A stretch of DNA of 64,000 nt from Eledone cirrhosa (Eukaryota). Shown one piece after another: positions 1 through 64,000 of the stretch. Every line of letters starts with the position of its first letter. The stretch's first letter is position 1. The stretch covers positions 69,502,001 to 69,566,000 of the forward strand of contig OZ024744.1 in assembly GCA_964016885.1 (NCBI GenBank). Reading direction: 5' to 3'. The notes beneath the pieces are model-generated. The model saw nothing but the letters and a program-made list of their open reading frames with translations, had not been told where the DNA came from and made no database searches. The position numbers and the translations under genes are program-made.

Positions 1-772
1 TTCCACGCTTATAGGGAGTTGGAGTCCTTCTTCGAGGTCTTTGATGTCTGGGATGGCCTCAATGCACTCCTGGTCAGTCTGTATTAGCATTTGCATGCTT
101 ATTCCTGACCAGTTCTCTTTTCCCATTCTCTGTATTTGCAGTATGGTTGTCTTCTCGATTCCAGCCAGTATAGACGCGGCTAGCCAAGGTATGGGCACGT
201 CGGGCGGCACCTGGGTCACTTTGACCATGATAATTTTCTGCCTGCAGTAGGGGGGCACCAAGACTATCTCCTCACTCTTTAGGGTTTCCAAAGAGTGAGA
301 CTTCGCCTCATGGAGGGTGGCGAAAAGTACGTCTACTGTGGCGTACCTTTTACCTCGGGTAATGTGGGTTTTGAACGCCCAGACGCACCCCATGGCCTTT
401 TGGATTTGAACCTCCGTGGCTCTTTCCACCCGATGTGAGATTTTGTTTACGGTGCGTTAAGTCACCGTGCGCAACTGCTGATCTTTGAAGAAATCGGGTG
501 CGGGTTTCAGGGAAACTCTATTGTCGTTTCTTAACACCATGGCTCCTGCGACTGCCATCTCCTCCTCCGTGACTGACACTGTCTCTATATTTCGGGCCAC
601 ACCTGCGAAAGAAGTGGCTCCTTTTTCAGCGGCACCATTATTGCTGCCGCTACTGCTTGTTGTTGGAGCTGTTGCTGTTGCTACTGTTACAAACGGTGTT
701 GTTGCTGTTGTTGCTGTTATCACTGTTGTAGTCAGTTGTGTTTTTGGTGCCACCGTTGTTGTTGTTTTCGGT
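1..772 (-). mobile_element. Fragment of L1/Tx1 retrotransposon ORF1 (third ORF1 variant; continues off the left window edge)
   Basis: Bases 1-460 align by eye with 27500-27965, the ORF1 core (RATE.QIQKA.G.VW..KTHITRGK.YATVDVLFAT..EAK). A Thr-rich stretch and SFAGVARNIET match SFAGIAKNLET. The 5' side is cut by a hammerhead element. Confidence 0.85.
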
Positions 773-807
773 GCTTAGTAGAGATTATACTCAGCAGGGT
801 ATTTTTG

Positions 808-866
808 TTTATAAAGTTCTGATGATTCCTGCCCCATGGTATGGATGAAACATTGTCAGCAAATAA
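808..866 (+). ncRNA. Minimal type I hammerhead ribozyme motif
   Basis: gtt-CTGATGA(819-825)-stem II-GAAAC-att-GTC-agc, followed by AATAAA. Confidence 0.75.
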
Positions 867-1006
867 AAATTGTATGAGTATGTAGGCGTTCTTTGATTTC
901 TTTTACATATAACGGCTCTGTTCTTGTACATTGAGCTAATACAATACTGTCACAAACACGACACGGTGCAGGTGCGTTTATGCACATACGCTCCGTTGTC
1001 TACGTA

Positions 1007-1089
<83 letters not shown>

Positions 1090-1094
<5 letters not shown>

Positions 1095-1550
1095 GAGGTT
1101 ATATTTAATTTGTTGGGATACAACAAGCTAAATATTTTTATAACTGATATAAAGCACTCAATAGATTATTGGAGTAAATATATAATATATTAACAAATGG
1201 AAACTATATTTATAAAACCATATTTATTTCATTATACATATTTCAAAGGCCACCAGAGCAAACTATGGTGCGCTTTCAACAGATAAAATATATTATAGGT
1301 TAGTTTTATAAATAAATATTGACATAACCTTAAAAAATGCAACCATTCTGGTTGTATTCTCCTGGATTCAAACCAGAATGGTTGCATTTTTTAAGAGTAT
1401 GCCAATATTTATTTATAAAACTAACCTATATTATATTTTATCTGTTGAAAGCGCACCATAGTTTGTCTGGTGGCCTTTGAAATATGTATAATGAAATAAA
1501 TATGGTTTTATAAATATAGTTTGCATTTGTTAATATATTATATATATATA
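1090..1550. repeat. Fold-back element with a hammerhead-like motif in both arms (same family as 42410-43100)
   Basis: Arms ~1180-1353 and 1371-1545 are reverse complements around a 17-nt loop. CTGTTGA...GAAATATGTA lies at 1442-1488. Flanked by (TA)n. Confidence 0.85.
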
Positions 1551-1700
1551 TATATAATATTTACGTAGACAACGGAGCGTATGTGCATAAACGCACCTGC
1601 ACCGTGTTGTGTTTGTGACAGTATTGTATTAGCTCAATGTACAAGAACAGAGCCGTTATATGTAAAAGAAATCAAAGAACGCCTACATACTCATACAATT

Positions 1701-1760
1701 TTTATTTGCTGACAATGTTTCATCCATACCATGGGGCAGGAATCATCAGAGCTTTATAAA
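1701..1760 (-). ncRNA. Minimal type I hammerhead ribozyme motif
   Basis: The minus strand reads gct-CTGATGA-ttcc...ggat-GAAAC-att-GTC-agc, with a perfect stem I (gct/agc). Confidence 0.8.
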
Positions 1761-2834
1761 CAAAAATACCCTGCTGAGTAAAAGCACTACCAAGCTTAGT
1801 CACATGAACATTAGATATACAGTACAGGATAATAAGAGGGAGATCGGAAATGGAAAGGATGGAGAGAATGCGTAATGGGGATTGTTATTCAACATTACAG
1901 CTACATATGAGGATATAGGCAGATTTTCTCACAAGAGGCGGAAGCATGTGAGGGCACACAGAAACAAATAAAGCATTCAACGATAGTTAAAATATAATAT
2001 TAATAAAGTAAAAGAAAAATAATAATATAAAAAGATAAATAAATAATTAAAAAAAAAATGTTAAGCACACTAAAGCCAGAGGAAGTTATGCGTTGGTCAC
2101 TACATAGAGCAGGTGATTTATTTCCATGACTTAGAGTAATAGAAATACTAAGAGGCCCCTAAGGGGTCCAAAGGAGATTTTATTCCTCCCCATAGTATAC
2201 ATAATCAGGGTATACTAGTAGGTAACGGAATTACGTGGACCAGGGGTGCTAAGTCTGCACATAGGCAGTCACCACATCAATACAAGCCAAACACAGACAA
2301 AGCGTGGTTAATGCATGATCAACCTGAAGCAAATAATACACAACAAATATGGTTTAATTCCTGTAAAAGGCACATCTGGCGAGGAGTCACAACATATGTA
2401 ATCCACCGTAAAAGTCAATCCAATCGGTTTCATAAGCCCCGATAAGCGAGGAGTTATAATATAAGTAGATCGTCCGTAGATGGTAATCCGGTCTAGAACT
2501 TACAACATATGTAGATCGTCCGTAAAGTTTTTTTTTATTTTATAATTATTTATTTATCTTTTTATATTATCATTTTTCTTTTACTTTATTATTATTATAT
2601 ATTTTTAACTATCGTTAAATGCTTTATTTGTTTCTGTGTGCCCTCACATGCTTCCGCCTCTTGTGAGAAAATCAGCCTATATCCTCACATGTAGCTGTAA
2701 TGTTGAATAACAATCCCCATTACGCATTCTCTCCATCCTTTCCATTTCCGATCTCCCTCTTATTATCCTGTACTGTATATCTAATGTTCATGTGACTAAG
2801 CTTGGTAGAGCTTATACTCAGCAGGGTATTTTTG

Positions 2835-2893
2835 TTTATAAATCTCTGATGATTTCTTCCCCATGGTATGGATGAAACATTGTCAGCAAATAA
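2835..2893 (+). ncRNA. Minimal type I hammerhead ribozyme motif (third copy)
   Basis: CTGATGA at 2846-2852, then GAAACATTGTC-agc. There is one stem I mismatch. Confidence 0.7.
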
Positions 2894-2930
2894 AAATTGT
2901 ATGAGTATGTAGGCGTTCTTTGATTTCTTT

Positions 2931-2993
<63 letters not shown>

Positions 2994-3059
2994 ATTCTAT
3001 CATTACAACAGCAGAGGTCTGACAAGCTTTTGATTTCAGAGTTGGGCCAGATCGATATA

Positions 3060-3104
3060 GATTGAACCTTGAGCTGATCAATAGCGAAACGCGCGTCACC
3101 AATC
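3060..3104 (+). ncRNA. Degenerate hammerhead-like motif
   Basis: gattg..ccttga-gct/agc stem-GAAAC-GCGC-GTC..caatc, followed by AATAAA. The first core box is damaged. Confidence 0.4.
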
Positions 3105-3261
3105 AATAAACGTAATGAAGGCTTAACAAATCGTCCTTGTATTATTATATTACATTTTGTTTAGCTCTACACCTCGCTACTGACGTGAACCTAAACATCG
3201 AGTGCTCACCTGGGTGAACCTACAGTAACTTCACGTTACACTCCCGGGATATATATATATA

Positions 3262-3670
3262 TATGTATATAAATGTAAGTCCAAGGAATCATTAGATAAA
3301 ATATATACAGTATTTCCTCTCCCAATCAGTATAAATTAACCACACAAAAAATCATTTAAACAAGGCTATAAGTTTAAAATGTACTTATGTACAGGCTAGA
3401 AGAAATAATTAGGTAAGTGCCATATGGCTGTACATCGTGGAAAAGAATCTGTATCATTTGTCTATTATTTCTTCATAAGTACATTTTAAATTTATAGCCT
3501 CGTTTAAATGATTTTTTGTGTGGTTAATTTATACTGATTGGGAGAGGAAATATTGTATATATTTTATCTAATGATTCTTTGGACTTACATTTATATATAT
3601 TGCTCTGATTAATAATTATTTAATTAATTCTTCATTGAGCCACACCGTGAATGGCTGCCAAACTCATATA
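3262..3670. repeat. Fold-back element between (TA)n tracts with an eroded hammerhead-like motif
   Basis: ~3266-3389 is the reverse complement of ~3474-3600. The motif tata-CTGATTG..GAAATATTGTA-tata at ~3529-3561 lacks stem II. Confidence 0.75.
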
Positions 3671-3804
3671 TGTATATGTGATTATGTCTAATTATATATA
3701 TATATATATACCCTTTGAATTGAATATCTATATCTCTCTCTATATATATATACACATATATATACACACAGTTTTATAAGCATTATTATTGGTGCAACAA
3801 AGGT

Positions 3805-4268
3805 GGGGGTTTTGCAGTATCGGTAGAGCGTCAGACACCATGCTTTGTGGCATAGAGTTATGACCCTTTATGTTCTGAGTTCAAATCCCGCCGATGTTAG
3901 ATTTGCCTTTCATCCTTACGGGGTCGATAAAATAAAGTACCAGTAAAGTATTGGGGTTGATTTAATTGACTTTACCCTCCCTAAAACGGTTGGCCTTGTG
4001 CCTGTATCAGAAACCATTATTGAAGCGACCCCACATGTTTTAAACTGTGGTAGATTGGCAGAATCGTTAAAGAGTTAAACAACATTCTTTGTCTTATTTG
4101 TTACAACTCTTAACGATCAGAGTTCAAATCTCATCAAAGTCAACCTTGCCTTTCATCTTTCCAAGGATCTAAATATAATGTATCAGTAAAGCCCTGGGGT
4201 CGATATAATTGATTTTTTTCTCATCCTAAAATTGTAGGCATTATGCCTAAATTAGAAACGATTATTAT
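3805..4268 (+). mobile_element. Two tandem tRNA-derived SINEs
   Basis: A-box-like TGGCAG.ATCG.TA, B-box GAGTTCAAATC, central GCCTTTCATCCTT..GGGGTCGATAAAAT domain (resembles the MetaSINE/Sauria-type core from recall) and an AGAAAC.ATTATT tail. Confidence 0.85.
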
Positions 4269-4399
4269 CGGAACTAGAATATTGATACATATTACATCAT
4301 TAAGCCTTTTCCCCTTAAACATTTTCGTGTTTGTGTGTGTGTGTGTGTTGCATTATCTCTAATCCATTAATTCCCAATATTGTACGGTACATTTCTTTC

Positions 4400-4790
4400 C
4401 AGTGCTTTTAAATAATTTCTCTTTTATCAAAGTAATCGCGGTGGGTCTTTTGTTCTACGAATCTCAAAGTAATTCCTCAGGTAAATCCGTGAAGGTCCAT
4501 AGCTTAGTGAATCAATTAAAGCTTTGTAGGTCGTAGAAAGGCAGGTTATGGGTCTGCATGTGTTTGAGTTTGCCGTTTCTTTAGTCTTGGGAATTCAAAT
4601 GTTTTCCAAGTTATTGAGTCAGTCAAGTGCTGATTTCAGTTCTTTCAGAATGTTATTTGATATTTTTCCTAACACTTTTATGTGTGCTTGTTAAAAATTT
4701 TAAACATAAGTATAGAATTGTATATCCTGGTGCCTTCTAGTTTTTTGGCTTACGTAACATCTGGATTATTTTTGTTGTTATGGCCTGTCT
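4400..4790 (-). mobile_element. Possible highly decayed non-LTR (R4-like) RT fragment
   Basis: The minus strand encodes KN*KAPG...LKFLTSTH, resembling NWKSPGPD of the Dong-like element at 20530. Confidence 0.3.
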
Positions 4791-5237
4791 CAATCACTCA
4801 AATACAGTGTTTGATGTTTTGAACAATTCCCCAATTGTGGTTCCCTCACTTATTACACTTCTTCATATTCTACTTCTCTTGTGATTGGGGTTTGGTTGAT
4901 ATCTATTTTATTTTTACTTTGACAAATCTTATTTTGTTCAAAGGATTATTATTGCATTTCATAACAACGGAATCTGTACAATTTAGAAAGGGTTTCTTGA
5001 TTCGAATGTTTTTTTATTTTGGATATTAGTTATTTTATGTTATATTTCTGTAGTATTACTCTCTCTCTCTCTCTCTCTCTTTCCCCCCTCTCTCTCTCTT
5101 TCTCTCTCTCTCTCTCTGTCCCTCTCTCCTTTTCTTTAAATTATCTTTTCGATAGTTATTTCATTAAGGATTGGGAGATATTTCCGTATATTTTCCATAT
5201 TGTGCTGTTTGTTTTTCGGGTGCTTTGCTTGAATATA

Positions 5238-5785
5238 GCGCGAACTGGAATGGCTCTTCCAGTACGTCTCCCTCACCATCCTCCGGGGAAACGCCTTCTC
5301 TATTCTGCCCACCGGGGCCACGAGGCATCCATCACGTGGGCCCCCATTGGCTCATGATAGTGAAGTTTTAGGGAGAGGGTGGAGAGACAGAGGCAGTGAC
5401 AGTGGGAATTCGTTCCCTTTGTGTTCGGACCCTGCTGTATATGTATTTACCGCGCCGCACACAAATTCATCACATATAGAAGTTGAATATTTATCTTATG
5501 GATCCAGGATCAAGGATTTGAATCTTTAACTCTATGCACAGCTACCACTTACAAAGTAAAATAATTATAGAAAATATTGTTTTTAACTAAAGCTTTGGCT
5601 GTAACTATGCTGTTGTAATATATTTCATTTACAATAGTTTATAACTTTGCCTATTAACCCGTATGGTGAGCAAATGGGGTCCCACGTGCTGGCCTCCCGA
5701 CAGTCCCGGCGGACAGGATGGAGAAGGCGTTTCCCCGGATGATGGTAAGGGAAATGTGCTGGAAGAGCCATTCAAACTCGCGAGG
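5238..5785. repeat. GC-rich diverged inverted repeat pair (MITE/fold-back-like)
   Basis: ~5238-5359 is the reverse complement of ~5662-5785, sharing GAATGGCTCTTCCAG and CCGGGGAAACGCCTTCTC. Confidence 0.7.
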
Positions 5786-6359
5786 CTCGCACCTGCGGCT
5801 TATGTGTACACACGTTATTTAACTTGTTCTGGTGATATCGCTGTGTGCCTGTCTTCATTAAGTCTGGTATAGTAATGCCGGCTTCTTTCATCATTGCTAT
5901 CTTATTGTAAAGTTATATATCCCTGATACATTATCGTTAACTACATTAATAATCACATTGGTTTCAGCTATTTACCTGTATCCATATTTAGTTTATTGTC
6001 ATATTCAAAATGTCTAATCTTCCTGTTTTTTTCTTATACTTTTTTTGTCCTTTATTTTGTTTTCAGAATTAATTCCTGTTGATTCTACGCAGTGCACTCT
6101 ACATGTAAATGGAGTTCCACTGAAGAAGTTCACCCACATCAGGAATTACATTATCATTCCTAAGCATGCCATTTATCTCCTGCTAGAATCTCTTCAGATT
6201 TTGTTGGAAACACATTCTGTTTATGCTACATGACCGGTTGTTCATCACCCTAATGCTTGCAGCTTTGGCAGGTACCTTTTGCTTAAGCTTCTCGTTTACC
6301 ATAATAATCTGCTTTCTCCTGATATTTTACTTCTCTTTAAGTTATTCAATAGTATTACT

Positions 6360-6550
6360 GTGGATTGGCAGTATCGGTGGAGCGTCAGGCACCATGCTTT
6401 ACAGTATAGAGTTAAGGCCCTTTACGTTACGAGTTCAAATCCCACCGAGGTTAACTTTGCCTTTCATCCTTACGGGCTCGATAAAATAAAGTACCAGTAA
6501 TACACTGGGGCTTATTGCTGGCCTTGTACCAAAAGTATCAACAATTATTT
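6360..6550 (+). mobile_element. tRNA-derived SINE
   Basis: Same head, B-box, core and tail as 3805-4020. Confidence 0.85.
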
Positions 6551-6984
6551 CTGTTGTTGTTAATGTAGTTTCGTGGTCGTCGTCGTCGTCGTCGCCGATG
6601 TTGTTGTTGTTGTTGTAGTTGCTGGTGGAAGTGGGGGTGGCATGCTACTGGTATCCTGTAAATAAGACAACCCTACCGAAGCCATTCTGACAGTAATTTA
6701 AATGTTTAGGGAATTTGTTTTTTTTTGTTGTTGTTGTTGTTGTTTTCTTTCCGTTCAAGCTACTCTTTCAGGGCTTCATGATGCTCTGTAAATATTTCAA
6801 GGAGAGCAATATAGACCCCTGATTGCTCGTATTCTCCTGGCATCATTTGTTTTTTCCCAGAAAATCCATATCTAGCTCGTCAGTCTAAAATGGAACTATT
6901 GTAACTCGTCATAAACTTTCTACAAGCATGTATACACATACAATCAAATACAACAACTCTCAAATACAATCAAATACAATCAAA

Positions 6985-8620
6985 TACAACTCTCGCGAAT
7001 AAAATATGGCAACTCAAAAATGCAGGCACTAAATACGAGATCAGCTGGAAAATACTATCAACTGCTAAAGCCTATAACACTGGCTGGTATGTCCCATTGT
7101 AGACTCTGTAATATGGAGCTCTTCCAAATTCTTAATTTTAGTAAAACCCTTCTTAACAGTAGAATTGAGCGAACTATTTTTTGCCGGCATAAATCAGCCT
7201 CTAAGTTCCTGAATAACTTAACTCCATTTTCTTCTCCTTATTCCTTTTTACACTTCTTGAACTTATTACCATATCAAATCACCACAAACTTCACAACTAT
7301 GTATGAATAACCTAAAAACATTTGTATTAACATCATTATTTTTATTTTTATTTTTTATTTATATTTGCATTATTTATTACCTTATATATATATACATCTT
7401 TCAATCTCTACACTTAAACATATCCTATCTCGATCATTTTATCTTATAATATAATACATCTCAAACTAGCTATTTTACATAGTAATGTATACTCGTCCGT
7501 GTGTTTATTTTCTTCTTCTCTCTATTCTTCATATCCGTATATTAATTTTCTCTTCTATATTGTTTCTTCTCTCTTCTTACACTTCCCCATATTCTTGATT
7601 AATTTCTATCTCCTCATCCCTCTCAATCTTCCTCTATCTCTTTCTCATCTTCCTTACTTATCCTTCCTCTTCGCCTATGATATATTCCCCTCCCTCTCTC
7701 CTTCTCTACACATATCTTTATTATTATCAATATCACATGTATTTTAATACGATAGGTTGATTTCGTAAAATTGCCGGTTATACTTTTAACTATATCTTAG
7801 CTCCTTCTTTCTGTCTAGTATTGATGTAGTAGTTTGAATGTTTAAGTTTACCGTTTCGCATATATTTTATATTTCTTAATGGTCTCTGAGGAAATGGTTG
7901 AATTTAAATGTATTGTAAGTATTTAGCAATTTATAGACAATTCTACCATGGAAACAATTGTAAGACTATAAATAAATTTCCTTGTTTGTTTTGTCAACCA
8001 TGTTATTCTTAACTTTTTTATTACTCCAAGATATATTTACAAAGGAATACAAGCATAATTGTCACCAAAGTAAACATCTTGTTGATTCACATATTACCGT
8101 GTGCTTAAACTGTCCATGAGACGTTGTTTTCGCAGACTCTTATCGGAGTACCTTTAACAATTTATTGTTATTCTACATACCAAGCTCCCATCTGGTTGAG
8201 CAACCAATTTCGTGCACGGCATTAATATGGAAAAACACTATATTGGTATGTCCCTAAAAAACATATCTATACCTACAAATAAGGAATATATGCTCGGTAT
8301 GATACAAAGAACTAATGACTTTATCCGTAGAATCAGATGGAAAGCATATCATTACGATAAAGGACATAATAATAGTGATCGAATTAATGGATCTACCAGC
8401 GAAAACTTTGAATTCAAATCCTGCAAAAATCCACCAGGCAACCCACATCTTGATGCCTTTTAACTTGACCTTATGAACATGATAAAGGAAATTAAATTCG
8501 AAAAACGTACCCACCACAACAAACTACAGAACAACATCAACGTACTTCTAAGAAAATTACATGCAACTAATAGTATCATTATAAAGGCAGATAAAACATC
8601 TAATGTATACAACATGAACC
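6985..8620 (+). mobile_element. Penelope-like (Naiad-type) element 5' part: pLTR (GIY-YIG C-terminus, 3' UTR, hammerhead) followed by the ORF N-terminus
   Basis: 6985-7215 encodes TTLANKIWQLK..YEISWKIL..AKAY / CRLCNME..LLNSRIE..FCRHK. 8227-8620 encodes SLKNISIPTNKEY..IRRIRWKA..IIKADKTSNVY, homologous to VHADKTNNIY of ORF 54183-56468. This is the partial-tandem layout typical of PLEs. Confidence 0.85.
7881..7967 (+). ncRNA. Type I hammerhead ribozyme in a PLE pLTR
   Basis: ggtct-CTGAGGA-long stem II (atggt.gaat/attc.accat)-GAAAC-aatt-GTA-agact, followed by AATAAA. Confidence 0.85.
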
Positions 8621-11600
8621 TGCTGATTTACATTCTCTACCACATGTTTGACAAGCATGATGAGTAGCATCTCCAACAGCAGCCTGGTAGTCAACCACTG
8701 GTCTTACTTTATGAATGCGAAGATGACTTTCGAGTCCAGCTTTGCTTAGGCAGAGTCTCGCACAGACGCTGCATGTCAGCATCATAGGAGGACCTTCGCC
8801 GTCTGGAAGTGCAACAGCAATGCCCTTCCTCACATCCCGCTTTACTTTCTCGTATGCGATTCGAGATGCCTCAAAGGCAACTTTTCCCTCATATACAGTC
8901 TTTCTCTATGTATTACGATCAGCAGCAATATTTTCCCATCTATCAGCAAAGATGTTAGCGTCTTTCAAAAAAGGCTTTCAAGGAATCCTTGTACATCTTT
9001 TTTGGTTTATGTGGCGGTCGTTTTCCTTTAACTAACTCTCCATAAAAGAATTGTTTTAGTATTCTAGAATCCTTCATCCTGGCAAGGTGACCACTCCAAC
9101 GGAGTCGTTGCTTAAGCACAAGAGCTTCTATACTGTCACACATAGAACTTTCCAAAATCTCGATATCACTGATGTGATCCCTCCAGTGAACGCCATGGAT
9201 CCGTCTGAGACACATCTGATGGAAACGCTCCAATTGTTTAAGGTGGTGTCGATATGTGACCCAAGTCTCGCAGGCATAAATAAGAGAAGAGAGCACACAT
9301 GCCTTGTACACCTTTATCTTTCTTGCATATGTCTCGCCGACCCCAGAGTCGCCTTTCTAGCTTTCCGAAAGCATCACTTGCTTTCCTGATCCTAAGTGAG
9401 ATTTCACTATCAAGGTTGCTGTATCGATTGACAGTGCTTCCCAGGTATACAAACTGATCAACCACTCCAAGTCGTTTACCATACAGATAGATATTTGGTT
9501 CACTGTACTGGTTACCAGAGGCAGGTTGGTACATGACGACGGTTTTCTTGAGACTGACAGTCAATCCTAGGGCAGTTCAAGCATTAGAAAATGCATTCAA
9601 AATGTGCTGCATATTACTCTCTGTGTGCGCTACAAGATCGCAATCATCTGCATACAAGAGGTCTCTTATGATTGATGTAAATACTTTTGTCTTTGAAGCA
9701 AAGCGCCTGATTTTAAATATGCTGCCTGAGGTTCGATATCGGATGTAAACACCATGCTCGCAATTCCTGAATGCAATACAGAAAACCATTGCAAAGTATA
9801 TGCTGGAATATCCCCCTGTTTCACTCCATTTTTTACTGAAATAGGCTCCGACATGTTACCTCCGACATTAACCCAGGCCTTCATGTCGTCATGGAAAGAC
9901 CTAACTAAAGCAAGGAACTTATCAGGACAACCAAGTTTCTGGAGAACCTTCCATAATGCATTTCTGTTAACAGTATCGAAAGCTTTTGTCAGATCGACAA
10001 AAACCTGATACAGATCCAAACCTTGTTCCATGCACTTCTCCTCGAGCTGTCTAGCAGAGAAGATCATATCAGTAGTGCCGCGTCCGGCACGAAGACCAGA
10101 TTGACTTTCAGGAAGAACACAATCTGCAATGCGTGTCAGCAGAAGGTCCAGAAGCACCCTACATAACACTTTACCTACGACAGAAAGCAATGATATACCT
10201 CTGTAGTTCCCACAATCATTCCTGTTACCCTTTCCTTTGCACAAGACCACCATTACTGCATCTCTCCAGTCCTCAGGTACGGATTCATTAGCCCATATCC
10301 TGCCGAACAAAGAGTGAAGATGTTGCAGGAGTCTCTCACCACCATATTGTAGGAGCTCAGCATGTATGCCATCCATACCTGGAAACCGTCCACTGTTCAG
10401 CTTCGAAATAGCCACTGCAACCTCCACAAGCGTCGGAGGTTCTGCGAGAGCTACTTTCACAGGACTTTCTGGAATGAGATTGAGGAAATCTTCATTGACG
10501 ACAGACGGCTGATTCAAAAGATCATCAAAGTGCTCTCGCCACTTCGTAAAATTCCTTGTGAGTCACGAAGAAGTTCTTTGCCATCCTTGCTGCGAAGCGG
10601 TGTCACCAGAGAAGACGGCCCATAAACTTCACGCAAGAGACTGTATAACAGCTTTGTGTTATTGGAATCTGACGCAGTTTGTATCTCATCAGCCTTCTCA
10701 CTCCACCACTGATCCTTCATCTGATAAAGACTCCGCCTAACACGTGATTTTACATCCTTGAGTTCCTTATGCAACGTATTCTTCTCCTGTGGTTTTGCCG
10801 TCAAGTAGCATGACAGAGCACGCCTCTTATCAGCCAACAAGTCTTCTATATGTACATCCCTCTCATTAAACCAGTCCTGATGTTTTCTCGGCACCAATCC
10901 CAGAACACGCCTGCCTACATCATAAACCGACTTTTTAAGGGTCGGCCAATCCTCACCAACATCTGCAACCTGCATCTCTTCTTGCAATGCCCTCTTCACA
11001 TTTTTATCCTTAAGACGAGCAACATTCAATCTTCTGGGTAGGGCAACACCAGGAGCCCGGATTTTACGTTTAGTGATTAGTTTCACTTTTACGCGTACCA
11101 GGCGGTGGTCCGTCCAGCACTCAGCTCCACGAAGAGCACGAACACACTGCACATCCTGTCTGTCACGCATCCTGACTAGGACGTAGTCCAAAAGATGCCA
11201 TTCCTTAGTGCAGGATGCATCCATGTGGTCTTGAATTTGTTCTTTTGTTGGAACATAGTGTTGGTAACACACAGATCCAGCTCCTCACACATCTGCAGCA
11301 GGAGCATACCATTGTTGTTACACTTTCCCACCCCATGCCTTCCGATTACATTCCATGTAAAAATGTTAAAATCCCTACCCACTCTAGCATTAAAGTCACC
11401 AAGCACGATGACTTTATCTGCCTGAGGGATATTTCTTAAAACACCTTTCAAGGCATGGTAAAGGACACTTTTTCTTCATCGAAAGAATTCATAGTTGGAG
11501 CATACACACTCACCAGGATCGCATATCTTCCTTTGTCCAGCGGAATTCTCATGGACATAAGACGCTCACTAATCCCTACTGGGAATTCTTCTAATGTATT

Positions 11601-11970
11601 CACAAGAACAGTCTTAACAGCTAATCCTACCCCAGCCTCTCTTCTGGTTCCTTCATCTCTTCCTTTCCAGAAGAATGTATATTCTCCACAAAATTCTGTA
11701 AGATGACCATCTCCAGCTAACCTCGTCTTAAATAAATCTATGATGTCAAGATCGTAACGTCGAAGCTCCTTTGCAACAAGAGCGGTCCTTCGTTCAGGAC
11801 GCCCCAAGGAATCCCTGTCAAGCAGCGTCCGTACGTTCCAGCAGCCAAGACTAAATGCCTTGTTTGGCTCTATTACAGTGGCACGATGGCGAGCGGGCCC
11901 AGGCTGTGATAACCTGTGGCCCCTGCCCTTATTGCCAATTATCTCCTTTATATTGTTTTGGAACATCATT
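8620..11970 (-). mobile_element. Near full-length decayed RTE-clade (BovB-like) LINE: AP endonuclease, RT and C2H2 finger
   Basis: Frameshifted ORFs contain GCWNVRTL, SVYAPT, LGDFNARVG, LLDYVL, TDHRLV, YRGISLLS, FVDLTKAFD, GVKQG, LLYADD, LRWSGH and CSVC..GLESHLRIH. Confidence 0.92.
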
Positions 11971-12013
11971 GAATTGGGGGGGAAAAAAAGGTAATAATAA
12001 TGGTAACAATAAT

Positions 12014-12194
12014 AATAACTGTTTCTACTTTAGGCACAAGGCCAGCAATTACCCAGTGCATTACTGGTACTTTATTTTATCGACCCCGTAAGGATGAAAG
12101 GCAAAGTTAACCCTGGCTGGATTTGAACTCAGACCGCAAAGGAACGTAACACTACGGTGCAAAGCATGGCGTCTAACCCTCTACCGATACTGCC
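12014..12194 (-). mobile_element. tRNA-derived SINE, head truncated at the (AAT)n tract
   Basis: Reverse complement of the SINE family at 6360. Confidence 0.85.

Positions 12195-12254
<60 letters not shown>
12195..12254. repeat. (AAT)n microsatellite, tail or target of Tx1 copy A
   Basis: Direct reading. Similar tracts lie at 18285-18304, 22735-22781, 28806-28886 and 34683-34707. Confidence 0.98.
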
Positions 12255-12256
<2 letters not shown>

Positions 12257-12517
12257 TTTCTTTATTAACCACAAGGGTTTACATAAAGTAGACATTAAGG
12301 ACAGTGCAGGACAATGCAGGACGGTACAAATGGGCATTTCTGCGTGTAAAAAAAACAAAAACAGAGGATGTAACAAAAATAACAATGAAAATAACAATGA
12401 AAAATTCCCCAATAGGGGGGAGACTTCGGAGGGACATTTGTGGAGAAAGCCCAGTAAAAAGCCACAATGACCCTGACCACCAAGGCAAGTGCCCTCTCCC
12501 AGTTTTCCACCTTTAGT

Positions 12518-15500
12518 TTACAGATATATACTCAGAGTCGGCCCATTCACTCGGGCCATTCTTGCTTCTCTCACCCATCTTTCAACAAAATGCTGGGAAG
12601 AGAGCACTTCCTTCTCTACTCTGATTTTCCTTTTCAAATGAAATTTGAAAAAGTCAATCAGAGCATCACCGAAGAGGTAAGTGCTCGTCTTCAGCCCTTT
12701 CAAACGTGTCCACCATACTATCTCTTTCGCCATGGCCACCAGACAGATAAAAACTGCCTGCCCATCCCGGCTAAAGGAGGAGGGCGGGGCAATCCTCACG
12801 ATGGACTCAGATGATAGCTGGATCCGTCCTAAACGTGACAGCAGGTGTTCGACATAAACCCACAAGTCAGCAATTTTCGGACACTGGACGAGTGCGTGCA
12901 GGACGGTTTCGTCGCCCTGCGCGCATCTCGGACATGCCCGGCTGACGACACCTCCATGCCTGTAGAGTTTATCCCGAACTGGCAAGGCTCCTCGGTAGCA
13001 CTGCCAGGCCAGAGATTTCTGGAAGTTGTCCATAGGCCCTGGCCCGAAAGTTCTTCCGAAGAGATTGGCTAGTTGATTTTCGTCGACGCCTAGAGTTTCC
13101 CCAAGTACGTCGTCGCTCTTCCCCTCCACTAATCCTCTATAGAACGCCGAGGTGGAGTTTCCACCGATCACATTGCCCGATTGGTCGAGGGCTGTGAGCG
13201 CCTGAAGACATTCCAGTCTCCAGGCGCTCCCTCTCGGTCTTCGCTTGACCCAGGACTGCAGCTCCGTCAAGGAAACGAGCTGGGGAAAAACGCGTCTAGC
13301 AAACGGCGACCACACCTGATCACCGTCGAGGAAGAGGTGGAGATGTCGTAGCCTGAGCGCGTGCCTGCGCATCATCAGCCACGGCATGCCCAGCCCTCCA
13401 CGTAGCGGGTGTTGACAACAGATGGACCGCCTGACCATCGGAGCACGTCCCTTCCACAAAAAGCGAAAGAGCAAACGCTCCAGCGCAGTCAGGCGAGGCT
13501 TAGGACAAGGTACGACGGTTAGGCGGTAGCAGATGACAGACGCGATGTACGCGTTAGCCACCTCCGCTCGACCTTTCAGGGATAGCTTCCTCTCCGCCCA
13601 TTTCTGGGTGAGAGAAGCCACCCTGCTCGTCACCTCGTCCCAGTTTTTGTCCGTCTGGAGGTCCGGACCGAACCAGACCCCTAGCAATTTAACCGGTCCG
13701 TCCGTCCAGCGCCCGACGACGCTGTTGGACGGCATGGACCTGCCTCTCCAGGTGCCGAGCTGCAGGCCCACTGACTTTTCCTGGTTGATCATTGCTCCTG
13801 TCACCGCTTCGTATTCTCTTAGTGTAGTGCCGATCGCCTCGATGTGTTTGGCGTTCGACACCACTACGGTGACATCGTCCGCATATGCTGACACGGATCT
13901 TCCGCATCCTAGTTCGCGCGGGACTCCCCTCAACGTCTCCAGTTTGTGCAGTAATGGCTCGAGAGTCAATACGTACAAGAGGGACGAGAGGGGACATCCT
14001 TGGCGGACCGAGCGCATGATGTTGAACGGTTCCGACAGGTGACCGTTCACTCTCACCACAGAGCAGATGTCGCTGTGCATGGCAGCGATCCAGCCTCTGA
14101 AGACGGGCCCAAAGCCAGCCGCCCTCAGGACTGCCGCTAGGTAACGATGGTCGACCCTATCGAAAGCTTTCGACTGATCTAAATTGATCAAGGACCCACC
14201 CGTGCCAGGTTCCCTAGCTACCCTCTCTACGATGTATCGCATGAGGTGGAGGTTGTCGTGGATGGATCTGTCGGGAATGGCGCATGTCTGCGCCTCTCCC
14301 ACCAGACCACCAACGACAAGCGCCAACCTCTTTGCTAGCACCTTGGCCAAAATCTTAAACTCTGTGTTTAGCAGAGTTATGGGCCGGAAATTGTCTATGT
14401 TATCCCCCTTGTTCGGATCCTTTCTCAGCAGTGCCACCGCTCCTCGGCTCACAGAACTGGGAATTCTCCCGTTCTGTTGCCAGTTGCAGTAGACGTCCGC
14501 CAAGAGGCCTCCGAACAAGTCTGGCATCTGTACGTAAAGTTCATAGGGCAGACCATCCAAACCAGGCGATTTACCCCTTGTGCAGCCAGTCATTGCCTCC
14601 CGTACTTCAGCGGCTGTTATCGGCTTTTCGCAACACTTCGCCTCAGTGGCCGAGAGCCGCGGCAGTCCGTCGAGGTAGACACTAAAGTCCATCCCTCTAC
14701 CCGGCCCCCCGCTGCCCCCGAACAGCTGAGCGAAGTGTCGCTGAAAAGCTTCACACATTTGCCCGGGATCGAGTAGCATGCGCCCGTCGTGGTCCACCAA
14801 AGACCGGATCGTGGCTTTGTTACCACGACGCGCCTCCGCCACTCGGGCCCATTGAACGGCTTTCGTCCCCTCGTGTCTGAGAGCACGCACCCTAGCTCTG
14901 ACAACGCAGCCTTCGTGCTTTGCATTGAAGAATTGGTCAAGGGCCAATTTCGCCGCAAGCACGTCGGTCGCAATGCCTTTGCTAAGCGCCTCGTCTAATT
15001 TTCTAACTAGTTCTCCCTCTGCTCTATTTTTCTCTATTGCTAAAGCCTTACTAAACCTAATCGATTCTATTCTAATCGCTCTTTTCAGAGCAAACCACCA
15101 CTTGTTGTTGACGATGGCTCCCGTCAACGCCCGCTTAACTAGTTCGCTAATCCGGTCTCTGTAGGCCTTGCGCGCTGGTAAGGACGCGTTTAGCTTCCAG
15201 TAGCCGGGTCCTCGTCTATGAAGCCTATCTAAGTCAAGCACACAGGTCACGAATTTGTGGTCCGTGTAGCTGACTATCTTGAATTGTGGACAGCCTATGC
15301 TAGACCTATCTATTTCCCTACAAAATACTCTATCTAGATATGATCTGGATGACCCTATGCGGTTTGTCCAAGTCCATATTGGCACATTCGGGAAATCCAA
15401 TCGGTACCTGTCAGACAGTTCAAAACGCCTGAGCAGGTTGGTGAGGCTCTTGCACCCTCCACCCCTATCCGCTAATCACACACAGTCCCAGGGTGCATCT

Positions 15501-15937
15501 AAAATCCCGTTCCAGTCGCCCACTAACACTAAAGAGCGGGACGTTCCAAGAAAGGTCTCCAGACGCCGGAAGAAAAAAGGCCGCCCTGCTCCTGTCGGGG
15601 CATAGACGGCCACTAGCCTGAAAGCTTGCCCGTCTCCGCTGGTCACGTCCAGCACCACCAGCTTACCCTCTGGGTCCAGGAAGATGGCCCGTATGGCGAG
15701 ATCCAAACCTCTCCGAAAAAGCACAGCAACTCCTCCACCCGATCCAGGACGGCTGGGAGATGCGTACACATCGTAGCCGCCGAAGATCGGTGCGAAGGCC
15801 CGTGCTTCGGAGATTCTGGTCTCGCTGATGGCCACTACATCTATGTTTAGTGACCTGAGGTCGTTGAGCAGGTGACCCTGCTTCCATGACGACCCCAAGC
15901 CACGCGCATTTATGCTGCCTATTCTGAGTGAGGTCAT
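12518..15937 (-). pseudogene. Tx1 ORF2 (APE-RT-CCHC) with a single in-frame TGA at 15476-15478
   Basis: ORFs 15476-15937 and 12518-15400 are in the same frame. Together they span 3420 nt, the same as the intact copy B ORF2. Confidence 0.93.
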
Positions 15938-15972
15938 GTTTAAAATAGAGTGGAAAAGATGGGAAAGACCAC

Positions 15973-18070
15973 TTACCGTACTTTTGGTAGAGGAGGGATG
16001 GTTTTTACATCCCTTTTCACTTGATCGTCTGGTGAAGGGACCGTTGAATCGTCCCTTCGGCTGGTCGTCGGCTCTTCTAAGAGAATGTCTGAGTATACTC
16101 TTCGATTGATGGTTCCTCCTAGGTCCCTGAAATCACCAACTGCGTTGGGGAATTTCGTTTTAATATTTGTGTATTGTTTCTGTGCTATTTTTAGCAGTCT
16201 TATGTTAGTTGGCGTTTTGATTGGTGCTGGTATTATGTAGTCCTGTTGTGAAATGTCTGTGTGTTCAATTATGTAAGTCATTAGTTTCTTGTTGTGTGTA
16301 TTTATTGCCGTGCATTTGTTTTTCTGGGGGTGGGGTGTGGTTCTACTATTTTCTTGTCGTTGTTGCTGGGTGTGTGTGTTTTGTTGTTGTGTTTGCGATG
16401 TTGGTGCTTGTGGTGGTGGTGTTGAAGGTGTTGTTGGCGGTGGGGTTGTCGCCGGTGCTGATGGTGGTGCTGGTGTGGGTGGTGATGGTGTTGGTGGTGT
16501 TGCTGCAGTGGGTCTCTTTGCAGTAGACTTTACCCTTTTCTCATTTCTTTCCTCCCTTTTCAAAGGCGACGATGCGCTGCTTCTGCGTTTGTGCCTTCTT
16601 GCGACCTTTTGCCATCCCTCTCCCACCTCACACTCCATGTCTGATTATGTGAGGTCGGGGAGGGGTACCAGCTCCACTCTTTCACTTGTTGTTGTTGGTG
16701 ATGTTTGCACTGGAGTCTCTGTTGCAGCTGCATTTGGTATTGCTGTTGTTGTTGTTAATATTTCCACTGCTGCTGCTGTTTTTGATTTCCGTGGAGTGGG
16801 TATGGGTGCCACGGACCTATCGTTCCTGGTTGCCGCTTGTCCTGTTGCTGGTAGCCGTGGAGCCGGATTCGGAAGGAGGGGGGTTTTCTCCTTTCTCAGG
16901 GTCTTCTCGTTGCAGAAGGCCCTGAGGTGAGTCTTCGATCCACAGCGAAAGCATTTCGGGCGTTTGCCCTCAACACTTATGGGCAGTTGAGTGCCGTTAT
17001 CGAAGTCTATCACATCCGGGATAGCTTCGATGCACTCCTGGTTGGTTTGGATTAGCATCTCAATGGAGGAGCCGACCCAATCTTCTCTTACTTTTTTCTG
17101 TACTTGCAGTACAATTGTTTTGTCCTCGATTCCGACGAGGACAGACGCGGCCAGCCAAGAAGGGGTCATTCCGGGGGGGACGTGTGTCAGTTTGACCCTC
17201 ACAATTTTTTGCCCGCAGTAGGAGGGCACCAACACCATTTCCTCGCTCCTTAGGGTCACTACTGATTGGGCCTTTGCCTCCTGGGGTGTGGCAAAAAGTA
17301 CGTCTACGGTGGCATATTTTTTGCCTCGGGTGATGTGCGTTTTCCGCTGCCACACAGACCCCAAGGCTTTTTGTATTTGGGCCTCTGTGGCTCTTTCCAC
17401 CCTACGGGATTTTGTACTTACTGTACGGTACGTGACCGTACAGTGCTCTTGGGTTTCGAAAAAATGTTTCCGCTGCCTTGCAGATTGCTCGGTGTCCGTT
17501 CTTTGTCACCATCTTCTTCGCTTCCTCTAATTCCTCATTTGTTATGAGGATTGTTTCCAGGTTTTTCGCAATACCTGCAAATGAGATTGGTTTTTCTCTG
17601 CTGTTGTTGTTGTCGTCAGAGCTGCTGGTACTTTTGTTGTTGCTGCAGGTACTACGACTACTGCCTCCGCCGCTGTTGCTGTGGTTGTTGTTGGTGTTGC
17701 TGCTGCTAATGCTGTTGTTGTTTATGCTGCTGGTGATGCTGTTGCGGCTGCTACTGTTGTTTTCATTGTCACTGTTGCAGTTGTTATTACGGCTGCTACT
17801 GCTATTATTCCTGACGTCAGACGAATGAACTGGGTTTTCGTATTTCCTGCACACCTGTTTCGTCGCTGTCGTCGTCGTCGTGGAGAAACCTTGCACGCTT
17901 TGCACGAGACTTTTCTTTTCTTTCGTCACTTGCGAAAGAGAAGGGAGGGAGAGAGACACATTTAAAGAAGGGAGGGAGAGAGACAATCTTCTCTCTGCTG
18001 TAGTGATGATTGAGAAAGAAGAAGACGGAATGAGTGGGAGTGACGTATGAAATTTCTTTTTCGTAGCCAT
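15973..18070 (-). pseudogene. Tx1 ORF1 of copy A (frameshift at ~17460, stop at 16645)
   Basis: Three ORF pieces concatenate to the copy B ORF1, including the CFRCGSKTHLRAFC zinc knuckle. Confidence 0.92.
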
Positions 18071-18304
18071 GTTGTTTTTTGTTTAAAATGAATATTGGGT
18101 ACAAAACCCCAATAACTGGTTATTTAACCCCGAAGGGCCAAATAACGGACAGAAAGACCCCTCTCACGAGGAGGAGGGTGTCTTTATCAACAATTTGGTT
18201 CAAGTTTTAAACAATTTACAATTGTTTTAACGGTTAAAAATTACTATACCTTACAGAGCCGAGCCTCCGTCAACCATGGCATTCAATAATAATAATAATA
18301 ATAA

Positions 18305-19114
18305 GAGCAGCCTTAAGGGAAAATCCCTTCATAGTACCTTCTTTGAGAAAACTGAATTTAGAGATCCACAGACATGGAACTGGTTGAGAAGAGGAGACCT
18401 CAAAAAGGCTACAGAAGGAATGCTAATGGCTGCGCAGGAGCAGGCCCTCAAAACGAAGTGGTTGAAGCACCATATCTACAAGGAGGAGGCTAGCCCACTG
18501 TGCAGGATCTGTGGAGAGAGAGAGGAGACTGTGGCTCACATTGTGTCCGAGTGTAAACACCTAGCCCAGACCCACTATAAGGGCTGGAGACACGATGTGA
18601 TGGGCAGGGTGATCCACTGGCACCTGTGCAAAGTAAACAATTTACCACATTCTGAGAAATGGTATGAGCATAGGCCAGAGGCGGTGATGGAGAACAATCA
18701 GGTGAAGGTGCTGTGGGATTTTAGGATACAGACGGACAAAAAACTGGAACACAATAGACCTGACCTGGTGGTTGTGGACAAAGAAAAAAGATCGTGCCTG
18801 ATTGTGGATGTGGCCTGCCCGTTCGACACGAGAGTGCAAGAGAAGGAGAGGGAGAAAATTAACCGATACCAGGACCTAAAGTGGGAGGTGAAAAGGATTT
18901 GGAACTGCCATGAAGTCAAAGTGATCCCGATTGTCATAGGCGCACTGGGGACTATCTCCAAAAGTTTCCAGGGATGGTTAAAGAAAATCACGCTTTTTGG
19001 AACGCTTCAAAAGGCATGCTTGCTTGGAACAGCAAGAACCCTCCGATACGTCCTGAATATCTGAGGCTGCAGGTAGTGGCTTGATATTCAATCCAACGGA
19101 CTTTCCAGTTAACC
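18305..19114 (+). mobile_element. 5'-truncated R4/Dong-like element (CCHC finger plus restriction-like endonuclease, open frame to 19064)
   Basis: CRICGEREETVAHIVSEC, RHD, RPDLVVVDK, IVDVACPFD and KINRYQDL. Homologous to 21895-22705. Confidence 0.92.
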
Positions 19115-22100
19115 AAGTGTGTTTGTTTGTTTATGTGTGTTCGTATACAGCGTGGTGATAATGCCACACAAGGGCCAAGTGGAATGGCGGATCCACAGAT
19201 GGCTATGTAACTATACATTCGCCAATCCTCGATAAGAGTGTTTAAATATCGAACATAAACAGTTCGAATAACGGTGAAATGGAGACTAGAACGTCATGTG
19301 ACAGACTCTCACCCAACAGGTGCCCCCTGGCTCAGCAGCAGGAACCTGACTGTCAACCAAATACTGCTGATGTTGGAGGAAGAAGAAGAAGGAAAGGGGC
19401 CAGAACCAACTGGACGAAAGAATTGAATAGAACTGTTATGCAATGCTACCTGAAAAGTAACCCCAAGGAGAGGGGCTACAGGAGACGGATGTATAACATC
19501 TAGAACGAGATTGGTTTATTTAAATTAGATGAACAAAAATTGGCCGGGCAGGCTCGGGTAATAAGAACTAATGGGTGGATAAGCGAGCTGGAACTGGAGG
19601 AACTGAGCAGAGAGAATGGCTTGGAGATGGCGGGTGTAGTATGCCAGACAAGCGAGCCAGTGGGAAATGAAGGTGAAGAGGTCCTGAGAACGGAGGAACC
19701 ACCCGAAGCAGACAATGATCTGAATACTGAGATAAATAATACCTGGAACAGAGATACGGCCACTGAGGAGATGAATGCTGACGGGCTAGGACAAGATTCG
19801 GTTGACATCCTAAATTTAGTGGTAGATGAATTGAACAATGATAGTGGGAGACCTATGAACCTAAGATTTGTAGACAGGAAAAAGTTAAAACAAACAACAA
19901 CTAAGGTAAACAAAGTCATCCCATACCTTGAGACGAGGAGCCTTCACCAGTGCAACAATATCCTCAAAGCAACAGCAAATACGGTGAGGAAACTACTTGG
20001 TATAAAAGCGAGAGGAAACAACAAACAAGAAAGATAAGAACCTTGGTGAGAGAAACGACTGAATGGTCAAATCAGGGAAATGAGAAATGACATTGGAAAG
20101 CTTGAGTCCCTAGTGAATGGGACACTAAAAAACATAGACACTAAAAATAGACTGGAATTAAAGTACAAAACTAGGAGTAAAAAGCTAAATATTATCATAG
20201 AGGAACTGAAGTAACGCATTGTAGCAAAGAGTGCAACAATTATGCGATACGAGAGCAGAGTCAGTCAGTATAGACAGAACCGCATGTTTGACAAAAACCA
20301 GAAGATGTTGTTTGGACAGCTTAAAGGGAAAAAAAGAGGCAACGACTTGATCACTGAGGCGGAACAAACTAAGACATTCTGGAGAGGAATATGGGAGCAG
20401 GATGTTGAACATAATGATCAGGCAGTGTGGATTGAGACAGTACAAAAGGAGATTAGTGAACAGGCACACCAACAAACTGATTTGAGTATCACAGTTGAAA
20501 CTCTTAAGAGGCAGGCCAAAAAACTAACCAACTGGAAATCACCAGGCCCAGATTGTGTACAAGGTATTGGATTAAAAATATAACATCCCTCCACCCGAAA
20601 CTGACAACCATGTTCAATGACTGCTTGATGTAAGGTGAGGTACCAGAGTGGTTGACAAAAGGTACCACAGTTCTGGTAATGAAAGACCGAATCAAGGGTA
20701 ATGATGTTACCAACTGTAGACCTATCACATGTCTGTCTGTAATGTGGAAACAGTTAACAAGCATTGTGTCTGAGGAAATCTACCATCACCTCCGCATAAA
20801 CAACTTGTTACGGGACGAACAGACAGAATGCCGAAAGAAGTCCCGTGGTACAAAGGACCAGTTACTTATTGATAAGATGGTAATGAGGAATTGCAAGAGG
20901 AGACACACTGGTCTTGCCATGGGATGGATAGACTACAAAAAGGCATTCGACATGGTACCTCATTCTTGGATCACCAAAAGCCTAGAGATCTTCAAGGTGA
21001 GAGATAACATCAGACAGTTGTTGAGCAAAAGTATGAATTCCTGGAAAACAGAGTTAACATCAGCTGGAGAATCCTTGGGAGGCGTGAAGATCAAGGTAGG
21101 TATATTCCAGGGAGATAGTTTGTCCCCTCTGTTGTTTTTCCTTGCCCTGATACCCCTGACCATTATACTGCGAAAGGTAAGAGCAGGAAACAAGTTGGGA
21201 AAAGGAGACCTTACCATCAATCACCTCCTCTTTATGGACGATCTTAAGCTCTTTGGAAAGTGTGAGAAGGAGTTGGATGTGCTTGTTGACACTGTCCGTA
21301 TTTTCAGCAATGATATATGTATGCAATTTGGTATTAGTAAGTGTGGAGTCCTTGTGATAAAGATTGAGCAGAAGCAACGGAATCCAGGTACCAACAGGTG
21401 AGATGATAAAAGAAATTGACACTGAAGAAGGATACAAATATTTAGGTGTTCTGGAGGCTGATGTCATCAAGAACAAAAAAAATTAAGGAATTGATAAGAT
21501 CTGAGTACATAAGGAGAGTAAGGAGCGTATTAAAATCACATCTGAACAGTAGGAATGCCATAAGTGCAGTAAATTCCCGATATGTGTCTATTATTAGGTA
21601 CAGTGCGGGAATTCTGAGATGGAATGTTGCTGAACAAAAAGAAATGGATAGGAAGACTAGGAAGCTATTGACTATCTACAACATGTTCCACAAGAGGAGT
21701 GATGTCGATAGACTCTACTTAAGGAGATCTGAAGGTGGAAGTGGTCTTATCAGCATAGAGGACTGTGTTCAGATGGAGAAAAACAACCTATACAAATACG
21801 TGACTGATAGTAGGGAGCCAATGCTCAGAATTGTACTGAAGGAGAGGACAATAGACCAGGGGATGTCCAAGGAGGAAATAACAAGGAGAAAGTGCAACCT
21901 TCATGAAAAATCCCTTCATAGTACCTTCTTTGAGAAAACTGAATTCAGAGATCCACAGACATGGAACTGGTTGAAAGGAGGAGACCTTAAAAAGGCTACA
22001 GAAGGAATGCTAATGGCTGCGCAAGAGCAGGCCGTCAAAGCGAAGTGGCTGAAACACCATATTTACAAGGACGAGGCTATCCCACTGTGTAGAATCTGTG

Positions 22101-22734
22101 GAGAGAGAGAGAGGAGACTGTGGCTCACATTGTATCCGAGTGTAAACACCTAGCACAGACTCACTATAAGGGCTGGAGACATGATGTGATGGGCAGGGTG
22201 ATCCACTGCACCTATGCAAAGTAAACAATTTACCACATTCTGAGAAGTGGTATGAGCATAAGCCAGAGTCGGTGATAGAAAACGATCAGGTGAAGGTGTT
22301 GTGGGATTTTAGGATACAGACGGACAAGAAACTGGAACACAATAGTCCTGGCCTGGTGGTTTTGGACAAGGAAAGAAGATCGTGCCTGATTATGGATGTG
22401 GCCTGCCCATTCGACACGAGAGTGCAAGAGAAGGAGAGGGAGAAAATTAACCGATACCAGGACTTAAAGTGGGAGGTAAAAAGGATTTGGAACTGCCATG
22501 AAATAAAAGTGGTCCCGATTGTCATAGGCGCACTACGTACTATCTCAAACAGTTTTCAAGGATGGTTAAAGAAAATTGGCCCCGCATTTTGAAACACTTC
22601 AAAAGGCATGCTTGCTGGGAACAGCAACAACCCTCCGATACGTCCTGAATATCTGAGGCTGCAGGTAGTGGCTTGATATTCATTTCAACAAACTTTCCAG
22701 TTAACTAACATCAATGACTGAGACTTAAAGAACC
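19115..22734 (+). mobile_element. Full-length but disrupted R4/Dong-like non-LTR retrotransposon (RT plus C-terminal RLE)
   Basis: WKSPGPD, RPITCL, GTKDQLLID, WIDYKKAFD, GIFQGDSLSPLLF, NHLLFMDDLKLF, YKYLG, CRIC and MDVACPFD. It ends in (TAA)n, the repeat Dong elements are known to target. Confidence 0.92.
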
Positions 22735-22783
<49 letters not shown>

Positions 22784-23043
22784 TTTCTTTATTAACCACA
22801 AGGGTTTACATAAAGTAGACATTAAGGACAGTGCAGGACAATGCAGGACGGTACAAATGGGCATTTCTGCGTGTAAAAAAACAAAAACAGAGGATGTAAC
22901 AAAAATAACAATGAAAATAACAATGAAAAATTCCCCAATAGGGGGGAGACTTCGGAGGGACATTTGTGGAGAAAGCCCAGTAAAAAGCCACAATGACCCT
23001 GACCACCAAGGCAAGTGCCCTCTCCCAGTTTTCCACCTTTAGT

Positions 23044-26000
23044 TTACAGATATATACTCAGAGTAGGCCCATTCACTCGGGCCATTCTTGCTTCTCTCAC
23101 CCATCTTTCAACAAAATGCTGGGAAGAGAGCACTTCCTTCTCTACTCTGATTTTCCTTTTCAAATGAAATTTGAAAAAGTCAATCAGAGCATCACCGAAG
23201 AGGTAAGTGCTCGTCTTCAGCCCTTTCAAACGTGTCCACCATACTATCTCTTTCGCCATGGCCACCAGACAGATAAAAACTGCCTGCCCTTCCCGGCTAA
23301 AGGAGGAGGGCGGGGCAATCCTCACGATAGACTCAGATGATAGCTGGATCCGTCCTAAACGCGACAGCAGGTGTTCGACATAAACCCACAAGTCAGCAAT
23401 TTTCGGACACTGGACGAGTGCGTGCAGGACGGTTTCGTCGCCCTGCGCGCATCTCGGACATGCCCGGCTGACGGCACCTCCATGCCTGTAGAGTTTATCC
23501 CGAACTGGCAAGGCTCCTCGGTAGCACTGCCAGGCCAGAGATTTCTGGAAGTTGTCCATAGGCCCTGGCCCGAAAGTTCTTCCGAAGAGATTGGCTAGTT
23601 GATTTTCGTCGACGCCTAGAGTTTCCCCAAGTATGTCGTCGCTCTTCCCCTCCACTAATCCTCTATAGAACGCCGAGGTGGAGTTTCCACCGATCACATT
23701 GCCCAATTGGTCGAGGGCTGTGAGCGCCTGAAGACATTCCAGTCTCCAGGCGCTCCCTCTCGGTCTTCGCTTGACCCAGGACTGCAGCTCCGTCAAGGAA
23801 ACGAGCTGGGGAAAAACGCGTCTAGCAAACGGCGACCACACCTGATCACCGTCGAGGAAGAGGTGGAGATGTCGTAGCCTGAGCGCGTGCCTGCGCATCA
23901 TCAGCCACGGCATGCCCAGCCCTCCACGTAGCGGGTGTTGACAACAGATGGACCGCCTGACCATCGGAGCACGTCCCTTCCACAAAAAGCGAAAGAGCAA
24001 ACGCTCCAGCGCAGTCAGACGAGGCTTAGGACAAGGTACGACGGTTAGGCGGTAGCAGATGACAGACGCGATGTACGCGTTAGCCACCTCCGCTCGACCT
24101 TTCAGGGATAGCTTCCTCTCCGCCCATTTCTGGGTGAGAGAAGCCACCCTGCTCGTCACCTCGTCCCAGTTTTTGTCCGTCTGGAGGTCCGGACCGAACC
24201 AGACCCCTAGCAATTTAACCGGTCCGTCCGTCCAGCGCCCGACGACGCTGTTGGACGGCATGGACCTGCCTCTCCAGGTGCCGAGCTGCAGGCCCACTGA
24301 CTTTTCCTGGTTGATCATTGCTCCTGTCACCGCTTCGTATTCTCTTAGTGTAGTGCCGATCGCCTCGATGTGTTTGGCGTTCGACACCACTACGGTGACA
24401 TCGTCCGCATATGCTGACACGGATCTTCCGCATCCTAGTTCGCGCGGGACTCCCCTCAACGTCTCCAGTTTGTGCAGTAATGGCTCGAGAGTCAATACGT
24501 ACAAGAGGGACGAGAGGGGACATCCTTGGCGGACCGAGCGCATGATGTTGAACGGTTCCGACAGGTGACCGTTCACTCTCACTACAGAGCAGATGTCGCT
24601 GTGCATGGCAGCGATCCAGCCTCTGAAGACGGGCCCAAAGCCAGCCGCCCTCAGGACTGCCGCTAGGTAACGATGGTCGACCCTATCGAAAGCTTTCGAC
24701 TGATCTAAATTGATCAAGGACCCACCCGTGCCAGGTTCCCTAGCTACCCTCTCTACGATGTATCGCATGAGGTGGAGGTTGTCGTGGATGGATCTGTCGG
24801 GAATGGCGCATGTCTGCGCCTCTCCCACCAGACCACCAACGACAAGCGCCAACCTCTTTGCTAGCACCTTGGCCAAAATCTTAAACTCTGTGTTTAGCAG
24901 AGTTATGGGCCGGAAATTTTCTATGTTATCCCCCTTGTTCGGATCCTTTCTCAGCAGTGCCACCGCTCCTCGGCTCACAGAACTGGGAATTCTCCCGTTC
25001 TGTTGCCAGTTGCAGTAGACGTCCGCCAAGAGGCCTCCGAACAAGTCTGGCATCTGTACGTAAAGTTCATAGGGCAGACCATCCAAACCAGGCGATTTAC
25101 CCCTTGTGCAGCCAGTCATTGCCTCCCGTACTTCAGCGGCTGTTATCGGCTTTTCGCAACACTTCGCCTCAGTGGCCGAGAGCCGCGGCAGTCCGTCGAG
25201 GTAGACACTAAAGTCCATCCCTCTACCCGGCCCCCCGCTGCCCCCGAACAGCTGAGCGAAATGTCGCTGAAAAGCTTCACACATTTGCCCGGGATCGAGT
25301 AGCATGCGCCCGTCGTGATCCACCAAAGACCGGATCGTGGCTTTGTTGCCACGACGCGCCTCCGCCACTCGGGCCCATTGAACGGCTTTCGTCCCCTCGT
25401 GTCTGAGAGCACGCACCCTAGCTCTGACAACGCAGCCTTCGTGCTTTGCATTGAAGAATTGGTCAAGGGCCAATTTCGCCGCAAGCACGTCGGTCGCAAT
25501 GCCTTTGCTAAGCGCCTCGTCTAATTTTCTAACTAGTTCTCCCTCTGCTCTATTTTTCTCTATTGCTAAAGCCTTACTAAACCTAATCGATTCTATTCTA
25601 ATCGCTCTTTTCAGAGCAAACCACCACTTGTTGTTGACGATGGCCCCCGTCAACGCCCGCTTAACTAGTTCGCTAATCCGGTCTCTGTAGGCCTTGCGCG
25701 CTGGTAAGGACGCGTTTAGCTTCCAGTAGCCGGGTCCTCGTCTATGAAGCCTATCTAAGTCAAGCACACAGGTCACGAATTTGTGGTCCGTGTAGCTGAC
25801 TATCTTGAATTGTGGACAGCCTATGCTAGACCTATCTATTTCCCTACAAAATACTCTATCTAGATATGATCTGGATGACCCTATGCGGTTTGTCCAAGTC
25901 CACATTGGCACATTCGGGAAATCCAATCGGTACCTGTCAGACAGTTCAAAACGCCTGAGCAGGTTGGTGAGGCTCTTGCACCCTCCACCCCTATCCGCTA

Positions 26001-26463
26001 ATCCCACACAGTCCCAGTGTGCATCTAAGATCCCGTTCCAGTCGCCCACTAACACTAAAGAGCGGGACGTTCCAAGAAAGGTCTCCAGACGCCGGAAGAA
26101 ATCAGGCCGCCCTGCTCCTGTCGGGGCATAGACGGCCACTAGCCTGAAAGCTTGCCCGTCTCCGCTGGTCACGTCCAGCACCACCAGCTTACCCTCTGGG
26201 TCCAGGAAGATGGCCCGTATGGCGAGATCCAAACCTCTCCGAAAAAGCACAGCAACTCCTCCACCCGATCCAGGACGGCTGGGAGATGCGTACACATCGT
26301 AGCCGCCGAAGATCGGTGCGAAGGCCCGTGCTTCGGAGATTCTGGTCTCGCTGATGGCCACTACATCTATGTTTAGTGACCTGAGGTCGTTGAGCAGGTG
26401 ACCCTGCTTCCATGACGACCCCAAGCCACGCGCATTTATGCTGCCTATTCTGAGTGAGGTCAT
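23044..26463 (-). CDS. Tx1 ORF2: AP endonuclease, reverse transcriptase and CCHC zinc finger (1139 aa)
   Basis: SINARGL, ISET, VYAP, GDWN, YLDRVF, TDHK, GPGYWKLN, KSPGLDG, RPITLLN, LDQSKAFDRV, VRQGCPLS, AYADD, GGLG and CPRC..ETVLHALVQC. Confidence 0.97.
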   Translation of the reverse strand: MTSLRIGSINARGLGSSWKQGHLLNDLRSLNIDVVAISETRISEARAFAPIFGGYDVYASPSRPGSGGGVAVLFRRGLDLAIRAIFLDPEGKLVVLDVTSGDGQAFRLVAVYAPTGAGRPDFFRRLETFLGTSRSLVLVGDWNGILDAHWDCVGLADRGGGCKSLTNLLRRFELSDRYRLDFPNVPMWTWTNRIGSSRSYLDRVFCREIDRSSIGCPQFKIVSYTDHKFVTCVLDLDRLHRRGPGYWKLNASLPARKAYRDRISELVKRALTGAIVNNKWWFALKRAIRIESIRFSKALAIEKNRAEGELVRKLDEALSKGIATDVLAAKLALDQFFNAKHEGCVVRARVRALRHEGTKAVQWARVAEARRGNKATIRSLVDHDGRMLLDPGQMCEAFQRHFAQLFGGSGGPGRGMDFSVYLDGLPRLSATEAKCCEKPITAAEVREAMTGCTRGKSPGLDGLPYELYVQMPDLFGGLLADVYCNWQQNGRIPSSVSRGAVALLRKDPNKGDNIENFRPITLLNTEFKILAKVLAKRLALVVGGLVGEAQTCAIPDRSIHDNLHLMRYIVERVAREPGTGGSLINLDQSKAFDRVDHRYLAAVLRAAGFGPVFRGWIAAMHSDICSVVRVNGHLSEPFNIMRSVRQGCPLSSLLYVLTLEPLLHKLETLRGVPRELGCGRSVSAYADDVTVVVSNAKHIEAIGTTLREYEAVTGAMINQEKSVGLQLGTWRGRSMPSNSVVGRWTDGPVKLLGVWFGPDLQTDKNWDEVTSRVASLTQKWAERKLSLKGRAEVANAYIASVICYRLTVVPCPKPRLTALERLLFRFLWKGRAPMVRRSICCQHPLRGGLGMPWLMMRRHALRLRHLHLFLDGDQVWSPFARRVFPQLVSLTELQSWVKRRPRGSAWRLECLQALTALDQLGNVIGGNSTSAFYRGLVEGKSDDILGETLGVDENQLANLFGRTFGPGPMDNFQKSLAWQCYRGALPVRDKLYRHGGAVSRACPRCAQGDETVLHALVQCPKIADLWVYVEHLLSRLGRIQLSSESIVRIAPPSSFSREGQAVFICLVAMAKEIVWWTRLKGLKTSTYLFGDALIDFFKFHLKRKIRVEKEVLSSQHFVERWVREARMARVNGPTLSIYL

Positions 26464-26498
26464 GTTTAAAATAGAGTGGAAAAGATGGGAAAGACCAC

Positions 26499-28592
26499 TT
26501 ACCGTACTTTTGGTAGAGGAGGGATGGTTTTTACATCCCTTTTCACTTGATCGTCTGGTGAAGGGACCGTTGAATCGTCCCTTCGGCTGGTCGTCGGCTC
26601 TTCTAAGAGAATGTCTGAATATACTCTTCGATTAATGGTTCCTCCTAGGTCCCTGAAATCACCAACTGCGTTGGGGAATTTCGTTTTAATGTTTGTGTAT
26701 TGTTTCTGTGCTATTTTTAGCAGTCTTATGTTAGTTGGCGTTTTGATTGGTGCTGGTATTATGTAGTCCTGTTGTGAAATGTCTGTGTGTTCAATTATGT
26801 AAGTCATTAGTTTCTTGTTGTGTGTGTTTATTGCCGTGCATTTGTTTTTCTGGGGGTGGGGTGTGGTTCTGCTATTTTCTTGTCGTTGTTGCTGGGTGTG
26901 TGTGTTTTGTTGTTGTGTTTGCGATGTTGGTGCTTGTGGTGGTGGTGTTGAAGGTGTTGTTGGCGGTGGGGTTGTCGCCGGTGGTGATGGTGGTGCTGGT
27001 GTGGGTGGTGATGGTGTTGGTGGTGTTGCTGCTGTGGGTCTCTTTGCAGTAGACTTTACCCTTTTCTCATTTCTTTCCTCCCTTTTCAAAGGCGACGATG
27101 CGCTGCTTCTGCGTTTGTGCCTTCTTACGACCTTTTGCCATCCCTCTCCTACCTCACATTCCATGTCTGATTCTGTGAGGTCGGGGAGGGGTACCAGCTC
27201 CACTCTTTCACTTGTTGTTGTTGGTGATGTTTGCACTGGAGTCTCTGTTGCAGCTGCATTTGGTATTGCTGTTGTTGTTGTTAATATTTCCACTGCTGCT
27301 GCTGTTTTTGATTTCCGTGGAGTGGGTATGGGTGACACGGACCTATCGTTCCTGGTTGCCGCTTGTCCTGTTGCTGGTAGCCGTGGAGCCGTATTCGGAA
27401 GGAGGAGGGTTTTCTCCTTTCTCAGGGTCTTCTCGTTGCAGAAGGCCCTGAGGTGAGTCTTCGATCCACAGCGAAAGCATTTCGGGCGTTTGCCCTCAAC
27501 ACTTATGGGCAGTTGAATGCCGTTATCGAAGTCTATCACATCCGGGATAGCTTCGATGCACTCCTGGTTGGTTTGGATTAGCATCTCAATGGAGGAGCCG
27601 ACCCAATCTTCTCTTACTTTTTTCTGTACTTGCAGTACAGTTGTTTTGTCCTCGATTCCGACGAGGACAGACGCGGCCAGCCAAGAAGGGGTCATTCCGG
27701 GTGGGACGTGGGTCAGTTTGACCCTCACAATTTTTTGCCCGCAGTAGGAGGGCACCAACACCATTTCCTCGCTCCTTAGGGTCACTACTGATTGGGCCTT
27801 TGCCTCCTGGGGTGTGGCAAAAAGTACGTCTATGGTGGCATATTTTTTGCCTCGGGCGATGTGCGTTTTCCGCTGCCACACAGACCCCAAGGCTTTTTGT
27901 ATTTGGGCCTCTGTGGCTCTTTCCACCCTACGGGATTTTGTACTTACTGTACGGTACGTGACCGTACAGTGCTCTTGGGTCTCGAAAAACTTTTCCGCTG
28001 CCTTGCAGATTGCTCGGTGTCCGTTCTTTGTCACCATCTTCTTCGCTTCCTCTAATTCCTCATTTGTTATGAGGATTGTTTCCAAGTTTTTCGCAATACC
28101 TGCAAATGAGATTGGTTTTTCTCTGCTGTTGTTGTTGTCGTCAGAGCTGCTGGTACTTTTGTTGCTGCAGGTACTACGACTACTGCCTCCGCCGCTGTTG
28201 CTGTGGTTGTTGTTGGTGTTGCTGCTGCTAATGCTGTTGTTGTTTATGCTGCTGGTGATGCTGTTGCGGCTGCTACTGTTGTTTTCATTGTCACTGTTGC
28301 TGTTGTTTTTACGGCTGCTACTGCTATTATTCCTGACGTCAGACGAATGAACTGGGTTTTCGTATTTCCCGCACACCTGTTTCGTCGCTGTCGTCGTCGT
28401 CGTGGAGAAACCTTGCACGCTTTGCACGAGACTTTTCTTTTCTTTCGTCACTTGCGAAAGAGAAGGGAGGGAGAGAGACACATTTAAAGAAGGGAGGGAG
28501 AGAGACAATCTTCTCTCTGCTGTAGTGATGATTGAGGAAGAAGAAGACGGAATGAGTGGGAGTGACGTATGAAATTTCTTTTTGGTAGCCAT
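26499..28592 (-). CDS. Tx1 ORF1 gag-like nucleic-acid-binding protein
   Basis: Open frame, with the likely ATG at 28592 (MATKKK). It has a CX2CX4HX4C knuckle and Asn/Ser-rich and Pro/Thr-rich regions, and lies immediately upstream of ORF2. Confidence 0.92.
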   Translation of the reverse strand: MATKKKFHTSLPLIPSSSSSIITTAERRLSLSLPSLNVSLSLPSLSQVTKEKKSLVQSVQGFSTTTTTATKQVCGKYENPVHSSDVRNNSSSSRKNNSNSDNENNSSSRNSITSSINNNSISSSNTNNNHSNSGGGSSRSTCSNKSTSSSDDNNNSREKPISFAGIAKNLETILITNEELEEAKKMVTKNGHRAICKAAEKFFETQEHCTVTYRTVSTKSRRVERATEAQIQKALGSVWQRKTHIARGKKYATIDVLFATPQEAKAQSVVTLRSEEMVLVPSYCGQKIVRVKLTHVPPGMTPSWLAASVLVGIEDKTTVLQVQKKVREDWVGSSIEMLIQTNQECIEAIPDVIDFDNGIQLPISVEGKRPKCFRCGSKTHLRAFCNEKTLRKEKTLLLPNTAPRLPATGQAATRNDRSVSPIPTPRKSKTAAAVEILTTTTAIPNAAATETPVQTSPTTTSERVELVPLPDLTESDMECEVGEGWQKVVRRHKRRSSASSPLKREERNEKRVKSTAKRPTAATPPTPSPPTPAPPSPPATTPPPTTPSTPPPQAPTSQTQQQNTHTQQQRQENSRTTPHPQKNKCTAINTHNKKLMTYIIEHTDISQQDYIIPAPIKTPTNIRLLKIAQKQYTNIKTKFPNAVGDFRDLGGTINRRVYSDILLEEPTTSRRDDSTVPSPDDQVKRDVKTIPPLPKVR

Positions 28593-28805
28593 GTTTTTTT
28601 GTTTAAAATGAAATTTTGGGTACAAAACCCCAATAACTGGTTATTTAACCCCGAAGGGCCAAATAACGGACAGAAAGACCACTCTCACGAGGAGGAGGGT
28701 GTCTTTATCAACAATTTGGTTCAAGTTTTAAACAATTTACAATTGTTTTAACGGTTAAAAATTACTATACCTTACAGAGCCGAGCCTCCGTCAACCATGG
28801 CATTC

Positions 28806-28853
<48 letters not shown>

Positions 28854-28886
28854 GAAAACAATAATAATAATGATAATAATAATAAT

Positions 28887-31800
28887 GTTTTCTTTATTAA
28901 CCACAAGGGTTTACATAAAGTAGACATTAAGGACAGTACAGGACAATACAGGACGGTACAAATGGGCATTTCTGCGTGTAAAAAAAAACAGAGGATGTAA
29001 TAAAATAACAAAGAAAAATTCCCCAATAGGGGGGAGACTGCCGAGGGACATTTGTGGAGAAAGCTCATTAAAAGACCACAGTGACCCTAACCACCAGGGC
29101 AAGTGCCCTCTCCCAGTTTTCCACCTTTAATTTACAGACACATACTCAGAGTAGGCCCATTCACTCGGGCCATACTTGCTTCTCTCACCCATCTATCAAC
29201 AAATTGCTGGGAAGAGAGCACTTCTCTCTCTACCCTGATTTTCCTTTTCAAATGAAATTTGAAAAAGTTAATCAGGGCATCACCGAAGAGGTAAGTGCTC
29301 GTCTTCAGCCCTTTCAAACGTGTCCACCATACTATCTCTTTCGTCATGGCCACCAGACAGATAAAAACTGCCTGCCCTTCCCGGCTAAAGGAAGAGGGCG
29401 GGGCAATCCTCACGATGGACTCAGCTGATAGCTGGATCCGACCTACACGTGACAGCAGGTGTTCGACATAAACCCACAAGTCAGCAATGCTCGGACACTG
29501 GACGAGTGCGTGCAGGACGGTTTCGTCGCCCTGCGCGCATCTCGGACATACCCGGCTGACGGCACCTCCATGCCTGTAGAGTTTATCCCGAACTGACAAA
29601 GCTCCTCGGTAGCACTGCCAGGCCAGGGATTTCTGGAAGTTGTCCATGTCCATAGGCCCCGGCCCGAAAGTCCTTCCGAAGAGATTGGCTAGTTGATTTT
29701 CGTCGACGCCTAGAGTTTCACCAAGTACGTCGTCGCTCTTCCCCTCCACTAATCCTCTATAGAACGCCAAGGTGGAGTTTTCACCGATCACATTGCCCGA
29801 TTGGTCGAGGGCTGTGAGCGCCTGAAGACATTCCAGTCTCCAAGCGGTCCCTCTCGGTCTTCGCTTGGCCCAGGACTGCAGCTCCGTCAAGGAGACGAGC
29901 TGGGAAAGACGCGTCTAGCAAACGGGGCCACACCTGATCACCGTCGAGGAAGAGGTAGAGATGTCGTAGCCTGATCGCGTGTCTGCGCATCATCAGCCAC
30001 GTCATACCCAGCCCCTCCACGTAGCGGGTGTTGACAGCAGATGGACCGCCTGACCATCGGAGCGCGTCGCTTCCACAAAAAGCGAAAGAGCAAACGCTCC
30101 AGCGCAGTCAGGCTGGGCTTAGGACAAGGTACCACGGCCAGGCGGTAGTAGATGATGGACCCGATGTACGCGTTAGCCACCTCCGCTCGACCTTTCAGGG
30201 ATAGCTTCCTCTCGGCCCATTTCTGGGTGAGAGAAGCCACCCTGCTCATCACCTCGTCCCAGTTTTTGTCCGTCTGGAGATCCGGACCGAACCAGACCCC
30301 TAGCAATTTAACCGGTCCGTCCGTCCAGCGCCTGATGACGCTGTTGGACGGCATGGACCTGCCTCTCCAGGTGCCGAGCTGCAGGCCCACTGACTTTTCC
30401 TGGTTGATCATTGCTCCTGTCACCGCTTCGTATTTTCTTAGTGTAGTGCCGATCGCCTCGATGTGTTTGGCGTTCGACACCACTACGGTGACATCGTCCG
30501 CATATGCTGACACGGATCTTCCGCATCCTAGTTCGCGCGGGACGCCCCTCAACGTCTCCAGTTTGTGCAGAAATGGCTTGAGAGTCAATACGTACAAGAT
30601 GGACGAGAGGGGACATCCTTGGCGGCCCGAGCGCATGATGTTGAACGGTTCCGCAAGGTGACCTTTCACTCTCATCACAGAGCAGATGTCGCTGTGCATG
30701 GCAGCAATCCAGCCTCTGAAAACGAACCCAAAGCCAGCCGCCCTCATGACTGCCGCTAAGTAACGATGGTCGACCCTATCGAAAGCTTTCGACTGATCTA
30801 AATTGATCAAGGACCCACCCGTGCCAGGTTCCCTAGCTACCCTCTCTACGATGTATCGCATGAGGTGGAGGTTGTCGTGGATGGATCTGTCGGGAATGGC
30901 GCATGTTTGCGCCTCTCCCACCAGACCACCAACGACAAGCGCCAACCTCTTTGCTAGCACCTTGGCCAAAATCTTGAACTCTGTGTTTAGCAGAGTTATG
31001 GGCCTAATATTATCAAATTATCCCCCTTATTCGGATCCTTTCTCAGCAGCGCCACCGCTCCTTGTCTTACAGAGCTGGGAATTCTCCCGTTCTGTTGTCA
31101 GTTGCAGTAGACGTCCGCCAAGAGGCCTCCGAACAAGTCTGGCATTTGTACGTAAAGTTTATAGGGCAGACCATCCAAACCAGGCGATTTACCCCTTGTG
31201 CAGCCAGTCATTGCCTCCCGTACTTCAGCGGCTGTTATCGGCTTTTCGCAACACTCCGCCTCAGTGGCCGAGAGCCGCGGCAGTCCGTCGAGGTAGACAC
31301 TAAAGTCCATCCCTGGATCCGGCCCGCCTCTGCCCCCGAACAACTGAGCGAAGTGTCGCTGAAAAGCTTCATACATTTGCCCGGGATCGATTTGCATGCG
31401 CCCGTCGTGGTCCACCAAAGACCGGATCGTGGCTTTGTTGCCACGACGCGTCTCCGCCACTCGGGCCCATTGAACGGCTTTCGTCCCCTCGTGTCTGAGA
31501 GCACGCACCCTAGCTCTGACAACGCAGCCTTGGTGCTTTGCATTGAAGAGTAGGTCAAGGGCCAATTTCGCCGCAAGTACGTCGGTCACGATGCCTTTGC
31601 AAAGCGCCTCGTCTAATTTTCTAACTAGTTCTCCCTCTGCTCTATTTTCTCTATTGCTAAAGCCTTATACTAAACCTAATGGAATCTATTCTAATTGCTC
31701 TTTTCAGAGCAAACCACCACTTGTTGTTGCCGATGGCCACGGTCAACGCCCGCTTAACTAGTTCGCTAATCCGGTCTCTGTAGGCCTTGCGTGCTAGTAA

Positions 31801-34682
31801 GGACGCGTTTAGCTTCCAGTAGCCGGGTCCTCGTCTATGAAGCCTATCTAAGTCAAGCACACAGATCACGAATTTCTGGTCCGTGTAGCTGACTATCTTG
31901 AATTGTGGACAGCCTATGCTAGACCTATCTATTTCCCTACAAAATACTCTATCTAGATATGATCTGGATGACCCTATGCGATTTGTCCAAGTCCACATTG
32001 GCGCATTCGGGAAATCCAATCGGTACCTGTCAGACAGTTCAAAACGCCTGAGCAGGTTGGTGAGGCTCTTGCACCCTCCACCCCTATCCGCTAATCACAC
32101 ACAGTCCCAGGGTGCATCTAAAATCCCGTTCCAGTCGCCCACTAACACTAAAGAGCGGGACGTTCCAAGAAAGGTCTCCAGACGCCGGAAGAAATCAGGC
32201 CGCCCTGCTCCTGTCGGGGCATAGACGGCCACTAGCCTGAAAGCTTGCCCGCCTCCGCTGGTCACGTTCAGCACCACTAACTTATTTTCTTGGTCCAGGA
32301 AGATGGCCCGTATGGCGAGATCCAAACCTCTCCGAAAAAGCACAGCAACTCCTTCCCCCGATCCCGGACGGCTGGGAGATGCTATAACATCGTAGCCGCC
32401 GAAGATCGGTGCGAAGGCCCGGGCTTCGGAGATTCTGGTCTCGCTGATGGCCACTACATCTATTCTTAGTGACCTGAGGTCGTTGAGCAGGTGGCCCTGC
32501 TTCCATGACGACCCCAAGCCACGCGCATTTATGCTGCCTATTCTGAGTGAGGTCATGTTGAAAAGGAGTGGAAAAGATGGGAAAGACCACTTACCTTACT
32601 TCTCGTAGAGGAAGGACGGTTTTTCCATCCTTTTCACTGTTTGTGGCGTCTTCAGGAAGGATATCCTTATAAATCCTCCTGGAGAGTGTTTGTCGGAAGT
32701 CTCCGATGTCTTTGGGGAATTTTTGTTTCATTGTCGTGTACGTTTTCTGTGTGATGCGAGAGATTTGTATGTGTGGAGGTGGTGTGAACTTTTGGGTTGT
32801 TGTGTAGTCTCTTTGTGTGATGCTGGTGTTGTGTTGCATGTAGTGTAATAATTGGTTGTTGTTCAAATTTAATGCTGTGTAGTGTGTATCGTTTTGGTTG
32901 TTTTGCTTTGTTTGCATTTGTTGTGAGTTTGATTCTGTTACGCTTTTTGGTGACTTTTATGGTGTTGGTGATGGTGGTGTTGGGGTTAATGATGGTGATG
33001 GTGTTGGTGATGATGGTGTGGATGGTGGCATATCTGTCCTAACTTTTTTGTTTGATAATTTATTTGTTTCCCTCTGTATTTTGTTTTTGGAGGGGGGGGG
33101 GGGAGATAGAATTTTTTTCTTTTCTGGTTTCTTTTTTTCTTTTTTCCTGATACCGTTTCCCACTCCTCGTCGTCACAATCTGTCTCCAGTTGCGATAAGC
33201 CGGGGAGTGGAAAATCCCCCACAGGCGTTGGTTTTGTTTGGGGCGTGGTGGATGGTGTAGGCGCTGGTGCTAGTTCTGGCGCGTTGAGTGGTGGTGGTGG
33301 TGTTGGTTTTGTTACTGTTGCTGGGGTTGTTGCTGTTACAGTTGCTTCTGTTGTTGCTGCTACAGTTGTTGCTGCCATTTCTGCTGCTGGTGGTGTTGAT
33401 GGTTGAGTCACTGGGGTGGGTAAGAGAGGTGGCCTCAACCTTTCAGCCTGAGGGCAGAAAGCCCTTAGGTGGGTTCCTTCACCACAAACGACACATCTAG
33501 GCCTTTTGCCCTCGACGATTACGGTGAGGTGGCTGCCGTCAGTGAGGTCTATTACCTCTGGGATCTCCTCAATGCTTTTTTGGTCCGCTTGGATCAGGAG
33601 CTCCATTCCAGCTCCGGACCAGTTCTCCTGCTTTTCTTTCGCTATTTCAATTATCTTGGTGTTGGCCTCGATGCCGGCGAGGACGGCAGCCATTAGCCAG
33701 GAAATTTCGATGGCCGGTGGAACGTGGGTCACCCTGATCTTCACAAGTCTCTGGCCACAATAGCTTGGGACGAGTGTGAAGTCGTCACTTCTTAATAGGG
33801 CCATGGAGTGTTCTCTGGCCTCCTGTGGTGTTTCAAAGAACACGTCCACGGTTCCATATTTCTGCCCACGTCTGATGTGGCCCACACATGTCCCAAAGCT
33901 TTTGGGATTTGGGACTCGGATGGCCGTTCCACTCGATAAGACACGGTGCATAGGCGACGTTGCTCCATTTTATTAGGTGTGTGGGGGGGGGGGGGGGGTA
34001 AGGCTGACCCTGTACCCATCTTTGGCTTCTTCTAATTCCTCCTGAGTTACCTGGAATGCTTCGCACTGTTTTGCTACTCTGGCAAAACTCAGGGTGGTTT
34101 TCTTAATTTCATTGTTGCTGTTGTTGTTATCGTTATTTTTGTTATTGTTAATTTTAGTTTCAGTTGTGGTGGTGGTGGCGTCAGTGTTGTTCGGTGTGGA
34201 AGAGTTAATTTTGGTTGAATTCGTTTCGATATCACGAGTTAATTTATTTTTTTCTTTTGTTTCTGTTGTCGCTGTGGTGGTGGTGGTGGTGGCGGCTTTA
34301 ACACCTGCTGTCATTAGTAATGGCGGGAAATGAACGTCTGCCTGAGACAAATTTAAAATATTGCTACTGCTTACAATTCCAGTGTTGGCAAACGTAACAA
34401 TATTTACAATAGTGGTGTCGGTGTGAGGTGTTAGATTGTGAGGAAGGAGTGACTCTGAGACATCCATGATTTTTCAAAGAAAAATTTTTGTTTGATAATT
34501 AAAAAAATTTTAAATTTTGGGCTCAAGGCCCCAATATTTTTGTGTGTCCTTTTCAGAAATCAATGTATGTGCACTTATATACAGTTAACAATAAAAATTT
34601 TCCATAAATGGCAATTTTAAACAACTGAAAATAACAAACCTTTGCGGAGCTCACGATGATACGATTTACTACGTAGGTCGCT
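28887..34682 (-). mobile_element. Full-length disrupted L1/Tx1 retrotransposon, copy C (different 5' UTR and ORF1)
   Basis: ORF2 pieces (29132-32556) closely match copy B. ORF1 pieces (32591-34467, CVVCGEGTHLRAFC) are only protein-level homologues. Flanked by (AAT)n. Confidence 0.95.
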
Positions 34683-34731
34683 AATAATAATAATAATAAT
34701 AATAATACACTATTAATAATTATTAATTAAT

Positions 34732-34914
34732 TGTTTCTACTTTTAGGCACAAGGCCAGCAAATACCCAGTACATTACTGGTACTTTATTTTCCCCGTAAG
34801 GATGAAAGGCAAAAGTTAACCTCGGCGGGATGTGAACTCAGACCGTAAAGGGACGTAACTATGCTGGAAAACATGGCGTCCGACTCTCTACCGATACTGC
34901 CAATCCACCGCCCA
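34732..34914 (-). mobile_element. tRNA-derived SINE
   Basis: Reverse complement of the SINE family. Its ATT-rich tail abuts the 5' end of Tx1 copy C. Confidence 0.87.
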
Positions 34915-35328
34915 TAATTATTAATTAATGCAATCGTGCAATGCCTGTGCGTGACGAATACTTTTAAAGTGAGGAAAGACTGTGCACTGAGCCAATCCCA
35001 CTCTCTGAGCGACAGTAGCTATAACCCGAAAAGAAGAAAAGATCTACATCATCGGTAACTACTGAGCCGCAGGTTTTATGTCGGAGTTAACCCAGTTTCC
35101 TGAGATGCCTTCTCCTAGAAGAATGCCCTGACAAGGGCTAGGGGTTCTTCATTCTCAGTGGTTTAACTGCGCGATCGGGTAATCAGCCCGACTATTTCTA
35201 TGTCCCCGCGCAAAAAAAAGAAAAAAAACTCACTTATTGACACTTATACGTACGACATACATACACACATACATACGCGCGCACACACCAACACTCATAC
35301 ATACAAACAAACACGACACGCTACTCAC

Positions 35329-35486
<158 letters not shown>

Positions 35487-36013
35487 CTCCTCTCCTCCTT
35501 CTCTCCAGAACAATTTTTCGACTTTTCATACACTATCCTTAGCATCCGCTGTATAGATTTCACTTTCAACGCCTGACTGGCTTTACTCACTCCCTCATTG
35601 TTCTACCGGCAAGTTCAGCCCCTCTATCCCCCCCCCCCGAAATGCCATGATGGATTTATTTGTCTTTATAACAAATTTTGACCAATCCCCTTGACAATTA
35701 CTATCTTTCCATATAAGGAAGTACCCCTTGACAAGTTCGGCTATTTATTTACCAGGCTTTAATTCTAATTTAGTCCAGAAATAGCCGTCGAAACAGCTTG
35801 AGCTCTGCCGTCGGGGTCATACCTTTTCCTATATATATACATATATATATATAGTAATAATAATACATTTGAAGACTAAAATCCAAAGAGGGCTCGATAA
35901 GGATAAATATATATCAAATATATAAGAACCCTAGAGCAAATATTTATTAAAATAACAGATTAAAGAATCGCTGCTTTAACCCTTAACGGGATCTTCTGCT
36001 TAACTTTAATCTG

Positions 36014-36089
<76 letters not shown>

Positions 36090-36097
<8 letters not shown>

Positions 36098-36355
36098 GTG
36101 AGGTTTTTTTACAAGAAAAAGAACCGGTGTCCTACACGAGTGAAAGTATAAGGAAAAAAGATGAAATCGAAAATGCAACTGGAGTCTTATTTTAAAAAAT
36201 ATATATATATTTATTTGGTTCCTTTACCGGTTTCGCAGTTCTTCTGCTTTTCAAAAGTAGAGCCTCCATCTCAACTCTACTTTTGTCTTCAAATAAATAT
36301 ATATATATTTTTTAAAATAACACTCCAGTTGCATTTTTGATTTCATCTTTTTTAT
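36090..36355 (-). repeat. Fold-back element with a U3-A8 hammerhead motif at 36222-36257 (minus strand)
   Basis: The minus strand reads ctt-TTGAAAA-gcag/ctgc-GAAAC-CG-GTA-aag..AATAAA. ~36154-36216 is the reverse complement of ~36291-36353. Confidence 0.75.
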
Positions 36356-37172
36356 TATTGATTTATTGATATTTTATTTGAGTGACCCGAATCTTCCTGG
36401 TCGTTCTTTTTCGGCTGCATGGGTGATTTTAGGCATAATCTTTATGTGTTGGTAATTTAACGATAGTTATAGCTCTGATTTATCTAAATTATTGAGCCCT
36501 CTGCCACTCATATCGGTTTTGTTTATCGTTAATTCGTGAGCTGATTTTCCGATACTCGATTATTCTATTATATTTAGCTCTAGACATAGCTATTGGCCAG
36601 TTAATTTTATTGATCATTTTTTTTGTCGATTCTATTGAATGATGAATAGCTCCTGTTTATTTTAACATGTCTATTGAGCACTCTGATTCGATATGTGGTA
36701 TTTCCACATTACCGATAATTTTTCGCTAATATAGAGGTTATCTCCCTTGCTGGGCACCATGTGCGTGTCTGGCTAAAGGTCACTTCTTTATTTGTCAGAC
36801 GCAACCCGTTGATAAAGTTCTTCCGGTCCATTCCTTCCCTAGAAGTCTGATATATTTTTATGTGGGCTGATAGTGAACGGATTAAGGAATTGCAGAAACC
36901 CAAGAAGCTAGATTTAACACCTTTCTAGCGGGTCCGGGTAAGTTTTTTACATTCATTTAAATTATTGATTTATTGATATTTTATTTGAGTGACCCGAATC
37001 TTCCTGGTCGTTCTTTTTCGGCTGCATGGGTGATTTTAGGCATAATCTTTATGTGTTGGTAATTTAACGATAGTTATAGCTCTGATTTATCTAAATTATT
37101 GAGCCCTCTGCCACTCATATCGGTTTTGTTTATCGTTAATTCGTGAGGTGATTTTCCGATACTCGATTATTC

Positions 37173-37178
<6 letters not shown>
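36354..37178. repeat. ~210-bp direct repeat pair
   Basis: 36354-36572 is repeated almost exactly at 36962-37180. Confidence 0.9.
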
Positions 37179-37264
<86 letters not shown>

Positions 37265-37639
37265 TCAAAATGCCTAAGACACGCTGTTTATCTCGGTGTT
37301 AATAAACACACGAAAGGATCGATTTTGTGCGATAGTTAACCTTCATGAGAGAACTAACCTTCTAATTTAAGAAAAAAAGTATGCTTCTTGATTCTGGCAA
37401 CTAACTTTAATATTGGAGAGAAGGAATTAAATGACAGAATTAACCAGGCATAATATGAAATGAATAGAAGTAAACTTCTACATAGATAAAACGAAAGTTG
37501 GGTGTTAAATAAATGAACCAAAAAAAAAAAATATGAAGAATAGATTACTTTAATATTCAGTGACACATGTAGGTGTCTATCTTAAACCAGAAAACGTATG
37601 TGTTTGAAGGTTTATTGTCATTATTATGGTAATTCGAAG

Positions 37640-38395
37640 GGCGGCATCGGTAGAGCGCCAGACACCATGCTTTGCGGCAGAGAGTTAACTTTGCCTTTCA
37701 TCCTTACGCGGTCGACAATATACAGCACCAGTCATGTACTGGGGTAATTTATGGCATTGTGCCAAAAGTAGAAACAATTATTGTCATTCGTTGAGTTCAA
37801 ATCTCATCGAGGTTAACTTTACCTTTCATCCTTAAGGGGTCGATAAAATAAAGTATCAGTAATCTACTGGTGTCAATTTAATCGACTTTCCCTTCCTTCA
37901 AAAATTAGTGGTCTTGTGCCTATAGTAGAAATCATTATTATGGGAATTCGCAGGGTGATGGATTGGCAGAATCGGTAGAGCGTTGGACGACATGCTTAGT
38001 GTCATAGAGTTACAACCCTTTACGTTCTGAATTCAAATCCCCCGAGGTTAGCTTTGCCTTTCATCCTTTCGGGGTCGATAAAATAAAGTTCCGGTAATGT
38101 ACTGGGGTCGATTTAATCGACTTTCCCCTTTCACCCAAAATTGTTGTCATCGTGCCTAAATCAAAAATCATTGGATTATCAGAATCGGTAGAGCATTGGA
38201 CACCATGCTTTGCAGCATAGAGTTATGGCCGTTTACGTTCTGAGCTCAAATACCCCCTCCCCAGGTTAGCTTTGCCTTTCGTCCTTACGGGATCGATAAA
38301 TAAAGTGCCCGTCATGTACTGGGATCGATTTAATCGACTTTCCCCTCTCCCCTAAATTACTGGCCTTGTGCTTATACTAGAAATCATTATTATTG
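37640..38395 (+). mobile_element. Head-to-tail array of four tRNA-derived SINEs
   Basis: Four repeats of CCTTTC.TCCTT..G.G.TCGA. The units end in AGAAACAATTATT, AGAAATCATTATTA or AAAAATCATT. Confidence 0.88.
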
Positions 38396-38633
38396 TCATT
38401 CGTTTATAGACATTGTATATTGTAATTTATGGAAGCCTCATCAATTAGTTTACAAGACCTCGCTCTCTTGTTTTCTGCCATGATGTGTGGATAATTCGCT
38501 CTAATATCTCTGTCCGTATTCACTTTGATATTCCAGGAAACACATTTTTATTGTCCACTGCATTCTCTGGGGCATGCTTATACAATCTTTCTGTGGCTTC
38601 ATTTTCTGTATTTCTTCCAATGAAAATAGATAT

Positions 38634-39150
38634 GTTTCTTTATTAGCCACAGGGGCACAAAAGAAGGGGACAAATACAAAGAGGGAAGTTTACATACAAT
38701 AAAAACGTGTAAAATATTATCACAAATGTAATTTAAAAGTTAATCGATTTTCCCCAATAGGAGGAGACATTTCATATGGGTAACACAAACCCCCGAAAAA
38801 AATGTGCAACCCTCATCTCCAGGAGTACGAAGAGTTTGTACCCCTTTCCTCTCTTCCTCCTTTTCCTCAACCTACAGGCTTTCACCCACCTTTCATAAAA
38901 GTTGCTGGGGTCAGCACCTCTCTCTCCATCCTGATTCTTCTTCCAAAGTAGTATTTGAAAAAAAGAATCAGTTGTTGGCCGGAGAGAAAGGTGTCTGATC
39001 TCAGCCCTTTTAACCTCGTCCACCATACAAACTCTTTCGCCATAGCTATCACACAAAGGAAAACCGCCTCTCCTTCGTTTTTGAAAATAGATAGCAACAA
39101 TGTTATGTCTTCTGATATATATCTAACCCGATCAATGTGAGAGGCATCCA
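38634..39150 (-). mobile_element. 3' fragment of a related Tx1 family
   Basis: EGEAVFLCVIAMAKEFVWWTRLKGL matches the ORF2 C-terminus of copies A-C. The 3' end reads GTGGCTAATAAAGAAAC. Confidence 0.88.
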
Positions 39151-39298
39151 ACTAATGGTTATTAGAGATACTATTTGAATTCTTAATGTGTTCGGAAGGA
39201 ATATAATAGATCTGTTCTAATAATATAATAATATAGAACCCATTTGTTTTACGAAGAGAAATGAATAAATATCGGCTTCTTTCAAAGCATGTTTATGG

Positions 39299-39337
<39 letters not shown>

Positions 39338-39446
39338 CAGATTAAAGTTTAAGCAAAGAATCACTGGTTTCACCCTTAACGAGATCTTCTGAAACAAAAA
39401 AATTCAATCTGTGAACGCAGAAGTAAATATTTCGAAAAACGTTACA

Positions 39447-39512
<66 letters not shown>

Positions 39513-39559
39513 TATATACATATATACACACACACACATAGCGACGTCATAATGTCGTA

Positions 39560-39828
39560 ATGCAGACAGCCAGACAGCCAGACAGATATTATTAGGGCGT
39601 AACGTTATATTTATGTATCTATCTAAAAAGAAAGACTAAGAATTATAGAGAGAGAGATTGCTAAATCGCCTAATGCGGTTCCTAGGGCTGAAAATTCGAA
39701 ATTTTCTTTGCTCAAAACACTCATACGACCATACGTATTACATGTGTAAAGTTTGAAAAAAATCGGTTGGGTGGTTCTCGAGTTTTAGGGAGTCAGACAG
39801 ACATTCTCTGTTTTAGATGTGTAGATAT
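39560..39828 (-). mobile_element. Probable non-autonomous Helitron 5' fragment(s)
   Basis: The minus strand starts A|TCTAC..AATGTCTGTCTG..CTCGAGAACC..CCGATTTT..CAAACTTTACAC, a Helitron-like 5' pattern. No 3' CTAG hairpin was seen. Confidence 0.45.
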
Positions 39829-40304
39829 ATTATTTACAATTTGTGTCTCTCTAGAAATAGAGGTGTGGGCGCTGAGGGTATTACGTGGTCGTGAGCGGTG
39901 TGGTGACCCAACATGTTTGAGAACCTCTGACTTATAGGATCATTTTTGGCCTTCTCTGGGTTATATCTATCAAAGGATTTAAAGTAAGAGTGGTTTACCA
40001 AATTTTTGGGACAACTTCCTTTGTAGAGTAGATATTTCGTCAGCAGCCCCACAACTCACTCCACCCATGCTATAAAGTTTTCCTTCGCTAAATGGGGGCG
40101 AGAGTATCATATTTAGGACAGGAGCTCCACGATGTTAAAGGGCATATGAGATGGGTATCGTTTTCTATTCTCTGCGGCAAAGATATATCGTTCAGTCACA
40201 GGTAAAGAGTTGCCCCTTCCTCATTTCTTTCTTCCTTTTCTTCATTTATTTATTTTTTGTTTTTCATTTTTTATGGGGCTTTTTTATTGTCATTATGGTA
40301 TTTT

Positions 40305-40485
40305 AGCAGTATCGGTAGAGGGTTGGGCGCCATGCTTTCTAGCATAATTACGTCCCTTTACGGTCTGAGTTCAAATCCCGTCGAGGTTAACTTTGCCTTT
40401 CATCCTTACGGGGTCGATAAAATAAAGTACCAGTAATGTACTGGGTAATTGCTGGCCTTGTGCCAAAAGTAGAAACAATTATTAT
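40305..40485 (+). mobile_element. tRNA-derived SINE
   Basis: Same family as 6360. Confidence 0.87.
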
Positions 40486-40742
40486 AAATTGTACATTGAA
40501 AATTAAAGTTCAATATATTTTAAAAAAACATTATTTATAGCGATAAATGGAAAAGAATGAAACGAAATTTCGTTTCTCACTCTTGGTACGGCTGTTACAT
40601 ATTTATATTATTTAAAGCATTTATTAAAAGAAACTAAAGGTGGCAATTTTACGGGCAGGTAATAATTTGTAGTCTTTGTTCCTTTTTCTTCTATTTCCCT
40701 CATTATACTTTCCAAGGACCCCTCACACACACACGCACACAC

Positions 40743-40843
<101 letters not shown>

Positions 40844-40914
40844 GCCACATACCTTCCAATGTCCCCGAACTAATTTTGGGAATCATTGATTTAAAGTAAG
40901 CAATACCAAAGAGC

Positions 40915-41130
40915 GTGAAGGCATGTGGCTGAGTGGTTAGAGAATTGGATTCGCGATCTTGAAGTCGTGAGTTCGATTTCCCGGACCGGGCGATGCGTTA
41001 TGTCACTTTATTTCACGTTGCTCCTTCTACCTAGAGTTGCGACCGATAGATAGTATTAGCAATTGGAAAGACCGATGGAAACATTGTTTCCTCGGTCCGA
41101 TTTGACGAAAGTCGATCGAGTGTCAATACC
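40915..41130 (+). mobile_element. Second tRNA-derived SINE family
   Basis: A box TGGCTGAGTGG and B box GAGTTCGATTTCC, followed by a non-tRNA body. There is no intact cloverleaf. Confidence 0.65.
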
Positions 41131-41838
41131 AAAGACCGAAACAATTTACAAGTATATCACACAGCCATTGATTGTCAAAATAATAATAATGTAATAATGA
41201 AAATATTGTGTACAGTGCTCAGATGCACTACAACTCATCAAAAAGTGTATATATAGTACATAGTGTAATGTACAAACGTCAGGAAAGTGAACGGTGAAGA
41301 GTGCATGAGTCATATGTCACAGCTGCTTAGAATTAGACCTTTTAATCCATAAATTGCTCTCGGTCATTATTGTCATATTAGGTTCATTTGAGGTTATACT
41401 ATTTTTTGTTAGTTTATAAAACGCACTACTCTAATTATTTAAACAACAAAGATGTATTAACGTATCAGTTATAGTTAATAAGATGGGTCAGTTACTGTTG
41501 CAATATGTTGTTCTATATTACATGCTACCATCCTACAAAACATTCTAGCCAAAATATTTACAAAAGCATACAAACAAAGAAACAGGGTTGGTAATTTTAC
41601 ATTTCACTGATTATTACGCATCAGAAAACTACGGCATGCTAAAAAAAAGCCTATAGATGACTGATTATATGACACATTTACACAACTCATCACACACACA
41701 CTTGTACACAAAGACACACATATACACCCCCCCCCCCCCACACACACAAACCACACAAACGCATACACACACGCACACAAAGACAAACACACACACAAAC
41801 ACACACACAAACGCACAACGCACAGACATACACGCATA

Positions 41839-41885
<47 letters not shown>

Positions 41886-42338
41886 AAACACACAAACACA
41901 CAAAAACACAAAAACACAAACACACACAAACAAACAAAAATATACACATACATAAACGCTGATACACACATACACACACAAACACAAACATACACACACT
42001 CACACACACACATACTCAAACAAACACACACAATCCCATATATATATACATAGACACCAGTAAATGACACTGTGCCACTCCGTGGTAATTTCGCATAGAA
42101 AAAATAACGATCAAATTTCCTTGAAATTACACTCATCCGACATATAAAAGGAAGAACACATTAAATGGGGTCTAGGGTTCGATCCTACTGCTTAACATCT
42201 TGGGCGATTGTCTTTAACATAGTCTTGTCTCGGGTCAACACTTGTTAGTGAAGCTGAGTAGACAGAAATAGCGAGGAGGTCCGTTAGATTGATTGCACCA
42301 GTAATTCAAATATCCAGCCTTGTCATATTGATTTAGCT

Positions 42339-42409
<71 letters not shown>

Positions 42410-42412
<3 letters not shown>

Positions 42413-43100
42413 GATATTAATAAATGGAAACTATATTTATAAAACCATATTTATTTCATTATACATATTTCAGGGATACCAAATTAAATTATGGTATGCC
42501 TTCATCAGACAAAATACAATATATAACAGTTTTACAAATAAGCTTTGACGTACCCTATTAAAATGCAACCATTATTTTTGGAAGCCATCTGGATAGTGAG
42601 TTGTTTATATTATTTAAATAAGTCATAGTGTTAAGGACAATTAGAAAAAGACGGAGAGAAAGAAAAAGACGGAGAGAGAGAAAGAAAAAACGTGGAGAAA
42701 TATCGGAGAGAGAAATGCATGGAGAGGAGAAAAGAAAGATACCAAATTAAATTATGGTATGCCTTCGTCTTTTTCTAATTGTCCATAACACTATGACTTA
42801 TTAAAATAATATAAACAACTCACTATCCAGATGGCTTCCAAAAATAATGGTTGCATTTTAATAGGGTACGTCAAAGCTTATTTGTAAAACTGTTATATAT
42901 TGTATTTTGTCTGATGAAGGCATGCCATAATTTAATTTGGTATCCCTGAAATATGTATAATGAAATAAATATGGTTTTATAAATATAGTTTCCATTTATT
43001 AATATCGTATATCTACTCCAAATACTTGTCGAGTGCTTTATATCAGTTATAAAAATATTTACTTGTTGTATCCCAACAATTTTAAATAGAACTTTTGCAT
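42410..43100. repeat. Fold-back element with hammerhead motifs in both arms (42907-42962 plus; ~42459-42513 minus)
   Basis: ~42410-42651 is the reverse complement of ~42767-43012. The motif is CTGATGA-agg/cct-GAAA-TAT-GTA. The 43010-43100 extension is homologous to the reverse complement of 1090-1180. Confidence 0.88.
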
Positions 43101-43112
43101 ATATATATATAT

Positions 43113-43326
43113 ATTAATAAGAGGAATTTCAACTTTGTCTGATTTACTCGTTTTATTTACAATCCTACAATTTATAATGGTATTATATTGAAATAGTATG
43201 ATAGAATATTAAATGTTAAGTGTTAATTGAACAAGTACTTTCATGCTTGCACAATCTTCAGGTTCATAATGTGTGGTGACAGTCAAGTTTGCAATTTTCA
43301 CAGTTGAAATTCCTCTTATTAATATA
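43113..43326 (-). repeat. Short element with ~24-bp terminal inverted repeats and a hammerhead at 43228-43266 (minus strand)
   Basis: The ends are ATTAATAAGAGGAATTTCAACT and AGTTGAAATTCCTCTTATTAAT. The minus strand reads tgaac-CTGAAGA-ttgt/gcat-GAAAGTACTT-gttca. Confidence 0.78.
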
Positions 43327-43357
43327 ATCTTCTATACACAATCATACACACCCGTAT

Positions 43358-44267
<910 letters not shown>

Positions 44268-44337
44268 GAATCTGGTCCCTTTGCGATTTGAACACATATA
44301 TTTATATATCTGTGTTCGTTTTTCTTTTATATTCAAT

Positions 44338-44408
<71 letters not shown>

Positions 44409-44516
44409 TAGTAACACAACAGTTAGTTCACCATACCGAGAACAATTGTTTCACCTCGTCCAATGGCCTGAGTGCTCTACCATTACGGATATTACCTTCC
44501 ATGGTTCTACTTCTCC

Positions 44517-44528
<12 letters not shown>

Positions 44529-44551
<23 letters not shown>

Positions 44552-45465
44552 AATTTGAACAACGTCAGTATTCCGTGTGTCATAATTCTCGCTTGTCATT
44601 GGTTCATAGGTTTCAAACGACTCCGCCCACCTCAAAGACGCCAAACTTAAATTAATATGCATAACGCCATTGAGGGAGTGAGAGGGGAGAGTAAGAAACA
44701 GAGAGGCAAAGTGTACGCTGTAACTATTACCATGTGTGGGTGTGTATGTACGTACGCGTATGTTTATGTGTGTGTGTGCGTGCGTGCAGCGTTCCACAGA
44801 AAGTAAAAATTATCAACATGTGTGAGTGTGTAAGTGTGTGTAAGTGCACGGGTGCGTGTGTAAGTTTGCATGCGTGTGCGCGTTTCCATGCGTGTATGTG
44901 TGTGTACGTGGGGCGTTCCACAATCGCCACGCAGTTTATCTGTCTGTGTGCCTCTCTGTCAGTCTAACATACACAGAGTTGTGAAGGGAGTAAATAGGGA
45001 TCTTTTTTTACATTGACGGACATCTTTTATATTTATTATTGTGTCATTTTTTGACAATTGCTCGAAATGAATACTGATAATAAAAGCAATTCGACTTTAT
45101 CAAACAGTGAACTACAGCGGCGGCGACGTGGAGCCAGGAATGAAGAAAAACGGGCCGAGCAGCGCCATCAGGAACGCCGAACTTCAGAGGCGAAGACGTG
45201 CCGCCGTGAATGAAGAGGAGCTGGCTGAACAACACCAACGAAACACTGGAGCCAAGCAGCGACGGCGTGCTTCGATGGTTGAAGACGAACTGGCTGAGCA
45301 TCATCTTTTATATTAATTATCTATATTTATATCTACATATAATATAAAAGATTGGAACTTCCATCATCCTTTTGAGAAACGTAGAACAACCAATTTCTCG
45401 AAATGAATACTGATAATAAAAGCAATTCATCTGCTTACCCGGGTGAAGCTGGGTACGTCAGCTAG
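44529..45465 (+). mobile_element. Non-autonomous Helitron (possibly nested)
   Basis: 3' hairpin ACCCGGgtgaagCTGGGT followed by CTAG|T at 45462-45465. TCTA starts occur at 44530 and 45332. An R/E-rich repeat peptide at 45107-45316 resembles Helitron N-termini. Confidence 0.65.
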
Positions 45466-45473
45466 TATATATA

Positions 45474-45678
45474 TAACGAAGGAAGTGTGGTAAGGAACAA
45501 GATGGACCATAACGCACCAGAGTACTCAATACTTAGGATATTAGAGTGGGTAATAAGAAAATGTTCAAGACCCCGACGGCAGAGCTCAAGCCGTTTCAAC
45601 GGCTATTTCTGGAATATTCCAGAAATAGCTGTCGAAACGGCTTGGGCTCTGCCGTCGGGGTCTTGAACATTTTCCTAT
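45474..45678. repeat. Hairpin element carrying the 3' half of a hammerhead (GAAACGGC..GCCGTC); family members at 35772-35830, 45912-46095 and 47685-47820
   Basis: Palindrome centred on CTGGAATATTCCAG (45609-45622). It shares a terminus with the other copies, and all abut (TA)n. Confidence 0.75.
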
Positions 45679-45759
45679 ATATATATATATATTTATATAT
45701 AGATATACTCGCAGGCCACCGAACCGAAGAGTTCGCCTGACCGCCTGCATATCAGTGGA

Positions 45760-45820
45760 TTTTATCTGAAGAGAACATGTTTTGACTTATGTTATACATC
45801 TTCGAAATGCGTATAATAAA
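45760..45820 (+). ncRNA. Minimal hammerhead motif
   Basis: ttta-t-CTGAAGA-gaa..ttc-GAAA-TGC-GTA-taa, followed by AATAAA. Confidence 0.65.
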
Positions 45821-45872
45821 ATAAATAGGGATGGACTAAAGTAACTGTCTTTAATTGAACAATATATATATA

Positions 45873-45915
<43 letters not shown>

Positions 45916-46093
45916 AGGCTCAGGACCTCGGCGGCAGAGTTCAAGCCGTTTCGTCGGCTATTTCTGGACTAGTCCAGAACCTTTTCGACCTTGTCGGAGT
46001 CCTGAATCTTTTCCTATTACCCACTCTACTACCCTAAGTATTAAGTACTCTGGTGCGTCATGGTCCACCTGGTTCCTTAACACACTTCCTTCG

Positions 46094-46264
<171 letters not shown>

Positions 46265-46274
46265 CGCGCGCGCA

Positions 46275-46308
<34 letters not shown>

Positions 46309-46410
46309 TGCGGGTGTGTGTGTGTAAAGGGTAAACAGAAATAACAACACAATTGGTACAGTATATGGAAGCGTTATATTAGGTTAACGCTTGATATAGC
46401 AGGAAGAGGG

Positions 46411-46446
46411 TCTTAACGTTTCGGACGCTAGTCCTTCATCAGAAGA
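46411..46446 (-). ncRNA. Classic Penelope minimal hammerhead within a PLE 3'-end remnant (~46325-46650)
   Basis: The minus strand reads tctt-CTGATGA-a-ggac/gtcc-GAAACGTT-aaga, with a palindromic stem III (AACGTT). A related piece lies at 44408-44520. Confidence 0.82.
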
Positions 46447-46992
46447 AAAAATGAGAAATGAGATAGATTGAAGAGACGGGTGGGTTTTGGAGGGTATATC
46501 CGTAGTAGTAGAGCACTCATTCCATGGGACGAGTTTGTTAGAAGTAGTTCCACAACAGTTAGTTCACCATACAGAAAACAAATGTTTCATCTTAAGCGAA
46601 TCTTCAGTTCGGTTTGAGTGGAGTTGTATGGAAAAGGAAAATCAACCCTATGAAAACGCATGCGTAGAAATTTCTTTTTGCTTGGTATCTTTTGCACATT
46701 TATTACCTTAAAGAATATCTTTATATATAGTATGGTCTATATTTTACTCTTCACAATTGCTCCTTATACTGTGATATCTGTAACATAACATTTTTATGTC
46801 ACTCCTGCTTTTCAATATGATGTCACTGACATTTTAATAGTTATGTATCTTTATCAATGTTCTGAAGATTAGGATTATAATTACTTGTGTATGCTCCGAT
46901 GAATGCAGACATTTGTCTGGAAGAAACAATTGTCACCAATTAAATGTATTAAACTAAAGGTTGATTGTTTTATATGTTGTATATATATATTT

Positions 46993-47638
46993 CTAAGGCG
47001 GGTAAAATTCCCGAGATCCATGGACGAGTTCTCTCCAGCGGTCTCTGTCCCTCATTATCGCTGTCATGTCCTGCGTCTCCAACAGACCAGTGTCTGTCCT
47101 TAGGGCATCAATATACGTTAACCTTGGTCTTCCTCTTCCAGTGTGTCCATGTAGGGTCTCCCACAGGAGCACTGAGTGGAATGTCAACTCTGGATATCGG
47201 TGAACATGTCCAGCTAACCTCAATCTCCTCGGTGTCAGTTTGAGCTGACTTTTGGGAGGCTCCCATACAGCTCTGAGTTTTTCATTCTCAGTGTATACTG
47301 ATTAATCTGGTAGAGAATGTTGAGAAGCCAGAGGAGATCACTAATGTAGGCGGGAAGCCGCTAGAATTGGTTGAGGCCTTCCTGTATTTGGGAGCAAAGA
47401 TTGGGAATACGGAAGATGATGTGGTTGAGAGGAAGAGCAAGGCCTGGGCGGCGTACCACAGTTTGAGATCGGTGTGGAAGTCGGACCTTCGTAAAGACCT
47501 GAAAATCACCCTCTTCATTGCTGTAGTGGAGTCTGTGCTGCTGTACGGGTCTGAGACTTGGACACTGACCAAGAAACTCACTCAGATGGTGGATGGGTGC
47601 TACACGAGAATGCTGAGGATGGCTCTGAACATTAATCA

Positions 47639-47639
<1 letters not shown>
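46993..47639 (-). mobile_element. 5'-truncated RTE-clade LINE with a 5' inversion
   Basis: The plus piece encodes FLYLG..ESVLLYGSETWTL..YTRMLRMALNINQ. The minus piece continues INQYTLRMKNSELYG..RLAGH..GRGRPRLTYID. Confidence 0.88.
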
Positions 47640-47687
<48 letters not shown>

Positions 47688-47815
47688 AAAGAGGTTGGAT
47701 CTAGCTGTCGAAACGGCCGGAGCTCAGCTGTCGGGGTTCCGACTCTTTTCCTATTGCCCACTCTACTACCCTAAGTATTGAGTACTCTGGGGCGTTATGA
47801 TCCACACCCTCTTTG

Positions 47816-47881
<66 letters not shown>

Positions 47882-47885
<4 letters not shown>

Positions 47886-48120
47886 ATAATAATAAATTTG
47901 AAGACTAAAATCCAAAGAGGGCTCGATAAGGATAAATATATATATCAAATATATAAGAACCGTAGAGCAAATATTTATTAAAATAACAGAGTAAAGTTTA
48001 AGCAAAGAATCGCTGCTTCCACCCTTAACGGGATCTTCTGAAACTCAGAAGATCCCGTTAAGGGTGAAAGCAGCGATTCTTTGCTTAAACTTTAATCTGT
48101 TATTTTAATAAATAAATAAA
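47882..48120. repeat. Fold-back element; family members at 35853-36016 and 39330-39450
   Basis: ~47974-48040 is the reverse complement of ~48045-48113 around AAAC. The CAGAAGA-tccc/gggt-GAAA motif is only weakly hammerhead-like. Confidence 0.8.
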
Positions 48121-48148
48121 TATATATATATATATATATATATCCTCA

Positions 48149-48238
<90 letters not shown>

Positions 48239-48350
48239 TGAGGATGTGTGTGTTAAGGTTTGTAACGTATGCACGTCCACAATTTCCAACGGATTCTATT
48301 CAAAGTCGGGACAAAAATTTCTAATCAATCAACAATAAGGGCAAAAATCG

Positions 48351-48698
48351 ATCATGCTTTGAAGTTTAACACAACTCCCTATAGTTTAGCTTTACTCTCT
48401 CTGTCGCTCTTCCCTCTCTCTATAATAGATCATTCCCCCTCTCTATAATTTAACTGCTTTACTCCCTTCATGCTTTGGGGTTTAACACACCTCCCTATAG
48501 TTTCTTAGCGTTACTCTCTCTCTGTCGCTCTTCCCTCTCTCTATAATATATTATTCCCCCTCTCTATAATTTAACTGCTTTACTCCCTTCATGCTTTGGG
48601 GTTTAATACACCTCCCTATAGTTTCTTATCTTTAATCTCTCCGTCGCTCTTCCCCCTCTCTTTAATAGATTATTTTCCCTCTCTATAATTTAACTGCT
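48351..48698 (+). repeat. ~120-bp tandem repeat, three copies, inside the Helitron
   Basis: TCATGCTTTG..GTTTAA.ACA.CTCCCTATAGTTT...CTCTCTATAATTTAACTGCT is repeated three times. Confidence 0.9.
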
Positions 48699-48941
48699 GG
48701 GGGAGTCATTGGCGTTCCGTATTGACATACGGCTTTTCTGGGGTATTTTAAATCAGCTTATTGCAAATAACAACCCGCAAAATAACACTTCATATAACAG
48801 ATGAATGCTATAGACATGAGTCGGAATGTTTTAATTATATAATTTTTCCGACTTTAATAGGTTAAATATTAATATGACAACACCCATAGTTCTGGCAATT
48901 CTGCCGAATATACTAAGTCCAAACTTCTGTCGGACCAAAGG

Positions 48942-50285
48942 TTGGCCTATTTAACTATCATTGACGCGGTTCAAAATCAGACTGGGAATATTTACTTTCT
49001 CGATGCTCCTGGCGGTACCGGAAAAACATTTGTAACGAAATTGATTCTCGCTAAGATTCGTCAGGAGAAAAAAATTGCGTTGGCCGTTGCATCGTCTGGG
49101 AACGCTGCTACTTTGCTGCCGGGAGGCAGGACAGCACATTCAACATTTAAACTACCCTTGGATTTAGTAAAAACTGAGACACCAACATGCTAATATCAGC
49201 AAGAGTTCACACGAAGCTCTGGTTCTCAAAAAATGTTGCCTCATTGTTTGGGATGAGTGTACAATGGCACACAAGGCCCTTCAGGCATTGGACAGGACCC
49301 TGAAAGACATTGGGATTCTACGGCTCCTATGGGTGGCATAACCCTTCTGCTATCAGGGGATTTTTGGCAAACGCTGCCTGTCATCCCCAAAGGGACAAGA
49401 GCTGATGAAGTGCGTGCCTGCCTTAAGACGTCCATGTTGTGGCTCCAGGTGAAGTGTTTGTACCTGAGCACAAATATGCGTGCTCATTTGCATGGTGACA
49501 ACATGTCTGCAGCATTTGCTCAGAACATTTTAGCACTTGGTGAGGACAAGGTCCCTGCGGATGACAAGGGCGGCATAGCAATCGACTCCCTGTGCAACAT
49601 TGTGAGCAGCCCTTCATACCTTTGGGAAGCAATTTTTCCTAATGTCTCATCTAACTTTAAAAACCTCGATTGGCTCAGCGAAAGAGCCATCCTTGCTCCG
49701 AAAAATGCCATGGTTAATTTTATTAACGAGCAGCTGATTGAGAAGTTTCCCGGTAAAGAGCACATCTTCAAATCAATCGACCGGACGTCAGACCCCGACG
49801 TTATCGTTAATTATCCGGTTGAGTTATTAAATTCCTTTGAGCCCCCAGGGCTCCCATCTCACACTCTTAAGCTTAGGGTTGGCTGTCCCATTATGCTAAT
49901 AAGGAACTTGCGTCCACCAAAGCAGTGCAACGGTACTCGCATGGTCGTCAAGTCACTGACGCCCCATTTTATTAAGGCCACTATTGTAACGGGGTGCGGA
50001 AGAGGGGAGAATATTTTCATTCCAAGGATGAACCTTTTCCCCTCGGCGTCAGATATCCCGTTCGATTTCCGGCGATCCCAATTCCCGGTGAGACCATGTT
50101 TTGCCATGTCCATTAACAAGTCACAAGGGCAAACATTGTCGGTGGCGGGCATCCATTTGGGGGAGCCATGCTTCTCCTATGGCCAACTTTATGTTGCCTG
50201 TTCCCGTGTAGGGAGCAGGAATGGACTTTTTGATTACACTCCTCAAGGGATGACACGCAATATCGTCTACAAAGAGGTGCTATAG
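48942..50285 (+). pseudogene. PIF1-family (SF1B) Helitron helicase, disrupted
   Basis: DAPGGTGKTF, GGRTAHSTFKLP, GDFWQTLPV, RAILAPKN, MLIRNL..CNGTR, QFPVRPCFAMSINKSQGQT, QLYVACSRV and NIVYKEVL. Confidence 0.93.
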
Positions 50286-50607
50286 ATGTTGGTGCAGGTG
50301 TTGGAGGTGTTGGAGCTATGCCGTCTGGAAAACTATTTCCTGGTAGGGTCACCCATGGCAGACAGATCTGACACCGAGCGGCATCAGGGCTACCATCTTG
50401 CAACTTTGGTCTGCTAAATTCGCTATTGGAAGATTATTAACCCATCATTGATTGTCCAAAATGCTAATTGGTTCGTAACTTTTAATAACCGGTACAAATG
50501 CTTTACGCACTTAATTGATAAGCTTATTAGCTTTCAAGTCACGTTTACCTGTATGTAACTTTTCATACCAAATGAACAAACCCGAGCAACGCCGGGCTAA
50601 ACTGCTA

Positions 50608-50651
<44 letters not shown>

Positions 50652-51554
50652 TCACACGCATGCACATTCACAGATACACAAAAACACAAAAACACAATCT
50701 TATAGTAATGCTCTTACATACATATGTACAGACAAACATACAACTAAGCACATATTCACTGAAACAGAAACACGCAGACAACACGCCTCCAAAGTTTGTC
50801 TATTGCCCTGACACACAGAGAACCCTCTTATTACATAAAACGAAACCCTTGCACTGCAACACGAAATAATCATTAATTATAATCAGTTCATATATATGTA
50901 GTACGTATTTACTTAGTCTACATAAACGTGGTCACATATTTTTGTCTACAGATGCAACTTAACATACTCCAATTACTTTAAATAATTATTCCTCTGCTGA
51001 TATTGACTTCTTTTTGGTGTTACAGCAAACGGCTTTGTTTTAAGCCTTTTTATGCCTTTATAAGTACTTTATAAGTATGTATGTTTATATATATATATAT
51101 CAAAGGGCAAAGGAGCTCTTAAGAGTCAATGGCCATCCAAAATCACCGGGAGAGATGACCCCTTAGCCTTTGTCAAGGCAGAATTCTAGGAGAAGGAAAA
51201 CTCTGATATAACACCTGCAACCCTGATGGTATCCAATGATGTTGACTTGTTCTTCTTTTTGGTAAATATCCTCTTGGTTAAGAGAGTGGGACTGGCTTTG
51301 TGCAGTGCCTTTGCTCACTATAAAAGCTTCACGGCACAGGCATTGCTTTATATCTGGAGATCTCTCTGCACTTGTCGTCACATGGTACCATGGGCCCAGC
51401 ACTATGTGTCAGTAATTGTCACAAGTGTAGTGTTTGTACCAGAGTTTTCAAGTCGCTGGCTGGACTAAAAAGTCACACTCGTTCAGCGCATCGGTAGGGG
51501 TTCTCCTACATGGATATAAAGTAGTGGCCGTACTCGAAAACGAGTTGGCAGCCA

Positions 51555-51680
<126 letters not shown>

Positions 51681-51772
51681 ATATACATAAATATATATAT
51701 ATGTGTATATATATGTATGTTTGTATATATATATATATACATACAAATACATTCAAATATATATAGATATAA

Positions 51773-51865
<93 letters not shown>

Positions 51866-52221
51866 GCATACACTGCATGCAACGCATGCAGTGTATGCAT
51901 TATAGAATCTTGAGTTGATCAATTGCGTCCGTTGAAGCAAGCAGAATTTTGGTTGCTTACTAAATCGTAGACACATAAAAAGATAACACACACACACACT
52001 AGATAACACTATATGCGGCTTTGACAGGGAGGATCATTTAGAGGGAATTAGGGGGGGGGGATAAAGCTGCCCAGCCCCACTTTCCGCCATGGCGATTGGA
52101 CTGCATGCCCTGCTTTCCAGGTTACCCTTCGCCACTGATATATATATACATTATGAAGAGAGAAGAAACATTTAGATATAATTAGTAATAAAATGTATCA
52201 TACCTAAACTGCTCCTAAATT

Positions 52222-52307
52222 CCTCGACTACGTAGTTTCGTGGCATAAACAAAAACAATATATCAAAGATATAGAGTCCTTGCGAGGTCTGCCGACTTAT
52301 CAAGAGG
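52222..52307 (-). ncRNA. Type I hammerhead with U3-A8 core
   Basis: cctc-TTGATAA-gt.ggca...tgcc.ac-GAAAC-TACGTA-GTC-gagg. Confidence 0.8.
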
Positions 52308-52812
52308 ATACCTCATTTTACTAGTCTCAAGAACGCGTCTACACGACGTGAGAAAGAATCCCAAAAGGCGGAGGGGGAGATAGTCACGCGATATAACGGT
52401 CGAGAAACAGAGCTAAGCCTCTTATAACCACGAAGAAAATACCACGGAGGCGGAGGGGGTATTCATATCGAGGCCGTAGAAGAGGTAGTGAAGAAGGCGA
52501 GAAGTATGAGTAATGGAAGCTTTCCAGTTGTCCCCACACTTCAAAGATTGCTCGACCAGAGGGAGTTATTAATATATTTAGAAACACACAGATACATGCG
52601 GACACACACATATATACATGAATGCATCCGCACCCAACTGTGAGTTAAGGGTGCCAACTTCACCGATGTTGCTCAATGAATGACTGGGACAGACCAATTC
52701 AGTTTGAACCAGACTGAACCAGTATCAGAGTTAAAAATACATTATGAAGAGAGAAGAAACATTTAGATATAATTAGTAATAAAATGTATCATACCTAAAC
52801 TGCTCCTAAATT

Positions 52813-52898
52813 CCTCGACTACGTAGTTTCGTGGCATAAACAAAAACAATATATCAAAGATATAGAGTCCTTGCGAGGTCTGCCGACTTATCAAGAGG
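52813..52898 (-). ncRNA. Type I hammerhead with U3-A8 core (second copy, 591 nt from the first)
   Basis: Identical to 52222-52307. Confidence 0.8.
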
Positions 52899-53210
52899 AT
52901 ACCTCATTTTACTAGTCTCAAGAACGCGTCTACACGACGTGAGAAAGAATCCCAAAAGGCGGAGGGGGAGATAGTCACGCGATATAACGGTCGAGAAACA
53001 GAGCTAAGCCTCTTATAACCACGAAGAAAATACCACGGAGGCGGAGGGGGTATTCATATCGAGGCCGTAGAAGAGGTAGTGAAGAAGGCGAGAAGTATGT
53101 GTAATGGAAGCGTTCATTGAGCAACATCGGTGAAGTTGGCACCCTTAACTCACAGTTGGGTGCGGATGCATTCATGTATATATGTGTGTGTCCGCATGTA
53201 TCTGTGTGTT

Positions 53211-53253
<43 letters not shown>

Positions 53254-53522
53254 AACCAAACCAACCTGCGCACCTCGTCGAGTGCTCCAATCTGCATACT
53301 GAGGTGTTGGTATACAACCAACATATACTCAAAATTTTACATACATACATATATATATATGTTTCTATATATATATATATGTATATGAATGTTTGTATAT
53401 ATATATATATGTATATGAATGTTTGTATATATATATGTGTGTATGTGTGTGCGTGTGTGTACATATATGTACATATATGTATGTTTGTATATATATGTGT
53501 TTGTTTCTGTGAGTTCATGTGT

Positions 53523-53558
<36 letters not shown>

Positions 53559-53734
53559 ATACGCACACACACACACTCACACACACACACACACACATCA
53601 AGAAGAAAGAAGAAATGTTTCATCATAGATATTGCAGAAAGGCATGTCTGAGAAAGGACCAAAGCTGAGAGCCAATAAATAAATAAATAAGTAAATAAAA
53701 AAATAAATATATATATATATATATTATATATATA

Positions 53735-53838
<104 letters not shown>

Positions 53839-54182
53839 CGTGTGTGTAAAAGGTAAACAGAAATAACAACACAGTCGGTACTGTAAATGGAAGGTATATA
53901 TTAGCACTCCATACATAGAAATATATTTGCACAAATAATCCATTGTCGAATCTGGTATTTAAAGTTTACATAGACTGTATTGTACCACTATATAATTATA
54001 AGTAATTGAAAGTAATTATACTAAAAGTAGGTGTACATGGGGATATTTCTAGTGTATAAAGTTATAGATAGGTGGAACGATTTGTGTTAAGATAGGGTGG
54101 ATCAGTGAGTGTTGAGTTGTGGTGTAAGGTGTGCCACTGAGGTGTAGTGCTAGAATTGGTGATGGGTTCCAGTCTGACATTG

Positions 54183-56468
54183 CTATATATTGGGTTTAAA
54201 GTTTTGGAAGGAGTGTCGGAAGCGGTGCTGGGACGACGCGAACACTTCCGATTTTTTATTAAGGAGGTTATGGTTTGAGAAGATTATAGTATGGGTCTCT
54301 AGTAGACAGACGTTACAAAATTTATTAGGTGGTTTGTACGATGCCGCCTTACCTATCACTTCCCATTTAAGTGTATAAGATCTATTTTTAGTTTTTAGAT
54401 AGTGTATGTAGCTAGATAGTGAAGTGGAGTTGGCTAGACTGTGTTTTTTGAAAGAATGGAGGTGCGAATTGTATCTGGTTTTGAAGCAGTTTGAAGTAGA
54501 GCCTATATAGGTTTCAGAAGAGTTGCTAGTTATGACGGTGCATGAGTATATGATATCCTTGATTAAGCATTTTTTATCTAAAGGGCAGGTTCTATTAGAT
54601 CTACAGTTACAATTATTTTGGATATTAACATGCCGGTTATTATGTTGTGTAGAAGTCTGGTTGTTAGTTGTTGCATTATGGCTATGGGGGTTGTCGCTCT
54701 CAGCGTTATTGCTTACACTAGTGGTATTACTATTATTACTATTGATATCAGGGTTAGTAGATATGATGTTATTTTGAAGGTTTACCCCCTGTCGTGTTTT
54801 AGTTTGTTGGAAGTAAGTATTAATTTTTCTTTTATTGCTACTAGCTATGTGGTATGCTATGTTAGGCGTGGTAGAGTAGGAGATTTTAATTGTATTTTTG
54901 TTTATGAGACTATGGTACTTGTGGCCAGATGGAAAGTTTTTATCCAGGAGTGAGAAGAAAGCCTTAAGTAGGTTGGTAGAGACGTTTAGATTGAAAGGGG
55001 GGTTGAAAAATATATTATTTCTTCTTCTATTTTTGTTTTTTATGACTGGTGAGATGCTTCCGTTTATGGTATTATGGTGATTTCTGTGGTGAGGGTTAGG
55101 TTTGTTGCCATCCTTCGTATTAGTGTGTGTGTGGTTGTTATTCTTATTACTATTTTCCCTCATGTACATATTGTGCGAAATAATGTTGTAACTATGTGTT
55201 TTTGTAGGAAGGAACTCGATCTCCTTATTATGGCCTGATCTAGCTAATGCCTGATTATAATATTGCGAGTTTTTGCTAAATATGTTTTCGTCATAAGATA
55301 GATTAGAGATTCTATTGGATGTTCCCTTAGAGATAGAGTTTAATATTGATCTAGGGTGGTTAGACTTGGTATCTACGTAAATCAGTTTTTCGTTAGGTTT
55401 ATGGAATGGTGTATTTATTCTAGAGTCTAGGTAGAGGGTGGCATCTAGGAAGTTAACGTTTTTAGTGTTTTTGTCTATGGTGATACTTAGGTTATAGTTT
55501 TTGAAAGTCTTGTGCAATAGTTTTCTATTTCTTTCTATATTGAATTTTTTATAGTCTATAAGGAGAAGTACATCGTCGCGGTACAAACCACCGTTGAGGT
55601 ATGGAAGATCCTTATGGATTTCGTTTAGTAAATATAGGCCCACCAAATCAGTGACCTGCGCCGAGTCACTAGACCCCATGGTTATGTCGAAGTTGTTATG
55701 CGTATCCTTGCGAGTCCATAACTGGTCTTCAAAAGTGATTACGGTTTTACGGGCCGCAAGTATGACATCAATCTGGGGTCTAGTCAGGTCACTATTGTTC
55801 ATGGCCATAATTAGTGCCTGATTTAATAGGATAGGGGAAATAGAGGTGTAGAATGAATTGATATCAAATTGAATAAATTGTTTATCTTTGTTTTCCTTGA
55901 TATCCTTGAACCATTCGATAACTTCACCTGTATTTCCCCATTGTTTAAGGTATATTTTTTGTTTAATCTGTGGGATGATTATATCTAAAATTTTCTTACT
56001 GATAATGCCAATGTCAGACTTGGAAGGGCAGATTAGTCTAATTGAGGGGTTGCTAATGAAATCCTCCTTATGGTCCTTCAGAGAGAATCCAGGGGGCTTT
56101 GGGGTGTATGGTTGTGTATGTCTATGAAGTCCTAGTTTGGACACTATATTACATCCTTCTATATTAATTTCTTCTATGTTTTTCATAGTAGTTTTCTTGT
56201 AGCTCTTATGTAATTCATTATATATAAACTTTCTATATGTATCATAATCTAGGCTGTATATGTTATTAGTTTTGTCCGCATGTACAATCATGTTACTACT
56301 AGTTTTGAATTCATTAATAGAAGTGTTAAGTTTGTTTAAGAAGGTGTTGTTTTTATTACGATGCTTTTTATAGTTAATGTTCTTAACTAGTTTTATTAGG
56401 TCATTTTCAAAGGATTTTCCGCAGCTGCTCTCCGTTGTTATAAAGTCTTTTTCTTTCTGAAGCTTCAT
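54183..56468 (-). CDS. Penelope-like (Naiad-type) RT plus GIY-YIG endonuclease; 5'-truncated, with the element extending to ~53846
   Basis: ADKTNN, LKDHKEDF, IRLICPSKSDIG, QFDINSFY, FDITMGSSD, LYRDD, VNFLD, SNHP, FNPPF, KISYS, CNCR..CPL..C..IIY, YIGST, KTRYNSH, CNVC..E and LLNKKSE. Confidence 0.93.
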   Translation of the reverse strand: MKLQKEKDFITTESSCGKSFENDLIKLVKNINYKKHRNKNNTFLNKLNTSINEFKTSSNMIVHADKTNNIYSLDYDTYRKFIYNELHKSYKKTTMKNIEEINIEGCNIVSKLGLHRHTQPYTPKPPGFSLKDHKEDFISNPSIRLICPSKSDIGIISKKILDIIIPQIKQKIYLKQWGNTGEVIEWFKDIKENKDKQFIQFDINSFYTSISPILLNQALIMAMNNSDLTRPQIDVILAARKTVITFEDQLWTRKDTHNNFDITMGSSDSAQVTDLVGLYLLNEIHKDLPYLNGGLYRDDVLLLIDYKKFNIERNRKLLHKTFKNYNLSITIDKNTKNVNFLDATLYLDSRINTPFHKPNEKLIYVDTKSNHPRSILNSISKGTSNRISNLSYDENIFSKNSQYYNQALARSGHNKEIEFLPTKTHSYNIISHNMYMRENSNKNNNHTHTNTKDGNKPNPHHRNHHNTINGSISPVIKNKNRRRNNIFFNPPFNLNVSTNLLKAFFSLLDKNFPSGHKYHSLINKNTIKISYSTTPNIAYHIASSNKRKINTYFQQTKTRQGVNLQNNIISTNPDINSNNSNTTSVSNNAESDNPHSHNATTNNQTSTQHNNRHVNIQNNCNCRSNRTCPLDKKCLIKDIIYSCTVITSNSSETYIGSTSNCFKTRYNSHLHSFKKHSLANSTSLSSYIHYLKTKNRSYTLKWEVIGKAASYKPPNKFCNVCLLETHTIIFSNHNLLNKKSEVFASSQHRFRHSFQNFKPNI

Positions 56469-56789
56469 CAGATTGAGAGCATCCTCAACTTAACTGATTT
56501 AATGGGGTGCACTTCTTCCATTATTTGTGACCGTTGAGAATCAAACGGCACTGAAGATTTTAAAATATCTCTATAAAACGTTTTACAGAACAGATCTCTT
56601 TCCTTTTCCTTTTGTCGGTCACTGTAAGCCCGTTTTTATTCTTGAGAGCCATCACTTCCGATTTTTGAAATACGATCTTTATCCTGCATCTCTTTAGTCT
56701 TTACTTCTTCACTGCAGCCCACAACAACTTGATTCCCAGATGACATAGTGCTCATTATAAAAAACTAAGATTAATTGCATGCCATGATG

Positions 56790-57300
56790 ACTAGGCTGGA
56801 TACCCAAAGTTCATCAGCAAGCCTCAAAATAAACCCCATGGAAATAAAATACATGCGACACAATGTTGAATAGTGGTGAGAAGCAGTGAAATTGTGGTGA
56901 GGGAGTATTTCTACTTTGAGAGAACAGTAAGTATATGCCGAGATATGAGTAAAAGCAGGGTGGAATGCGTTTGACTTGATTAAAGATGTGATCAAAGCAC
57001 AACTGAACAAAACCCTATGGACCAATCTCTTCAATAACACCGTCTTATCTTCATTCTTATATGTAAGTGAGATATGATATACTATGAAGAAAGAACAGTG
57101 ATTGGCTATGACACAGAGGGCCATAGAAAGATCTATGCTGGGAATATCTTAAGAATATATCCAAAACGAGGTTATTGGAGAATGGTGCAGAGTGAATACT
57201 GTGATCGAAGAATATCGAATGCATGAGTTCTGCTGGGCCGGACATATCACAAGGTTCACAGACAACAGGTGGACACATACTGTCATATACTCGGCGTGTG
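56790..57300 (+). mobile_element. Decayed RTE-clade 3' fragment
   Basis: Encodes TQRAIERSMLGIS and WAGHITRFTDNRWT. Confidence 0.7.
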
Positions 57301-57954
57301 ACAACAAAAGGAAAATGGCTGGACTTGACATAATAATCAATATTGACATTGAGAGTGATAAAGTTATAACAAGAGAGCTTGACAAACTATACATATTGTG
57401 TATCAACAAAGGACCAGAATAATAGGGAAAAAGTAATAATGATTATGATACACAAAAGGGAGATAAGCGACACTTGAAGAATTAATGTCCAGTAAGTTTA
57501 TTATCACACTTGTAGAAGCTGCTGATGTGCATACATGCCACCAGAATGTTAATGCATGCTAACCAACAATACGAATTGACAAGCTTCAAGAAGTGACTTT
57601 TCTACAAGCGATCACATACACACTACCAACCTACTAACTCTCAAAAACATTCCAGAAGCACAATCTAATATCCAGTTGTGCAAATTCATTGGATGCCCAA
57701 GTCATCGGAGAATACTATATCCACCATATCAAAATTATCCCCCACACGGATGCGCGAATATCGCCAAACAGTACAGAGAGAAGGATCATGTTCAGATAAA
57801 GAACAACAAAGTACAAGAAAACACTATATTACCCAAACTGTTCAAAGTATGCCTGTAAAATCTCTTTGGAGCGCTAGACTGGAAAAAAACGAGGATTGTA
57901 TATCAAAGAAAACAACGTACATCGTCTCAGATTGTTTGATGACATCGAAGTAAT

Positions 57955-58157
57955 TTCTTCTTCTTCTTCTTCTTCTTCTTCTTCTTCTTCTTCTTCTTCT
58001 TCTTCTTCTTCTTCTTCTTCTTCTTCTTCTTCTTCTTCTTCTTCTTCTTCTTCTTCTTCTTCTTCTTCTTCTTCTTCTTCTTCTTCTTCTTCTTCTTCTT
58101 CTTCTTCTTCTTCTTCTTCTTCTTCTTCTTCTTCTTCTTCTTCTTCTTCTTCTTCTT
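57955..58157. repeat. (TTC)n microsatellite, ~200 bp
   Basis: Direct reading. Confidence 0.98.
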
Positions 58158-58375
58158 GAGAGGGTCATGGGTACAGGGTCCTCAAACAGTCCTTCCAGTG
58201 GGTCCATTCAGAAGCAACCATCTCCAATTGATCCCCAAGCGAGACCAGCCAAGCTCATAGATGTTTTCCAACCATCTTGTTCGGAGTCTACCCCTGGGTC
58301 TCTTGCCGATTTGTTTTGCTTGTAAAATCTGTCCAGCGATTCTTTCCTGAGACATTCTAACCACATGGCCATATT
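58158..58375 (-). mobile_element. RTE (Expander/Rex3-like) 3' fragment, with (AAG)n as its apparent tail
   Basis: GHVVRMSQER..GKRPRGRLRTRWLENI.EL.W.RLG. Confidence 0.75.
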
Positions 58376-59479
58376 ATCAGAGCTTTGATCTCTCAATTTG
58401 GAGGTGACAGATGAAATGCTGTAAGAATTATGTGCCACAAGCATGACATACTGATTGAAGATAAACAAGAGTAAAACGAAAATTATAATAAAACCTTATG
58501 TGACACCAATATTGGTTACAATGTAGTAAACCGAGAAGGAAGAGATGAAGTACAGATTAATCTTAAGCTGTACTTCTTTCAATAAACATCGGTGTTATGA
58601 AATCAGAACATACTACTTAGCCTTAGGAGAAAAATCCTAAACTAATGCATAACCCTAGCAGTCGTTTACTGATTATAAACCTAGGCTCTAATAGCAGATT
58701 AGGAGAGAAACTGTTTAGAACCAGATGAACTAGATCAAGCAGGCCGATAATCAAAGCCATTACGACTATGTAAGTATCTATGACTACATTGTTTAATGTA
58801 TCCTCCTTTTCTAAGATGGTTTAAATAAGGTTTGGTTTCAGTTTCTAGAAGATTGAATGACCACGTACTCAGCTGTTAGCCTAAAAGAATTATCTCCTTA
58901 ACCAAAACACTGGTGAATATTTTCAATTATTAGACTACCTTTGTGTCCGGGTTAGGAACTCATATCAAAACCATCTCATGTCCACGAATATAAGCAGTCT
59001 ATTTATCACATACATCTCCTTATTTCAGTCTGTGGTTTGTAGGTAAGAGATGTAATGCTTGATTACACTACTGTAACAAATTGGCTTGAGTCATTGGGGT
59101 ATCAGATAGAACGACTTGCGGTATTTGTTTCGACTCACTGCACTCCGAGTTCAAATACCGTCTTGTCCAAATTTTAGATTCAACCCTTCGGTATCGATTA
59201 AAAATAAAGCATCACTCACCTACAAGAGTAGACCCCCCCCCCCCACCCAATGCATACTTTTTGTGTTACTGCACTAAAAAGTACTGCATCAAGATGAAAA
59301 CATTGCCTGGATATTTGCAACAGAGTGAACTCCACTTCAAATACCAGAAACCCAACTGGTAGTTTTAAACTAGGAGAGAGATGAGGTTTATCAGCCTAAA
59401 ACAGATGTAGACCATCTGATCACTTACAAAATCCTGAGATTCCAGAGAGGGTTAGGTAAGGAGAAAACCTTGGAAATTA

Positions 59480-61060
59480 GTAACTGGAAATTTACAATCC
59501 TTTCAGGTAAGGAGCAGGAACTAGTGGAGGAGGCCAGATGCTATCGGCTAGATTTAGTCGGTGTCGGTGTTCCTCATCAAAGTTCCTTGGCTCTGGTACT
59601 GTAAATCTGGATGGAGGATGAAAATTTCACTATTCTAGAATGGCACAAGAGAAGAATGTGTAGGTGCGAATGGAGCTACTCACAAGTTCCCGAGTGTCAG
59701 AATGGACTGGATCCCGTTAGGAGCGATGATGTGCCTCTTGAAGTTTAGGCTGGAAGAAAGGTCTCTCAGGGTGGTGCAAGTTTATGTGCCAGACAGATCC
59801 TTCTTTGATGAAGTCACTGCAACGCTAGATGTAGTTAAGACTGAGCCATAGATCCTAATGGGACACTTCAAGGAATATGTTGGCACTGATCACCTGTCAC
59901 AGAAAGGAGTGACAGAAAGGAACAGCCAACCAGATCTAAATACAAATGGAGAGGCCTTATTACACTTTTGGGGTAGCACAGAGATATCTATAAACACACA
60001 TGGTATAATGGGAATCGGAGACAGAGATCTATAATTGATTTTGTTATTGTCTCTGATCTCTTCGATTCTGTACTAGATGTTCATGTGAAGAGAGGATTTG
60101 AGTTGTCAACTGATCCCCATCTAGTTATCTACAGTCTGAGACTACCTAAAGCCAAGGGAAACTACAAAACTTGCAGGTCCAGTTTAATCTATAAGATAAC
60201 GTGGAAAAGCTGGCAGATAAGGAAGTCAGGATCAGGTTTGCGGATATTATTACATGCAAATTCAGAGAACACCGTGAAAAAATGAAGCAAGTTTCTGATT
60301 CAGCTGTTAAATTCCACGGGCGAAAACGGCTTGGTGTGACGCCGGGCGACAAGAGGACCCATGGATTCAATCAAGTAGTCAAAGAAGGAGGCTTACAAAC
60401 TTGGCTTGGAAATAGTTCCTGCTTCTAGCACTTGTGGTACAAGCAGGCACGAAAAATCGCAGCAGAGGCACTAAAGTTGTCCAAAGTTAAGACATGAGTG
60501 AACTTTGTGAGGGTTAAGCTGAAATCCGACTTCAGAGCAGCAAATAAAGTATTCTGGCAGACCATCCACCAACTTCGTAATAAGAAGTCCTCCTCCCCAA
60601 CTGCTATCAGGAACGTGCCTGGGGTTCTCCTCTCTTCAGAGAGGTGCAACTCGCGAGTTGGAGAGAATACTTTGCTCATCCCCTAAACACGATCACAACA
60701 GCATATTCTGATCTACACGAGGTGCATCTGGGAACGATGACTAATTTCTCGGAGGCTGAGATTACAAGAACATTTAAAGAGCTCAAATGTGACAAAGCCG
60801 CTGGGGAAGATGAAATCTGACCTGAGATGTTAAAAGCTTTAATAGAGAAGGTATTCTCTGGATGAATCGAGTGTTTCGGGTGGCCTGGATGTCTGGAAAT
60901 ACATCTAAGTAATGGCAATCGGGAATGATAATCCCAATTTTCCAAAACGAAGACAAGCGAGATTGTTCCAATTACTGAGGGATCTCCTTGTTAAGCTTCC
61001 CCGGTAAAGTCTATGTTAAGTGTCTGGCAAAGAGATGTAGGTAGATTGTCTAGTCCAAAC
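59480..61060 (+). mobile_element. Decayed RTE (Expander/Rex3-like) APE-RT fragment
   Basis: LSGKEQELVEEA..RLDLVG, VQVYVP, SIIDFVIV, VKRGFELSTD.HLV, FWQTIHQL, KAAGEDEI and CSNY.GISLLSFPGKVY. Confidence 0.82.
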
Positions 61061-61119
61061 AAGCTGATAAACAGTAATGGCGTAGCCTGGACAAAAAAAA
61101 GTCAACTACGTCTGAATTA

Positions 61120-62470
61120 TTCGATGTCTCAATGGGATCATTCGATTTGGTTGGATTATACATTTTAGATACGTTGCGAGCCAGATTCCCGGACTTCCAC
61201 GCGGGTTTTTATGCCGCGATGACGCTCTGACCCCATCGAGCCATAAAAGCAGTCACGACCTGGACCGTTTTAGAAAAGTCCTAATAGTTACTTTTAATGA
61301 ATTAGGACTTAACATCACTGTAGTCACAAACCTGACTAGCGTAGATTATCTAGACATAAATTTAGACCTTCGCGCGCACACACATTCAGATCTTTCCATA
61401 AACTTAATGAAAAGTTCACCTACATACACAAAGTCTCATGTCACCTACCTACGGTCTTCAAAAACTTCGTAAAAAATATCAATACTAGAATTTCTCATCT
61501 TTCTTCAAACAAGGCCATCTTTGATAGACGGGCACCCTACTACAACACTGTTAGCCAACAGCGGCTTCTCTGATACAATTTCTTACTCCCCTCCCAACTC
61601 CACCTCCAGTAGAAAAAGAAGTAAAAATAAAAAATAATTAGATTCTGCCCCCCCCCCCCCCCTTTCGCCCAGTCTTAGAACCAATGTAGATAGGAAATAC
61701 TTAGCACTCCTAGATAAACACTTCCCCACAGGTCATAAATACCGATCTATCTTCAATAGACACGGGGTGAAGCTCGGCTATTCCTATGCTAAAAATATGA
61801 AGGCCCACATCACCACCAACCCCAGGAGTACAACCCCCACCTGGATGATCTTGCAAGAAGCCAGAAACATGCCCCCTTCAACAACAGTGTAACCCAACCG
61901 CAATAGTCTATGAAGCTGAAGTTATATCTACTGGACCAAACCAACAACATGAAATCAAAACATATGTAGGTATGGCGGAGGGCCGATTTAAAGAATGCTT
62001 CCTTACCCATCAGACGACTTTTTGATATTCGGATAATCCATCGTCCACGAAGCTGGCAAGCCACATATTGTCACTCAAAGATTCAGGCGTGGATTACTCC
62101 ATTCAATAGAAAGTTCTAACCAAGTCTAGGCCATACAGAACTGAGAATTTCTCTTGTGGGCTGCGCATCGACGTAAAAATAAATATCTTGCATAGATTAC
62201 GTAATAGCACGTGCCTAAATACAAAATTCGATTTTTTAAAATCTATGTCCGCACGGCCCCAAGTACATTTTACGTAACAACAGGGACCCAGACTAATTTT
62301 ATCAAGATTGAACTCAATCATCTCCCTCATCAGTCCAACTTGAGTTGTCCCCCTTGTTGACGACGTTGTGCCTGACCAGTCAACTCACATAAACTTCCGT
62401 ATATCAGTACAACCTTACTCGTGATGAAAATCCATTGGGTGAAACACCTGTCCTCGAAGATAGTTTCCTA
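61120..62470 (+). mobile_element. Decayed Naiad-type Penelope-like element, 3' half
   Basis: FDVSMGSFD LVGLYIL, RDDAL, VDYLDINLDL, LLDKHFP.GHKY.SIFN, YVGMAEG and STKLASHI. An eroded hammerhead-like GTGATGA..GAAAC..GTC lies at ~62420-62452. Confidence 0.85.
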
Positions 62471-62484
62471 ATATGTTGTGGAAA

Positions 62485-62547
<63 letters not shown>

Positions 62548-62569
62548 GGAAAAAATGAATATATATATA

Positions 62570-63497
62570 TATATACAAAATTAAATTAAATTGTCATGTG
62601 TGAGAGACATGCGCCATATCCACTGCAGAATAAGCTCAAAGATTCCAAAGAATAGATCCGACCATTTTATATCAACTAGAAAGAGATTGACATATATATA
62701 TATATAAAATAAACATATGAAACAATCACAGGGAATAATTTCTAAAGAATGTAAGCTCACACAGCTAGGTAGGTAACTAATTAAAGTTGAACTAGAACTT
62801 CAAATATAGATGCCTTTTAAAATGATTAATCTCCTTTGTATATATTTCTTTAAATAAAAAAATATTTCACCAATTAATCGGTAAATCACAGTAGTCAAAT
62901 CCCGAATGATCACCAAAGAAGATCCAACTATCTGCGTTTACAAAGCAAAAGCAAATCTGTGAATGACTCGTACCACGTGTTGCATTTTTTTTAAAAAATA
63001 CACACATCGCACAGCGTCATCCCAGTGGCGTGAATAGGATTATCGACAGCTAGAAATAGCAGCCGAGTCTATTCAACTGAGTTAGCTCTACAATTAAGGG
63101 GCCGTATATATATCCAAAATTAAATTAAGGGTGTCATGTCTGAGAGATATGCGCCATATCCACTGCAGAATAGATCAAAGATTCCAAAGAATAGATCCGA
63201 GCATTTTATATCAACTAGAAATAGATTGACATATATATATATAAAATAAACATATAAAACAATCACAGGGAATTTGGTGATCATCCGGGATTTGACTACT
63301 GTGATTTACCGATTAATGGTGAAATATATTTTTTATTTAAAGGAGATTAATCATTTTAAAAGGTATCTATATTTGAAGTTCTAGTTAAGCTTTAATTAGT
63401 TACCTACCTAGCTGTGTGTGTTTACACACTTTACAAATTATTCCCTGTGATTGTTTCATATGTTTATTTTATATATATATATGTCAATCTATTTCTA
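62570..63497. repeat. Composite fold-back element (direct plus inverted segments)
   Basis: 62570-62735 matches 63108-63272 as a direct repeat. ~62675-62916 is the reverse complement of ~63274-63498. No clear hammerhead core was seen. Confidence 0.85.
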
Positions 63498-64000
63498 GTA
63501 TATATATATATCTATTTCTAAGTATATATATCTATTTCTAAGTATATATATATATATAAACTTAAGAAAATTAACAAAGAGAGGACAACGCAAGGAACAG
63601 AAACAAAACAAAATACAATTTTTTAAGGGAAACCTTAAAAAATTATTTTTAAAAAGTGAAAATACAAACGAAGGACACAGAACACCAGGGTCATCGGCCG
63701 TTGAGATACACTTTGGCAGGTTCAATACCTACTGCTGGGGTCACAGCGTCCGATACAAGCCAAACGCAATCCAGTGCAGTAAGAGACGAGAGACAAAACA
63801 TTAATTCATAACAATTAAGCTACATAACATAACATTTTGTGTGACGTCAGGGAAAAATTGTTTTATATATATATGTATTACCAACAAACACCAAATGAAA
63901 AATACACACCTAAATGCCACTCACACTATACCCCAAAATACCAACTTAAAACTTAATTTCTCTACCACTTCTCACATAGAATATAATAACTTTAAAAAAA

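What the first reader, a model, noticed from the sequence alone, without database searches (positions are those of the whole stretch)
12014..34914. 23-kb element train joined at (AAT)n: SINE, Tx1-C, Tx1-B, [Dong x2], Tx1-A, SINE
Seen: on the minus strand the order is SINE, C, B, A, SINE, all the same polarity, and each is separated by an (ATT)n tract that is the upstream element's tail. Two plus-strand R4/Dong-like elements occupy one of those tracts. Known: some Tx1-clade APE elements are microsatellite-specific, and Dong targets TAA repeats. Inference: this Tx1 family targets (ATT)n and each insertion regenerates its own target. Two unrelated endonuclease types (APE and RLE) then use opposite strands of the same repeat.
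Basis: partly seen in the sequence, partly recalled or inferred. Interest (0 to 1): 0.75.

Follow-up and report, generated by a model that had tools for sequence, protein, structure and literature searches.

The report
Retrotransposon train inside an ATT tract
A 23-kb stack of jumping genes sits inside a short ATT repeat in the front end of an older jumping gene; one family lands in such repeats at nearly all of its intact starts across this animal genome, an unrelated family lands in them facing the other way, and the first likely also copies a very abundant short element that ends in the same predicted small RNA hairpin.

Summary
The train is real, and its mechanism holds genome-wide. Of 1,628 exact 5' ends of the A/B family, 1,571 follow (ATT)4 in register; background is 12 in 263,300 positions. 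A and B are separate insertions: they share no private allele, and 34 of 54 other copies are nearer to A than B is. Dong-like neighbours face the other way at 41 of 41 counted ends. It is native to the 5' leader of an RTE LINE that the train splits (8.6–12.0 kb and 34.7–35.3 kb); 18 of 29 paralogues are empty, 11 are occupied. (2) The SINE has no tail of its own: what follows it is a 9–20-bp target duplication starting ATTA. (3) The Dong pair probably came before A and B. Addition: SINE and LINE share a covarying 3' hairpin, so the SINE likely uses this LINE. Tx1 membership rests on architecture, not on a tree. The scan reported this system earlier at other loci of this genome. A new target and combination of known parts.

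The parts
8600..12019 (-). Body of the host RTE-clade LINE (broken frames: APE-like N-terminus, RT), starting with the right-hand remnant of the leader's ATT tract
   Evidence: RVT_1 at 9669-10562. 91-92% colinear with empty paralogues L289 and L305. The 3' limit is approximate. The RTE label rests on recalled motifs.
12020..12194 (-). SINE1, lacking about 8 nt of the head and starting in the ATT tract
   Evidence: 86% to SINE2 and 88% to the copy at 40281-40485.
12195..12254 (.). (AAT)20 junction tract
12255..18284 (-). Tx1-like LINE copy A, full length, young; ORF1 and ORF2 each interrupted
   Evidence: Exo_endo_phos, RVT_1 and zf-RVT pieces; 5 indels and 50 substitutions against B.
18285..18302 (.). 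(AAT)6 between the 5' end of A and the truncated 5' end of Dong1
18303..19116 (+). Dong/R4-like copy 1: 814-bp 3' fragment (CCHC knuckle and PD-(D/E)xK endonuclease), last 28 nt missing
   Evidence: 91.6% to Dong2. Weak match to R2 endonuclease domains, E 0.002.
19117..22736 (+). Dong/R4-like copy 2, near full length, several stops and frameshifts, joined to copy 1 without an AAT tract
   Evidence: RVT_1 E 1e-21; best genomic relatives 94-96% over the 3' 335 nt; junction.
22737..22781 (.). (AAT)15 shared tail-to-tail by Dong2 and B
22782..28805 (-). Tx1-like LINE copy B, both frames open: ORF1 26499-28592 (CX2CX4HX4C knuckle), ORF2 23044-26463 (APE, RT, zf-RVT; 1,139 aa); ends in a predicted CUUGU-loop hairpin and AATAAA
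28806..28886 (.). (AAT)15 plus imperfect AAT tract between B and C
28887..34682 (-). Tx1-like LINE copy C, older subfamily with a different 5' UTR and ORF1, many breaks
   Evidence: 94.6% to A/B over the 3' 3.8 kb only; the same 5' type follows ATT tracts at many other loci.
34683..34731 (-). Left-hand part of the RTE leader's native ATT tract ((AAT)8 on +) and 25 nt of leader, including one copy of the SINE2 target duplication (34716-34731)
   Evidence: Same sequence precedes the tract in empty paralogues.
34732..34913 (-). SINE2, full length, flanked by a 16-bp target duplication that starts ATTA
34914..35339 (-). 5' leader of the host RTE element (second copy of the duplication at 34914-34929)
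   Evidence: 3,108 first-look candidates in the genome; 90-91% colinear with L289 and L305.

Best explanation
The 23-kb train sits inside an (ATT)n tract native to the 5' leader of one RTE LINE, and it likely grew by separate target-primed insertions of a young L1/Tx1-like family and its likely partner SINE on one strand and of Dong/R4-like elements on the other. Shown: host, empty paralogues, flanks, polarity, separate origin of A and B, and target duplications starting ATTA. Inferred: (1) The LINE's APE domain nicks the AAT strand just 3' of TAAT. (2) The second cut falls about 10-20 nt downstream, sometimes up to about 50, so each insertion leaves ATT repeats on both sides and so renews the target. 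(3) Polarity follows from which strand each family primes on; no interaction between the families is needed. (4) The SINE is copied by the same ORF2 protein through a shared 3' CUUGU hairpin. (5) Likely order: RTE, then SINE2, SINE1, C and the Dong pair (mutual order unknown), then A and B on either side of the Dong pair.
For: Genome counts: 1,571 of 1,628 B-type 5' ends follow (ATT)4 in register. There are 6,573 exact 3' ends. In a position-ordered sample of 54 3' ends (a few seen twice), 52 start with ATT, 50 with ATTA and 44 have (ATT)4 within 40 nt; background for (ATT)4 is 12 of 263,300 positions. Empty sites: 17 of 29 leader paralogues run straight from the tract (4-14 units) into the RTE frame and one more has an intact tract; 11 carry Tx1-like, Dong-like or SINE insertions there. 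Duplication: an imperfect spacer recurs at 51, 36 and 30 bp between copies of the G000:C1:441.09-441.14 Mb array, whose copies differ by a median of 34 substitutions against 35 to dispersed copies. Truncated copy L179 has a 16-17-bp imperfect duplication. A versus B: 50 substitutions, no allele shared only by them, 18 and 14 private alleles, different sisters in the tree. Polarity: Dong neighbours are opposite at 33 of 33 3' ends and 8 of 8 intact 5' ends; Tx1 neighbours are in the same sense at 72 of 72; SINE neighbours at 19 of 21. SINE: 116,492 of 132,507 3' ends are followed by ATTA. 19 of 26 scored copies (30 examined) have 9-20-bp duplications, 18 of them starting ATTA. The SINE's last 22 nt match B best at B's last 22 nt (15-16 of 22). 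The 4-bp hairpin covaries across 12 LINE and 10 SINE ends: 17 cells changed on both sides, 0 of 500 shuffles as high, best of the seven registers.
Against: No enzyme or retrotransposition assay. In pure tracts the duplication length cannot be read, so part of the 5' (ATT)n could be carried by the element's RNA. 8 of 21 listed 5'-truncated copies lack (ATT)3 at the 5' junction: two adjoin (TTC)n, one an ACT tract, and one (L088) follows a Dong tail in the same sense. Some tandem neighbours are close relatives (5 substitutions within the 441-Mb array; L062/L063 rank 1 of 46; three array copies form a clade at 0.98), so local duplication or re-insertion from one source contributes to some trains. 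At most 12,555 of about 132,507 SINE ends (9.5%, an upper bound) are followed by (ATT)4, far fewer than for the LINE, so the endonuclease alone does not explain the LINE's strictness if both use it. The hairpin is weak on its own: z from -1.6 to +1.2, and formed in the minimum-energy fold of 9 of 11 ends. The 22 rows for covariation were picked by me with a pattern that demanded part of the loop, and they fall into few lineages. The terminal 22-nt match is equalled by chance once inside C and once inside the RTE. The copies used for the tree were chosen for likeness to B.
Confidence: 0.8

Rival explanations
1. The LINE carries (ATT)n at both ends as part of its own RNA, read through from source copies that sit in tracts. 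It nicks only a short ATTA motif, like the SINE, and pairing of the RNA's repeats with the target, not the endonuclease, puts it into long tracts and fixes the 5' register.
For: The 5' junction is in one register (ATT then G) for two unrelated 5' UTR types. The SINE, which likely uses the same enzyme, mostly sits at short ATTA sites. Truncated LINE copies are less strict at the 5' side. Some full-length copies have a long 5' tract but only 3-4 matching bases at the 3' side (L164, L189). RNA-target annealing is proposed for SART1 (PMC7265360, passages).
Against: Long tracts pre-exist at empty paralogues and are hit there. Imperfect native tracts are duplicated. 13 of 21 listed truncated copies, which cannot carry a 5' repeat, still adjoin ATT tracts (one of the 13 is an internally deleted copy). 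This reading refines the best one rather than replacing it.
Confidence: 0.3
2. A and B, and trains in general, come from tandem or segmental duplication, unequal crossing-over at the tracts, or mis-assembly.
For: A and B are 99.05% identical. A few tandem neighbours elsewhere are each other's nearest relatives. No read set spanning the locus was obtained.
Against: No allele is shared only by A and B, and 34 of 54 other copies are nearer to A than B is. Their flanks differ. The train mixes three families and two orientations inside a host whose halves are colinear with empty paralogues.
Confidence: 0.05
3. Insertion is only AT-rich-biased, as for L1; copies outside ATT tracts are removed by selection, and tails expand into microsatellites afterwards.
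For: The SINE's loose targets. Tail-born microsatellites are a known process (PMC3812793, passages).
Against: Tail expansion cannot put (ATT)4 in register before 96.5% of 5' ends. The copies are very young (median 0.6% apart; 35 of 47 with both frames open), leaving little time for such sorting.
Confidence: 0.07
4. The SINE is mobilised by another LINE (the RTE, the Dong-like family or one not seen here) and its likeness to the Tx1 end is chance or ancient.
For: The shared stretch is only about 22 nt and AT-rich in part. Other LINE families of this genome were not surveyed.
Against: Terminal positions of Dong and of my approximate RTE end match 2-5 of 22. Dong primes on the other strand. The SINE shares polarity, the ATTA start and the covarying hairpin with the Tx1-like ends.
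Confidence: 0.2

Closest known systems
Microsatellite-specific Tx1-clade LINEs: Kibi (TC)n, Koshi (TTC)n, crocodilian (TTCC)n/(TTTC)n families (PMC4494074 and PMC3812793, passages; Kojima and Fujiwara 2004 not seen)
   Same: APE-type two-ORF element of the L1 group found inside a simple repeat; meets that paper's criterion of more than 20% of flanks by a wide margin.
   Different: The target is (ATT)n, not named for Tx1 in the passages read or in searches (Repbase is not searchable here). Thousands of copies and several subfamilies with different 5' ends. No tree with named Tx1 families could be built.
Dong (R4 clade): Bombyx Dong, DongAg, DongBg in TAA repeats (PMC3812793, passage); Dong-R4 and L1-Tx1 listed as recently active in Octopus vulgaris (PMC13282606, passages)
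   Same: Single RT plus C-terminal CCHC and restriction-like endonuclease; 28 of 30 3' ends followed by two or more AAT units, and 12 of 19 printed 5' junctions adjoin AAT (read by eye).
   Different: Nothing new in the target. New only in sharing tracts with an APE family on the other strand. A second, 41%-identical R4-like family does the same.
TRAS1 and SART1 in Bombyx telomeric (TTAGG)n (PMC7265360, passages; lead from an earlier scan note)
   Same: Two families insert into one repeat in opposite directions.
   Different: Both are APE-type (R1 clade, recalled) and telomeric. Here an APE and an RLE family share a dispersed microsatellite.
Keno (APE, Tx1) and Utopia (RLE) in U2 snRNA genes (PMC4640811, passages)
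   Same: Unrelated endonuclease types converge on one target.
   Different: They share the same site and 3' flank in a low-copy gene. Here they use opposite strands of an abundant repeat.
SINE-LINE pairs with a shared 3' tail (PMC3747384, passages and Table 1); SINEU with Tx1-Mar (PMC4494074); MetaSINEs (PMC4824008, passages)
   Same: Shared 3' end with a covarying stem-loop, as for maize ZmSINE2/LINE1-1_ZM; shared target preference, as for SINEU.
   Different: Table 1 of PMC3747384 lists no Tx1 partner. The SINEU link in the passages read rests on target and age. PMC4824008 states that MetaSINE partners were unknown in 2016; that this SINE is a MetaSINE is my recollection and was not confirmed.

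Membership tests
L1 group / Tx1 clade | Two ORFs; ORF2 = APE endonuclease + RT + C-terminal cysteine motif | tested here: met
   Pfam Exo_endo_phos, RVT_1, zf-RVT; best solved relative is human L1 ORF2p, E 8e-53, against 2e-21 for R2; catalytic motifs present.
L1 group / Tx1 clade | ORF1 with CCHC knuckle rather than the vertebrate L1 coiled-coil type (feature recalled) | tested here: met
   CX2CX4HX4C in B and C; no Pfam family hit ORF1.
L1 group / Tx1 clade | RT phylogeny groups with named Tx1 families (Tx1L, Keno, Kibi, Koshi) | not testable with these tools
   Homologue searches gave no named Tx1 reference. Nearest named hit is an Argonauta hians protein, 69% over 668 aa.
Microsatellite-specific LINE | Target repeat in more than 20% of flanks, at both ends | tested here: met
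   96.5% of 5' ends; 44 of 54 sampled 3' ends.
Microsatellite-specific LINE | Target present at the empty site | tested here: met
   18 of 29 paralogous RTE leaders carry the tract without insertion. These are paralogues, not alleles.
Microsatellite-specific LINE | Endonuclease cuts the repeat sequence-specifically | not testable with these tools
   Needs an in vitro assay.
R4 clade / Dong | One ORF, RT followed by CCHC and PD-(D/E)xK endonuclease, no APE | tested here: met
R4 clade / Dong | Insertion in (TAA)n | tested here: met
   28 of 30 3' flanks (by eye).
R4 clade / Dong | RT phylogeny with Dong/R4 references | not testable with these tools
   1,387 homologues, none of the 120 listed named Dong or R4; label rests on architecture, target and a recalled N-terminal motif.
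SINE partnered with this LINE | Shared 3' terminal sequence or structure | tested here: met
   short and weak in energy.
SINE partnered with this LINE | Shared insertion signature | tested here: met
   ATTA at the 3' junction in 88% of SINE ends and 50 of 54 LINE ends; duplications starting ATTA in both. Use of long tracts differs.
SINE partnered with this LINE | Mobilisation in trans | not testable with these tools
   Needs a cell assay.
MetaSINE superfamily | tRNA head followed by the 66-bp Meta domain | tested here: inconclusive
   Resemblance recalled. No tRNA or Rfam match. Two of three supplement files searched without a hit; file 1 could not be read.

The most novel reading that the evidence does not exclude
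One retrotransposon enzyme gives two target strictnesses, set by the RNA it copies. It nicks any ATTA site for the SINE, which has no repeat tail, but the LINE's own RNA carries AUU repeats that pair with the target and confine it to long tracts. An RTE family that carries an ATT tract in its leader spreads fresh landing sites for three other retroelement families. This would be an RNA-assisted route to microsatellite specificity, with a natural in-genome control.
Probability: 0.3. Interest if true: 0.75.

Novelty: new variant of a known kind. Interest (0 to 1): 0.52.

Why it matters
It gives a young, high-copy, often intact APE-type LINE with a near-absolute link to one microsatellite, and a likely passenger SINE with looser habits. 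Comparing the two can separate what the endonuclease and what the RNA contribute to target choice, which PMC3812793 calls not well understood for microsatellite-targeted elements. It would also name the likely engine of a SINE with over 130,000 exact copies in a probably octopod genome, where SINEs are a main repeat class and partners are unreported in the papers searched. Practically, ATT/AAT microsatellites in such genomes are insertion hot spots and poor markers. Each ingredient has a precedent, so this is a specialist result, not a new class.

Tried and rejected
A DNA search with the LINE's 3' UTR found nothing (the search skips very common words); an exact pattern then gave 6,573 hits. 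Rfam and ARAGORN found no real RNA family in the SINE, only microsatellite-driven mir-297 matches. The protein atlas gave no answer. Metagenome relatives were distant (mostly 21-37% identity); none of 13 examined ends had an ATT tract, which says nothing about close relatives. Sequencing runs: no RNA holder listed. Laying three runs on 11500-13500 gave only collapsed repeat contigs, no spanning piece and no allele information. Rejected: duplication of A and B; the SINE tail as founding target; Dong inserted last between B and A (Dong2 is 4-6% from its nearest genomic relatives, A and B about 0.6%). Folding energy alone does not support the hairpin. The Dong paper (PMC309301) was not held. No structure or complex prediction was run.
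Full report
Setting. The window is G000:C28:69,502,001-69,566,000 of a 3.0-Gb animal assembly. The nearest named protein relative of the LINE is from Argonauta hians (69% over 668 aa), so the host is probably an octopod; I went no further.

Observation. All listed elements are present with the stated polarity. B has both frames open (ORF1 with a CCHC knuckle; ORF2 of 1,139 aa with APE, RT and zf-RVT). A is 99.05% identical to B but interrupted. C shares only the 3' 3.8 kb (94.6%) and has another 5' UTR and ORF1. The plus-strand pair encodes RT, a CCHC knuckle and a restriction-like endonuclease. The five junction tracts hold the only AAT/ATT runs of five or more units in the window.

Is ATT a target? 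All 30 fetched copies of the 40 best 5'-end matches were preceded by ATT repeats, with varied DNA beyond. Exact counts extend this: 1,628 5' ends, 1,571 of them directly after (ATT)4. The five exceptions I looked at still had ATT or an imperfect tract. There are 6,573 exact 3' ends. In a position-ordered sample of 54 (a few seen twice), 52 start with ATT, 50 with ATTA, 39 with (ATT)4 and 44 have (ATT)4 within 40 nt. The background is 12 of 263,300 positions. Truncated copies are looser: 13 of 21 listed have (ATT)3 at the 5' junction, one of these being an internal deletion, and 8 do not. Other subfamilies with different 5' ends sit in the same tracts.

Tail or target duplication? Pure tracts cannot tell; imperfect ones can. 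In an array of about ten copies at G000:C1:441.09-441.14 Mb one imperfect spacer recurs between copies at 51, 36 or 30 bp, always ending at the same base. The copies differ by a median of 34 substitutions, as much as from dispersed copies (35), though a few are close sisters. Truncated copy L179 has a 16-17-bp imperfect duplication, and L084 an 11-bp one in an ACT tract. So insertions copy part of the target, which renews it.

Are A and B a duplication? No. They differ by 50 substitutions; 34 of the 54 other distinct full-length copies are nearer to A than B is. Among 47 young copies (8 older copies and one duplicate row dropped) they share no private allele, hold 18 and 14 private ones and pair with different dispersed copies. 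35 of those 47 have both frames open; the sample is biased to copies like B.

The DNA right of SINE2 is a repeat with 3,108 first-look candidates. In 17 of 29 fetched paralogues it runs through an ATT tract of 4-14 units straight into the same RT-bearing frame that lies left of SINE1; one more has an intact tract before an internally deleted body. Paralogue L289 is colinear with window 34914-35319 and 10777-12018, with about 32 nt where the window has 22.9 kb. The train therefore sits in a tract native to an RTE-like leader. The other 11 paralogues are occupied: Tx1-like copies or fragments come first in six (L279, L280, L281, L282, L286, L290), Dong-like copies in the opposite sense in four (L283, L284, L291, L294) and a SINE in one (L288).

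Dong. 28 of 30 3' ends are followed by AAT repeats and 12 of 19 printed 5' junctions adjoin them; six of the rest are internal rearrangements (by eye). Over all loci in hand, a Dong copy lay within 200 nt of 33 of 127 LINE 3' ends and 8 of 79 intact 5' ends, always in the opposite sense (the loci were pooled from several searches, so frequencies are not genome rates). One truncated LINE copy follows a Dong tail in the same sense (L088). Dong2 is 4-6% from its nearest relatives against about 0.6% for A and B, so the pair likely predates them. Dong1 joins Dong2 without a tract, which suggests a template jump in one event or a later deletion (inference).

The SINE. It is very abundant (96,612 head matches; 132,507 3'-end matches). 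88% of ends are followed by ATTA but at most 9.5% by (ATT)4. In 19 of 26 scored copies out of 30 examined, the bases after the end repeat 9-20 nt of the 5' flank, 18 of them starting ATTA, so the apparent tail is the target duplication. SINE2 itself has a 16-bp duplication. The SINE's last 22 nt align without gaps to the LINE's last 22 nt (15-16 matches, the best position in B). Both contain CUUGU closed by a 3-4-bp stem. Across 12 LINE and 10 SINE ends, one stem position is C-G (once U-G) in all LINE ends and G-C in all SINE ends, and another is A-U or G-C among LINE subfamilies; covariation exceeds 500 of 500 shuffles and all slid registers. Caveats: hand-picked related rows, weak folding energy. 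Shared end, shared ATTA start and shared polarity (19 of 21) make this LINE family the likely mobiliser (about 0.75).

Mechanism. Shown: anatomy, flanks, empty sites, polarity, duplications. Inferred from established target-primed reverse transcription: a first nick on the AAT strand after TAAT, priming on the RNA 3' end, a second cut downstream, and hence ATT on both sides of each new copy. Dong-like elements prime on the other strand. The gap between LINE and SINE strictness is unexplained; pairing of AUU repeats in the LINE RNA with the target is my leading idea.

Known versus new. Tx1 families specific for (TC)n, (TTC)n and (TTCC)n/(TTTC)n are described (PMC4494074, passages; PMC3812793, passages), as is Dong in TAA. 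Opposite-direction use of one repeat is known for TRAS1/SART1 (PMC7265360, passages), and APE/RLE convergence for Keno/Utopia (PMC4640811, passages). Active Dong-R4 and L1-Tx1 are listed for Octopus vulgaris without targets in the passages read (PMC13282606; PMC8967140). Table 1 of PMC3747384 (passages and first part of section 21) has no Tx1 partner; PMC4824008 (passages) leaves MetaSINE partners unknown; PMC4758252 (passages) adds nothing on this pair. Searches listed no ATT-targeting Tx1 and no octopod SINE-Tx1 pair. Repbase, subscription papers and one supplement file of PMC4824008 could not be seen and may hold such a family. Earlier notes of this scan report the same system at other loci of this genome, including the SINE hairpin and an RTE 3' UTR as host; they are not independent support. 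Verdict: real, well supported, a new variant of a known kind; interest 0.52.

Noticed in passing
window 1-468 and L204 (G000:C28:69492001-69502000): A second train starts at the window's left edge: a third Tx1-like subfamily (73-80% to B), an ATT tract, a C-type copy, an ATT tract, then a Dong copy tail-to-tail.
   Followed up: partly
window 19116/19117: The two Dong copies join with no AAT tract; Dong1 lacks its last 28 nt, and Dong2 starts inside the family's 5' UTR. Possible template jump during one insertion.
   Followed up: partly
L283, L075 and about ten other loci: A second R4/Dong-like family (41% protein identity to Dong1) also meets Tx1-like 3' ends tail-to-tail in ATT tracts.
   Followed up: partly
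L091, L093, L189, L044: Tx1-like copies with (TTC)n on one side; either compound tracts or tolerance of a related repeat.
   Followed up: no
G000:C1:1767380-1768481, 1981978-1982452; L158, L159: The 45-nt SINE head forms tandem arrays of 11-25 units.
   Followed up: no
L008/L061/L083/L179: Another dispersed repeat with an imperfect ATT/GTT tract after a (TA)/(GT) run is a recurring host for this LINE.
   Followed up: partly
window 54183-56489 (-): 768-aa open frame with RT-like and C-terminal GIY-YIG-like motifs, Penelope-like by recall; no Pfam hit at 0.01. A similar decayed piece near 8300-8600 appears to be interrupted by the host RTE.
   Followed up: no
window 49257-50285 (+): PIF1-like helicase fragment, probably from a Helitron.
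   Followed up: no
window 773-1795, 1657-2938, 42404-43015, 62694-63482: Long inverted-repeat pairs (149-401 nt arms, 91-98%), MITE-like.
   Followed up: no
window 57955-58155: Perfect (TTC)67 tract.
   Followed up: no
window 51140-51346 (-): Diverged (69%) relative of the RTE leader.
   Followed up: no
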